Source: Euprymna scolopes (taxonomy: Eukaryota). Taken from it: DNA of 64,000 bases. Below are positions 1 through 64,000 of this stretch, piece by piece. The position numbers were made by a program, and so were the translations under genes. The stretch is from the NCBI GenBank assembly GCA_053919585.1, contig CM132819.1. One strand, 5' to 3'. Positions within the stretch are counted from its first letter, which is position 1. Every line of letters starts with the position of its first letter. The notes under the pieces are model-generated. The model had not been told where the DNA came from. It saw only the letters and a list, made by a program, of their open reading frames with translations, and searched no databases.

Positions 1-1545
1 TTTATTTATTTTTTTTTGCTTTTTTAATTCTTCATGGCTATTGCTTTAATGTCTTGAGTGATGATCAAACGACCTAAAACATAATTTTCTTGTTGATTGT
101 TGCACGTTCAAAAAAGAGAAGCGTGCAACATATTAAGGAGATAGTGATTTATATCTAACGCTGGCTCTTTTGTTAGCAAATAAGTAAAGAAAACTTACAA
201 AGAGAGTGAGAGCTATTTCTCTTAGCTGTTTTTTAAAAGATGTTTATTTAAAAATATCTCCATATTAGCAAACTGCTAAACCAGATTAAGTATTTTTAAA
301 TAAATTGTAGCAGAGGACATTATTTTGATGCGAGTGCCATGATATAGCAATAACAATTGAAACTTCGCTAAACAAAAGTTTTATTTCTAAGAATAAATGT
401 TATTTAGTTTCAAATTTTCAAATCCGGATAAGAATTTTATATTTGCTATTATCATGGAAATTATTTAGTACTTAAGGAATGAAATTAGGTTTGCCTGCGT
501 GCTGTAGATTAAATAACAGTATATATGAAACTACATACTCATATCTAACTGTTTTGTTCTACATACTAGAGAAATAGAGGGGAAAATGTCACCAAGTTAA
601 TGCCCTTCAACCATCAAAATGAGGAAAATGACAGCATTTTGTTGATCGCTGTCCTGTTTGGCTCCCTCCCACGTTGTCATATAACGGCCCTTGCAAAGCT
701 CTAAAGCGGGAAAAAATGACTTATGTTTGGCTTTTTATGTTTTTATTTTCTCTTGGTCTCTGTGAGCGTTCTGTTAGTCTGCTGCAGTCATTTATTATAT
801 TTTTTTATTGTGTTTTGCTTTTAGGTGTGTAAAATGTCAGAACGAGCCAGCGAGAAGGATCCTATTTCAAGAGGGGTTACCCTATGTTGCTTTAGATCGA
901 CTGTGTCCTACACTTCACCCCCATCTGTCCTGACTGCAAGAATGACCTTTTAGCAGGTAGGAAGGAAAAAGGTCTGCTTAGTTGGGTGATCAGGAACCGG
1001 GCGATGACAGTAATAGTGTGCCGCTTTGGGCTTTCTGCACACACACATAAATAGTATTCCCACTTAGAGAACAGTCATAAAAAACGCTGCAGACAATAAT
1101 ATCATCCTACCATGCTGAAGTCTAAATAACTTTGTAAATACTATATATATAACCCCAATTTTTACACATTGTTTGAATAATTGTGTGCGGAGGAGTTACT
1201 GTAATTAGCTGTATCTACCTGATGCAGCCCCGATACAATAAATTCGTTAGTTTTTAACTCATTTGCATATTATAAAAACCGATAGAGAAAAAGGAAGGCA
1301 ATTTGTTTGCAATAAAATACGAATAATTTCCTTTATAAATTGAAACTTTTAGGTTATACTTAAAAATGATTACCGCTATTCCTATTACATATATATATCA
1401 CTTCTAGTTTTACCTTAATTTATGGGCATGTTTATTCCCGTATATATATATATGATCGTTCAATGTATGGCAATCCTTAATTTACATACTTCTCACTATC
1501 TGTTAATTTCCTTAAATTAATGAAACAAACATTTGTGTAACTTAC

Positions 1546-1598
<53 letters not shown>

Positions 1599-1607
1599 AT
1601 ATATATG

Positions 1608-1671
1608 GCGATTAAGCTACACTGAATATTCTGCGTTTCATCCAACTATAGGATTCGTCAGGCTTATGCGC
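1608..1671 (-). ncRNA. Type I hammerhead ribozyme motif, intact catalytic core
   Basis: Minus strand reads GCGCATAAGC CTGACGA ATCC-tatagtt-GGAT GAAA CGC-agaatattca-GTG T A GCTTAATCGC. Stem I is TAAGC/GCTTA plus GCG/CGC, stem II is ATCC/GGAT and stem III is ACGC/GTGT. The cleavage triplet is GUA (1620-1618). Confidence 0.85.
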
Positions 1672-1689
1672 GAATTCTGTGGTTGCTTC

Positions 1690-1770
1690 TTGTTTTTATA
1701 TATGTTGAGGATTTCTAGTTAGCCAATCAGCTTTCTAGTATCCACCTCGCCCCTTCCTATCAGCCAATGG
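1690..1770 (-). promoter_or_regulatory. TATA plus two CCAAT boxes upstream of the hammerhead (Penelope pseudo-LTR-like promoter)
   Basis: TATATAAAAA lies on the minus strand at 1702-1693, ~22-31 nt before ribozyme stem I. AGCCAAT motifs occur at 1721-1727 and 1762-1768. Confidence 0.45.
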
Positions 1771-1893
1771 GCATGCATTTTATCAAACAAAGGATCTGTT
1801 TTAGAACTAGGTTAGTGCTTTTAGGTAGACGTTCTCTTTTTTTCCTTTTTTTTACATATAAATATACCTATGTGTACACACATACATGCACAT

Positions 1894-1946
<53 letters not shown>

Positions 1947-3585
1947 TAAAATGACCAACAAAATACGTTTCAAAACATGATATACAGAATGTAAAAATGC
2001 CTTTAAACTGAAATTTTCTTATAAAGCAACAAATATTTTGTTTATGTACATAATAAAACTCTTTACTCTCTCAGTTCACATCTATTTTTAGTGAGCCAAT
2101 AATTGTTTATGCCTTCCTGCAGTCTGTTTTAAGCAGAGCGTTTACTGTACTAAAAATCTCAGTAAATAATTATGGTTTACAAGACCATTTTACTGATGTT
2201 ATAAGTACAGGAAATACGTTAAATGTTCTAGTACTTTGATATATAGTTTTATTTTGAAGAAAAAGTTTATTCATCATTTGGCGGCTATAAATCTATCAGT
2301 AAATGTTTATTTTTGAACGTCTAACTCAGATATTTGTAATATTAATCTATTCTCATGAAAATAGTTTTCATTTAAATTACCTCCCTTGAAAATTAATGGA
2401 CATAATGTTATAAGGTTGATTTTGGTAATTAATTTTTGAATAAAATATGATGAATACAGACACCTTATATTTATATTGGAAAATAAGGCAAATAATAAAT
2501 GTATAGCGCCAAACATTATTGTGAATTATTTAATTATTTTTATGCAAATGAAACATACAAACATCTGTGTTTGGGTTTTTGATATATACTATCTATACAG
2601 TGTTTCAGGAGACTATGCAGCATTATTGATTTAAATAAGCAGTTGTCTTAATAATGGTAATATATGTGCAATAAACTTTTTAAAGATTCACATTAATTTA
2701 TTAGAACTGTCTTTAAAAAGTAATAGGAAAAACAGTATTAAAATATGACATGAAATATTTTAATGTTTATAATTAATTTTTGTTAAAACCTTATAGATAA
2801 ACAAATATCATATTACAAATTTTTTCTTTGAAAATTTCACGTAATGTATTGAGGATGGAACGGCTTTACTATTTAAAAAGCAAAATATAACAAATCTTAT
2901 TTATAAAATGTGCCGCTAAGAGATGTACTTAAAAAAAACATTGAATTATTATTTTAATTTCACTTAACTTTACCCGTTGAGAAAAATATCAAAACTATTT
3001 TCATTTTTTTTAAAGCTAAGCTCTTTGTAAGAGGAATTCCCAAAGACAAATCTTTTCCAAAATTAATTCCAAATGCCATTCTCGCTTCACAAATTACCAA
3101 AATGACAGCAAAACAAATAGGAAAAAAGGAGGTTAGGGTATTTAAGCTTTCCGTCATATAGCCAAGTTATGCAAGTCTCAAGGATTAAACAAGACTTTTT
3201 TACAGAGAATCGGAAAATGGAAAAATGAGAAACGGCATGAAATAATCTCAACTATTTCACAAACTCGTCTGCTATGTTCTTAGTTGAAATGAGTAAAAGG
3301 CAGATTGAAAATACTTAGACATAAATCGAAAAAAAAATGTTAAAAGAAAAAGGAAAATTTGCAAAATGTTTATAACTTTTGACAGACGAATCATTTAAAC
3401 AACTAAAATACAAAATGATCCATTATGTTATGCCCGGGTTTAAATCTCTTAAATGTAATACTAAGGAAGAATGTTTAATATGTAATTTATTTTATGCATA
3501 TACACATATTATAATTGATATAATAAATTCTGTGTATACTTTCCATATATTTTTCAACGGTGTTTAAGAGATTAATAGTATTATT

Positions 3586-3638
<53 letters not shown>

Positions 3639-3755
3639 CTTATAATTCTAAAATGCAATATTAAATGTTTAATGGAAACACACACATATGTGTATATATA
3701 TAAATAACAAGGCGATTTGTATTAAGAATTTATTCAGTACGTATTTCTTATTTCA

Positions 3756-3790
<35 letters not shown>

Positions 3791-4930
3791 TTCATTAATT
3801 TTTTAAGCTACACAGAGGTGTCCGTTTCATTTCGACAGATAATCCTAAGGCTAAGTACTTTAGCCGCCCCCTATAGCTTCGTTGCCATAGGTATAGTTTC
3901 TTACTAATAGTAAAATATAGGCGTGCGTCTAATTCAGCGTTTGTTTATTTGCTTTTGTTTCTTCAGTTCTAGATGCAAATCTGGGGTTAAAGCCATACGA
4001 GTTGATCGAAGTTATTTTGAAAGTGTCATTAATTAAGAGAAGAGAGGGGATAGACTGATCAGAAATTTTAGCAATTGGTGATAATTTTTAAAGAAGACGT
4101 CTGACTACACACATACCTCATCGTAAAATCAAGATGGAGCGAGCGAGAGAGATTGAAACTGAAAGAGATTAACATATGGAGAAAAGAAACATTACGAGAT
4201 GTAATCTCCAAAGATTGATTGTAAAATGGCACCACGGGAATTTTCACATGTTCCAGACTTAGCGGAATGCGGCCGATAGTGTCAGAATATGGCAATGTGA
4301 TTTAGTTATCACTACAAGACACGTAGTGGCAGCATTTTATTCTTTATTATATGGTTATTTTCCTTATTGTTCTTCTGGATAAGTTGTAAAAAAATTAGCT
4401 CTATTTCCAAGAATCAAAAATAAGATCCCTTCGGTAGGACTACACACTGGTTCTTACAAAGAATTGTGCGCCTTTTCCTAGTGATGACAACTCAAGTAAC
4501 AGCAGTAAGTTGGATCGCTCAAGAAAGGATTTACGCAGTCTTTATTTTCATTATACTGTAATATGAGTTATGTATGGGGAACTTGATATTTTATTTTACT
4601 AATGAATCATCACTTACGAAATCTAATGGATAATGAGATGGATAGTTGGTTAATTGATTGATAATGGATATGATGAGAGGATTGAAAATAGTTGGACAAA
4701 TATCATTTTGACATTAGATTTGAAATTGACTACGTAGCCTGCATGGAAGCAATCCTGTTAATCAATGAAAGAGTGCATAGAGTGGAACTTTTTATATTTT
4801 TTTTAGATTTGGCAACAATACTATCAGAGCGTACCAAACCGGGGTCAATCTCAGAGAAAAAGTCAGAGGGAAAGCCCAGATAAAAAATGAGGAAGAAGGG
4901 ATCTCAGACAAAGTATCAAGGAAGGTGAGA

Positions 4931-5720
4931 AACTCTCAAACAAATAATCGATCGGGGGGGGAGCTCAGACAAATGATCGATCGGGGGGGGAGCTCAGACA
5001 AATGATCGATCGGGGGGGGGGAGCTCAGACAAATGATCGATCGGGGGGGGAGCTCAGACAAATGATCGATCGGGGGGGGGGAGCTCAGACAAATGATCGA
5101 TCGGGGGGGGGAGCTCAGACAAATTATCGATCGGGGGGGGAGCTCAGACAAATGATCGATCGGGGGGGAGATCAGACAAATGATCGATCGGGGGGGGGAG
5201 CTCAGACAAATGATCGATCGGAGGGAGCTCAGACAAATGATCGATCGGGGGGGGAGCTCAGACAAATGATCGATCGGGGGGGAGCTCAGACAAATGATCG
5301 ATCGGGGGGGGGAGCTCAGACAAATGATCGATCGGGGGGAGCTAAGACAAATGATCGATCGGGAGGGAAGCTCAGACAAATGATCGATCGGGGGGGAAGC
5401 TCAGACAAATGATCGATCGGGGGGGAGCTCAGACAAATGATCGATCGGGGGGGAGCTCAGACAAATGATCGATCGGGGGGGGAGCTCAGACAAATGATCG
5501 ATCGGGGGGAGAGCTCAGACAAATGATCGATCGGGGGGGAGCTCAGATAAATGATCGATCGGGGGGGGACTCAGACAAATGATCGATCGGGGGAGGGAAG
5601 CTCAGACAAATGATCGATCGGGGGGAAGCTCACACAATCGATCGGAGGGGGAGGGAAGCTCAGACAATCGGGGGGGAGGGAAGCTCAGAAAAATAATCAT
5701 AAGGGGGAGAAGCTCAAACA
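4931..5720. repeat. Minisatellite, unit AGCTCAGACAAATGATCGATC + G(6-10), ~27-31 nt, ~24 good copies plus degenerate flanking copies
   Basis: The tandem array is directly visible. Units differ mainly in G-run length, and copies decay at both edges. Confidence 0.97.
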
Positions 5721-6978
5721 AAGTCAGGAAGCAAGGAAAAGTTTAATAATACTAACTAATCGTCGAACAAAATTATTGAAATACAATTTTTGGAGTACTT
5801 TAGTGTTTATTCCTTTTCTCTATGTACCTGTACGAAAATTCATATGGCTCTGGAGAGGTACGTGTTAAATTGAAAGGGAAGTAATTGAACTGGAAATAAA
5901 TTAAGTGCAGTTAGGGAGACGTTCACACGCTCACCCATCATTAAAATGTGTCCTGATATTCTACAAAGATCGCTCAAATGTCATTACAGAGGTGTCACTG
6001 GTTTCGTGAACACATTTAGGAGAATGTAACCGATCTTTTATTCATTCGCAGAAGATAGCAGACAACTGCATCTTGTTTTGTCTATTATTTGGTAAAATTA
6101 ATTGCATTCTCTGTCTGTTCGTCCCTCATTGATTAAATTTGATTCTAAAACAAAACCCTAATGACACACAAGGGAGCTATGAATCTCAATCCAATGGACA
6201 TGGCTAAAGATTGGGGGTTGACGATACTCTGCGAGAAGGATAGATTTTCCTTGTAAATCCGTTTCCTCTATTGACTTTGGTTGTAGTTGACAACAGCGAA
6301 GGCACCCCTCTTTCTCCACATACATAAATGTGAATGAGAGACGGAGAGGAAGGAACGATGCGAACGGGTTTGGAATAGAGAAAGTGAAAGCAACCTCATG
6401 TTATCGGAAAAGAAGAGAAAGAAAAAGAATGCTGAAGAATGGTATGCCATAGAAAAAAAGAATGATAAAAGGTAAAAAAGAAAAAAGATTCGGGATTCGT
6501 TAGCCTCTTTCCAACTATTTTTATTTTTTGTACAGTGAGAATCTTCAAATCTTCAACAATCAAAGATGGCAAGGGTTTCTTAAAAAGTCATTCTTTCAAA
6601 ATTCTAAAATCCATGAAAAAAACAAAGAGACACATTTGTAAATTAAGCAAAAACGAAATCTAATAACGACGAAAAGCGAAAAGATCATTTCAACGAAGTT
6701 GAATAATTACTGCAATTAGTTCAATAACAAAATGCTTGTCCGATTTTTATTGTCTTCATTAAATTTAGATTAATTTTTATTCGCCGCTTGTTGTTTTTTA
6801 GTTTCTTGAAACTCAGACGTTGTTAACTGTCACCAGATTAAAAAAACACAACGAATATTCGGACAAAGTGACAAGATTCTGTAAAAAGCGTAAACAGACA
6901 ACTGAAAAATTTCCAACAAAATGTTATTTTTTGAACACATTGTGGTGAAATACAAATCTATTTTTATTTAAAAAAATA

Positions 6979-7192
6979 CTAACTGTTCTGATCCGGCGTT
7001 GCCCATTACTGTATTTACTTGCAATATGTTTTGTTATATTTTGACTAAATATCTGGCCGTTTCTTTTACAAATATTTTATTACATATAAAACGAATACAG
7101 AGTTACGTCATTTTTTAAATGTGGCAGCTAAAATAGGAGACGGATTCTCTCGTGAATAATACATGAGATATGCTTACTTTATACTAGTAAGA
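6979..7192 (-). mobile_element. Degenerate non-autonomous Helitron-like element
   Basis: The minus strand starts TCTTACTAGTATAAAG and ends gggcaacgccggatcagaacagTTAG|T, a degenerate hairpin plus CTAG. The interior resembles 15650-15880. Confidence 0.55.
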
Positions 7193-8862
7193 ATCCTTAA
7201 AAACCAATAATGCTTTCCACGTCAAGCTACTAAATTTACTGTTAATAATCCTCATTTTGAATTAAAAATTAGGGATAATACTAATAAGAAACAAACGCCT
7301 CCTTCCATCAAATCATTGCAAACTTAATATTCTGTAAATAAATAAAACTAATGTTTCTTATTTAAAATTGTAGGAAATTGATGACAGTTGTATGCATGAT
7401 AATATACCATTCTATCTCAAACAATGTAGAGAGGCTGAAAGAGATAGAATTTAATAAAGGGAAATTTAGTTTCTTAACTATCACGGCATGCCAAACCCTT
7501 TTCGAATTATTTAATACCGAATCCAATAATTAAAATATTTTTATGCTTCAAGGTGATTTGTTCGATTGTTATGCTTTACGTCATATCAACACTTTTCAGG
7601 TTATTTAATTCCCAATTCTGTAATGAAAAAAAATTATGCTTCAAATTGTTTACATCTTCAAATATTTATTCATGGTGTTTAGTTTGGTTGTTTTGTAAAA
7701 AAATAATTTTGGCTTTGCTGAACATGACTAAATTTTGCAAAGGGAAAGAAAACTACATAATAGGATTAAGATCAAGTGCATTTGTGTCAGGAATCCGATT
7801 TCTTCAGACAGCTTGATTTGGTAAGACGGGACAAAAGTCAAGTAAGAGATGGGTTATTTGGTGAAATATTTTTTAATTACGGCTAATTACAACAAACAAG
7901 TTTTTTTTTTAAAAACACTCAGTCTTAAAATGAGATATTTTTGCTTGCATTCTGTATGATGAAAATAATATAAGAAAAGGGTTTTAAGGAAATAAACGTT
8001 AATTTACTCAGGTTTAGTATAAGAATAATTTTGATCTTTTATATTCTGCGGTTTCATTGCTACATATTTGATGAATAATGAGATGGATCGAATCGAAACA
8101 CAAAATACTTCCCGTCCCCACGTTTTTATGACAAATTTTTAGAAGAACAGAATTAGCATTAAAGACATTTTTGTTTCAAAACAGAGAAAGAGAGAGGGAG
8201 ACAGGGAGAGAGAGATCAGAGAGACAGAGAGAGAGGGGGTAAGGAATGAGTAAATAAAGAACTTTGCCTTTTTGGACATGTCTAGATTTTTAAATGTCAA
8301 TAATGGAGAAGGAAAGCGGAAGATATACGAGGTGTGGAATTGGTTAGACATGAAGAAAAACGATCCCAGAAAAAGAAAAAGATATTTCAATCGGGGGGGG
8401 GGCGAGAATTAGCGAAGTTGAATAATTGTAATAAGGTCGTCTTTGTTACAGAAAGACAAATGGTCGAGATGATTGGTTGAAAGGAGAAAGTTTAATTAAG
8501 ATGCAATTCAAAATCCAATCTAAACAAGGACTTTAATATAAACATGTAAAAACAACAAAGACAATACGCGATCGACAAACACAAACACATTAATCTCACA
8601 AATAAAAGTACGGGTTTTAATTTCAACAACATTTAAAGAATTCGTCAAATGGATTGTTTATGTTCTGGTTGTTAAATAGTTAACCTGATACATGATTGAC
8701 TTTAAATCTGAAACACAAACATTAAATCACCCAAAATATTAACCTGTGAACTTGCAATGGTCAAATCTAGAAACATTGAATACATGCATTTTAGACAACT
8801 TTCTCTGCATTTTTTCGAACGCACTAGAACATGCTAGTCGAAATTATTAATCAGTTTTCTTT

Positions 8863-8989
8863 ATGTATACAAATATTTTTTTTTATACATATATGCATAC
8901 AAATATTTTTTTATACATATATGCATACAAATATTTTTTTTTATACATATATGCATACAAATATTTTTTTTTATACATATATGCATACA
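8863..8989. repeat. Tandem repeat, ~28-30 nt unit ATACATATATGCATACAAATA(T)7-9, ~4 copies
   Basis: Directly visible. Confidence 0.9.
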
Positions 8990-9475
8990 CGTTTCAACTG
9001 CAACTTCCTATGGAATTCCAGTTTTGAAGATATTTGCAATGGAAAAAGCCGATGGTTTAATAATATCAAAGCTGAAACACATACGCACATATGTAGGGAA
9101 TATTGCTTTTATAAATAAAGGAAATTATATCATCGATGTGCCTGTTATTGAACGCTATCTTTTGAACATATGATTAATATCAAAAGAAAGTAAACACACA
9201 AGTACTATATAGATATGAGAAATTACATTAATATCGTTCACATTGATACAGAAGACACTAATTTTAATTGGGCTTGGAAAGTTCGATATTTATCAATTCT
9301 AATTTTTATAAAATGTTTCTTTGGACTAATATAATCCAAGTGATGCATATTTTTCCGGTCAAGAAAACATCCGTATAGTTTGTCAGTTTGTCATCAAATA
9401 GAGATCTTCTCTCTTAGATAACATTTCTTCAAAACAAACAAAATATGAGAGAATTGTTTTTAGACAGTAGTCTGG

Positions 9476-9744
9476 NNNNNNNNNNNNNNNNNNNNNNNNN
9501 NNNNNNNNNNNNNNNNNNNNNNNNNNNNNNNNNNNNNNNNNNNNNNNNNNNNNNNNNNNNNNNNNNNNNNNNNNNNNNNNNNNNNNNNNNNNNNNNNNNN
9601 NNNNNNNNNNNNNNNNNNNNNNNNNNNNNNNNNNNNNNNNNNNNNNNNNNNNNNNNNNNNNNNNNNNNNNNNNNNNNNNNNNNNNNNNNNNNNNNNNNNN
9701 NNNNNNNNNNNNNNNNNNNNNNNNNNNNNNNNNNNNNNNNNNNN
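9476..9744. other. Assembly gap (N run)
   Basis: Run of n. Confidence 1.
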
Positions 9745-9831
9745 AGAGGGGAGAGACAAAGGGGACAGGATTAAAGTATTTAGTATGATGTCCATTAAGT
9801 AAACAATCTTATGTTTCCCCATTTGAATCTT

Positions 9832-10143
9832 CATACAAGGCAGCTTCCTTCAGTCTTGACAAACTATGGATACCTACGGTAAAGGTACTGTAAGGATGCC
9901 TGCCTGTAAAATTTTTGTGAGAAGGTTTGCACAATCTCCAACCACACCTCCCCGAAGTCGGCGCTGTTGTATACCACTGGCAAGTGGAGGTTCAGAACGA
10001 CTGGAAACAATGCGGAGATAAACGGAGAGCACATACAGCGCCTAGAATTCCCAAATGGTCACGCATCCGGTACTCGCCAGGCTCAATGTTGCTTAACTTC
10101 GGTGATCTGACGAGAACCAGCGTATCAGTGTGATTATGCCGTA
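9832..10143 (-). mobile_element. 5S rRNA-headed SINE-like element (SINE3-type); 5S head at 10031-10143
   Basis: Minus strand reads tacggcataatcacactgatacgctggttctcgtcagatcaccgaagttaagcaacattgagcctggcgagtaccggatgcgtgaccatttgggaattctaggcgctgta, a near full-length diverged 5S rRNA. There is no oligo-T terminator, and it runs into a body shared with 50672-50838. Confidence 0.8.
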
Positions 10144-10382
10144 CATATATATGGCCTTAGCAATGTGAGCTTTATAAATCGATTTATGTTCTGATGTTTT
10201 TGGACACAGTTTTTGGAACTCGTCTTCTTAAAAATCCCGAATATATGAAGTACCTAGATTTTTTAATGTGAATAACGATATTACAGAAATCTAATTTCTC
10301 ACATTTATTAAAATATGCTCCGGTGTTAAATTAACATCTATCGAGATAAACTCTTAAAAGTTCGCCTATTCATAATATATAC

Positions 10383-10899
10383 ACGCAGGAACGATGTTCC
10401 AAATATGACTCCTACATGCTTTTTCTGCTCTAATAGATCAGACGGGAATGAAAATTAAATTCTTATGATGACTGGGCTTATGCATTTATGACCTGAAAGC
10501 CTCATCTCTCCGCTGCAGATATAGAGTTTGGGACTATAAGAAAGCAATCACTTTCATGGACATGCGCCAGAAGCAGAGATGCGTCATTTAATTCCTCATG
10601 CTAAAAAATTGAACCGATCAGCATTCACTAGTGTCTGTTTAGCATTACGAAGACGATGCAGACGTTAGCAGGTTCAGGAGATGGGTTCATCGATTTAAGA
10701 GTGGCGGCAAAGATGTGAGTGACAAAGCGACTTCCAAACTTTTACAACCGCGGCATCAATAGAGGCTGCCAAAAATACATTGAAATTGGTTGTTATGTAG
10801 AAAAATAAATTCTGGAGCACAAACTGTCGCTCTTTGTTTTCGTAGCTTTTTAATATTTTAGTTTTTGAGTTAAAAGTGTTCTATTTGGAACGACCTTCG
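10383..10899 (+). mobile_element. Internally deleted mariner transposon relic
   Basis: Broken transposase N-terminus MDMRQKQRCVI*FL...DVSRFRRWVHRFKSGGKDVSDK (from 10556) is joined to a C-terminal NFYNRGI...QKYIEIGCYVEK*. The right TIR is tatttggaacgaccttcg|TA and the left TIR remnant is gttccaaata. Confidence 0.8.
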
Positions 10900-12892
10900 T
10901 AGATATTAATATCTCTTTACTCCCATTCTCTCTCCCATATATGAAAAATTTGTTCCATATACGTAATTAAATTATACGCTTTTTCAAATAAGTTATCGTG
11001 TGTCTATTTATGGGAAAGGAGGGGTTATAAAATAGTCAATGTTGAAACTTTTTTTTTCATATAAATTTCAGAGAATACTAGAAAAATGCTTACAAGAGGG
11101 AAATAATAAGATTTTTATTTCTTCATTTTCTGCCGACGAAGAAATTTAATAACAATATAATAAAATTCATTTTATTTACCTAAAGCCCCCCCCCAAATCT
11201 AAAAAGAAATGTGAAAATAGAAAAAAAAAGTTTTTCGTCTTTTACATTTTTTTCTCTTCGTCATTTCAACGCGGAAATATAATTGAACCCTTGAAAGAGC
11301 CAGATGTTGACCGGAAGGGGAGGCAACATACGAATAATCGCAAAACTTGTGGGAGGTACAAAAAAAAATCCCTTAAAATGACAAACTATTTTATCAAAAT
11401 ATGCTTTTTCCTTATTCCTATTCGATTGTCGAGATTCCTTGATTTTTTCTACTCTTCAAAGAGTCTACATAAACGTACAACTGTTTTTCTTTTGGGGGAA
11501 CAGTAGTGAAAGCTTATTATTTACAAAACACTGCGTCGACGGCGGTTGGGGAGGACCGAGGCAACAACATATTTGGGACCCCGCTCTTTAGAATGGAAAC
11601 CACAAGCAAAACAAAGAGCAACTTATAAAAGAATGTGATAAACGATAAACTGAACATAAATTAGAACAGGACGTCAGAGAGGAAGAGGGTTGAGATATGG
11701 GGAAAGGAAGGACTGTTTGGTAGAGTTGAGGTCCAGACTGTCAACCCCCGTGTTTCAGAGACCAACTGACACTTTACATTTGAATCACGATCGTTACATT
11801 CGTTCAGGCAAATAAGTTTTTTAGGGCGTTCTTTTTCTCTAGGAATTTAATTTTTTCCCCCATTATAGACTAACAAAATAAACACACATTTTCCTGGTGT
11901 AAATAATTAGCTTGGGTATTTAGTTTTCTTCTACCGCAAGAACTGTGACACTAAGGTGCGAAAGTGGGATAGAAGCAGCCAGTACTCTAGAGAAGGAGCC
12001 CTCGGACTTTGCGAAAATGTCAGGGCAGCCCCGTCAGCATTCCCACTAGAGCGCCTCAGGCGATTAACAAAGAACTTGACCCTTTTCAAAGGGAAAAGGC
12101 AAGAAAATACGTGTTTAAATATTCCTTGGTTTTGGGATTGAATTATCTTAGAAACAAACTTCCATTTAATTAGCCGTAATCTGTAATTAACTTTATTTTA
12201 GTTTTTAAAAGTAAATTAATCTATAAAATGAGGTTGCTCATCTGGAATGTTTATTATCTTAGTTGATAGAAAATTACAAGCACCTCTGATATACTACATG
12301 CTTTGCAATAGTTATATAATATGAGCACACACACCTATACATACACACACACACACACATACATATATAGACACACACAAATTATTTTATTATGCATTAC
12401 ACATATTAAAGAGAAACCATATTTTCAACACAAATAGGCTATTGTTTAGAAAGACTGTTGGAGTCCATCTCGCAGATTTGGACAAGTTGCTTTTTAATGT
12501 GGGGAAAATACAGCTCATCAAAAAGCACTCTCAATTGAGACAGAATAATTGTTATAGTCTATAAGAATTTCTACTTTACTGATCGAGAACAGATAGCTTA
12601 AAAGGTGCTACAGATTACACCGAGCCAAATGTTTATATCTTTATATCTGAATTTTAATCAACACGTAGAGACAGAAAAGTGGGGCAAAACTTCTGTTCGA
12701 GGAATTATTTTTACCCATCTTGGGATGGGTATTATTCTAGTATATATAAGGTTAGTGGAAGAAAATAACTGAGAACTATGATGAAGTTCTCGATTATTAT
12801 GAAAATAATACAAGTAATATTTATTTATATATACAAAATATTGGTAGCGTTGGTACGAAATCTGAATTTGAAAAGGATAATAACAATGTTTG

Positions 12893-12944
<52 letters not shown>

Positions 12945-12947
<3 letters not shown>

Positions 12948-13375
12948 TGATGAGACAATTCCAATATTTTTCCCCGATTCCGATACAGTTACTGATTCCG
13001 TACTAAATTCTGAAAGCCCATACTATTACCGACTGATTCTTATTTATAAATCTCTAACGATTTTACTATAAAATAGTTATTTTGTCTCAATTACTGTAGA
13101 AACACATCTTAAATGTGCATGTATTTTCTCAAACGTAAATACACACTTGTGAAGAGGCGATCTAGAGATTTTAGCCTTACTGGAAGTTTAAATCAATAAA
13201 TATTTATGATTTTGATTTTTACTACAAGCAGTGGGAGATGTTTTATAAAAACAAAATCAAATAAAATAGATAAAGAAATCGGTTTTGGCATCAGAAAATA
13301 GGCTTAAATTTTCCTGATTCCAATACCCCAAAAAGCTCCGATTTTTCCGATTCCCGATTAATCGCCCCAACACTT
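12945..13375. mobile_element. hAT-type non-autonomous element (MITE) inserted in (TA)n
   Basis: The ends are CAGTGATGAGACAATT ... AATCGCCCCAACACTT (imperfect TIRs), with repeated subterminal CCGATT/CCGATA motifs. ATATATAT on both sides is compatible with an 8-bp TSD. Confidence 0.6.
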
Positions 13376-13538
13376 ATATATATATTCCTCGAGACATAGA
13401 ATGAGGAGATGTATTGTTAATGATTACAATATTTAAAGTTATCACAAGAGGATAAAGCGCTTACTATCGATTCATTTTTAACCTAATGCTTTACAAGTGA
13501 AGCTATAAAATAAAATAAAAACAAGCGAAGGTACTTAC

Positions 13539-14205
13539 TGACACATTCCTTGCCTTCAATACCCTGGAAACCTTGTAAACATTTGCAACCACCAAACGCG
13601 ATGTCCCATGTTCCGTCACTACGGCAAAGGTACGTTGGTTTAGTCTCTTGTATAGCATTGGGCACACATTCGCCCTGTTTCTGCACCAGCGATGAGGGCC
13701 GGTCACCCGTCGGAGTCTCCATGAAAAATGCATAGTTGATGGTGATGTTCGGACATGTCACATAGTAGATACGAACCGACAGCAAAGTGATACAAGCGCC
13801 AGTGTCCTGGAAGGCAAAGTAGACACCCTTGCGCTTAATAGTGACGTGCTTGGTTTCCATGTTGACCACAACATCCGTTGGCTGCACGTAGAGGCTGTCA
13901 GCGGCGATTGTGTCGATCTTCGTGTACACGTGTGGATCCCACGTCGGCATGTGATTGTTGGCAAAGTCGGACTCTGCCTCATAATAATAGAGATTAAACG
14001 TCTCCTTGCATTGCTGTAAGCTGCTCGGGTCGTTGTGTCGGATGCATTTGCGCATCGTGAAGCTCATCTCTATGTGCAGGCTTTTGGCGTCCCCTCGGTC
14101 TATGTAGGGCGTTCGTAACCAGTTGTTTATGTCCATAAAAGTCACATAACATGATGAATAGGCCTGAACTGTCTCACCAAGGTAACTGCTACTACCAAGT
14201 AACCA
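13539..14205 (-). CDS. Eph: Eph receptor tyrosine kinase, internal exon (exon 3 equivalent): most of the ephrin ligand-binding domain plus the Sushi-like Cys-rich region
   Basis: The translation has Eph motifs NNWLRT, FTMRKC, CKETFNLYYYEA, YTKIDTIAAD, GVYFAFQDTGACITLLSVRIYYVTCP, GECVPNA and YLCRSDGTW...GGCKCLQGF. The acceptor is a pyrimidine tract then ...gctgattgcag|TGG (AG at 14207-14206). The donor is GTC A|gtaagt (13538-13533). The exon is 667 nt with phase 0 start and phase 1 end, as in exon 3 of vertebrate Eph genes. Confidence 0.97.
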
Positions 14206-14549
14206 CTGCAATCAGCAGGAATCAGTCAGCCAAGTAAAAGAGAAAAAGGAAAAATAAAAACAGATTAATAAAACATCTTTGGTTGTTAAAACTTAAAAGC
14301 ATTTATCATAAACAGTTTCTTATATTCAAAAATAATAGTAAATTAAAATAGCACTAAACTGGATAAAATGTTAGAAATAATATCCATAATTTGAGCTTTA
14401 TCATTACGAATTAAATATTTACCCGGTATTTATTTATGAAAGAAATATATATTTATTTACAGATGACCCGAATAGCCAATCGATTTTCTCCATCTCTTCG
14501 GTACATCAAACAAGGTTTCAGATTTTTTTAGGGTAAAAATTGGTAATTG

Positions 14550-15005
14550 TTATTTGGATTATTCAGACTACTATTCTCATCTTGGTGACGTTTTTGCCGA
14601 TGTAACCTTCGAACTTCTCCAAGCACATTTTGTCAAACTTTAACATATTTTGTATTAAACTTGAGATTATTTATGTTGAACACTGGCATTTTAAACTGAA
14701 ACGTTCGTTTAATTCATCGAATTTGGATTATTACACAATTCTGGAAACAGTACAAAATTTTGAACTAAATCCTTTATTTAAAATAAATTGATACTTCTAC
14801 CTGGTCACGGCTAACGATATAACATAATAGCGTTTATTCGATAAATGGATCAGCTCAAAATCACGTACATGAAATAAACATTTGTCAGTTGGACTAAAAA
14901 TGTTTCTAGGTTAAAAAAGATGCACCTTGAGAAGGCTGGAGGTTTCATCCACAGAAGATTTGTTAACATACAATTAAGATGAGCATAGTAGTCCAAATAT
15001 TCAAT
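14550..15005. mobile_element. Degenerate repeat with inverted ends, Penelope-like pLTR-type (decayed hammerhead motifs)
   Basis: 14553-14628 (gactactattctcatctt...gatgtaaccttcgaacttctccaag) is homologous to the reverse complement of 14921-15005 (gactactatgctcatctt...gatgaaacctccagccttctcaagg). Related segments lie at 21690-21885 and 54228-54440. Confidence 0.5.
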
Positions 15006-15649
15006 ATAATTGTCTAAAAATACTCGTGTAGCAATCATAATGGTCGTATAGGTGTAGATAATAACAGTTTAGACAATCGTCCACATGGACGTTAGCAAAA
15101 GAAATAGATACAAACAGCAGTATCAAGAAGAAGCCAACAGAAAAGAAACGAAGAGATTAATAGTGCGAACAGGAAGGAGTTAAAAAAACAAACTAGAGTA
15201 GTATATTAAACCTATACGTATATACCACATTGACTGCAGGACTAGTATTATTAAACTGCGATACTATTCAGGAGAGTTGGAGAAAGACAATTATAGTTTA
15301 GAAGGGCCTTCCATAAAAAAAGTTATTTTTGTGAATAAATATAGAATATGTGTATTTTATTAAAAAGAAAAAAAATATTAAGAAATAAAATCACTCAAAT
15401 ATTGGGTGAATAATGTATGGTGACTATGAGGTTCAACTATTTCTGGACTATGTATAGCCGATTCCAAAATTACACCCATTCGGCCATGCGTGCACCATCG
15501 TAACCAGTATGGAAGTCGGAAGTGAGCAGATACAAAGTAAATTGTATGCAAATCCAGTCTATAGTTTGTTTTAGCTAACTTCTTTTCCTAAAAAATGCTT
15601 AATTTTGATTCGCTTGACTTAATTCGTATATCCTTGCATGTTAAGCATA

Positions 15650-15880
15650 AAATGTAATTAGATTGAGTGCCCTCTAAAATATTTTACCTTGACGGGAATC
15701 ATCTTTAAATAATTGCCACGTAAAAAGAGGGGTAACTATTCGTCCACGCATTGTTACACCCCTATAAAAGGGGACGAAAAGATAATTAAAAAAAAAAATT
15801 AAAGATGAAAAAGTTAAAAGAAAAATGCAAACACATGCAATTAATTATATTCCCGGACAATGTCGGAAAAGAACAGCTAG
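15650..15880 (+). mobile_element. Helitron-like element 3' part
   Basis: Ends ccggacaatgtcgg (hairpin) aaaagaacagCTAG|T. Homologous to 6979-7192 in the opposite orientation. Confidence 0.6.
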
Positions 15881-17641
15881 TAATAAACGAGACAGTCGTT
15901 GGTAGACAAAAACATTTAAATTAGATTTCTCTTTACGGTTAGATCACCGTATAATATACTGGTATATACGTATTTATATTTGCTATCATTTAGCTTCGAA
16001 TAGGCAATTTCAGGTGCTATTAACTTTGTACAATTAAGTTATATATAGTCCACCTAGTCAATAGCAGATTGGCACAAATATTGAACAATATTCACCCAAT
16101 TAGAAGTCGACTTTCATAAGTACGTCTGAAAAATCTAACATTTTCCCGCAGGTATATTACGAGAAAATAAATTCCTACTTTTATAAAGACAGGAAATGTT
16201 ATTAAAAATAAGTTGTAAGGAATGCGTGATCTTGTTAAATTAATGATCGGCTCAAATAATAGGACATTCTTTCTGAAAATGAAAGACAAACGGGGCTATA
16301 TATATATAGGCATTCTAATTTTGCAAATATACGAAACTTAAGAGACAAACATATTTCATTACATCGTTGAACAATGTGCAACACAATGGTAATATATAAG
16401 GGGAAATATCAAGAAAAAATAGTGCAAAAGGTGACAACACAGAGAACAAAGGAAAACAAATTGAAATAAAACAGAAATGAATTTCATTTCTCTCTCTTTC
16501 AGAATGCATTATTTAACACCTTTTATATGTTCAAGGCAGAATGAAAATTCTGGAGAAATTATGAGATTTTAAGAACTTGAATGACGTCACAAATCTGAAA
16601 TTTAAAATAAAAATGATGCGATGCAAAGACATAGTACTTGATAAATAATATCATTGAACATAGCATTTAAATTCAAAGAGCGAAAAATTCAAAAGCAGAA
16701 CAGTTAAATTAAAAGTATTTTCAAATCAAAAACATGAAAGACCATTTTGTCACATTTTGTAGTTTGTAATCCATCATCTAAAACGAATCGTTCTGGTCAA
16801 GCGCTGACGGTGACCATCCGGAAAATCTAATCTCGTTAGGTCTCCATGCACTACCATGCTAACTTCATGCACGAATAACTTCATTCAATAATACGCATCT
16901 AGAAACATAAGCTTAGAATCTTGGAAATAAAAAGAAATAAACTCACAACCATTTTTTCTTTTTAAATCTCGGAACCGTTTACATCGTATCAATGAACATA
17001 TACATGAATACATAATAGGACTCGTTTTGTTTGTTGTAGTAATCGTCATTGAAATATTCAATATGTTCAAATACGACACTAATTCCTGGACAAGGGCAGA
17101 TAACCAATAAGTTATGCTGGTTTAATCTTTGGAGATAAATCAAGAAAACAATTGCATTCCGATATTCATACATTGGATATTTTAGTATAGTATTTGACAC
17201 GTGACATGTTAAGCTTTACATTAATGGAATATTGATAATCGGTTTTATTTGTATTAGGGGTGTATATTCTCGGTCAAAAATTATTCTTCGCCAATGTTTG
17301 CAGGGACTTTTATATTATAAAATCTGAATGAGTAATAAAAAATGTGACAAAAGAAAAGTAAAATAGAATCCTTAAAAAATAAAACAAAAAATACACAACG
17401 TATACAATTGTATAGAAAATCGAAAGACAAAATTTGAATAAATTTTGTGTTCTCAGTTTTCATAAATACTTGAAATCGATTCGTTTGGCAGATTTGTTTA
17501 TTCATATGAAAATATGTAATAGTAAATAGTTTTTTTCCTGTACATTTATTTATTGGTCTCTGCGATTCAAACAATACGCTGAGTGTATGGCTATAAAGTA
17601 TCTTACTTTATAAAATAAAACAATGTTTCTTTAAATCTTAG

Positions 17642-17692
<51 letters not shown>

Positions 17693-20189
17693 AATACATA
17701 TTTACTGAATAGATGAAAGCCTTATAAAAGTAAATGAACAGTTAAAATTGTTTAAAAAAAATAAAAACGCAAGATTTAAACTAACAAAAACATCTTCATC
17801 GTGAGACTGTATATTAAACCAAACATTTCCAAGCGATATGAAAATTCCAATTTACCAATATTCGCATGGTCACTACGAGTTATCTCGTAACAAATAACGA
17901 ACGTTTATAAAATCTTATAATTATGTTTTTGCTATACAAGTGTGCTCTTCTTTCTAAAAGCGGCCATTAAAATATACTGGAGAACTCATTTTAACTGAAA
18001 CATGCCAGCCCCAGAAAGGAAAACGAATTCACGAATATGGCATAACTGAAGTCACTAGATGTGGAATCGGAATAATTTACGGTAACGGATTAAATAACGT
18101 TCCGGTTTAAAATGCCCGGCAATTTCTACGCGTAGGAAGTAAACTAATACGAAAAAAGCCAAAAGCAGTGAGAACGATATACATTTTAAATTATTAGCTA
18201 TATATTTTCCCCTAACGATAATATACGAGGTATAGAATGATACTAGGTCACAGGTTAGTATTAAATCCATAAACGCAGGATGAATGGTTAAATTTGAAAA
18301 AACAAAATTTTTAATATTACTGACGAATTGACCGTTGCATTTCCTCTGAAGAATTTTACGAATACTTGAAACCGGTTAAATTAAAAACAGAATAAGAACC
18401 AATTTATAAACGCATCAATGATTGTAATAAACATATTTGGCTGTATTTCTAAACTATCTATTATAGTTGGAAAGCTAATTAAAACGTCACTGTCTATTGT
18501 TTCGGTCTATTAAGATGAAGTGAAAAAGGGAATCGAAATGTTGAAAGCAGACAGCGTCTTTGTCATACCGAGTTACGGTGAAACTATATGTTCAGCTTGA
18601 CTGAGCGGAAGTTATGTCAGTTGGAAGATCTATGGAAATAAGTAAAACTGGTTTGTATTCACGTTGTTCATTACTCCTGCAGAAAACTTGTGTTACAAAA
18701 ATTAGTGAATGACAACATTTTTTTCTATTTCAGCACAGGATTCAATTCAATGAAACTAATATCAATTATTTCAGTTTATAAAGAACAATACATATTAAAA
18801 TCCATGAGTATATATGTATAGTCGATCACTTTCTTGATTGTTGTGAGCGATAGCTTTTGTCCTAAAAAAGCTATTGATTCTGGCTCTTAAGTTCTTTTGT
18901 AGCCGATCTTACAGTAACACAAAATGAAATTCTATTGAATTTATCTCAGAAAAGAGTCGAGATAATTTCTGTGCGGACGATATTTTTAGCAAACTACCTT
19001 TGGAACGCAATTTTTCTGGATTACAGTTATCTAAGCCGATCTCAGTGATTAGTCAAACGGGTCATGTTATTTGTTTTAGTATATATCCAAATATTACAAG
19101 TCTAGTGTAAAAGTCACAATTGTCATTATTCTTTACCATTTCAGCCACACTCGTATGCATATAAACAGTTAAAAGAACGCTGTTTAATCTATACATGCAC
19201 AGAAATGTGTAGAAGGGCAAGGCCCGCCAAGTTTAAATGTTTCAATGTATACCTCTCAGCAACTATTTTCCCGGCAATATACCGAATAAAACGTTACATA
19301 GGAGATTTGAACGTGTAAAACAAATCCCATATATATCAAGTTTCAAGTTTGTAGAAAAAAAGTAAAAAGGGGTTTGGTAGAGACCATTCTTCCTACAGCC
19401 AAACAAAGTTACTTATATATTAATTTAAACGCCTTAGCAGCCCATTTTCTGCAGATTCAAACAAGCTCAATATAATAAATAAATCAACGAATAACTCATT
19501 TTTCTAGTGTATATATAAAATTACGGCATGATCAAATCTAAACACAGGTTCCTGTTATATTAACGAACATTAGAAAACCTGAATCTTTGACACTATCAAA
19601 ATAGATTACTATTTAAGAATATCAGATATGCTCTCCGGATATTTCCAGATTGTTTTCGACAGTCCTGGATTTCTCTTTGCTACTACAATCAAGCAGTACT
19701 GACTCGAGAGAGGAATTGTTGGCTTTGTGGACCCCTGCCTCACGATTACATGCGCAGATACCTTTATAGTTGGTATTCATGTTATGCCAAAACTGAACTG
19801 AGTCATGCCTAGCCATGAAGCAAGAAATCTAGTAGAATAGAGTTCCACATCAGTGAAAATATTGCAAATAGAAAAGGAAAGATAATTGATAGGGGGATTG
19901 CTTTGCTATGATTAGATAGAGTTCATTGTTCTTTTGTAAAATATATATTGAATCTGTCAGCGAGAACGTTGCTGCAAAAAAAAAAAAATGTGGGGTAGGC
20001 CATAAATCAATGGCAATGGTGACTTGTACATGTATACGTAATGTTTGGAAAAAAATTGGAACTGGGCAGACCTAAGTGGACTTAAGTGCCGTTCTACCTA
20101 TCCGCACATACATTTATAGGTTAACCAGCGTTATTTTTTAAATTTTATATACGTATAGACGTCGCTTAGCGATATAGAATTAGGATAGA

Positions 20190-20502
20190 GGGCTATATGC
20201 TTTGGTTTATATTGTTGCTGATGGGACTCAAGTCATTTTTTTAACTTTTAAAATCATTACTATACATTGGGTATAATGTGATAATCAATAGAAAATAGGC
20301 TCTATAATAATAAATTCGAAATCTCCATAAATTACATATCATATTTTAGCGTATTTTTACAAGTGGGACATGATGGAGCGCCACTACTCTACATTGGGTA
20401 CAAAATTAATAGAGGGTTCGCTCTATTATAATAAATACGAATTTTTCATAAATTAAAAAAATTAAGCAGATTTACAACTGAACAACGTCGTCGGTCTGCT
20501 AG
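20190..20502 (+). mobile_element. Degenerate Helitron-like copy (same family as 42044-42524) with an internal ~70 nt duplication
   Basis: Shares atatcatattttagcgtatttt and actttt-aaatc.ttactata.att.ggt with the reverse complement of 42070-42220, and ends ...cggtctgCTAG. Confidence 0.6.
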
Positions 20503-21689
20503 CATATGAATATTTCCTGCTTCACTTATGGATTAATATTAATATTGCGATGTTAGACGTATTGTTTATAATAGACTGTTCCAATCGTTATATTTTCCTT
20601 TCCTCTATTAACAGAGAGAGAGAGAGAGAGAGAGTGGGTGTACGTAGAGAGTGCTAGATAGAATAATCTATCGCCATTGTTGTCTACCGAAGAACATTTA
20701 CACGCATAACTGGGCCAATTGAATAAGGAAACCCGAAAAGTGTCGCGAGTAGGAAGTAGAAATATTACTTTTAGAATTAACACCTGACCTGAAGCAATCC
20801 AACATTGAACTTTTATTTCACGCAATCCTGACCCGACAGAATATGAAACTATTGACACTATTCAGTGGAGACCTTTGTTAGCAACAATGGCTAAAAATAG
20901 GAAGTCATCCATTGAGGCGTTGGCCTTGTGTATTCTGGGGGTCACAACCAAAGGCTTAACTGATCATACAGTCGGATTTGTAGATTACTTGTTGCCCACT
21001 TGCACCTCACGAAATTGCCAAAAAGGAAACTGGGCCAGTAAAATTAGTTTATATAGATCACAACCTTTGACAAATTTCCCCCTCCTTACTCGCATCTATT
21101 CACACGCAAACGCACACACGCAAATATATAATTAGAGAAGACACATACACAAAGACGCTCATTTATATATTGAGTGTATTCAGTGAATCGTTCCCTTTCT
21201 TCAGAAAATAGATTTCCGTTCTGTTTAATTGATTTGTAAATACACCACGATGCTTCAGTGAGCAAGGCTACGATACGCATTTATCTCGCGCGACACTAGA
21301 GATAAATTAACACTTAAAGATATCTCAGTTCAAAAAGCCATTCACCTATTCTCTCTCTCTCTCTCTCTCTCTCTCTGGCTTCCGAAACCAGCCTGTTTTG
21401 TAGATTTACATAAAAATTAAAAGATTTTATATACTACTAAAATTCCGAGGATTTTTTTGTTTGTTTTTTTGTCTTCGTGCACATTGACGCCGAACACATT
21501 AGTTATAACCTCACAAAAAGATGACGTCAATTCTTAAAACAGATTCAATACATTGGAAAGAGATGTGTTAATACGTCATTAATACTGAGGAAACAAAAGG
21601 AATAAAGTCATCTACTAAATCAGAGAACATGGACAAGTTGCGTGTTTTGATCAAATCCGAAGTTCGCATTCAACTTTGCTACTTTGTGT

Positions 21690-21885
21690 TGAGGTGTATC
21701 TTGTCGAATTCGGAAATGTTTCTGTCGAACTCGGGAATATGGACGGAATTTCGAGCGGAACCCTTTATTTACTTCACGGGGGTAGCATGCTCTTGTTTCG
21801 TCAGCCATGACTGAATAGAGGCCCTAAGTAATTTGCAAATGTAGTTTTCGGTCGCCCATACTGAAGATGGAATCTTCAACCGTAA
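21690..21885. mobile_element. Fragment of the same Penelope-like repeat family as 14550-15005
   Basis: gaactcgggaatatggacggaatttcgagcggaaccctttattta resembles 14736-14781. A decayed ctgaagatgg...ccgtaa motif starts at 21861. Confidence 0.35.
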
Positions 21886-22351
21886 GGAGAATATCGATTT
21901 TTCCAAATATTTTAACCATTGCGCCACGGATTCTTGCGGACAATCATGTTAACACACCCTTTCTCGCCAGATCAACGAAGTAACGTTGAGTCTGGCCAGT
22001 ACCAGCTGAGTGACTATTTGGGCAGACAAGGCACTGAATATAACGCGCGAGACATAGACATTTCCAGGTTTGTATATGTGCGCGCATTTTCATTCACCTG
22101 GAGAGATGCACCCCCCAGTCTTCGTTAAGACATGCATCTAAGAGAAGGATACTTCTCATGTAACAAACCTTAGGTCTACTGTATGCTGTTTTGTGGCAGC
22201 CATTGCACCGACAAAGATTAGCAGTTGTACAAAAAATAATAAAAGTATGGCTGGTTTTACATAAAACATTTCCCACTATAACCAAATCATCCGTGTGAAT
22301 TTCCAAACAACTTCTTGTGGCGGGAGATCAGATTGAAATCGACGGACGAGG

Positions 22352-22395
<44 letters not shown>

Positions 22396-25300
22396 ATTTC
22401 TACGAACAGGCAAAAGTAATGAACAATCGACTTAGATAGAGTGCTTTATGCCAACCTCTAGTGTAAATCTAACGTCTAATCTAATAATCGAACGGATGTT
22501 TAATACATAATTCGCTGCGCGTTATCAATATTCATACAATATTTAAACTAGATCTGCTCAGTAGCATCCGATAAAAGGTGGAAAGCAGACAGAAAAGGAG
22601 CAATATGATATATAACTACTACCGATCTAATGGGTCATGGGCTGCTTCATGTAAAAGAATTTTTCCAGACACGCCAAATTTATATATATGGACATGCTGA
22701 CCTATACATTTATATAAATACACGCGCACACACACGTATGCGCGTGCATTTATATTTACAAAAAGGTATAGGGGAGGATGTCCATGTTAATATGTGTACT
22801 CATATTTATGTGCATATATATATATATATATATATTTATTACACACATACATACATATCGTGTACGTATATGTATGTGCTTATTGATATAGCGTACAATT
22901 GCTACTATGCATCGTCCACGAAGGGCAGCTGGGAATGAATTCTATCTAATGTTGCCATTAAACTTTTCAAGGCTGATGTCCACACTTAGAGATCTAAAGA
23001 CTGCCAGACAACTTTTCCTTTTTCATTTTGATTTTTCTAGTTTCTTTTTCAATCTTTTTTCATCTTTCGGTGGATTTTCTTGGCTAATGCAAAAAGGGAA
23101 CAGGATTGCGAGAGGAAGAGATAACAGACGATATCTGATAAGAGGGAATACACCGAGTCGCCATCTTGCAAATGGAAGCGATGAAAAAAGATGTAGATGT
23201 GGGTGGGGTAAGCAAAAGCGGTTTTGCCAAACAAAAAAATGGATTAACTCAAAACACCCACTCGCCTCTCTATTAAACGACATATATAAAGTTATCTGGT
23301 CGGATTTTCAACGTCAGAGCTAAATAATATTTAAGCTGACAAAACGAACAGTTTCCGACTCGTCAGAGTTATATTTATTATTGTTGGATTTGTTCATGTC
23401 TATTACAAGCAAAATAATTACATACTGTGCTACGAATTGACTTAGAACTTAATCTAGTCATGACAGTCTATATCGTGAAACGTTAATATCGAACAAATTA
23501 AACAGGTTAAATAACTTGTACTTGAAAACCAAGAGTTGTTTCCCTTAATTTTATTTACTCTACAATTTAGAAATATGCCAACAAGTAATTACTTCATTAT
23601 TCCGAGCAGAGCTGCATAGGTATAGTTAGTAACATTAAACATGTGTGCGTGCATGTTTTTCTCGGTTTTACATTTAGTGTAACGTTAAAAAAAAACAAAA
23701 AAAAACGGACTGATTGGTTCAAAACAAGACGAGGCAATGTTTTGACTATAAAAACAATACTCTAAAGCAAAGCCACTTTATAATGTTGCATACACACACG
23801 TATGATTACGCAAGCTTACATATATTTCTGGCCAGTACTTTCCAAACAAAGGACAAGAAATATAATCCATTTTGTGTATAAGTATATATTATACATACAC
23901 ACAAGGACATTTTAGTCTGATATTCCTTACGGAAGCGAAATACGAAGTCGTCTCTATACTTCTTTAGCGATAAATATAGTTTATGTTTTACTATATATAC
24001 ACATATATCCAGACACATTTATTTTAAGACATCAGTATAGAGAGCTATCGACAAGTATCCGATGCTAGTTTTATAAAACAATGGCAACTTTTGATGTCCA
24101 TTGGTTTTCTTAAACTCTTGAAATATTTTGATTAGAAACTTCTATTAAAAGTAGTTACGGTGACTTAATTTTGCTTAATTTTGTATGCCTTTCAGCATTG
24201 TCTTTAAGCAAGGTTTATAAAACGAGTAGTGTCATAGGTTATTTTTTTGTCAAGTGTAGTTGAACCCCGTTTCTCTATCTATAAGGAAAAGCCAGGTCAA
24301 CACTAGAAGCGATCAAGTAAAAGATACGTGACTATAAAAGTCAGACTGATGTAATACACTCTACTCTTATTAGTTACATAATTTTCGATAGCGATTGGAA
24401 AACAGACGAACCTACATAGTTCATACATTGCTATTGATTGGTGCAAAAAAAAAAAAAAAAGGAACATAAATGAATATTCTTATCAATCTCTTTGGTGCGT
24501 ACTTTAGTCCATTTTTCATCCAATTTACAATTTTGGCATCTGAACCCAGAGTCAGAGAGTACATTCTTAGTGGCTTGGTCGTAGATTCAGACAGAGAAAT
24601 AAAAAAAAGCATTGCAATGTAGATAACTTGAGATTCCTTTTGTTTCTCCAGTCCATTCGGCAAGTTTGCGCATTCAGACTGCATGCAGTCACCAATGACA
24701 CATTATGTAGACTTTGGGCCAACGTCGTCTTCCATCAAAAGCGCCATGATTAATCCAAAGATGTAAATCTTCGTAAACCCGAGAAAAGCGGAGAGGGGGC
24801 GTAATGAATAAAGAAAATTATTGCATTGGGGTGGGATGTTACGAAATAAAAGTATATATCCAATAGACAATAGTAATGTCAAACACTACTTTTATAGCTA
24901 AGAGAGGGATTTTCTATGGAAGGTCATACAGGATATAAATATGCAGTTGAACGGAGACAGTGAGAGGGATCATTTCTTAAGTGTAGACAGCTTTATAGGA
25001 AAGTGGTTCCAAATGTTACAAAAAGCTTTTTCATTGTAGGCAGTTAAAACTTGCGAATCTCTTTACAGGAATTGAAAATGTAATGTTAGTGTTGAAACAT
25101 CGCAAAATTCCCCCGAACGGAACAGTTTTGCACCACTTTTATGCTCCATTAAAATTAACATAAAGATATGATGAACTAAATCTTGCGTCTAGAATCCTTT
25201 TTTTAATTTCCATCAAAATTCATACGATGATTGTGATACAAGACATGTAAAATATACGGTTTATATTTAAAGAATCTTATGAAATTCAAATGCATGGAAG

Positions 25301-25932
25301 CTTGTTTTCATAAAACTAAATATTCCCTACATTTGGCACTCTTATGCCCGGCAAGTATGCCACAAAATGTATACTACTGGGCTAACGTTAATATTTAAAA
25401 AAAAAAAACCTCACCAACTGCCTGCGATCTTTTTCATATTAATAGTAACAAATACATAGCAACATAAGAGTAATCCTATCAGAAGTTACTAGGAGCGTCT
25501 GTATATCATTCCCAACAGAAATAATAATTGCATCCGTTTCCATTTTATTGTTTCATATGTAAGCAATGCCTACACTAGCTTTCACCCAATTAGTTCTTCA
25601 TTTCACCATCGCTCCTGTTCATTTCTCCCCAGCCAGTGCATCTTATTTTCAGAAAAAATAAAGAACTCCCCATATAGCTTTCTAGCTATGGTCGAATATT
25701 TAGATGCAACCAAACATCTATATGAAAGCCGTTATCGGTCATACACTATCCTGTTTGAGAATTAAATCGAATCACAGTTTACATTAAATCGGATTAAACA
25801 TTTTATGCGTTATCGATTCCCAAGTAAACCGACAAGAAGAATTACATCTTGATTTTTTAATGAATATTACCTATAGTAATAAACTAGTAAGACACTTACT
25901 TTACTTTATATATTATGAATGTACAATGCATA

Positions 25933-26076
25933 CTGTACTTTGGGGTAATTGCGCCAAATCTGCGGGTTATTACGCCAACTAAATAAAGAGCTCTTTATAT
26001 GTGTGGTTGACAAAAGAACACATTTAGCTAGTTGGCGCAATTACCCCGGACTTGGTGCAATTACTCCAAAGTACGG
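25933..26076. mobile_element. Tc1/mariner-pogo-type MITE, 144 bp, ~48-bp TIRs, TA TSD
   Basis: TA|CTGTACTTTGGGGTAATTGCGCCAAATCTGCGGGTTATTACGCCAACT ... AGTTGGCGCAATTACCCCGGACTTGGTGCAATTACTCCAAAGTACGG|TA. Each TIR carries two GGGGTAATTGCGCCAA-like sub-repeats. Confidence 0.8.
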
Positions 26077-28234
26077 TATATTTTTATATGTTCGGTTGAA
26101 AAAGTTCGATCTATTCTTCCTTGATTGTTTGGTTGTACTTACCAATAATTACAAATCGACCCGAAGCGTTATTACTGATCAAACAACAAAAACAATACTT
26201 TTGTATTTAGACCTTGACACAATTTATGAATATCAAGAAATGCAGAATGGTTATTCAGTTTGAATATAATATTCCTCCCACCTGGGATTCGAGACGAAAG
26301 AATTGCGAATAAGATAAAAGCGAAAATGCCGTCAAATAATTTTAGAATTTGCATATTGAAATTTTCTATAATTAATAATCATTATTCATTGGAAAAGTGA
26401 GAATCACGATCGATAAACTAGGAGATCCATCTGTTGAGAGATAGATATAAAGAGATTTGTTGGCATCGTGTTTCTCCACAGAGAATACTACTCTGCCTTT
26501 AGCGAACGGTAAAGTGGACAATTCAAAGAGATTAAAAAAATAAAAATAAAATTAATACTGGCTACATAAAAATAATAATAAAAAAATACTGGCTACATGA
26601 AATCGGAAACACCACGCCATTGTCAGATTTGCTTTTGTGAGCAGAAATTTTCAATGCATTTAAATTTGAATTTGATTCTGTCAATATTGTAGCAAGAAAC
26701 AGAAATCAAATTAAAGAAAAATGAAATCAAAGAAATTAATAAAATTTCTATTTTCTATTTTTTCTCAAACTTCTTTTGCTCCATCTTTTTCCTTTTATTT
26801 TTCATCAAGTACGTAATAAAAGAGTATTGGTCGTTAAGAAATGATTGTTCATTTCGAACCGAGAAACAAGATGGCTGCCTTTTATTTCTATGAAAAGTAA
26901 AAATAAAATCAAATGTTCGTTCAATGATAAATAATAAATAAATATTCAGTTAAAATTAAAAATGTAACTTTTATATTTTGCATGTCTTAATTATTCACTA
27001 TTACTTAGTCTGATGAAACAGCTTTTGCAAAATATTTTTTTATTCAATGAAAACTCACTTTTGATAGCTACAGAAAGCTAGCAATTCTTTCATATCTTTT
27101 GCAAAAAAATTTCATTACTCATTACATCATATGTTTTGCTTGCTTTTCTCTTCCTTGCACATTCTAAGGAGATATTCTATGAGAAGTCTTATTTATATTC
27201 CTAATTGCAAAACGGAAAACACTAGAACACAGAACGAGCAAGCAAGAAAAAGAAAACTGTTTAATGCAGAATTTATCCTATCGGCGAAATATTAAGACGG
27301 ATTGAAAGCACTTATTGTTAGTATTTTCAAAAGGAAATTCCTTAAAGAAATTCCTAAAGGTCTGAGAAAAACTCATCGACGTTCTTGAGTTTGGATCTTA
27401 CATCTTTAGAAACAGTTCTTTATTCCTTATTTTATTGATTAATATTTTTCTTGGAAATAAATTCAGGCTTTTACAGCATATGAATATCTTATTTGTGCAC
27501 GAAAAACTTAATCAGTTGTAGATTTCTAGATTTTTGAATCCAATATCTAAGGAAAGTTCCTTTATTTGATTTATTTTTCTTTGTATTTATCTTGAAAAAG
27601 ATTTTTTTTATTTTTGCTATCTAGTAAGTCATATGACAAGTTGCAGGCAAAAGGGAATTTTAATTTCGTGCTTTTCAAGTTCTTCAAGCATTCATGGAGA
27701 TAGAAGCAATGGAAAATCTTAAAAGAGACTTATTCGCAAGTGGATGGATATTAAGCAATAATTAGGTCAAGGATTTATTATTGACGTTTTCAAGCTGACA
27801 TTAATTTAGAATTTTCTATTATTTAGAATAACATCATTCAACACATGGTGCTATGAAAAAAGAATTCATTAATTCGTACATCATCGTTACATAGAATTTC
27901 ACGGTAATTCCTGAAATCCTACCCGGATTGAGATAAACTATAAACTTTTTTTAGTTGATGACAGTTATTTTTAGTGTTGATTTCCACTATTTCCATGAGA
28001 CCGGAAGTATCGATTGTAGATTAATATATTGTGTTATTTTTAATAAAATACCCGTTTACATACGTAATCTTGTCATGGGGAAATATAGAAGCTTCTGTCT
28101 ATGGAATTCTTGCATTCGAAATTGGGCACTTAAGAAATTTACTATTGATCTTAATGATATACAAAGATTTATTTCTAGTTTCACATGACTATCAAGGCGG
28201 CTGCATCATGCTTGAGTTTTGACTGCGAACAGCG

Positions 28235-28286
<52 letters not shown>

Positions 28287-29698
28287 CGCCTTTAAATAGT
28301 AATATCTGCAGAAAAGCTAGTACACGTTATTGCCATAACAGAACATGTAAATACTGATTGCAACTAATCTCTAACTTTTTAACACCGATTATTTTAAGAA
28401 ATTATCTGTATGAGCCTCCTCGCTGATCTATGTTGTGGGTACATGAGCAATCGAACGAGTAATGTCATCTTAATGCCAGGTTGAGTTGAAATTATAATAG
28501 TAGTTCAATCTGTAAGGCATCAACAGAGATACGCATCATTTTTTATATTGGATTAGATATCCTGACAATGAACACAAAACTCGAGAAATAGACACTTAAA
28601 AGAGAAAGAAAAGAATTGCACCAGTGTGGAAATAATAACTATGTTAAAGTATTTCGTGAACAAAAGTTCTCAATAAATAAGAGGAGTGGCAGCGGTAGAA
28701 GTTATATCTGTATGAGGATGAAGTCTCGCACGATATTACACTGTCAGGTGCATACAATCACTTACATTACAGATGTTAACCTTCAAGGCACTCTTCTGTG
28801 AGTACCTAATGTTAATAAGAGATCCGTGAGATACCAATGCCAACACGCAGATCGAAATGCTATAAAATTGCCTTTTTGTTCATAATGGAGGACAGTCTGT
28901 TCATATCGTTTCAAACAGGTGCAAAAAAAAATATTGAGCGATTAACCTTTGACACTCTTGCACCTGTTAGTTATTACTTTCGAAACGTTTCATTGGATCA
29001 TTCGAATTAACACCTACATTTACCGCCACACTACTACAAAATAATCACAAGAGAAAATATCAAAACATTCTTTTTCTGAACCTGTCATTTTAGATGACTT
29101 GTCAGGAAGGCTATAAACAGAAGGATAAAGGTACCAAAAGGGATAATCTTCGCACACCAAGGTCACACAACTTCAAGTTCAGAGTTAGGATAGCCTAAAA
29201 CAAATGCAAACAAAACAAGTTAAACTCTTTATCTCTAAAGGTACAGTAACCACCGCTCCCCCTGGGAAACGCGATTGTCACGTAAAACTGTCCCCTGTAT
29301 TGTCCCTGCCTGTCACAAACGTCCTCTGCCTGTTCCCATAAAAAATGAATAGATGCCGACCTCATCTACCACAGCCTTAAAAAACTGTTCACATTTTACT
29401 GCTTTTGTTTTTTTAACACTGTTATTTCTAGATTGACCTTTGACATGAAAGGGAAGGTAACTACCTACATTGTTACATACACCCGGCTAGGACGAAGTAA
29501 TAATTATTGTAATACATTTTTAAATGAAAAGGGTGCAAACACATTCTATACTATATCGAATCCAGAAAAGAAGCGCACTTAATGATATGAACCCTCATCC
29601 GCGAAGGTCAAGGTTTACAAATATAAAGCGAATAAATAAAACACTTCCTGTCTGCATGCGTGTCCAGATTAAGCATGAAAACTAATATTTATTTACAG

Positions 29699-29701
<3 letters not shown>

Positions 29702-29775
<74 letters not shown>
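29702..29775. repeat. Long (TA)n microsatellite (longest of many in the window)
   Basis: Directly visible. Other tracts lie near 1549, 1903, 3591, 12898, 17647, 22354, 28238, 32199, 35299, 39881, 40120, 52597, 60666 and 63708. Confidence 0.97.
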
Positions 29776-29778
<3 letters not shown>

Positions 29779-32186
29779 GGTTAAACTTATATTCAGCAGG
29801 TAAAAGTCTAAAGAATCCTTATCGTGTTTATATAACAGTGCTCAATAATAAATAAAGCTGTTTATTATAAAGATCTGCATTTATAAAACATTTGGCTACA
29901 TATTTGCGAAGCAAGTTTCAGTCACAACTATAGGAAACCATATACTTTCAAATCCAACGTCTTTTATTAGGATATTATGAATTTTTCTCTTCAAAATGGA
30001 TACGTGATTACTTCAAATTACCTTAATATATATATATATATATATATATATTTCATTAAGTTAATTTTTTAATCAGCTAAAACTCCAACCTAAAAATTAT
30101 TAAATCGAACTTATGCAGGAGGGGCATCACTTAAGCTAACATGTGGTCGTCTAGAATCTATATGGACGCAAATGCCTCCTACAAACACGCACATGCCTTA
30201 CTAGAGAAGTTCAGATCAGGTTTTGGCAAAGTAAATACAGATACATAAATAGCAACTTCATGTTTTCATTAATATTAACCAGGTGTAAGTTTTCAGCGTT
30301 CCAAATTCTCTTTCCAGGTTTAAAGCTTTATTTTCTATTTGAAACTGGATGAACAACGATGAATTGAATCAGAGAAGATAAAGTACACGATTAACGGATA
30401 TTAAAGCATCGACTAAAATTACTTCGATTAAATTGAAGCTTTTGAAGTAGTAGTTTTATTTAGTTATTCAATTTTTCCGTTGGACGTTGGAATATGGGTC
30501 CAACTAGTTAATATTTTTGTTGATATGTTACTGAAAAGTTGTCTCTTTGTTCTGAAGCGCGACAGACAAAAGCATTGGATGAAGAGAAATTTCCCAGGAT
30601 TCGCAAGTAAATCTCTTAGAGATTCGAAACAGTTGCGAGCAGACAATGGCAATAAACTGCATTCATCAGCCCCGCATCATTTTGGAAGAATGTGACAAAG
30701 GGTGAAAGGGGAAAATATCTTCCGAACGTTTCATTAAGATGTTGAAGTTCTTCAATTCCGGAACCCTAAAAGCATTCATCAAATTCTCCAAGTTCGTGTA
30801 GACAGACCATTTCTCAACAGCTGGACAGATAAACTGACCAGCAACGGCAAAAACAGCAACCGGACGTGCAGCAGTGAAGTGGCGAGGTCAAGCTCAAGCT
30901 GTAACTCTTGAGCAAACCCCACCTAGCTAAAATTTCCTTTCCAACACTCACATGGAAGAAGAGTGGTGTTGGATACAAGGGGAGCAGGAATCAAAAGGCA
31001 TTTTCTTGTCTACGTCAGCAAGACAATAGAATGGCAGAATTCTCCAAACAATCTGCTCTTGAAGAGCTATAAATTCTACACTGTCCAAACCATACTCCCT
31101 TTCTCAAGAGGACTGCATTCAGTCTTGAAATATCGCTACCTTACATCAAACACAGTTCGATAACTGCACACAAAGGCGCTGGAGTCGGTATTGCAATCAT
31201 TCGACTCCAACAAATATTAAAAAAAGTTCTTAAGATGGCTATGTTAAATATCCAAGTATTATTTACTCACCATTAGTTATAAAAAAATTAAATTGATTGA
31301 ACCGAAAAAAGCGACTTTGAAGAGCCAGTTAAATATAAAAACAAAATTAGTCTTTCTATTAATGATATATATCTATTATTATGTAACTGCACATTCAATA
31401 ATATTACTCGTGTTAATACTCCGTTTTTGTTTTTAATCGCTTTCCCCTCTATATTATTATTGACTTATACAACCTATATCTTATATAGAATAAGATTGTA
31501 TTCGCACAAATATTGAAAGGGTGAAAATGGCATATTACTTGCAAATTAAAATACAAATATTTAAAAAAAACATAACTTAATCCCTTAATTGAGAAATAAT
31601 ATTTGGAATACCAATATAGAGAAAAAAGTATTAAGGTAGAAGGATTGACAAAAAAAAATAAATAAATAAAAACAGATTTTCATCCTGGCTTAAATCATTA
31701 ATCTCTCCAACCACAATGAACAGCTGTGATACAGTTAAAATGTCTATAAATAACCAATATATGAATAGCTAATATATTCTAACATAATTCTATGAATTTG
31801 GTGTCCAAGAAATACTTGGTATTTCTGAAAGTCGTAAGATTAAACAAATAAATGAAAAAGAAAAAGAGTAAAGGGATATATATTGTATCCAACTTGATTG
31901 TAGTGTTACATATCTATTGTTAAACTTGAAAGAAAAGTATCACTTTTATAAAATTATGGATGCAAAAAGCAAGGTGTAACGGTGACTTTGTTCGGATGTA
32001 TTGCTTGTTGAGGGAGGAAAGCCCAAACATTTGAATAAAATAAGCTAAAAAGCAAGAACTTCAAAATTGGAGAAACAGATCTGAGGAGTAGTTTACAGAT
32101 GGTCAGAGAATTAGCCTTTCAGAAAAGAATGGGATGAGAAATAGAACTGATCCATCACTAGTTGGAGGTATAACATAACAGTATAT

Positions 32187-32259
<73 letters not shown>

Positions 32260-35200
32260 CGTTTTCCAACAGATGTGGTGAAGGTTGTAAAAAAAAACAA
32301 ATTTATTTGAAAGACTGGTTTTACTTCTAAGAGAAACGCAAAACTATATATATATATATTACATAATACACAAACAACTTAACCTGGTAACTGAATCAGC
32401 TAATAGCTTTCGCTAAAAGTTGTTTTTTACAGATAATATTTTTTTAAGAATTGCTAATTTTAATTGTTTATTAATAAGGTTCTTAGACCGTTTTAACATT
32501 TTACTTCAGAGAATCCACAAATACGAACTATTTTGGGAGCAGGTATAAAAATACTGATACATTTTTTAGATTTTAACTGATGAACTTTTTATTCAAAGAT
32601 ATTCAATAATTTTTTCTAGAAACATTTGTGCAAAAGTGTTTGTTTATAGAAAATTTCTGGAACTGCTTTATTCAAAAATGATTGTCACAATATGTGGATT
32701 CCTAAATTATCACACACACACACGTTGAAAGATTAGGAATTGGTGTCCAAATTAAAAAAATAAAATAAAGATATTAAAGCAGTTCTAATAGATAAAATGG
32801 AAGGCGTTTTAACTGAACCTGTCAGAAAACTGATTTTTACAATCTTTCTCTAACGTTCTGCCATCTCTCTATCAATGCCACGTTGCTCCACTCCAGAGAG
32901 GCGAGCAAAATCTTTATAGGTTGGTTTTTTAAAGTAGGCAATGTCACAACAAAGTCTGTTTAAGAGAAAACCTTATCAGTCAGCCACATTTTCGAAAACA
33001 CATAAACACACAGGCCTGCTTTTCATCTGTAACGCATAAATGCTATAAGAATTGAGGCCAATGATTATTTTTAGCCAACAAACTCAAAATCAGGAAGAAT
33101 GTATAAACTAATCTGTACAAGCAATTTGGCAGATACAAGATTAACAAATAAAACACGAATTATCTCTCCTTGTGATCATTACTACTGGATGAAGCTAATT
33201 GTGTATTTGATATACGTGTAAGAATATTTGAATGCGAGAGGTATAAAAATCAACTTCAAATCAAAAATCGTACTCATAAGTATAACATTTAATAAATGAA
33301 TAGAACATTTCATAAAAAGGAAAGCTATGTGTATACGAAAAAACTTCGGATGAAGTACAAAGTAACACAGAAAGTAGATAATAATGTTTTTCTATTTACT
33401 TTGGCAGATGAGCTAATTGGGTTTAGTCGACTTTTGCAAAACTCCGTCTTTGTTCACTCTCTGCAAGGAATGGGTGGTTGAAGGCCAATTTTTCACACTG
33501 CATTCGTATAAGAGAATAAATCCTACAGGAGGGTGAGCAGCTATTTTTAGTGTTATTCATTGTTGCAGTCGAGAGTGGAAAACAAACTTTAGCCGCCACA
33601 TTACACATTGACACACCCTACAGTAAATGGCAGTACAACAAGAGTTATCTCCCTTTGTGATCCTCACTATTTCAGTAAAAATATTCTTTTACAACTTCTG
33701 ACAAGTTTATTTTGTTTATTTTTCTGTCAAAGCATTTTATTTTTACAAGTTATGACCACGTGACCCTTAGCTTCTAGATCTCAATCCTTTATACTACTTC
33801 TGAAACATGTTTAACCCTTAGGCTACGCTGGCTATTCATTTTTTAATACCTAGTTTTCTATTAAAAACAACTGCAAAAATGGTTTCCTCAAGGACTATGG
33901 AATTCTAACTGCATTAATCAATGAATAACTCATGGTTGAAACATGTTTGGATGGTGTAATGTATTTTAATAAAACAATTTCTTTTTCAAAGACCGTAGAC
34001 TTTCTTTCAAAACTTTTCTCAGTAAAAATGTTGAGTTTGGGTTCATTTTCAGCAGCTTCATAACTTGCTTTTCTTATTTTGTCCTTTACTCCTCACATTC
34101 TCATTCTTTTCTTTCCATCTTATGTTTTTTTAATTCCCATATCATTCCTTATTCTGCAAAGTTTTAAATGCGTTTTGGATTTTTCTAATTTTAACGAAGC
34201 AAAAATGTTGAAATTTTATGCAAATTTTCAACTGTCAAAGTTTATCAAGAGCATAGTTATTAAAAACGGACAAAACTGACCCTCGTGGGTTGCAAAGTAC
34301 ATAATTACCAGAGTCGAAATGAACCTCCACTCACCACCCTCCACTAATGAGATTGAAAAGCTAGCTACTGTCTGCTTCCAGTTGGGGACACTTTGGTTGG
34401 GTTTTGTTCTTGTTTTGAAAGTTATATACATTTTATTTTTATTTCGCTTCATGTGGTGTAATCTAAAGTGGTTTAGGTTTTTCTTTTTCAAGCAGACATA
34501 CACTGAAAACTGTTGCTATTAATGGGAGATGAGGTCACAGGTGAGACAGACACAGTGGTTATGTGCCTTTGCTTTGAAGGCGGCGTTTAGTTAAATGAAT
34601 GGCAGGGTCTGCCTTACAGGTCAGAAGATTTGAGATACTATATTGAGAAGCAAACGCTCAGTGCAGAGGTAAAATGGAAAGGAACAACAAATGAAGTTGG
34701 TTGAGAATATTCACCTGGAATTGATTATCGAATTATTAAATAAGAAAACTGAAAATTGCAACTTTTAGAATATAAGTAATCGACAGTCGTTGCTGGTATA
34801 TATTACTAGCTAGAAAGCATCACAGAAATTTCACAGTGGTTTCTACCTTAATATATACACTTTGCTGTTAATAATAATACTAGTCTTGAAATAAATATTT
34901 GTCAGGATCTTTTCTATTACAACAAACATGGCTTTTTCCGAAAAAAGAATACATAGATTATATATAATAAATAATTGGGGGTTTTTTTTACCTACAAACA
35001 TTGTTTCATTCTTATGCAATCATTAGTTTGAGAAGTGATGATTACTACTGGTCAAAGGGTTCGAACCCAGTCACTATTAACGGTTCAGTCCTGTATCCAA
35101 TCCTCAGGTCACCAAGAATTATCACAGGAAAGGAAGGAATTAAATTCTATTTATGTCGAAGCAACTGCACAAAAAGAGAAAGCTAGTCAGATAGTGTTTA

Positions 35201-35288
35201 ACAGAAGACGTAAGAACATATAAACTTTTGCTTATTTCTCACATTAGCAAGAAAGATTTATTCTACTTCAAATGACAAAACACTATTT

Positions 35289-35352
<64 letters not shown>

Positions 35353-35375
35353 GGATTAAGTATATTCGAGCTAAG

Positions 35376-35930
35376 CCCAAGGATGGAGTATTGTTGCCAC
35401 ATCTGGGAAGGAGCTGCTAAAAAGACCTTATGCATTGACAGAGTTCAAAATAGACTTTGTAGCCTTGTAAGGGATGCCCCTTTTATCTTCCTTGCAACCT
35501 CGTTCTTACAGCCTGTCTCTACGTTATCCTTTTTTTCATGGCAAGTGCTCATCTGAGCTCCAATCTATCGTCTCCCCTCGACAAACTTCCACGAGACACA
35601 CGCGTCTAGCTGAAACTACTATCAATAATTTCCCCAACTCTTTATACGTACCTAAAACAAAGTATATTCCATGAACAAAGCTTCTTTCTTAGAACTCGAC
35701 ACCTATGGAACTGTTTTCCCTCTGCCTGCTTTCCAGCTGACCAGAATATGGTCGTCTTCAAGTCCAACGAAAACAAGTTCTTAATGAGCCGTTCCTCTTA
35801 ATCTAATTTAACAAATTTACGCGTCTAACGATTCTTATGATATTGTCCCTTTGATTATTGTTCACTCTTTAACCCTTATTCTCGAATAACCACTGGGCCT
35901 TGGTAAGTGGTGAATTATGTAAAAAAAAAA
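35376..35930 (+). mobile_element. 5'-truncated non-LTR retrotransposon (CR1/L2-group-like LINE) 3' end with poly-A
   Basis: Frameshifted ORF2 C-terminal motifs PRMEYCCHIWEGA...IDRVQNRL, FFHGKCSSEL...TRHTR and SFFLRTRHLWNCFPSACFP...FKS are followed by a 3' UTR and A10 at 35921-35930. Confidence 0.8.
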
Positions 35931-38900
35931 TCGTTAGGTTAATTTTCATATTGCTTTTCAACGAGAAATTTTATTATAAATTTAAGGGTTACAAAAACTT
36001 GAGTATGTTTTAACTAGTAAATCTCATAACTTCCATCAGTTATCCCAAAACAGTGTGTTTCACATTGAAGTTGATGGTTCAAAACCATGCAATTGGGCAC
36101 TTAAAACATGGAATCAATTAACTGATGGCAATCTAATGCTGGCAGACAACACAAGTGAAATAGCATAAGTTAGAAGTCATTCACAAAATTCGAACAATGA
36201 AAAGATCAAAACTTGGTAGATACATCTAATACTTGTAATTTTTCAAACTCACTACAAAAAGTGAAATTAAAAACAAACATTTATAAGTGTACTATGCAAA
36301 TGTTTTTTTCTGGTATATCACGTCTTTAAAAATTATGCAATTCAATGTGTGTGTGCAGCTTTGGTGCACGTTACAGTGTGCAATGACTACATCTAATATT
36401 ATCTTCTGTCTCCAACGATGAAAACTAACAAATCACATGAAATGAATTCTGATGTAAACTGATCTACAGATTAACAATAAAAATAAGAAAAACAAAACGT
36501 GAACCGATTTTTAAATTCTGTTCAGAGTGAAATTAGTGAGGACATTTCACTGACAACACCGAAATGACCAAATGATGTCAATGTACTATCAAACTCTAAA
36601 AAAATAAAAAATAAAAAAGGGTGAAAAATGCAGAGCAAAAGCCTGAAATTTAGTGAAAGTGAGAATTTACAAGTAAAGAAAGCAACATCCGGATGGTAAT
36701 TTAATCTTCGATTATGCATCATGGAATGCTCAGGGATTCTGGGAAAAACCAGTTTTGCGAATCAGTCACAGTAGCGAAAAAGTGTCAAACCTGAATTGTA
36801 TAAACACTCCATGAAACAATAAGCGAAGATTTTTATTACCATTGAGGATGTAATCAAAATTCAACAGAAAAACTCATTTCGATCAATGTTTAAACATTAA
36901 CATATTTTTTAAAAGATTCTGATGTAATAACTGACAGCCATATCGGAATCAAATATCCATCATGTGTGAGAATAAGTTAAATATTAAAACCAAATATAAC
37001 CAAATAAAGATTAATTGTTTATTAATAACTAATAAACTAAAAATCTGTGTTTGGTTAACCTTAAGAGACAAATACTAGTATATATGTTAATGGACAACTT
37101 TTTTGTTTGTTTGATTTGCTGTCAAATTATTTTGAAAACATCGTTTTTTTATTTAAAATATAATGAAAACATTAAAATATTGATATTTTGTCTAATTCAT
37201 AAGAAAAAATGTTAAACTAGTAGCTGATGTTTAATAACTCTTTTTCACATGTAAAATGTTTATACTGATATAAATTGTTTAAACCTTTAATCAAAACAAT
37301 GGTATGCAACGAGGTTTCATCAATGTGGCCATTCATTGGATGGAACCAGGCATTGCAGTTACCAAATATTCTTATCACAAATCCTTTTTAATCTTAAAAT
37401 AAGCGAAATACATTTTTTTAGATTTTAGTATTAAGAAAAACAAACATAGCACCTGAAATCAAATCTGAATTCAATTTTATTTCGTTCATCAAATATAGTG
37501 ATCTTTTTTCTAAATTATTGCATTTTTATTATGGATTCCCATAGTTTTCAAAATGTTGAAATGCATACAAATATTTATTTTACTATAAAATACTATCGCA
37601 TTATGGAAATAATAAAATTATCGTTAACGAGAGAAATAATAGTTATTCAAATTAATATTACAGTTATTTAAAAAAAACTGAACCACATGCTATGAGTTCT
37701 GTTCATATGTCTGTTTAAGATTTAAATAAATACTTGTATGTATTCGTATATATTTAACTTTGGATTGCAGAAACAACTAAGAAACATGAAAGTATCTCAC
37801 TGGCATGTGAAACGCATAATGCGTTACAAGTTTAAATAAGGTAACTTTACAGCTAAAACGACACGAAACATGCATAAAGAGCTGAATCTAAAAATAATTA
37901 GGCAAGAGATTGTTTACAAAATTAAGGAATTTAACCCTTAACGATGAAAATCAATCAGCATGTTTAAGGAAAAGCTTCCTGTGGTACCACTTCGTGAAAA
38001 CTCAGAAGTATCGTTTGAAGAAACGATAACGAAGCTTACCTCAACCATACAACTGCTCATCGGATCTTCTCGAATTTGGACGGAATACTAAACTTAAAAC
38101 AAATGCATTAAAAATCCCTCAACGAACTGTGAACGTCAGACAATTCAAAGAATTACCATCTTCCAAGATTATAACAAAACCGTTATTCTTAAATATATAA
38201 ATTTTTTAATCATTTGTTTTTCCATATTACTTTATAAGTGTTAAAACATTTTTACAATATTTAAATTAACATTTAATATTCTATTTAAATTAATTCACAT
38301 ACAAGAAAATGACTAAACAAATGTAATATATAATTAAAATTTATAATACAATTTTATATCATATACAAAGTTGTGTAATTCCAATAAATGTTTCGGACAT
38401 AAAATATTAAAATAATTAGATTATTGATTATTTAATTTAGAAATAATTAAATTGAATTCAGATTAAAATCAGGTAAGCAATATTTAACATACATTTAAAA
38501 AATGTGTGAAAAAGCAAAATATTCCTGTAACTTTGTTGGCTACAGTTATAACACCAATAACCCATAGGCACAATTCAGCAAGCAGTTTATTTTAATGTTT
38601 TTTTTTTGCTTGATAAAAGCAATAAATTTATGAATAATAAACTATTTATTTAATTTTTGTATTAGTCTTACAAGAATAAGAAAAAAACAGGGTGAAGTTA
38701 AATGCAAAGCTTATCATAGCATAGATTAGTAAACCATCACCCGATTTGCAAGGAAAACGGTGTTTACATACCAATTCTGCCAAAAATTAATATAGAGTGC
38801 ATTACGAAAAAAACTAATACTATTTACTTTTTTAAATATACACAAAAATCGTGCAATGAATATTTATATTATGAAATGTTAGTAAGATTAGATAGGATTT

Positions 38901-39532
38901 TATAGGACAATTCGTTAATTAAAGGCTGGTTATAATTATTCTATCTTAAGCAAATTAATGATAATTATCGTCGCTAAATTATTGCAATGTTTTTATTAGT
39001 ATTTCTAAAAAAGATAATTAGTAGGAAAAGAATAAGGGTTGGGGAGGTTAAAAAATAGAAATTGTTTGGTAACAAAATGAAATGTAAAAAAAGAAAAAAT
39101 ACCCACCCCCTGGAAAAAATAGAAAATAAGAACAAATTTATAGAAATTAAAATCGTAAAAAAGTATTAGAGAACATTTTTGTACATAACAAATAAACATT
39201 TTCTGATTTAATATTTTTTTATTTTAAAATTTAAATGAAAATAAAACATTTATAAAGATTTGTTTTACAGAAAGCAAACAAAGAAAATGTTTACAAACGG
39301 TGATATATAAACAAACATTGAAAAATAAATCTACATAAAATAACAGTAAACATATTTTAACAACATAAAACACAGTAACAATACATAAAACATTTAAACA
39401 AGGGCATATTTGTTAGTGGTAAGAATATCTTACATGTTGTAAGCCTAATAGTTTTTAAATTAACTGTACAATAGAACATTTTATTTATAAGCATTAATAT
39501 AGCGATATACGCTATAAACTATGAATATATCG

Positions 39533-39876
39533 TATAAAGGTGCAATGCCGATTAGAACATTAGATATATAAAATGAGTACTTGTATACAGGTGTGTGTGT
39601 GTGTGTGTTTAAAACATTGATATTCGTAAAGAAAATTGAGCACTCTAAGTATCGGTAATGCGAATGTAAGCATTAAAGTAATAAGTTGCTTTTTATGGAG
39701 AGCATAACGGAAGAGCTTGCAACTGCCAAAACGGATTTCGAAACCTCGACCTGAAATACACGCCATGTGGAACCACAGAGCGGTAATATTGCCAAACAAT
39801 CATCCGTATGACATGTGTATAGGCAATAAAGAAAACATTTTTAAATTACCTTTTCAATTTTTAACGAGTTAAAATG

Positions 39877-39882
<6 letters not shown>
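39533..39882 (-). repeat. ~350-bp dispersed repeat, copy 1, with a tRNA-like segment (39724-39786)
   Basis: Highly similar direct copy at 41658-42009. The minus strand reads taccgctctgtgg...ggtcgaggtttcgaaatcc, resembling Pol III A/B boxes. Abuts (AT)n. Confidence 0.85.
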
Positions 39883-39932
<50 letters not shown>

Positions 39933-40110
39933 TATATGCAAACACCCATTTAAAAGCATATCGTCCCCACAAAACATTACCCCGGGTTTAGTGCCCAGAG
40001 ACCTTATCGCCAGATATTTTGTAAAAATCCAGTTTTCTCAGAAAAATCGTGGGTGTAAGACAAAGGTACCTTAGATTTGGGCTCTGGAAAGATAAAGATA
40101 TCATGCATCC

Positions 40111-40173
<63 letters not shown>

Positions 40174-40889
40174 TGCACACAGCAATATCTTTAGCTCTGT
40201 CTATTATTGGTGATGACAGCTGACTTAAAAATCTTAGAAAAAAACCAGTGAAGCAGCAAATTTATTCCGCACTGTTATTTGCCCAGAAAAGCCAAGAACG
40301 TGGAACAGGGGTGGAAAGAGGGAGAGAATACACCCCCCCAACACACGAAAGAAAAAAAAACAAACAAAATAAAACTAGGAGAGAACAAAGAGGTATGGCA
40401 ATGATTATATTCTTCCTTATGAAAAAATTAGCCCTCTACAAAAAAACAATAAATAAATAAAAATAAAAGTTTGGGACAGACTTTTGAAGAAAATTAGATG
40501 AAATGCCACTCGGCAGGAATAAAATAAAATAAAATGAATGGTTTCTCCAATGAGAATAAAACATTCCAATGACAAACTTATAAACAAAGGGTTTCCCTCA
40601 TCTTGCTGTTAAGAATTTAAATTACAGCTGATATGGTTGTATGTCAAACAATTCATATCTCTAAATGCTTTATCATATAAAGTGCCGTTGTTGTTGTGCA
40701 TGTATGCCCAGCTAAAGTAAAAACTGTTACTCAAGCTTTCATAAAGTGTGTACATTTTTTGATCGCCACTGGATAAATATCTAAAATTAAAAAAAAAAGT
40801 TCTTTGGGGATTTCATCTGACCGGGGGGGGGGGGCTCGCTTTTTTCAGCAATTTCCGATGTTAACTTATGTAATGGGCAGGTAAATGAG

Positions 40890-41073
40890 CTACACTATTA
40901 TTTTAATACAAAGGAATAGACTGGACGGATTTCGAAAAGATATAATAGAGAGAAATGTGGAAAATATGGAGGGGAGATAGAAAGAGGATAGAGAAAAATG
41001 TTAAAAAGATATTATACACATTGTTTAATCTCTTGTTTTTAGGGCAATGGACAACGCCGGGAAGCCCTGCTAG
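40890..41073 (+). mobile_element. Short non-autonomous Helitron-like element
   Basis: The 3' end ggacaacgccgggaagccctgCTAG|T matches the terminus family at 42044. The 5' part is ctacactattattttaatacaaag...actggacggatttcg. Confidence 0.55.
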
Positions 41074-41657
41074 TCATATAGTAATCAAACAGAGTTACCC
41101 AGTATTGCCAGAGGGGGTATATATATATATACCTAGGATTACAAAATTATCAGAAAAAAAACGAATATTAATTAACTGATTTATTCAGATAATTTAAAAG
41201 TCAGAATATACTATTATTGTTAGTCATAGACAAAAAAAAACAAAACAACAACAAAAATGAAATGTAATTTGGCGACAATTTTCCCATAGACTTGTCTAAA
41301 TGTCACTAATAGACATCTGCGATCCGAAACAAGGAATTTATTGCAAGTCACAGCTGGTTTACAGTTAAGTGTTAGTTTCAGATGAAATCTTTTTTGCCTA
41401 AACAGGCTCAAACACCTGCAGAAAGCTGTCAATTTTCATTCATCTATTGCATTTGCGCTGAGCTTATATTGTGACAAGCGGACACGGATTTTCTCATAGT
41501 TAAATGACATTAACATCAGAAAAACATCAGAAAATTTCCAGAAAAATCCTTATTCGGATTGATCAACGTTTTAAGGATATTAACCGTCAAGAGATCTCCA
41601 TTTACATCTTTAAATACAGATTGCTAATACATATTTAAATTTTGAAACATATTGTTT

Positions 41658-42005
41658 TATAAAGGTGCAATGCCGATTAGAACATTAGATATATAAAATG
41701 AGTACTTGTATACAGGTATGTGTGTGTGTTTAAAACATTGATATTCGTAAAGAAAATTGTGCACTCGAAGTATCGGTAATGCGCATGTAAGCATTAAGGT
41801 AATAAGTTCCTTTTTATGGCGAGCATAAGAGTAAGAGCTTGTAACTGCCGAAACGGTCGGATTTTGAAACCTCGACCTGAAATACACAACATGTGGAAAC
41901 ACAGAGCGATAATATTACAAAACAATTGTCTGTATGACATGTGTATAGACAATAAAGAAAACATATTTTAATTACGTTTTCCCGTTTTTAACGAGTTAAA
42001 ATGTC

Positions 42006-42009
<4 letters not shown>
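41658..42009 (-). repeat. ~350-bp dispersed repeat, copy 2
   Basis: Aligns by eye along its full length with 39533-39882, with scattered substitutions and small indels. Also abuts (AT)n. Confidence 0.85.
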
Positions 42010-42043
<34 letters not shown>

Positions 42044-42044
<1 letters not shown>

Positions 42045-42524
42045 TAGCAGGCCGCCCGGCATTGCCCGATCGTAAAATACGCTAAAATATGATATTTTGA
42101 TTAATGCCGATTTCTTATTTATTACATTGGACCTAATATATAGTAACGATTTAAAAGTAAAAAAAAAAAAATAACTCGTGCGCCACCACCGAGAATTGAG
42201 CCAAAACGTTTAGCTTACGATTAACTTTTCCTTTGACGTTAATGCCTGAGCTATCAACAAATGTTTGCTACAAGACTAAAACTTAGAACATGAACCAATA
42301 GCTATTATGTTATGCATGCATATTCGTAATGCAGTCGTTCGATATTCACCTAACAAATTCTTTTTTTCATTTTCACTTTTGCATCGATGTCCCCAGGCTA
42401 AAACTCAAATATAAAGTTTCGCATGGATTCGAATACCATATACATTAATTTTCATGCCCGTAGACCAAAACCTGACAGGAGTTTGGTAGTCAAGATTTTT
42501 TAAGCAAGAATATATACACATAGA
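42044..42524 (-). mobile_element. Complete non-autonomous Helitron (481 nt)
   Basis: Minus strand reads A|TCTATGTGTATATATTC ... cgggcaatgccggg (hairpin) cggcctgCTAG|T. This gives TC 5' end, CTAG 3' end, subterminal hairpin, A|T target and no TSD. Confidence 0.75.
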
Positions 42525-45500
42525 TAAATACAGATAAAAAGAGGTTTGTGTTTACTATAACCTTTTTACACAAATATTATTCAAGTATAAATCATGTAGA
42601 ATATCTAAATTAATATAATTACAGGTAACTAAAGATGACCATCCCTTGAGAAAACCGAAAAAAAACTAATCGGGAATTAAGTAAAATGATTATTTAAAAG
42701 AAATATGCAAATTAGCTAGATCTTTTGGAGAGGAATTCAATTTCACGAGCCATATGTAAGAAAGTTGTATTTTCCTTTTAATAAATAGAAAAAAAGGGTT
42801 TTAATGTAAATATAAATACACACTCCCCAAAATTTATAGGAGTATATATATATACTTTTTTCTTTTCATTTATCGTTTTATATGTATGAAAAATTTAAAA
42901 AGGAAAATCGAAATTTTTAAATATTTTCATTGACGTTTTGTCGATGATTACCCAATGTAAGACGGTGTTTACACTAGTATATATAAAAGTCTTTTCCAAA
43001 GCAAATCTACAGATTTTTATTTACCATCTGAGCTTACACGTACACAATGTTTTTCTTTTTTCTTTTGTAATCTTTAAACTTGTTAAAAGACATGAATAGC
43101 AGTCTTGAATTGAAAGGGCAAAGAAAATCACGGGAAAGGTTAGGAGAACGCTCTTACAAAAAAACTAATTCTCTACCAAGTTTGGTATTACATAATAGAA
43201 TGAGGAATCGCTAAGGTGAACTATTTATCGTAGAATCTTCTACTGTCACCCTGGTTCCTTTTGTGAATCACCTTGACATTCACAACGACGATCTTGATTG
43301 GGCACATTCATGGACTCAGCTTGGGGAAATAGACTTTGCAACCATTGAACACTTGCTTCCAAAGCAGATGCTTATGTAAAATAGGGAGAAATTAACACTT
43401 TACAGAGAAGGTGAAAAGTCTGGTTAAGATGGATGGTGGAGGTAGCACCCGGAAGAGGATTTGTGAATAAGGTTTTAGGGGAAAAACGGATAGTTGCTCC
43501 TCTTTTTTTTAAATTGGCTTTACTTGCGTCTAAGACTAATCGGTGGTTTAACTTCCTGGCCTCTGGACCTTGATAAAAAAAGTGTAGTATCCTAGGCGGT
43601 GATGAAAAATTCTCTTTAGTGCAATTTTTATTTTTATCCTATTCAGAATGCCTCTTTATTTAAGAGCTGGATACAACTGTGTTTAAGTTTTTCTATTCTA
43701 AAACACGTAAATAGCGGTCAATTGATTGTTATACTAGCAATCAATATATAACGAAAAAGATGCCTCAGGAATATGTTAAAAAAAAACAAAAAAAAACTCC
43801 AAGAATTAATGAAAGACTGTATAAAATAATTACATAAACACAGCAATTCCACTTTGACTACATTCAAAAAGTAATTTGTCTAATTCATCCCACATTGCCA
43901 AATTCCATCCCTTCCGCAATGTTGCATCCTTGTGTATGTTTTTTTTTTTCATACAAGCAATTCAATAGAATGTGCTCTTATGAATTTGTTTCTCTGATGC
44001 CCTACTCGTCATAAATATCCACCTTACCAATCCAACGTCAGCTAATATTCTAGTTTTATTTCTTTTTTTTCCAAGGAAATTTCAACCACTGACATAATTG
44101 CTCAATTATATATAATATATATCTGGATAACTGACGAAAGCTACTGTTGAGGCCAGGACTGTATAAGGCAACAAAACTGTTACCACTCTTGGTTGCCATC
44201 ACACGTGTACATGTTAATTCTTGCACGTGTTAAAAAAATAAGGATATTCCTGTAATTGACTTTCATAATTTGATATTTGAAAGAAAAAGCCAACAGATAG
44301 TAGGTAAAAATTTCCAATCTTACAATTGGAAAAAAAGGCTACACATTTTGAATACACAGTATAGTTATTAAAGTCTAATCCAACTGATCGGATTAAAAAA
44401 AAAGAGGAATTGCCAATATCATTTTTACGTTATGTGATAACTTTGAGGTTTCTTCAGCAGCACATACGGACATTTCAATATTTTTTTTAGAGTAAAATCC
44501 GAGAGTAGAATCCAAAGTCGTCCAGAGATGAAAAAAACCCACATACATATTAAAGTAGCAAACTATCATTTTCATTAATTTTTGTATAGCTAGCTGAAAC
44601 ATATCAATGTTAGTTTGTGTTATCTATATAACATTTCTTGACCATTTGTTATTCATAAATTAAATCCGACAACAATGCTAGATTTATTATTAATCAAACT
44701 CATTGGCTTAAAAGTTGATTCCTTAGGTATTCTGGTTCAAATAAATGAAAGTAACACATTCGAAAATGTATCTAAACGTTTAGAATAATCCATCAAATAA
44801 ATGTAGGAATAAAGAAAGGTTCTTAGAAAAGAATACATGCAAATAAAAGTGGGTGGTTAAGTATATGGAAAAGGTGGCGACCGAATTTACCCTTTTCAGG
44901 TCGCGTTTTTCACTATACAGCTTTAAAAAAGATCAATGGCCCCATGCACAGAAGAATAGCTCTTCGTGCTTTACATCAACGCTCACAGCAACAGGCTTGC
45001 CCGCTGTTCTTGCAAAAGAAAGGGAGAAAACAGTTTACTTAAACGAACAAACAAAAGTAGGCTTTGTACATCCTAATGGTGTCCATGATGGAGAGCCAAT
45101 TCTTTGCTTGGCGCAACAAGATGAGAGTAATTCAGGCCATTCTGAGAAGGTCAGACGGATTTTTAGTTTGGATTGATCATCCCCCTTACCCGACACCATA
45201 ACCAATCCTATTTGGGGGTGGGAAGGATTTCGGGTTTTGATCAACGTGTGTATAAAGAAAAATGCCGCCATTCTGTTTTTGTGAAAATACGAACAAATAA
45301 AGGAATTCAAGCTAAAATGGTCGACTGATTCGCGGCATTTCTTGTTCTTGAATGGGACGAATTGCAAAAAAAAAAAAAAATAAAAAAATAAAACTACTGG
45401 CAGCTGTACTTGCCGCAGGTCGATGTACATACCAACCATCCAAAACCTAAAAAATTAAAAACATAACTTGCAGGATTAATGTTGAACACCATCAGGGACT

Positions 45501-45576
45501 TAAATCTTCTGGTTAAGCTAAATTAACAAGTGGAAAGTCTAGCAATTGGTATACAGAGGCTAAGCATATATATATA

Positions 45577-45792
45577 TTTTCTGATAAACACCGCTTGTCA
45601 ATTTCAGAAGTCAGAAGCTGCCATCAAGTAGATATCAGGCTTAACTGAGACAACGATGCTGTAAAACACACACACACACGTGTGTGTGTGTGTGTGTGTG
45701 TGTTTTACAGCATCGTTGTCTCAGTTAAGCCTGATATCTACTTGATGGCAGCTTCTGACTTCTGAAATTGACAAGCGGTGTTTATCAGAAAA
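45577..45792. repeat. Perfect inverted repeat: 90-bp arms around a (CA)n/(TG)n centre
   Basis: 45577-45666 is the exact reverse complement of 45703-45792. The spacer cacac...cacgtgtg...tg is itself partly self-complementary. Confidence 0.97.
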
Positions 45793-47900
45793 CTTATCTA
45801 TTATATCCTAAGTCGGATGCTATTTTGTGGGGGACAATTAACTATTATTTGATTATTAATACATAAAATTGAACTAATTTTTATAATTGGGAATTTTTCC
45901 GAAATCTGTTTACACATTTTTTTCCATATTAATGAAATTTATAAATATGAAAATGATGTTTTTTTTTTTCAAACGCCGGAAGCCATTACCAAGTAGACTG
46001 TTTCAAGTATTGTATAAACCACCCGGTCTTTCCAAATAGTAAAAATTGAAATATGACATTTGGGTTTTGCACAGATAAGCATTTGAGAAGTGACGGATTG
46101 GAAGACATGCACCTTTGCTTATATAATATGGATGCTCGGTGTTGCCCAGGGGCGTGAACAAAATTAAAGACATAAAAATCGTGGTACCATCTTTCTTTTG
46201 AAATATCTGCCTTTACATCTTGATTGAAGAGAAAAGAGTTATTACACGTCCTAACCCAAAGGTCAAAAAAGTGTTATTTACTATAATAAAGGTTTCACTC
46301 TAGTGGTCATCAATTGTCTGAAAACTTTCTACTCTAATAGCTTATTTCCTCAAATGTCCTGTGGAAGTGTAGATGTAACGACTGCACTTCTTTGAGTGTA
46401 AATTCTTCGGACTGGACAAAAATCAGACTAAGAATAATACTTATATAAAATTCGACTAACTCTTGGAATTTAAAATTTTTTGTGATAAAAGTTCCATTAC
46501 TGTTCGAACGCACCTCGTATACACACACACACGCACACACACACGTATGAGAACACAAACACACATGTATGCATAATTATGCATGCAAAAAACATAAAAC
46601 ATGGGCATATATGAATTTAAAGATCCGAAATCATCCTTCTTTAAAAGATGTGGATATGAAAAAGTTCAAGATGTTGAGGAATAACCTGCATTCCTATCAA
46701 CTGAAAATAGGAGTTTGAAAGAGACCCTAATTACCATGGTAACAAAAAAAAAAGAAGAAAACAGATAAAGAAAACGAGTTGATAGAAAGAGATGCTGCCT
46801 CATCACAAAGACATTGAAACTCGACTCGTATTCTAACGTTTATCATGGCGGAACATTGCTGCAAGACTTTGATGCAATGCTCTAAAAAAGGAAATCACTA
46901 AGGTTGAAGAACTAATTCATCAAATCAAAATTATTGCGATTGTGCAGAGAGAATGGTAAGGCATAAATCAGCACATTTATATACATACATACACACACAC
47001 ACACGGGGGGATTATGTAAAAAAAAAAAAAATCAAAACATTTGAGTTTTAACAATAGAATCAAAATTGACCATGAGCATTCTGATAAATGAATATTTAAA
47101 ATATATTAATATAAAATATTTTGTTTTGCTTCATTTTACGGCATGCCGACCAGAAACATTTTTTAATCACAAATAGCATATTGGATAAGACCCTGTGGGA
47201 GGGATTAATTAAAAAAAAAACATTATTTTAAGATAGTTAACGTTAATTTTTCTTGCATAGTCTTATTAAAATTTAAGTCCTTGTTTATTCATTCTATCAG
47301 CCAATTGACAGCTATTTAATTCCGGGTCCAGTTATAGTTATACTTTCTTTTCAATTATGTAATTATCGAGTTTTCTTCTATTGTTCATCTAGGATGAGTC
47401 TTCTCTTGCTGTTCATACCATATTTATACCCTGCTCTTCTCATAAAATATTCTATTTAATTCTGTTAGTGGAAGTAGATTCTATTTCATAACAGATGGGA
47501 TCCTGACAGATTCTACCATTCTAGACAGTATTTCTTAGACCAAACATGTTCCATTCATTACAACCGCATTGCCAATTTTTTATGAAATATTTAGGGGCTC
47601 AACACGGTGTATAATCAATTGATTTAGGCAAACATTTTATTCTCTAGCAAGTGCTCATTATCCTTTGGAAAGAAAAGTTTGCCCTTGACTTTATACACAT
47701 TGAGTTCTTTATAAATGCATTATTCGGTATATTTTTATATCTCGATATGATTGGATATTAAATCAGGATTTCTCTTATGATTAAAGTTGAAATTAAACTT
47801 CAATATAAGTCCTGTATAATTACACACATATACACAAAACATATCCCAGCATCAGAGTAGAAGCCAGAAAGGAAAAACAAACAAGAAATAAAAGGAAATT

Positions 47901-48121
47901 NNNNNNNNNNNNNNNNNNNNNNNNNNNNNNNNNNNNNNNNNNNNNNNNNNNNNNNNNNNNNNNNNNNNNNNNNNNNNNNNNNNNNNNNNNNNNNNNNNNN
48001 NNNNNNNNNNNNNNNNNNNNNNNNNNNNNNNNNNNNNNNNNNNNNNNNNNNNNNNNNNNNNNNNNNNNNNNNNNNNNNNNNNNNNNNNNNNNNNNNNNNN
48101 NNNNNNNNNNNNNNNNNNNNN
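47901..48121. other. Assembly gap (N run)
   Basis: Run of n. Confidence 1.
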
Positions 48122-48228
48122 AATTTATGGACGCGTAATTTACATTGAATTAAGTTTTGATTTACCTTAATTATAACAAAAGTTGCATCAATGTTCATGG
48201 CATCTGCATCATCACATGTGCCGTGTGG

Positions 48229-48500
48229 CATTGGTGATGCAAGTTATAACCACACTTTGCTTAGCTTGCCACCCAGAATGCAACGTTACTTTCATGAAAA
48301 ACAGACACCGCATCACCTCGGTGTACAACATGCACCAGCAGTCTATGATACAACGTGAGAAGCAGTGAGACCGAACATCATGGTAAGCCCATTTTCTTTT
48401 AAACAAAGAGGATGCTGATCTCCGTTATTGTCACTTTCATGATCATACTTGATGCAAGATTACGCACATGCAAGAAAAAATTCAAGTTGCATCACCAATG
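48229..48500. repeat. 17-bp inverted repeat pair, possible decayed DNA-transposon relic
   Basis: cattggtgatgcaagtt (48229-48245) and aagttgcatcaccaatg (48484-48500), one mismatch. Extra ttgcatca/tgatgcaa motifs lie nearby. Confidence 0.35.
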
Positions 48501-50387
48501 GAAAAGCAAAAGATCGATATGCAAAGAATTTGTACTGATCAATAAGGATAGACTGATCCAGCTTTATTCAGGTAAGGAAGAAGATCTAAGGTTTAGATTT
48601 ATTTCTTTTAACGATTACTAAAAACAATGTACATGGACAAACAAGTTTAACTAAAACAACTAAAAATTATTGTATTCTCTCATGTGTTTAGCAATGCAAT
48701 TCTCTTATTCAAACTTAAGATAGGCTAACCATTTGGAAACTTTATAGACTGAATAACAATCTAATATATAAAGCAAAGCCAGTCTCTTTTTCGATTTTAT
48801 CATTAACAGATTTCTTCTTACAAAACCAATATTTAATTCTGGTTTTTCATTTTTGTTAGTGAATCGTTGCAGCATGTTATTAAAAACAAAATTTCAGTTA
48901 AATAATTCCTTCCAGAATACATTTTAACGAAATTAAAACTATTCAATGGCAATGTAGCCAAAATTTGAAGCACATCTGTTATTATAAACTATCTGACTGG
49001 ATATCATGTGTGGATTTTCCTACAAATAATCGGAATTTATAAAATTAAAACAATTAAAATGGACAGTTTTTTTTTTAATATTTAAAAATAATGCATTAAA
49101 TTAAATAAGATTTTAATTGAATGAATTTTTAACGTTTGTTCTCAAACCAAGTGAAGAGAAAAGAAAAAAAAATCTATGTGTGAATATCAGTGGGAAAGTG
49201 TTTTATGATGAAATTCAAAATGTACTTTTCTAGAAAGATATTCATTGAAAAAAAAAGAAAAAAACTTAAGCGCAGTTACTCTTCACAAAAATATATTTAT
49301 TTTTTTAATAAACTTCGAAACTCAAATTAATCCAACCCTAATTATATGTACATATCCAACATAATTGTCCCAAACTAAACAGTAAGTGTATTGCATACAG
49401 TGCGATCCCTAATCAAAGAACACCTTTCATAGAAATACAAATGTACATATGAACATATTTAAAAGAAAATTGCAATTTTGTTTTAAATTTAATCAACACT
49501 TAAAACAAAAAAAAAACACTCGAGGATTAGGATTAAATGAGATGAAACGTGTGTGAGCTGAAATTGATTGATGATGACCTAAGTTTGATTATTTATGGGA
49601 CAGTGTGCAATGACTATTTGTTGACATATTTCATAAGGACTATTTTACACTCTGCAGGGAAACAGGTCCAAAGTATGGTGAAACTCTTGCAAGGCAATAC
49701 ATCCTGACGTGAAAAAGATTCCTCTTGCTGCAGTAGCAAAGCGAACTATTGCTATAAATGTCTTTCAAGCAGAAATTTTAGCTCAGTTGAGAATCTTCCA
49801 TGAATATTTGAAAAATGTTATATGCATTAATAACAACAAAACTAAGTAGAAAATTGTTAAAACTGCTTAAACATTTGAGTATTTTTTAAAGTAGCAAAAT
49901 AAAAAATGTAAAAATAAAATGTACAATGAATTGAGTGATTTGCAGGAAGAATTTTTTTTTTCGTTTTGGTGGAAGGAAAAATGGAGAATGTTCCAAGGAG
50001 AGTGAAGAAATCCAAAACCGAAGTAAAACCTAATTGATTATTATTGTTAGACTCGGATGTTTTGTGTGACAAGATGGAAAGATGGAATGTCTAAGCAGTT
50101 GCTGGAAGATTAGACATTTTTCATCTCCCAACCCCTCTTTCCCAACTCTCTCCCGTGTCTGGTAAAGATTAGGAAAAAATAGGAAAGCATCCAAATAAAA
50201 TATCCAAAACTGTATTCGGAAAAAGAGCATAATGAAACGGGTAGATGACCAAATTTGCAAATCAGACTAGAAAGAGACACACACGCATAGATAATATGCA
50301 GTTTCCCACATATGTAGATACACACATGGTTTGCACATGCAGGTATTCACACATCTGCATACATGTATACACACTAATATGGAAATA

Positions 50388-50424
<37 letters not shown>

Positions 50425-50671
50425 TTAGACAGCATTTTTTTAATTAAATAAGTTTTTATTTTAGAAAGTTTTTACTTTTTCAATGTCCAAAAAGTACTTA
50501 GTAATACCATTGGCATCCGGAAGAAGCACATATTATGCTTGCAAGAGTTAGGAGTGCATGAAGTTCAAAGAACTTTTGCCATTACGAACAGAGCATTACT
50601 GACCAAAGAAAGAATGCATCATATGTACAACAGATGGAAGTGAAACCTAACTAGTGAGAGATTTAGTCAAT

Positions 50672-50916
50672 GATACAGCCGATGCCTCCATTCAGTCTGT
50701 AGCGGCATTTGTGTGTGTAATTGTGAAGCAAGGGTTGCGAAATCCTCAACCACACCTCTCCTGAATCGGCACTATTCGAGTTCAGTGTCAAGGAAAAGTC
50801 CAGGATCACTGAAAACAATGCTGAGATTAGCGGAGAGCACATACAACACGGGGAATGACCGGATCAATGCTGCTTAACTTTGGTGATCCAGCGGAAACCG
50901 GTGAGTCAATGTGATT
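50672..50916 (-). mobile_element. Second copy of the 5S-headed SINE-like element (C-box region deleted)
   Basis: The 5S part tcaatgctgcttaactttggtgatcc...aaccggtg joins the same body as copy 1 through cggagagcacatac. Body landmarks are aaccacacctc and aaacaatgc.gagat. Confidence 0.75.
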
Positions 50917-52593
50917 AAAATGGATAAGTAATAAGAGTCCTGATACAATGGATGTGCAATAAGAGTCCTTAAGATAGGCTTAAGTCTGATGATCTGAGAG
51001 GAAGATTTAATCTAGAAAGTCTAGAAAAGGAGAGCATAAGGGAACTGATAATTTGTATATGATCTAAACTACAGATACGCACACATATGTATAATTATAC
51101 ACATGGTTTGCACACATACACATCTTTACACATGTTTAAACAAGGATGTATACATACGAATATAGAGATATGTGTGTATGTATTTAGACAGCTGATAGTG
51201 GACTTCAATGAAATATTCCAATATCTACTGATCTCATATATAGCTCCAGAAAAAGTATCTCTTGGTTTGAGATTCATGCTATAAAATAAAAAAATAAAAA
51301 CATACACTTTCTCTTACACTCTTATTGTATAGATATTTTTACATTTTTTTTTTTTTTTTACATTTTTGAACAGAAATGTATGGAGTTGAACTTTTTAATA
51401 TTGTGTTTTACAGAAAAAAGACCACTGTAAAAAAAAATCTTTAAACCAAAATGAAAACTTCCTCGTAGATATGTATAAGTCAGTTGAAGACATTTTCAAA
51501 CACCAGGAATCTACTTTTTTTTTTAGATAGAGAGAGAACAGGACGAGATGATAATGAAGCTTGTTAGCAGTAAAGTGTGAAATAAATAAAACAAAGAAAA
51601 AAAAGCATCATTTAAATATATAGTAACATACACCCCCTGCTAATAGGCAAGCACACAAAGTACAGATGTAATATTTAACCCTGGAAATGAACTTGAAGTG
51701 ATACTGGGTTTTGTGCAATACCATGTGACTGTCTAACAAGACGAGGGATAGGTAATGATGATATCAAAAAACAAACTACAGAAATGAAATCTTGCATTTT
51801 TTAGTCTTATTCAAAAAAAAGTTGTCATTTATTGTTACTTAGCTTGAAACATTCGCCACATTGGAGAGTCATAATAAAGCGAAACAACTATAAGGCATTT
51901 TTTTATTCTGTCTTTTTAATGACACATTCTAATATTGTATGCAGAATGAATGTCCAAGCTAGAAGGGGAAACAACTAAAAATCAAACTAGAGTGATATGT
52001 TTACCATTTCCTCTTCCAACCCTGATGATCCTGGAGAAAGAGATTGATTTATGTCCGGGAAACTTTTTGGAATCGGATCACGCTTTCAATATTTTTTCAA
52101 GTGAAGGGGAGTTATGCATTTGACAGCAAAAGCAGGAATTTATGTTGACCCTTCATCTATGGCCATCACCCCGCCGACCCTTACTGACTGCTACTTGATC
52201 TCATCTCATTTTTTTTTAAGGTATCAGCTAGCAGGTTTTATTTCAAGATATTTATTAACTGCAATATTATTAGTATCGCTCATTTCATAAATAATTCAAA
52301 CGCGTATCCTTACATTTATTATAATTTTTTTACATTATAACTCCTGCAGCTATCATATTCTCTCAATCCAATAAGCATTATACACTTATCTCGTCATACA
52401 GAAAATTTAGTGCATTTGTAACCGAACCTATTTTAAAAGAAAATGTTATAAAAAAATTGTATAGATTAAACCACTCATACTCAATGATTTTATACATTGA
52501 CTGACTTATTGTTTTGAGTTCTTCCGGTTTCAAACAACCATTCTGCAGAAATTTTCTGCAAAGCATTAAAGGTTTTTTTTAATGCAGTCAAAT

Positions 52594-52652
<59 letters not shown>

Positions 52653-54227
52653 AAATAAGCTTTGAATAATAAATAAATAGAAAATAAAGAATGCAGTTTA
52701 GATTCCCGGAAGGTAAAAATATTAATTTTAACCTACGCAGACCAAGCACCTAAATAATCCGATTTCTAAAAAGTTTATAATGACCAAAGAGAATTCATTT
52801 ATATATGAATGAAAAAAGAAAAAAAAAGGCCTTAACTAAAATTGTTAAATCGAAATAGACTTAGCACTTGCATAAGCCGCTTTCGCAAAAGTCTTCAATT
52901 TTAAAACAGATTTTAACTATATAAGGATGAAGAAAGAAAACTTTAATTAAAATTTTGTAAATAAAAAACGGCGATCATCAGCTGCGTACCATGTAGCCGT
53001 TTCAGAGATTCAATAACAGGGCATTTAAAATATATATATATATATATATTGGTAAAATGAATTTTTTTAACAGAACAGTTTTGCAACCTTTTTGTTAGAT
53101 TAAAATCAAGATTAAATTTATGCTTATAATTCTTACATCAATTTTGATCAAAATTCATTACAGGATTAAGATTATAAAATATAAAAAAAATTAAAGCTTA
53201 AGGAGTTTTAAGAAATTGAAATTCACTAAATCTTACTTAAACGTGACTAATACCTATGTTCATATTTGATATATTTACATTTTCAAATGGAAGACCGTAT
53301 CCCATAAAAGCGCTTCAAATAAACTGAGATTTGGGGAATATTCATGAATTTAAAATTTCATAAAAATCAGTGGTATCTGAATTCTCCCAGAGGGCTCAGA
53401 TTTTAATCCCTTTTTATAAAAGGAAATACATTTTAATACATCTCACATAGCCATGCAGTGCTGCTCCAAAATTCATAAGGATGAGTTAATTTGTCTAGAA
53501 ATGAACCCTGTACATACAAATATATGAACATACCTAATTATCTATTTATGTATATCTATATATATTTTACTTATTTACATACTATAAAGCTTACTTCAAG
53601 TGTATTTTGTTTGCGGTTGAATCAACGAGATTAGCAATTTTCATTGTGTTCATGTGTAGATGCCAACTAGAATCTCAAGTGTCGTCAAGCATTATTATTA
53701 TTTGTTGTTTCGTCTTTTGGGGATGATGCAAGACAAAACAAAAACAGATAAGACATTGACAAACATATGGACACAAGCAAATAAGACAAACATTTTTTTC
53801 ATAAACTTCAAATAAAAACACAAAATTATAACAAAAAAAGAAAATCACAAAAAAATATAAATAAAATACTCCTTAAAAGCATTTATTTATTAAAAGTCAA
53901 CTTGATTAAAAATAGAACAATTAAGATGGTTTTCTTCATCCAATTCTAATTCTGATTTCCGTTTAATATTACCAACAGTGACATCCATTGGATATACGTA
54001 TACTTGCAATGTTTGTCCTCCTTTTTGTTATGTCTCTCTTCGCTTGGCTTCTTTCTGACACTTCCTGTTTTTGTTTTACCATCGAAGTGCTTGTAGAGGT
54101 TTGTCTTAGCATCATTTAAATATAATTTTTATAGTCTATATCCTTATTGTCACTGTTGATTTAGTATTATGAATCAAGGCAGCTATGTTTAAAAGATATG
54201 GGGAAACGTAGGATAGCTTGCATTATT

Positions 54228-54440
54228 TGGATTAGAATTCTCATCAGGTTGTTTCGTCTGAACCTCCAACCCTTTTCAGGTGAATAGTTTTAATTGTGGA
54301 AACCGTTAAGATTACCAAGTTCAGAAAAAAACATCCTCCTGAATACGATTAGAGGTTAACTCAGTTGAAACGTTTTAAAAATTATAAATTATCAAAAACG
54401 AGAATAGTAATCTGAATGATCCAGATTCTTAATTCTCATC
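54228..54440. mobile_element. Further copy of the Penelope-like inverted-end repeat
   Basis: The left arm attctcatc...gtttcgtctgaacctccaacccttttcaggtg and the right arm cctgaata...gaggtt...gaaacg...gagaatagtaatctgaat mirror the arms of 14550-15005. Confidence 0.45.
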
Positions 54441-55072
54441 TTAAAATATCCGAAACTTAAATAGGCCAAGGTAATTATAAAAATGTTGACTTTTCATAAA
54501 TAAATACTTATAAAGTTTGGTAGGTTGTTGTTTCAGAATTGGTGATTTCTAATTATTTTGGATAATTTAAATGTTTTTATACGATTGTTTTTATTCAAAT
54601 GTTTTGGTTTCACCATTCTGCAGCCTTCTTCGTGTTTATAATTGTGTTATGCAGCATATCGTCTACGAACCTCATTTGGCAGGTATTTTCAGATAAACAT
54701 AATTTAGTGCATTTAATCACGTAATACTTAAAACAAATGAACAATACATTACAAAGCTTTTAAAGAAATACTTTGCATAATTACTGTAGAGTCATCTAAA
54801 GCGAACAATTCAGGGTTTAGGAGTATATATGGCTTTAACGCAAGTTTGTGAAAGTTTTATCAGTATTTCGTTCTAATATTTCTTTAGAATAAACAATGGA
54901 GAATGAAACTAATTCATTGACGTATTTTAATATCAGCTGGTATATTTCGAGTAATTTTCCGTTAAATAATTCCTTTTACTATCAGAGTAATAATAGGAAT
55001 AATAATAAATAAAAATAAAGGAGTCGAACAGAGTCGATGGTAATCAGAAGACTAAATTTTCATTATATTACT

Positions 55073-55105
<33 letters not shown>

Positions 55106-55129
55106 CACAAGCATTCTCCAAGCTTACGT

Positions 55130-55270
55130 CACTTAGCCTTGATTCTCACCTAATAATACTGAGCATTTAACAAAGGAGCGTCAAGTACCATATTTTCAGT
55201 ATCTGGTAGGACTAATGAGGATTGAACACGGGTCTCCCGCCTCATTAGTGAACACTAAACATTATGCCAA
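55130..55270 (-). mobile_element. tRNA-derived SINE fragment
   Basis: The minus-strand head is TGGCATAATGT (A box) ...gggagacccgtGTTCAATCC (B box), followed by a non-tRNA body aaaatatggtacttgacgctcc...ctcagtattatt. Confidence 0.65.
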
Positions 55271-57319
55271 ATGAGGTAATAGGAATGATATAATGAAGAG
55301 TCACTTATAGAAGGCTGAAGATGGATTTTGCTGAAGAGGTAAATATAAAATAGTTTAGGTTTTATAATAAAGATTTTGGAGTTGTGTTCTGCTTTTTTAT
55401 TGTTTTTTTTAAATTTTATTTTGAAGTAAATTATAATTGTTTTTTTTTTAATTTTCTTAATATTTTTAAAGTGTATCTTTAATTGTGCCCGTTGTGCTGG
55501 GATATATATTTGAAGCCTGTGGAAAGCATTGAAAAGAGCAAGAAAATAAAAAGAAATCGTTTAAGAAAAGAGTCAGTAGGAATATGTTATAATTTATTAA
55601 TGTTTCTCCCACCTGAAAGGTCTTTTTTGTAGTGTGAAGTTTTTTTTCACAAGTTTCTGTTCCTTACGTCTTGGGGGAACAAATAAAGTGGATGAAAATA
55701 TGAGCGCGTTAGCAAGAGAAAGAGAGAGAAAAGCAGTATTTATATTTTTAAAAGGGTTAAAATAAAAGAAACTTCACATAAAAAAAGACAAGGAAGGCGG
55801 GAAAGAAGTGCAGAATTTTAGAGAACTGACCCATTCAGATGCAATAATGCTGCCGACGCTGCTGATACCCGTTGCATATAATAAAATTCATCATAGTGGA
55901 GGAATGGAATTAAGTATAAGATATCAATGAAGAAATATCTCCAAATATCAGTTTCTTTAGAATTTAATTGATTGATCAGATTCCCGTGATTTTGGCAAAA
56001 GTGTAAATAATTCAAGTTCTTTATATCTTCAAATATTTATTTGTTGCATTTATTTGCTGGCTTTTTAGAAGAAAATGGTCTGTTTTTGGCTTTGCAGAAC
56101 ATAAGTTTTGCAAAGAAATAAAAAATAACATGAATGTTTTTGTGCATTTAAGATCAGACCGCCAATATTTTTAAACAGTCTGATTTGGTAGCAACATAAA
56201 GTTTTTGAGAGTATTTAAAGCGGTCAAATTATGGTGAAAATCCCCATTTAAAAATTCAAACATATATTTGGGAAAATACAGACAATTACTATTTAATATT
56301 TGTATCAAATTACTTTATTGTCTGTAGATGTCTATCATAATTCACATAAGGTTATATATCATTAAATATTCATTTTAATCTTACGGGGTCATAAATGTGG
56401 TATAAACCTTGTTTCAGGAATTTTTATGCCTGTTCTACGATATACATTTTTAGTTAAATATATGAATTATTAACCTTATCACAAAAATGTTGCTCTAGAA
56501 GCAGGACTTTCTTATGTCTCTAACCAAATAGAATACATTAAAAGAGAAAAGAGGTTGGGTAATCGTTTTGGGTTGGTTTCATAGCAACAAACAAATCCTT
56601 TCACTTTGAGAAGCGAGAATAAATAAAGAGGAAAAAATGATGAAGCAGACAATTTGATTTAGCCGAAACAGCAGACTCACCCTAACCCCATCCGATATTG
56701 ACCTTATATTATCCTCCAGCCACACCTGCTTTTTATTTTTTTTTCCTCCTCTGCTAGCAATGCCTCACTCGAGAAGCAGATTCCTTAACCAAACCCTGCC
56801 GATATGAATTGCTGCGGGAGAGGGCGAAAGGAAGAAAAAATATTGACAGCTATGTGAAAAGAGCGATTGGTTAGACAGGGTTTCATCCTAACACCAGAAA
56901 CCTTTCTACTGCCAAACGAAAACAGGTTTAGGCTTTAGAGCAGTTTTCTTTCTCTTCATATTTTTAAGGGTATTTTTTTCTGCTAAACTAGCAATGATTT
57001 ATGCGTGTATTCGTCAGAGTTTTCAGCATGCCAAAACAGAAAGCTGAAAAATCTAGGCCTATGTCACCCATTAGTTTACGAATCTCAATGAATGTGGGAA
57101 AGAATGCTCAATGTTTAAATCCTAAAGCCAGAGGTTGCAAAAAAAAAAGAAAAAGCTTTCATATACAAATAGAAACGCATGAAAAAAAAAACTGATTTTA
57201 CATTTTCTTTGGAGAGTTTCGCCAGCTAATATAAAAGAATTTTCCCTCGAAAGTTATAAATTGTAAAGGGTTTCTCTAATGCTGACATTTTTGCAAGGAC
57301 ATTTCACCATGCTCCTAAA

Positions 57320-57417
57320 TACAGCACTTGGTATTCTTATTTGAGAATACCAAGTGCTGTACCGGCTCAAGGTTGCTAAACTTTAGGGATAACGTGAACC
57401 AGTGCTCATGTGGTTAT
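57320..57417 (-). pseudogene. 5S rRNA-derived fragment with an internal fold-back
   Basis: tacagcacttggtattc (5S 3' end, reverse complement) and ccggctcaaggttgctaaacttt...gaaccagtg...gtggttat (5S 5' half). Confidence 0.6.
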
Positions 57418-58094
57418 AAAGTTTACTGAAATAATGTGCACTAATATAAAAAATGCAAATAGTAGGATTTTAAAAACTGGTTAAGTTAATAAAATTGCAG
57501 AGGCGATGTTGGAACAATTCATTTTCAAATGGGTAATGTCGGAAGTTATCCTTAGGGACACCAGTTAATTTTCTATTATCAGACGATATCAAATGTAAAG
57601 AAAAACACATGTAGAAGGTGATAACATCCGTACAGATGCAAATAGTTGGTTTAGTTATGATGAACTTAGAAATGGGCCAGGTTCAGCTGCAGTCAACAGA
57701 TAGAAAACATTGGAGAAAGACAAGAGGAAAGAAGAGAGGGACCTTTTTATTTCACGCTTATATAATTGTGTTTTGAAGGCCAACAATTGATAAGTAGGGG
57801 TCAGTGGTAAGAGGAAAGATCCTTTGAAACATGCTCATCGTTTAACCCATTTTAGTACCACAAAACCCAAATGCTAATACCATTAAACCGAATTTAATTA
57901 AATGAAAAACTGCAAATAATCTTGGCATGGTTTCACCATGATTGGGAATAGGATTTCAGCAAGGGAAGCGTTTTTTTTCTTTGTTTTTCTTTTTTGCTGT
58001 GAACACCTGTGGGAATTAGCAAGATATACTGATATATTTGCTACAGACATCATCATGGCTGTATTTGTTGGCAGGAAGATTTCGTCGTCCTTCC

Positions 58095-58190
58095 ACATAC
58101 AGCACCTGGTATTTTGAAATTACCATGAAGTTGGTACTAACCAGGCTAAACATCACTTAACCTCGGTGAGCTAACAGGAACCTATGTATT
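58095..58190 (-). pseudogene. 5S rRNA-derived fragment (SINE head or pseudogene)
   Basis: acatacagcacctggtatt...gtactaaccaggct...cttaacctcggtga...ggaacc is the reverse complement of diverged 5S. It has the same acatacagc end as copy 1. Confidence 0.65.
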
Positions 58191-60075
58191 AATTTATTTT
58201 TAGATTCGTAGATATATTATTTCAGGTATATTAGATTTTTAAAAGCACCATTACAATAGATCTTTTGTGAGAGTGATCTAGATCTATGATAGGCAACGAG
58301 TGGTTATTATAAAACCTTTGATCGACGTCAGTAAAATTGAGATAGCATTTTATTTCTCATGAAGTTTCTTATTAAAAGTGATGAGCAATAATACATATTG
58401 CTGTTATATATTTGTAAGACATTATGTAATCTCAAACACAAGTACACAAATCCAGTCATAGTAGAGCTTAATTACTACCTGTTATAGGATTGTTTACTAG
58501 TATAATTTTCTACATAGAAATGGATAAAGAAATAGAAATTTAGCGGTGAGATATGGCTTATAATGATAGCGAAGATATTACCAGCTATGAGTGTACTGCA
58601 AAGGTTTATTATAGAAATTTATTAACGTTTGTTTTTAATTTCATATTTATTGTTCTCCTAATCAACAAAGATATATTATGTGGTTCATGAAGTTCAAAGT
58701 TCAGTTATTGCAACTGCAGATATCTTTGAAAAAAAAAATGTTTTCTTTGCCCGAAAAGTGTTTTTTGACATTTTCTTAAATCAGACAACTTAAATGCTCA
58801 TGAAATGAGAATGGCGCACTTGCAATTTTGGGATTACAATTTAATATCACCTTGTATATTTTTATGTTATATACAGATATATTAGTGTAAAAATATATGA
58901 TCAACAGGTAATACAAAAACGTTTCATAAAATCGGTAATATATTTAAGCATTACCTGCCATATCTTGTAACCAGTCAGGTTCTTTAATTAGCCTCAACTA
59001 CTTATTCGTTTCCTTTAACTAACGCATTATCTTCACTTTATTTTAAAAGATATTATACTATTTTTGTATGGATATCATTCTAGACAAGCAATGTAGTCAC
59101 TGACTGTAAGGCGCAAAACAAAAAATACTTCAAAAGTAAAAAACAATAGCCATCGGTAAATGTTAAATGGATAGATTCCGGCAAAGAAAACAATTCTTTC
59201 CCCTTTATCAGAAACATTGTGTGGATTAAAGGACAAAATAATAGAAACGAGAGTTGTGAGGCTGGCGAAAGTAAATCCAAGGTCCACTTTTTACTCTTTG
59301 GTTTTTAAATGGACCAAACAAAGAGTGACATCAACACAGGCCAGAAGAAGCAAGTCATTTCCTCTGTTACATTAACGTTTGGTTAACTATTGCTACAATA
59401 CAATTATGTATAACATGGGTTTTATTTAGACAGACCCATCTTGTTTTATGTTACGTTGAACTCAAGTTTCCATTGTTCGTGAAAAAATTACCAGACTACC
59501 AGAATAGAATCGGTAATTGTGTTTGGTGTTCATTAAAAGCACCAAGCTACTTTGATTCGACGCATGAAACCTAGAGGTTACCTGGCAACATTAGATGTAG
59601 CAGTAAAATGTGTTAAACGATGATTAGAGCTAGCTGTATGGACATAATGTGTGTTCGTATGCGTTACTGGGAAAACCAACGGTGTGGGTGTGTGCAGGGG
59701 ATGAGGAAGTAAATGCTTTCAAAATCATAAAACGGAACGAAAAAAGGGAATGGAAAAATGTTACAGAACGAAAAATATAGCGGTTAAGCGAGTGTCGGTT
59801 TGTGTATGCAGACATTGAGAAAAGTCAACATGCTGCGTTGGAATGTGTCTTGGAACGCGAGTGATAAAGGTATGCATATATATCCTCATGCACAGGTGTT
59901 TGCGGGGATGGAAATGCATTTGCGAAATGTTGGTGTGGTCCCTTTTCGTACTTAACCAAATGTACACGGACGTTACCTGTGTGAATCGGGGGTGTGAATT
60001 GTGCGCTAACAAACAAAGCATATCAAAACAAAACACCAATTTCATTTAAGCCTATGCATCGCGCGCGCACGCGTG

Positions 60076-60116
<41 letters not shown>

Positions 60117-60659
60117 AGAGGATTAAAATACTGTCAGTAGACTAATATTCTGTTCCTTAAAAGAAAACTTTATGAAAGTGACTAGTAATGTGTTTGACCA
60201 ACTCTGTATAAGAGTAATCTTTCTTCCTCCTCATACCATTTTTATGTACATTAGATGCAATGACAAAATAATTTTAGTCATTTTCATAAAGTTTTTTAAT
60301 AAAAATACGAATAATCAGTCTAATAATAAAATTACACTTCTAATTTGATTCTGTCATATATTCTATGATGGTTTTCACTTTTCTATTAACATATGTATAG
60401 AAATTTATCCTTACACAAAATTGTATATGTGCATGTATGAATAAAAGTAATTAATATAAGAGTATATGAAACTTAATTATACATGGACACTAATATATAT
60501 GTAATATATGCAGGCCTAGGTGCATGCATGAATATATAAATAGGCTTGGTGGTAGATTATATGTCTCTGTAGATATATATGTGGATGTGCATATAATTTA
60601 CGTGTGTATGCAAGAGTTATATATTCCAATTATATGTTTATGGTGGGAACATTCAAATC

Positions 60660-60727
<68 letters not shown>

Positions 60728-61007
60728 AAAGAAAAGGGATATGTGTATCAAAGTCATGCGTATTTATAATTTCTACATACAAATGTAGATCAACTTCTTT
60801 TTGGAATTTATATGCTATTTATGCACGTAATATTTGATAGTAGATAACTATATCCAAATTATGTATATGCGTGCGCACACGATGCATAGGTATACAAATT
60901 TACATAAATATAAAACATTTAATATAATGAAAAAAAATTGATGAATTCCAAAAGTCAAATACAAAATTACGAAAGGAGAAAATAAAACAAAGCAGGTAGA
61001 TTCTTAC

Positions 61008-61081
61008 CCCATCTCCTGTGTCTGAATCTGGGTATTTCGTCCAAGATAACGACGATTTTCTTCTTGTGTTTAATAACTCAA
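61008..61081 (-). CDS. Eph: Eph receptor exon 2 equivalent (N-terminus of the ligand-binding domain)
   Basis: The sequence reads tttgtttcag|TT GAG TTA TTA AAC ... GGA GAT GGG|gtaaga and encodes xELLNTRRKSSLSWTKYPDSDTGDG, matching the Eph 'LLDT...L.W..YP..G' motif. It is 74 nt with phase 1 start and phase 0 end, and splices in frame to the W codon that begins exon 13539-14205 (G|W junction). Confidence 0.9.
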
Positions 61082-63702
61082 CTGAAACAAAGAAAACAAA
61101 AATCAAAATTTATGATACATGAAAGCAAAATGTTATCAAAGAGAAATACAAACATTATACATAATATATGGTGCTTTAATAGGAATACAGATTTTATTGA
61201 CAAATTAATATCCAGAGACCTTTTGCACCCAACAACAGAGCTAATTATACATGAAAGTTTTATTCATATAAACACTGAACTACCCAGCAAGTTATGTTTC
61301 GACCGAAGCTCAAATGAAGTAGATTTTTAGGCCGAAAAATACATGAAAAAAAAACAAACAAACAAAAAACGATGGATAGCCGAATGTTTGTATAAATAAA
61401 ACTACGTATGATTTAAGCGTAATAGTTGTTAATTCTTTAACACCAAAGCACGTAAACAGGAATAATAGGATGTTAGATTTCAGTAACAATGTTTGTATAT
61501 ATAAAGATTGCAAAACTTAATGTAGAACACAGAAATGCGTTACTAAAGTCATTTAACAAAGTACTAGGTATTACTATACACTCCACAAACTATTAATACA
61601 GCTTTCAAGTTTTAAACCAACTGACATTTTTATTTTCAAGTATCAATATTATCCGTCATCTATTACCATTTAAATAAGCCAGACAAAAAAGTATCAGATT
61701 AAAAATCAGCGCCTGCTTCTAAATCTTGCTTTTAACAGTAAATACCATCTGTCAAACCTGGCGCGATGATCAGACAGAGAGCAGGACGTTCTTTTCAATA
61801 AACAGATGCTTTGAATGCAAACGCAGTCAAAGGAAACATTATTGATGGTCCGCAGTTGAATGGTTTACAGCGAGCGAGCATAAAACTAAACTGACAATTA
61901 GATTTTGAATAAAGGGATGATCGTTGCCAAATACGAACGCAAACAGAGCGTTAGATCAACAAGTGTGGCACAAAAGACTAAAACTATTGTTTTTTTTTTT
62001 TTAAAAGGGAAAAAGCGAGAGAAAACAACCAAAACAAAAATAAAAAGGAAAGATATCAATGTGTAACGTATTGCAGCTCAACAACAAGAAAGCATTGGCA
62101 ATGACCCAACCGAAGCCTATGTCGTATAATCTGACAACTGTCAGACCATTAGCCGAAGAAATATGAACGACTTCAGAGTAGCAAGGGCTTTTCACACTTT
62201 GGATAGCGAATCTAAAGCTAACAGTATTCCATTAATTCTCCAATAAACATATTTTTGGAACAATCAAAGTAAAAATAACTCAAATATAAGTATTAACGTC
62301 ATAAAGTTAGGTATGCTATATTTATATGAACAGTATTCACTCTTAAACTAATTAACCGATCATTACGAATCGCTGCCAAGCGTAAGGGTCATACATGTGG
62401 TCTATATTAAGGATATTTTAATTTTAGTGGGTAGTAAAGTAATTTCCTCGGTAAAATTCAGATGTTTCCAATTTCTTGTGAAATTTTACTAAGTGTTATA
62501 CATAAATGTATAAACATTCTCTAACCTTCAATTTCTTTTTGAGCATTTTAAAAAGGTGTTCAAGGATCATAATACTAACACCCCTCCCCGTTTGAAAATT
62601 CAAAGCAGATTTGATAGTTATTAGAAACTAATTAAGTCCAATTTCTTGAATTTGAATTATTTTTAAAATGCCTTCAGCTTAAGCCTTAAATTGTAGACAT
62701 TTTATAGAATCAAAGTCATGCAATGAATTTTGATAAAAATTGAAATAAAAAATTCTAGACAGAAAGTGCAATAGCATGATATCTAGATTTTAATAATCGT
62801 AGAAATATGTTCTGTTTGGAACACATATCTGTGTGTGTGTGTGCCCTATGTTTTTCAAGCAACAAAACAAAACAAAAAAAAAAACAGGCACACTTTATAA
62901 AGAAAGGAAATCTGTTTACTTCTTATGGGTCAATACCATACGATTTGTGCCTCCTATGTTATGATTAGTCCAAATCAATGAGGTTGGGGTGAGGGAATGT
63001 GCTCTCTCACTATTCTCTTCACGCAGAGTTTCATTTACCACCGAAGCAGCGTACCGAGGTCTATCAAAAGGTATTCACTTAGCAAACAGCAGCGAGACGT
63101 GGACTTGGCGAGTTCACCCGACCCTCTCCCTAGCAGACGCTTCGTAATATTTCTTTGCACAGCTGGAGAGTGAACGAGAAAGCGAAGAGCGCCGATCTGT
63201 AAGGGAGTAAAGTTAACTCCCAATTGGAATTGGATATTGGAGAAGAGGTCGAGATTCTTTCCAATTTCACGGCATAATTCGTCTCGCCTTACCCAACGTC
63301 TGTAATTGATCAATAAAGTTTTATTGATTTTCCGCTCTTACTCAGCGGGAGAGTGGACAGCTTTTGCTATGGAAGGGCGACGAGGAAATTACGGGAAATA
63401 TTCAGACAAATGTCACGACATACAAACAACTGAAGATAAGCAGAGGGTAATTTATAAGGCTGTTGCAATGTTGCATAGCCTCGAGCAATTTATAGATATA
63501 ATAATATAATCAGTTTTTATTTAAAAAAATATTTCTGTAATTCCCAGACAGCTTCGTCCATATTAAATCAAAATTGTGTTCGTTTATGAGTAAAATTAAG
63601 TATATATTTAATCATCTGCATTATAGATTATTATATGAAGAAACACATTTTTAATAGAAATGACTTTAAAATATAAAAAAAAACTTATTAAAAATAATTC
63701 CC

Positions 63703-63745
<43 letters not shown>

Positions 63746-63746
63746 T

Positions 63747-63777
<31 letters not shown>

Positions 63778-63822
63778 TAGCCACCACATACAGTACTGTT
63801 TCGCATCTCATCAGTGCGGCTA
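63778..63822 (-). ncRNA. Minimal type I hammerhead ribozyme motif
   Basis: Minus strand reads TAGCCGCA CTGATGA G-atg-C GAAA CAGTACTG T A TGTGGTGGCTA. Stem I is CCGCA/TGTGG, stem II is 1 bp, and stem III is the palindrome ACAGTACTGT. The GUA triplet is at 63791-63789. Confidence 0.7.
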
Positions 63823-64000
63823 GGCAAGCAACTACCTCAAACTAGGATCGGACACCGAATTAACAATGTTTTTACATTGTACAAATACCTAAGCTCAGTT
63901 TGTTTACGCAAAGAGCATTGCTTCATACGCTAATAGCAATTTGTATATCACTTCCCAATATGCTCAACCCATGATATGTAGCATTATAGTAATCCACATA

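What the first reader, a model, noticed from the sequence alone, without database searches (positions are those of the whole stretch)
1608..1671. Intact hammerhead ribozyme in an Eph receptor intron, sense to the pre-mRNA
Seen: every conserved core nucleotide (C3 U4 G5 A6 N7 G8 A9, G12 A13 A14 A15.1, U16.1 H17) is present and all three helices can form, with predicted cleavage between 1618 and 1617. Stem III includes the palindrome GAATATTC, and the 10.1-11.1 pair is A-U rather than the usual G-C. Known: type I hammerheads with palindromic stem III occur in Penelope-like elements and retrozymes and can cleave as dimers, and conserved intronic hammerheads exist in amniote genes. Inference: if the Eph transcript continues past position 1, this motif is transcribed in intron 3. 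It could cut the nascent RNA and affect co-transcriptional splicing or yield truncated ectodomain-only transcripts.
Basis: partly seen in the sequence, partly recalled or inferred. Interest (0 to 1): 0.85.

Follow-up and report, generated by a model that had tools for sequence, protein, structure and literature searches.

The report
Hammerhead motif of a Penelope retrotransposon fragment
The hammerhead-ribozyme motif in this Eph-receptor intron is really there, but it is one of more than 5,000 identical copies carried in the tail of a young Penelope-like jumping gene, so it is a passenger and not a ribozyme recruited by the Eph gene.

Summary
On the minus strand, 1671-1608 reads as a complete type I hammerhead: all core bases are present, three helices form, A10.1-U11.1 replaces G-C, and cleavage is predicted between 1618 and 1617. 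The site lies inside an Eph receptor gene, in sense orientation. The ligand-binding exon is at 13483-14211(-), and a juxtamembrane exon lies about 83 kb beyond position 1 on the same strand.

The motif is not a gene-specific element. Window ~1942-1598(-) is a 5'-truncated copy of the 3' region of a Penelope-like retrotransposon (PLE) with a reverse transcriptase and GIY-YIG endonuclease ORF. The exact 51-nt hammerhead occurs 5,251 times in this 5.9-Gb mollusc genome. Copies show the PLE hallmarks: 5' truncation, an inverted copy at the 5' end, and (TA)n targets.

Sister subfamilies keep the fold, with one compensatory change in stem II, so the master elements appear to maintain it. Rfam's Hammerhead_1 model does not detect it, and cleavage is untested.

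PLE hammerheads are a known kind. Other agents of this scan reported similar hammerhead/Penelope elements elsewhere in this genome.

Of some interest at family level:
- The motif starts at the predicted start site of a TATA/CCAAT promoter.
- Thousands of head-to-head junctions map there, and about 300 map at the cleavage site.

The parts
1608..1671 (-). Type I hammerhead motif. The complete core is present, stems I, II and III form, and A10.1-U11.1 replaces G-C. Predicted cleavage is between A17 (1618) and G1.1 (1617). Position 1671 corresponds to q174, the predicted transcript start of the element's own promoter.
   Evidence: Sequence. Minimum-energy fold. Descriptor scan. Identical to the commonest family variant. 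No Rfam hit.
1598..1942 (-). 5'-truncated copy of the 3' untranslated region (pseudo-LTR region) of a Penelope-like retrotransposon. It breaks off upstream inside the element's internal (TA)n/(TG)n microsatellite (about 1892-1942). It ends downstream at q247, so it lacks q248-371, including the AATAAA signal.
   Evidence: blastn against longer copies. 98.4% identity over 246 nt to L002/L041.
1693..1702 (-). TATA box (TATATAAAAA, q143-152). Its first T lies 31 nt upstream of q174.
   Evidence: Sequence. Function is inferred only.
1721..1770 (-). Two inverted CCAAT boxes (ATTGG at about q77 and q118; they read as AGCCAAT on the + strand) upstream of the TATA box.
   Evidence: Sequence. Function is inferred only.
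1540..1597 (.). (CT)n(TA)n microsatellite abutting the 3' end of the insertion. This is the (TA)n target context typical of the family.
   Evidence: Sequence. Other copies are also followed by (TA)n.
13483..14211 (-). Eph receptor exon encoding the ligand-binding domain and the start of the cysteine-rich domain. It fixes the host gene's strand.
   Evidence: Pfam Ephrin_lbd E 1.6e-46 and Ephrin_CRD E 3.1e-17. A downstream EphA2_TM exon lies at C37:21864752-21864829(-).

Best explanation
Window ~1942-1598(-) is a recent, heavily 5'-truncated insertion of an endonuclease-bearing Penelope-like retrotransposon (PLE). It landed in a (TA)n tract inside a long Eph receptor intron, in sense orientation. 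The hammerhead is a standard part of that element's 3' region.

In complete copies the layout is as follows (q numbering = L041:2484-2856, where window position = 1845 - q):
- the ORF stop;
- a microsatellite;
- two inverted CCAAT boxes;
- a TATA box at q143;
- the hammerhead at q174-241;
- an alternative 3' end at q260;
- AATAAA at q349;
- the element's end at q371.

Proposed mechanism (inferred):
- RNA polymerase II starts about 31 nt after the TATA box, at q174-176, so the hammerhead is the first thing transcribed.
- If the hammerhead cleaves, it removes the capped 54-nt leader and leaves a 5'-OH RNA starting at G1.1.
- PLE reverse transcriptase copies these RNAs by target-primed synthesis into (TA)n. 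This gives 5'-truncated copies and head-to-head pairs.

For the Eph gene the copy is a passenger. At most it is one of thousands of potential weak intronic cleavage or promoter sites.
For: Copy number and age:
- 710 first-look matches, of which the 42 scored are 96-100% identical.
- 5,251 exact copies of the 51-nt motif, against 0 for the reversed control.

PLE identity:
- In longer copies the region lies directly downstream of an ORF. The ORF's C-terminus hits GIY-YIG (E 4.7e-4, just under the Pfam cut-off).
- Open frames reach 689 aa and carry the reverse-transcriptase motifs FDIxDFYPSI and YRDDG.
- There are 1,090 homologues at up to E 1e-186.
- The nearest Atlas clusters carry HTH_animal, DUF8422, GIY-YIG and RVT_1 and come from Mollusca and Arthropoda.

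Insertion scars match those described for PLEs in PMC8557442:
- variable 5' truncation with a fixed 3' end;
- an inverted 5'-truncated copy adjacent at the 5' end;
- (TA)n flanks.

Conservation of the fold across subfamilies:
- 90.8% of cells are paired, against 28-43% when the partners are slid.
- The third stem II pair (10.3-11.3) switches C-G to U-A (11 versus 9 sequences).
- Stem III changes G.U to A-U and A/A to G.U.

RNA ends recorded in genomic copies:
- 5,319 head-to-head junctions are centred at q174-177, 31-33 nt after the TATA box.
- 394 junctions lie in the window around the cleavage site, and 39 of the 50 listed sit exactly on AGCU (A17-U1.3).
- Only 80 are centred in stem III, which holds the longer palindrome GAAUAUUC.

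The minimum-energy and centroid folds of the q174-371 RNA both contain the hammerhead.

The family is abundant in contigs of polyA RNA-seq runs.
Against: - No cleavage has been shown.
- Rfam Hammerhead_1 gives no hit.
- A-U at 10.1-11.1 replaces the nearly universal G-C. From memory of mutational studies, this lowers activity.
- Most retrotransposed copies retain q174-227, so most templates were uncleaved.
- The junction at the cleavage site also coincides with the 4-nt palindrome AGCT. Junctions occur at other palindromes too. So this junction does not prove cleavage.
- A scan of solo truncated copies flanked by AT-only sequence showed no spike at G1.1.
- The covariation rests on very few independent events.
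- The subfamily copies were ascertained on an exact stem III string.
- Pfam did not recognise RVT_1 in the ORF.
- The promoter and start site are inferred from sequence and junction positions only.
Confidence: 0.85

Rival explanations
1. Exapted intronic ribozyme. On this reading the Eph gene uses this hammerhead to cleave nascent pre-mRNA and so tune splicing or make truncated ectodomain transcripts, as proposed for the amniote RECK, CTCL and DTNB hammerheads.
For: - The motif is intronic and in sense orientation, and it is intact.
- The intron is very long, so even slow cleavage would precede synthesis of the 3' splice site (inference).
- Unique sequence just downstream on the minus strand (676-1428) appears in polyA RNA contigs, while 1916-2290 does not.
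Against: - The copy is 98% identical to thousands of others and shows no sign of locus-specific conservation.
- In intronic context the minimum-energy fold is not the hammerhead.
- Contigs cannot show RNA ends or strand.
- A 2026 preprint (10.64898/2026.07.22.740005) reports that related retrozymes in vertebrates are depleted from introns. That argues such insertions are tolerated or selected against, not recruited.
Confidence: 0.04
2. Hammerhead-shaped but catalytically dead or very weak element. On this reading the fold is kept in the PLE tail for another reason, such as recognition by the reverse transcriptase or a structure at the RNA 5' end, and it does not self-cleave appreciably.
For: - A10.1-U11.1 replaces G-C.
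- There is no Rfam hit, although canonical hammerheads in the same genome score above 50 bits.
- About 4,700 junction copies keep the whole uncleaved motif, against about 300 at the cleavage site.
- Solo truncated copies show no spike at G1.1.
Against: - Every core base needed for catalysis is present and is invariant across subfamilies. Loop bases and the N7 position vary.
- Helices II and III change in a pair-preserving way.
- About 300 head-to-head junctions fall exactly at the predicted scissile site. That is more than at a longer palindrome 10 nt away.
Confidence: 0.25
3. Non-LTR retrozyme. On this reading the copy belongs to a non-autonomous tandem hammerhead repeat that spreads through a small circular RNA, and is not a fragment of an autonomous PLE.
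For: - The genome holds tandem hammerhead arrays of 410-bp period elsewhere.
- Short 283-bp ORF-less forms of this family are the majority.
Against: - This family's copies are single or head-to-head, not head-to-tail.
- The sequence is continuous with the 3' UTR of the PLE ORF.
- The window copy has a single hammerhead, so no unit-length RNA could be excised.
Confidence: 0.07
4. Chance resemblance in AT-rich intronic DNA.
For: - The fold energy is not better than that of shuffles.
- The descriptor matches about 0.7% of simulated 64-kb windows, which amounts to hundreds of chance hits per 5.9-Gb genome.
Against: - The motif is a fixed part of a retroelement class known to carry hammerheads.
- It is conserved with pair-preserving changes across subfamilies.
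Confidence: 0.01

Closest known systems
Hammerhead motifs of Penelope-like elements (Cervera and de la Pena 2014, as summarised in PMC6155905 and PMC7229834; PLE structure in PMC8557442)
   Same: - A type I hammerhead located in the repeated 3'/pseudo-LTR region of an element with reverse transcriptase and GIY-YIG endonuclease.
- 5' truncation, an inverted upstream copy, and insertion into (TA)n.
- A palindrome in helix III that would allow dimer formation.
   Different: - Published PLE hammerheads are described as mostly minimal, lacking helix III and loop-loop contacts (PMC6155905). This one has a 4+2-bp helix III, a 4-bp helix II with a 7-nt loop, and an internal loop in helix I.
- It has A-U at 10.1-11.1.
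- It escapes Rfam Hammerhead_1.
- It begins at the predicted start site of a TATA/CCAAT promoter.
Metazoan non-LTR retrozymes (PMC7229834; bioRxiv 10.64898/2026.07.22.740005)
   Same: - Short, AT-rich elements without an ORF that carry type I hammerheads.
- Thought to be moved by PLE enzymes.
- Thousands of copies in molluscs.
   Different: - Retrozymes are head-to-tail tandem repeats of 170-400 bp that give circular RNAs.
- This family's short forms are head-to-head palindromes of about 283 bp.
- The window copy is a single fragment.
- No circular RNA was examined.
Conserved intronic hammerheads of amniotes (RECK, CTCL, DTNB; Rfam HH9/HH10; PMC6155905)
   Same: A type I hammerhead in an intron, sense to the host gene, probably derived from a retroelement.
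   Different: - The amniote hammerheads are single-copy and conserved at orthologous sites over very long times.
- This one is a 98%-identical copy of a family with more than 5,000 identical members, and there is no evidence of orthologous conservation.
Schistosoma Sm-alpha and other hammerhead-tailed SINEs
   Same: A repeat-borne type I hammerhead with an internal loop in helix I.
   Different: - Sm-alpha has a tRNA-like Pol III head.
- This element instead has Pol II-type CCAAT and TATA boxes and is continuous with an autonomous PLE.

Membership tests
Hammerhead ribozyme, type I | Conserved core: C3 U4 G5 A6 N7 G8 A9, G12 A13 A14, A15.1-U16.1, H17 | tested here: met
   Read directly on the minus strand. 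The core columns are invariant in 20 copies from several subfamilies, except N7.
Hammerhead ribozyme, type I | Three helices around the core, with helix I open and helices II and III capped | tested here: met
   - The minimum-energy fold gives this structure.
- 90.8% of cells are paired, against 28-43% for slid controls.
- There is one compensatory pair in helix II.
Hammerhead ribozyme, type I | G10.1-C11.1 pair closing helix II (near-universal) | tested here: not met
   A-U in all 20 sequences compared.
Hammerhead ribozyme, type I | Match to the Rfam Hammerhead_1 (RF00163) covariance model | tested here: not met
   - No hit at gathering score or at E<=10 on 201 nt.
- The model has 45 positions and finds other hammerheads in this genome at 42-57 bits.
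- The long helix III and loop II here probably cost the score.
Hammerhead ribozyme, type I | Site-specific, Mg2+-dependent self-cleavage 3' of H17 | not testable with these tools
   - There is only indirect evidence: about 300 head-to-head cDNA junctions at A17-U1.3.
- That evidence is confounded by the AGCT palindrome.
- The RNA data were contigs only.
Penelope-like element (endonuclease-bearing) | Single ORF with reverse transcriptase plus GIY-YIG endonuclease | tested here: inconclusive
   - GIY-YIG hit at E 4.7e-4, 20.8 bits against a cut-off of 22.6.
- RVT_1 was not recognised by Pfam.
- Reverse-transcriptase motifs are visible by eye.
- Homologous clusters carry RVT_1, GIY-YIG and HTH_animal.
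Penelope-like element (endonuclease-bearing) | 5'-truncated insertions, an inverted 5'-truncated copy at the 5' end, and microsatellite targets | tested here: met
   The criteria are taken from PMC8557442.
Penelope-like element (endonuclease-bearing) | Hammerhead motif in the repeated terminal region | tested here: met
   The motif lies 170-240 nt into the 3' region that follows the ORF.
Non-LTR retrozyme | Head-to-tail tandem units of 170-400 bp, each with a hammerhead, giving unit-length circular RNA | tested here: not met
   - There is one copy in the window.
- Family copies are single or head-to-head.
- Circular RNA was not tested.
Exapted intronic hammerhead (amniote HH9/HH10 type) | Single or low copy number, conserved at an orthologous intronic site | tested here: not met
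   - 5,251 exact copies.
- No Rfam HH9/HH10 hit.
- Orthologous conservation could not be tested, because no related genomes were available.

The most novel reading that the evidence does not exclude
In this PLE family the hammerhead is built into the very 5' end of a Pol II transcript (TATA box at -31). On this reading, self-cleavage decaps the RNA and produces a 5'-OH template. The genome would then keep a fossil record of both RNA ends: about 4,700 head-to-head junctions at the start site and about 300 at the scissile bond. If that is right, thousands of sense-oriented intronic copies, including this one in the Eph gene, are small promoter-plus-ribozyme modules. Each could both cut the host pre-mRNA and launch its own transcript into the downstream intron. 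Coverage of 676-1428 in polyA RNA contigs, with none at 1916-2290, hints at the second effect.
Probability: 0.12. Interest if true: 0.6.

Novelty: new member of a known kind. Interest (0 to 1): 0.3.

Why it matters
For the Eph gene it matters little. The motif is a recent transposon passenger, not a conserved regulatory ribozyme.

For transposon biology the family is a useful case, because the role of hammerheads in Penelope-like elements is still unknown. Here a fuller-than-minimal hammerhead sits at the predicted start of the element's own transcript. Thousands of genomic junctions also mark where the templates began. That makes a concrete question testable: does the ribozyme decap or trim the RNA before reverse transcription?

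It also shows that Rfam-based screens miss an abundant natural hammerhead variant with A-U at 10.1-11.1.

Tried and rejected
- Rfam scans at gathering score and at E<=10 gave no hammerhead. I do not read this as evidence against the motif, because the model is short.
- An 832-aa open frame on C17, taken as a possible full-length ORF, turned out to be a translated microsatellite.
- Pfam did not recognise the reverse transcriptase, and the PDB sequence search gave nothing. The PLE assignment therefore rests on GIY-YIG, homologous clusters and insertion architecture.
- RNA evidence for cleavage could not be obtained. Only assembled contigs were available, and they cannot show ends or strand. Two contigs that end at 1617 are one base off the expected 5'-fragment end and are probably assembly-graph breaks.
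- I first took the repeat for a 248-bp SINE-like unit. I rejected this once longer copies showed continuity with the ORF and with q248-371.
- I tested whether copies begin at the cleavage site. Head-to-head junctions do so. The control at the GAATATTC palindrome also gives junctions. A scan of solo truncated copies shows no spike at G1.1. So this is suggestive only.
- The hammerhead-like tail at about 3810-3860(-) has a broken core (CUUAGGA in place of CUGANGA) and is not detected by blastn. I treat it as an old degenerate relative.
- After no more genome sequence could be fetched, so truncation points could not be tabulated on a larger sample.

Full report
**1. Observation**

The minus strand of 1671-1608 reads as follows.
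- Stem I, 5' strand: GCG-CA-UAAGC.
- Core: CUGACGA.
- Stem II: AUCC, loop UAUAGUU, GGAU.
- GAAA.
- Stem III: CGC-A-GA-AUAU-UC-A-GUG-U.
- A17, then GCUUA-AU-CGC.

Every core base of a hammerhead is present. Helix I is open, so this is the type I topology. The 10.1-11.1 pair is A-U, and the scissile bond is between 1618 and 1617.

ViennaRNA gives exactly this three-way junction as the minimum-energy and centroid fold of 1680-1600, but the energy is ordinary (z = -0.39). My descriptor scan of both strands of the window finds this site only. It finds hits in 2 of 300 composition-matched simulated windows. That is rare per window, but it implies hundreds of chance hits in a genome of this size.

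Rfam reports no hammerhead here, either at gathering score or at E<=10 on 201 nt. The 45-position Hammerhead_1 model nevertheless finds many sites at 42-57 bits elsewhere in the genome, including 410-bp tandem arrays.

**2. Host gene**

ORF 13483-14211(-) matches Ephrin_lbd (E 1.6e-46) and Ephrin_CRD. The only strong EphA2_TM match on this contig is at C37:21864752-21864829(-), about 83 kb beyond window position 1. The motif therefore lies within the gene body, in an intron, sense to the gene. I did not determine the intron number.

**3. What the motif belongs to**

A search of the 5.9-Gb genome with 1590-1800(-) gave 710 first-look candidates. The 42 that were scored are 96-100% identical. 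The exact 51-nt hammerhead occurs 5,251 times, with 0 for the reversed control.

Comparing copies shows a shared 3' region of about 371 nt. I number it q1-371 on L041:2484-2856, where window position = 1845 - q.

In longer copies this region follows the end of an ORF.
- The last 123 residues hit GIY-YIG weakly (E 4.7e-4).
- They have about 50,000 first-look matches in the genome.
- Open frames of 582-689 aa carry reverse-transcriptase motifs.
- There are 1,090 homologues at up to E 1e-186.
- The nearest Atlas clusters combine HTH_animal, DUF8422, GIY-YIG and RVT_1 and come from molluscs and arthropods.

Pfam itself did not recognise RVT_1.

The insertion architecture matches that described for Penelope-like elements in PMC8557442:
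- variable 5' truncation with a fixed 3' end;
- an inverted 5'-truncated copy adjacent at the 5' end (L058 and L060; many loci);
- flanking (TA)n.

The window copy aligns to this 3' region from about 1942 to 1598. It is truncated inside the element's internal microsatellite, and it lacks q248-371. It is the only copy in the window.

**4. Is the hammerhead maintained?**

Young copies are too similar to be informative. Related subfamilies, found with a stem III variant as bait and read in context, keep the whole core. They change the helices in pair-preserving ways.
- Stem II is AUCC/GGAU in some and AUUCU/AGAAU in others. This is a C-G to U-A double change, seen in 11 versus 9 sequences.
- Stem III changes G.U to A-U, and the A/A mismatch becomes G.U.
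- Over 19 pairs, 90.8% of cells are paired, against 28-43% when the partners are slid.

These are few independent events, and the bait fixed stem III. Even so, the result fits selection on the fold in the master elements.

**5. Anatomy and likely mechanism**

Upstream of the motif are two inverted CCAAT boxes (q77, q118) and TATATAAAAA at q143-152. The hammerhead's helix I begins at q174, 31 nt after the first T of the TATA box. AATAAA lies at q349, 17 nt before the element's end at q371. An alternative end lies at q260.

The minimum-energy and centroid folds of the q174-371 RNA both contain the hammerhead. A 281-nt intronic context around the window copy folds otherwise.

Genomic copies record where the templates began.
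- Head-to-head junctions centred on GCGC at q174-177 occur at 5,319 sites, about 88% of them with the same geometry.
- Junctions in a 0-14-nt window around the scissile site occur at 394 sites. Of the 50 listed, 39 lie exactly on AGCU (A17-U1.3).
- Junctions around the longer stem III palindrome occur at only 80 sites.

I infer a start site at q174-176 and a minority of templates that began at the cleavage site.

This is not proof, for three reasons. All three junction classes sit on palindromes. Solo truncated copies with AT-only flanks show no spike at G1.1. Most copies also retain the uncleaved 5' part, so cleavage is either slow or cleaved RNAs are poor templates.

**6. RNA data**

Only assembled contigs of public runs were available.
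- The family is abundant in polyA libraries labelled mollusc or invertebrate.
- Unique sequence at 676-1428, downstream of the element on the minus strand, is covered in two polyA runs, whereas 1916-2290 is not.
- That pattern would fit read-out from the fragment's promoter, which has lost its own AATAAA.
- However, contigs show neither strand nor ends, and the tool warns that holes prove nothing.

**7. Comparison with what is known**

Hammerheads in PLE terminal repeats are established (PMC6155905 and PMC7229834). They are usually described as minimal. This one has full helices II and III, an internal loop in helix I and A-U at 10.1-11.1.

It is not a retrozyme in the strict sense, because there are no head-to-tail units. 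It is also not an amniote-type exapted intronic hammerhead, because its copy number is in the thousands.

Other agents of this scan reported hammerhead elements inserted Penelope-style into (TA)n elsewhere in this genome. I reached the same reading independently for this family.

**8. Verdict**

The motif is a passenger copy of a known kind of element. The family has some features worth a specialist's attention: a hammerhead at the predicted transcript start, abundant palindromic twin-hammerhead mini-copies, and invisibility to Rfam.

Noticed in passing
genome-wide; examples L087-L092 (C1:28634525-28635638 and others): The commonest form of this family is a palindrome of about 283 bp. Two hammerhead-bearing arms are joined head to head at GCGC (q174-177). 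One arm ends at q260 and the other at q371. The junction string occurs at 5,319 sites.
   Followed up: partly
window 676-1428 versus 1916-2290: Unique intronic sequence just downstream of the PLE fragment (minus strand) is present in polyA RNA-seq contigs of two runs. The upstream side is not. This could be read-out from the fragment's TATA promoter, an unannotated transcript, or patchy assembly.
   Followed up: no
window 10030-10146 (-): A full-length 5S rRNA match (58.7 bits, E 9.6e-10) sits inside the Eph intron. It could be a 5S pseudogene or a 5S-derived repeat.
   Followed up: no
window ~3810-3860 (-): A degenerate relative of the same hammerhead tail (...AUGAAACGG...UGUGUAGCUUAA) with a broken core, followed by a (TG)n(TA)n tract. 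It is probably an old copy of a related PLE family.
   Followed up: partly
G000:C8:10432194-10435515 (L035-L040): A tandem array of canonical Rfam Hammerhead_1 motifs (53 bits each) with a 410-bp period. Each unit is preceded by (TA)n. This looks like a retrozyme-type family distinct from the one in the window.
   Followed up: no
window 2292-2479: Another repeat present in RNA contigs, with unrelated sequence on both sides in the contigs (loose ends at about 2360 and 2398).
   Followed up: no
window 4936-5412: A minisatellite that gives long repetitive open frames on both strands (PRSIICLSSPP and DRSGGGAQTN units).
   Followed up: no
window ~9500-9750 and ~47900-48130: Runs of N (assembly gaps or masked stretches) that appear as X runs in ORF translations. 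I left them untouched.
   Followed up: no
window 1617 (contig ends): Two RNA-run contigs (X3 record 20 and X8 record 27) both end at 1617, which is G1.1. That is one base past the expected end of a 5' cleavage fragment. It is probably an assembly-graph break, but raw reads would settle it.
   Followed up: no

What the first reader, a model, noticed from the sequence alone, without database searches (positions are those of the whole stretch)
9832..58190. A 5S rRNA-derived SINE-like family, several copies in one gene
Seen: four diverged 5S sequences (10031-10143, 50839-50916, 57320-57417, 58095-58190) and a possible fifth remnant near 975-1000, all on the minus strand. Two continue through an identical junction (cggagagcacatac on +) into a shared 120-200 nt non-5S body and lack the oligo-T terminator, so they are not simple 5S pseudogenes. 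Known: 5S-headed SINEs (SINE3 class, e.g. zebrafish SINE3 and AmnSINE1) are much rarer than tRNA-derived SINEs. Inference: this may be an undescribed SINE3 family. The 58095 copy has a different downstream sequence and may be a second subfamily.
Basis: partly seen in the sequence, partly recalled or inferred. Interest (0 to 1): 0.7.

Follow-up and report, generated by a model that had tools for sequence, protein, structure and literature searches.

The report
Abundant 5S-headed SINE families, six copies
The window holds six decayed copies of three very abundant short jumping elements whose front end is a modified 5S ribosomal RNA gene. This is a known kind of element (SINE3 type), found here in a large AT-rich animal genome of a group (if it is a squid or cuttlefish, as other scan notes say) that is published as nearly SINE-free.

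Summary
The "fifth remnant" at 975-1000 is not supported.

The copies are SINEs, not 5S pseudogenes or orphons:
- The bodies do not match the spacers of the true 5S rDNA array (contig C18, 270-bp units).
- Full copies recur on at least 45 contigs. Exact 19-mers occur 2,074 times (tail) and 5,211 times (body), against 0 for reversed controls.
- Many copies have 8-13 bp target-site duplications.

Three families with unrelated bodies are present:
- A, about 294 nt, three copies.
- B, about 419 nt with a (TA)n tail, one copy.
- C-like, two copies.

The three heads share ten derived states against the true 5S genes, so one ancestral head was joined to different bodies. Insertions are enriched in (TA)n. 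Model hits cover about 1-2.5% of the DNA sampled.

Not shown: the partner LINE, transcription, the conserved-domain class, and whether Repbase or Dfam already list these families. The scan found the same families before in other windows of this genome.

Verdict: new member of a known kind, modest interest.

The parts
9843..10146 (-). Copy A1: full-length family-A SINE. The 5S-derived head is 10030-10146 and the body and tail are 9843-10029. It carries an 11-nt insertion relative to other copies. K2P distance to the family consensus is 0.12. No clear TSD.
   Evidence: Rfam 58.7 bits. Profile E 3.5e-94, model positions 2-293. 82-85% identical over 304 nt to 40 scored genomic copies. Divergence.
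50697..50917 (-). Copy A2: family A, model positions 11-259. It has a 27-nt deletion inside the head and lacks the 3' end. K2P 0.31.
   Evidence: Junction motif exact at 50831-50844.
19522..19797 (+). Copy A3: family A, model positions 4-287, very decayed (66% identity, K2P 0.48).
   Evidence: Profile E 3.6e-23. Divergence.
21937..22355 (+). Copy B1: family B, about 419 nt. It has a 5S-derived head (about 21937-22045), then a body unrelated to family A that ends ...GACGGACGAGGTCAT. K2P 0.18.
   Evidence: 6,864 first-look candidates; 40 scored copies are 76-79% identical over the whole query. Alignment. Consensus match over positions 2-409. Sequence read.
22356..22392 (+). (TA)18 microsatellite tail of copy B1.
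   Evidence: 8 of 13 family-B copies carry (TA)n directly after the last base, even where the upstream flank is unique sequence (p 2e-9 against a 3.4% background).
58062..58193 (-). Copy C1: family-C-like. It has the 5S-derived head plus the first 30 nt or so of the family-C body (junction GTATGTGGAAGGACGACG). K2P 0.35. Further downstream it resembles only a few other copies (L033, L038, L032).
   Evidence: Family-C profile E 1.2e-24, model positions 18-148..
57284..57418 (-). Copy C2: family-C-like, head plus about 30 nt of body. K2P 0.33. It is not an LTR-like twin of C1: the two share only 46 nt, inside the 5S part.
   Evidence: Family-C profile E 5.8e-20. Pairwise comparison.
10023..10036 (+). 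Head-body junction motif CGGAGAGCACATAC of family A. A second exact copy lies at 50831-50844.
   Evidence: 2 matches, 0 expected from 100 shuffles.
13483..14211 (-). Context: exon of an Eph receptor gene (ligand-binding domain plus cysteine-rich domain). Copies on the minus strand are sense to this gene.
   Evidence: Pfam Ephrin_lbd E 1.6e-46 and Ephrin_CRD E 3.1e-17.
975..1000 (-). Not confirmed.
   Evidence: No profile hit at E<=10. Only scattered short matches to the 5S box region.
47901..48121 (.). N run inside the finding's span. No SINE copy lies within 2.5 kb. Continuity is unknown and irrelevant to the copies.
9476..9744 (.). N run 99 nt downstream of copy A1. Left unread: a locus cut from the genome showed letters there in one printout, and they were not used.

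Best explanation
The stretches are old copies of three families of non-autonomous retroposons (SINEs of the 5S-headed, SINE3 type).

Structure: each element is a nearly complete, modified 5S rRNA gene of about 115 nt. It is fused to a family-specific body of 155-300 nt that is unrelated to 5S rDNA. It ends in a 3' stem-loop followed by a short T-rich or (TA)n tail.

Likely mechanism:
1. RNA polymerase III starts from the 5S-type internal promoter (box A, intermediate element, box C) kept in the head.
2. It reads through the body, which has no run of four or more T.
3. It stops in the T run at or just after the 3' end.
4. The reverse transcriptase of an unidentified LINE recognises the 3' stem-loop and tail and copies the RNA into a nicked target. 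The target is preferentially TA-rich or (TA)n DNA, and the insertion leaves 8-13 bp target-site duplications.

The three heads descend from one already modified 5S copy that was joined to different bodies. Amplification ran over a long time, and no near-identical copies remain.

Shown: the structure, the 5S origin, independence from the rDNA spacer, copy number, TSDs, the (TA)n bias, common descent of the heads and the ages of the copies. Inferred: Pol III transcription, the termination point, LINE dependence and the template switch.
For: 5S origin:
- Rfam scores are 58.7 bits for the window copy and 46-87 bits for younger copies. True genes score 99.8-119 bits, and the gathering score is 38.
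- Heads are 85-87% identical to the true 5S over positions 4-113, and 85-87% across the promoter region 45-97.

Not rDNA:
- The true array lies at C18:127.4-128.2 Mb in 270-bp units.
- Bodies A and B have no match in 12 rDNA loci, apart from one 17-nt chance hit.

Family and copy number:
- First-look candidates number 7,024 (A) and 6,864 (B). All 40 scored hits are full-length, on many contigs.
- Exact 19-mers: tail 2,074 and body 5,211, with 0 for reversed controls.
- Profile hits cover 2.5% of the window and 1.2% of 144 kb of distal flanks.

Retroposition:
- Unique-sequence TSDs of 8-13 bp occur in at least 10 family-A copies and in one family-B copy.
- (TA)5+ lies next to 23-29% of family-A ends, against 3.4% background (p 2e-5 and 2e-7). 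Family B has a (TA)n tail in 8 of 13 copies.
- T4+ occurs within 15 nt of the family-A 3' end in 31% of copies, against 14.5% (p 0.009).

Other points:
- No T4+ run occurs inside any consensus, and 3' hairpins are predicted.
- Ten shared derived states, two of them deletions, occur in heads A, B and C against both true 5S variants.
- The three bodies are unrelated to each other.
- Ages: K2P 0.017-0.08 for the best family-A copies, 0.08-0.48 for unselected ones. The best pairwise identity of a near-consensus copy is 95-97%.
Against: - No partner LINE was found.
- The T-run enrichment at the family-A 3' end is modest, about twofold.
- Part of the (TA)n association could be microsatellite growth after insertion rather than target choice.
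- The window copies themselves show no clear TSDs, because they are too decayed.
- Copy-number extrapolations rest on about 208 kb, and the flanks lie near other SINEs, which may bias them upward.
- The shared derived states of the heads could in principle come from an unsampled 5S gene variant.
Confidence: 0.9

Rival explanations
1. The biology is as described, but the families are already catalogued (Repbase, Dfam or SINEBase entries for squid or cuttlefish genomes), so nothing here is new.
For: The A. dux genome paper already noted about 24,000 5S-derived loci as 'likely SINEs' (PMC6962438). A 5S-headed SINE ('Ante') is published for a scaphopod mollusc (PMC5804259). Repeat libraries are often deposited without a paper.
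Against: Full-text searches found no description of a cephalopod 5S-headed SINE. Recent genome papers state that Decapodiformes have 'almost no SINEs', or less than 1% of TE content (PMC13218726; PMC8967140). That suggests the libraries in use do not classify these elements as SINEs.
Confidence: 0.35
2. Dispersed 5S pseudogenes or orphons: pieces of the 5S rDNA array (gene plus spacer) scattered by DNA-level events or by simple retro-pseudogene formation.
For: The heads span nearly the whole 5S sequence. The first bases after the family-A head (TTTCC) resemble the immediate 3' flank of the true gene.
Against: The bodies have no match to the spacers. The same 175-300 nt body follows the head in thousands of copies. 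TSDs flank whole elements. The heads share ten changes not seen in the array genes.
Confidence: 0.02
3. 5S-bearing LTR elements (Cassandra or Ajax type TRIMs): the two same-strand copies at 57.3 kb and 58.1 kb would be the LTRs of one small LTR retrotransposon.
For: Two 5S-like stretches lie in direct orientation about 780 bp apart. TRIMs with 5S promoters in their LTRs are known in plants and nemerteans (PMC10886601).
Against: The two regions share only 46 nt (74% identity), inside the 5S part. Similarity does not extend on either side. Elsewhere the family occurs as single units with TSDs.
Confidence: 0.02
4. Chance resemblance or low-complexity artefact for the weaker copies (57319-57418, 19522-19797, 975-1000).
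For: Rfam does not report them even at E<=10. Identities are 66-75%.
Against: Family profiles give E 5.8e-20 for 57284-57418 and 3.6e-23 for 19522-19797, with the match running through head and body in register. Only 975-1000 fails.
Confidence: 0.03

Closest known systems
SINE3 of zebrafish and the 5S-headed DeuSINEs (AmnSINE1, SINE3_IP, OS-SINE1); Kapitonov & Jurka 2003, Nishihara et al. 2006, as cited in PMC5786205 and PMC4824008
   Same: The head is derived from 5S rRNA and keeps the internal Pol III promoter region. A non-5S body follows. The elements are dispersed, high in copy number and flanked by TSDs.
   Different: The host is an invertebrate. The heads derive from this host's own 5S type. 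Three unrelated bodies are used. The tails are T-rich or (TA)n. Presence of the Deu domain, which defines that vertebrate superfamily, could not be tested because no reference sequence was on hand.
Lepidopteran SINE3 families (HaSE3, PxSE4/5, SINE3-1_LyPhl and others; PMC3272025, PMC10886601)
   Same: These are invertebrate 5S-headed SINEs. They show that SINE3 arose several times, and that the same tail can be shared between tRNA-headed and 5S-headed families.
   Different: HaSE3 has a recognised RTE-derived 3' end. No LINE match was found here. The families are unrelated in sequence as far as could be tested.
'Ante' SINE of the scaphopod Antalis entalis (PMC5804259)
   Same: A molluscan SINE with a 5S RNA-derived head.
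   Different: Ante carries CORE and V domains. The one CORE/Ceph motif available from text (CCTTGGGAAAG, PMC5786205) is absent from A, B and C at up to 2 mismatches. The full domains were not testable.
Ceph-SINEs of squids and cuttlefish (Akasaki et al. 2010, cited in PMC4824008 and PMC5786205)
   Same: The host group would be the same if the genome is a decapodiform. Both are SINEs.
   Different: Ceph-SINEs are tRNA-headed and defined by the Ceph domain. Here the heads are 5S-derived and the Ceph/CORE motif is absent.
The roughly 24,000 '5S rRNA-derived loci' reported in the Architeuthis dux genome (PMC6962438)
   Same: Probably the same phenomenon. Younger SINE heads here pass Rfam's 5S threshold at 46-87 bits, so an Rfam-based annotation would count them as 5S loci.
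   Different: That paper gives only a count and the remark 'likely SINEs'. It reports no structure, families, bodies, TSDs or target preference.

Membership tests
SINE3 (5S rRNA-headed SINE) | 5' head derived from 5S rRNA, keeping the internal Pol III control region (box A, IE, box C) | tested here: met
   Rfam RF00001 scores 58.7 bits in the window and 46-87 bits in younger copies. Identity to the host's true 5S is 85-87% overall and 85-87% over positions 45-97.
SINE3 (5S rRNA-headed SINE) | Non-5S body that is not rDNA spacer | tested here: met
   Bodies A and B do not match 12 rDNA loci. Bodies A, B and C are unrelated to each other.
SINE3 (5S rRNA-headed SINE) | Short, non-coding, dispersed, high copy number | tested here: met
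   Consensus lengths are 294, 419 and about 286 nt. First-look candidates number 7,024 and 6,864. Exact 19-mers occur 2,074 and 5,211 times, against 0 for controls. Hits lie on contigs C1-C45.
SINE3 (5S rRNA-headed SINE) | Target-site duplications from LINE-type insertion | tested here: met
   TSDs of 8-13 bp in unique sequence occur in L003, L004, L007, L008, L009, L017, L020, L029 and others, and in L052 for family B. None is recognisable for the window copies.
SINE3 (5S rRNA-headed SINE) | 3' tail shared with a partner LINE | tested here: inconclusive
   No tail-only match occurs in the window or in 77 loci. Region 35800-35930 scores no better than shuffles. No further genome letters could be fetched.
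SINE3 (5S rRNA-headed SINE) | Transcription by RNA polymerase III | not tested
The only indirect evidence is that no T4+ run lies inside any consensus, and that T runs are enriched about twofold just after the family-A 3' end.
DeuSINE superfamily (AmnSINE1 / zebrafish SINE3) | Deu (or Nin) central domain | not testable with these tools
   No reference sequence of the domain is available in the tools or in the held paper texts.
Ceph-SINE / CORE-SINE | tRNA-derived head and Ceph/CORE central domain (shared motif CCTTGGGAAAG, PMC5786205) | tested here: not met
   The heads are 5S-derived. The motif is absent from consensus A, B and C on both strands at up to 2 mismatches. Only this short motif could be tested.
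5S orphon / retro-pseudogene | 5S sequence followed by rDNA spacer or by a poly(A) or oligo-T end, without a shared foreign body | tested here: not met
   a fixed junction leads into a shared body, and there is no spacer match.
Cassandra / Ajax type TRIM | 5S-like sequence inside two LTRs that flank a short internal region | tested here: not met
   The only candidate pair (57.3 kb and 58.1 kb) shares just 46 nt.

The most novel reading that the evidence does not exclude
5S-headed SINEs make up about 1% or more of a decapodiform cephalopod genome (of the order of 10^5 copies). They would then be the 'missing' SINE complement of a lineage whose genome papers report almost no SINEs, presumably hidden among unclassified repeats or counted as 5S loci. 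They form one superfamily defined by a single derived 5S head that was recombined with at least three unrelated bodies. Their unidentified LINE partner prefers (TA)n microsatellites.
Probability: 0.35. Interest if true: 0.45.

Novelty: new member of a known kind. Interest (0 to 1): 0.3.

Why it matters
5S-headed SINEs are a known but much rarer class than tRNA-headed SINEs, so the kind of element is not new. The interest lies in annotation and evolution.

If this 5.9-Gb genome is a squid or cuttlefish, elements covering roughly 1-2.5% of the sampled DNA conflict with published statements. Those papers say Decapodiformes have almost no SINEs and that SINE expansion is specific to octopuses (PMC13218726, PMC8967140).

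The result would also explain the tens of thousands of "5S rRNA" loci reported for the giant squid (PMC6962438). Heads that pass Rfam's 5S threshold will inflate rRNA gene counts.

The single derived head joined to three unrelated bodies is a clean example of module shuffling in SINEs. The (TA)n bias points to a LINE with an unusual target preference that is worth identifying.

Nothing suggests a role for these copies in the Eph receptor gene. Their number in the window is what the genome-wide density predicts.

Tried and rejected
1. Orphon reading: rejected, because the bodies are absent from the rDNA spacers.
2. LTR/TRIM reading for the 57k/58k pair: rejected.
4. Tail-only matches that would mark a partner LINE: none in the window or the 77 loci. 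The exact tail 19-mer is rarer than the body 19-mer (2,074 against 5,211), so no more abundant element shares that exact tail.
5. Ceph/CORE motif: absent. The Deu, Nin, V and Meta domains could not be tested, because no sequences are held.
6. Two metagenome scans with conserved 22-mer and 25-mer motifs: blank.
8. The protein atlas confirmed the Eph exon but gave no useful taxon. The organism is therefore not verified by me.
9. The microRNA-like Rfam hits at E<=10 are (TA)n and low-complexity hairpins far below their thresholds.
10. One printout of a locus cut from the genome showed letters where the window has N (part of 9476-9744). I did not read, use or search them.
Full report
**Observation.** Rfam at its gathering score reports a single 5S match in the window, 10030-10146 on the minus strand (58.7 bits, full model). 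The permissive scan adds no other 5S match.

A self-comparison with the element at 9745-10200 found further partial copies. A whole-genome search showed that the first 304 nt of that element recur at 82-85% identity in all 40 scored hits. These were drawn from 7,024 first-look candidates and lie on many contigs. The window is C37:21948001-22012000 of a 5.9-Gb assembly in 925 contigs.

A profile built from 29 of those copies finds six places in the window:
- 9843-10145(-), E 3.5e-94, full length
- 50697-50917(-), E 3.5e-38
- 19522-19797(+), E 3.6e-23
- 21939-22041(+), E 1.2e-20, head only
- 58094-58193(-), E 4.9e-13, head only
- 57319-57418(-), E 1.7e-5, head only

The junction CGGAGAGCACATAC is exact at 10023-10036 and 50831-50844, with none expected by chance. 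The stretch at 975-1000 is not detected and shows only a loose resemblance.

The N run at 47901-48121 lies 2.6 kb from the nearest copy and has ordinary flanks. Continuity across it cannot be judged, and no copy depends on it.

**Three families.**
- *Family A.* The consensus is 294 nt: a head of about 117 nt, then a body ending ...GTCAAGACTGAAGGAAGCC. The window holds three copies: A1 at 9843-10146, A2 at 50697-50917 and A3 at 19522-19797.
- *Family B.* The plus-strand head at 21.9 kb continues into a different body. A genome search gave 6,864 first-look candidates, with 40 scored copies matching the whole query. The alignment defines a family of about 419 nt ending ...GACGGGAGAGTCCAT followed by (TA)n. 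The window copy is 21937-22355 with (TA)18 at 22356-22392.
- *Family C.* The heads at 58.1 kb and 57.3 kb run into a third junction (GTATGTAGGAGGACGTCGAC in the consensus). This junction is shared with a group of loci from which I built a family-C model of about 286 nt. With that model the two window copies reach E 1.2e-24 (58062-58193) and 5.8e-20 (57284-57418), both ending about 30 nt into the body. Beyond that point the 58k copy resembles only a few other loci.

Bodies A, B and C show no similarity to each other.

**Not rDNA.** The true 5S genes score 105-119 bits. They sit in a tandem array at C18:127.4-128.2 Mb with a 270-bp unit, plus a variant on C5. SINE heads are 85-87% identical to them over positions 4-113. 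Bodies A and B have no match in 12 rDNA loci of about 3 kb each, apart from one 17-nt chance hit.

**Retroposition hallmarks.**
- Unique-sequence target-site duplications of 8-13 bp flank many family-A copies, for example L003, L004, L007, L008, L009, L017, L020 and L029. One family-B copy, L052, also has one.
- Between the last base of family A and the downstream TSD there is often a T run of 3-14 nt. T4+ lies within 15 nt in 11 of 35 copies, against 14.5% in control windows (p 0.009).
- No consensus contains a run of four or more T, and each ends in a predicted hairpin.
- (TA)5+ lies next to 8 of 35 downstream ends and 10 of 35 upstream ends of family A, against a background of 3.4% (p 2e-5 and 2e-7).
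- Family B carries (TA)n directly after its last base in 8 of 13 copies, even where the upstream flank is unique. There it is a true tail.

**Heads.** Aligned with both true 5S variants, heads A, B and C share ten derived states, including two single-base deletions. The old window copies carry them too. This points to one ancestral, already modified 5S-derived head that was later joined to unrelated bodies. It argues against three separate captures of the 5S gene. An unsampled 5S gene variant with these states is the alternative.

The promoter region (positions 45-97) is 85-87% identical to the true gene in all three families. The 5' part is 75-81% identical in all three. The 3' part is 73% identical in A and B and 91% in C. 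In family A the 5' and 3' ends have changed together, so that helix I still pairs (Rfam alignment; alignment).

**Abundance and age.**
- The exact 19-mers occur 2,074 times (tail A) and 5,211 times (body A), with 0 for the reversed controls.
- None of nine unselected family-A copies keeps the tail 19-mer, and two of nine keep the body 19-mer. Total copies are therefore many times these counts.
- Profile hits cover 2.5% of the window and 1.2% of 144 kb of distal flanks. That extrapolates to a few hundred thousand pieces. This is a rough figure from about 208 kb, some of it near other SINEs.
- K2P distance to consensus is 0.017-0.08 for the best family-A copies and 0.08-0.48 for unselected ones.
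- The window copies are old: A1 0.12, A2 0.31, A3 0.48, B1 0.18, C-like 0.33-0.35.
- A near-consensus copy finds no partner above 97% identity, so there is no sign of very recent activity.

Six copies in 64 kb is what the genome-wide density predicts. It says nothing special about the host gene.

**Context.** One exon of an Eph receptor (ligand-binding and cysteine-rich domains) lies at 13483-14211(-), so minus-strand copies are sense to it. No other exon was recognised among the longer ORFs. "Several copies in one gene" is therefore plausible but not shown.

**Comparison with what is known.** 5S-headed SINEs (SINE3) are known from vertebrates and lepidopterans and arose several times (PMC5786205, PMC10886601). 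A scaphopod mollusc SINE, Ante, has a 5S-derived head (PMC5804259). The giant squid genome paper reports about 24,000 5S-derived loci as "likely SINEs" without describing them (PMC6962438). Younger heads here pass Rfam's 5S threshold (46-87 bits), which would produce exactly such counts.

Recent papers state that Decapodiformes have almost no SINEs (PMC13218726; PMC8967140). Other notes of this scan call the genome cephalopod-type. I can only say that its size, its 45 or more large contigs and its 32% G+C fit that. I did not verify the organism.

The scan has already found and followed up the same 5S-headed families in other windows of this genome. My tests agree with those notes on reality, abundance, multiple families and the (TA)n bias.

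**Limits.**
- The partner LINE was not identified.
- Transcription was not tested.
- Dfam, Repbase and SINEBase are not available, and of the conserved domains only one short Ceph/CORE motif could be tested; it is absent.
- Two metagenome scans were blank.
- One printout of a locus cut from the genome showed letters where the window has N (part of 9476-9744). They were not used.

**Verdict.** These are real SINE3-type retroposons. The window holds three families and six old copies. They are a new member of a known kind and already met elsewhere in this scan. Their interest is modest and mainly concerns annotation.

Noticed in passing
G000 C18:127.42-128.24 Mb (loci L067-L077); C5:158595083-158595201 (L066): The true 5S rDNA is a tandem array of 270-bp units spread over about 0.8 Mb on one contig. 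A slightly different single 5S copy on C5 scores best of all (119 bits).
   Followed up: partly
L050:850-2260: A nest of SINEs. A family-A copy is split by an insertion of about 340 nt (850-1005 and 1348-1481). It is followed directly by a family-B copy (about 1457-1955) and another family-A copy (1984-2260).
   Followed up: no
L008:2708-2836: A family-A copy with a large internal deletion: model positions 2-54 are joined directly to 219-294.
   Followed up: no
L012, about 20 nt upstream of the copy at 1500-1793: A partial duplicate of the first 19 nt or so of the head (TGTACGGCATAATCACGTC) sits just upstream of a full family-A copy. L020 has (CA)n(TA)n between the upstream TSD and the 5' end. 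These may be untemplated or slipped 5' junctions.
   Followed up: no
window, whole: (TA)5+ runs are frequent: 33 runs, 1.6% of the window. They produce many sub-threshold microRNA-like Rfam hits, for example at 40106-40190 and 45640-45731.
   Followed up: partly
window 13483-14211 (-): An exon encoding the Eph receptor ligand-binding and cysteine-rich domains (Pfam E 1.6e-46 and 3.1e-17).
   Followed up: partly
window 9476-9744: This N run is masked in the window but not in the locus cut from the genome (L001). The letters that appeared in one printout were not used.
   Followed up: no
family C consensus, about positions 240-251, against the family A 3' end: Family C contains GGAGGAAGCCGG internally, which resembles the last bases of family A (GAAGGAAGCC). 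This may be chance or a shared tail fragment.
   Followed up: no
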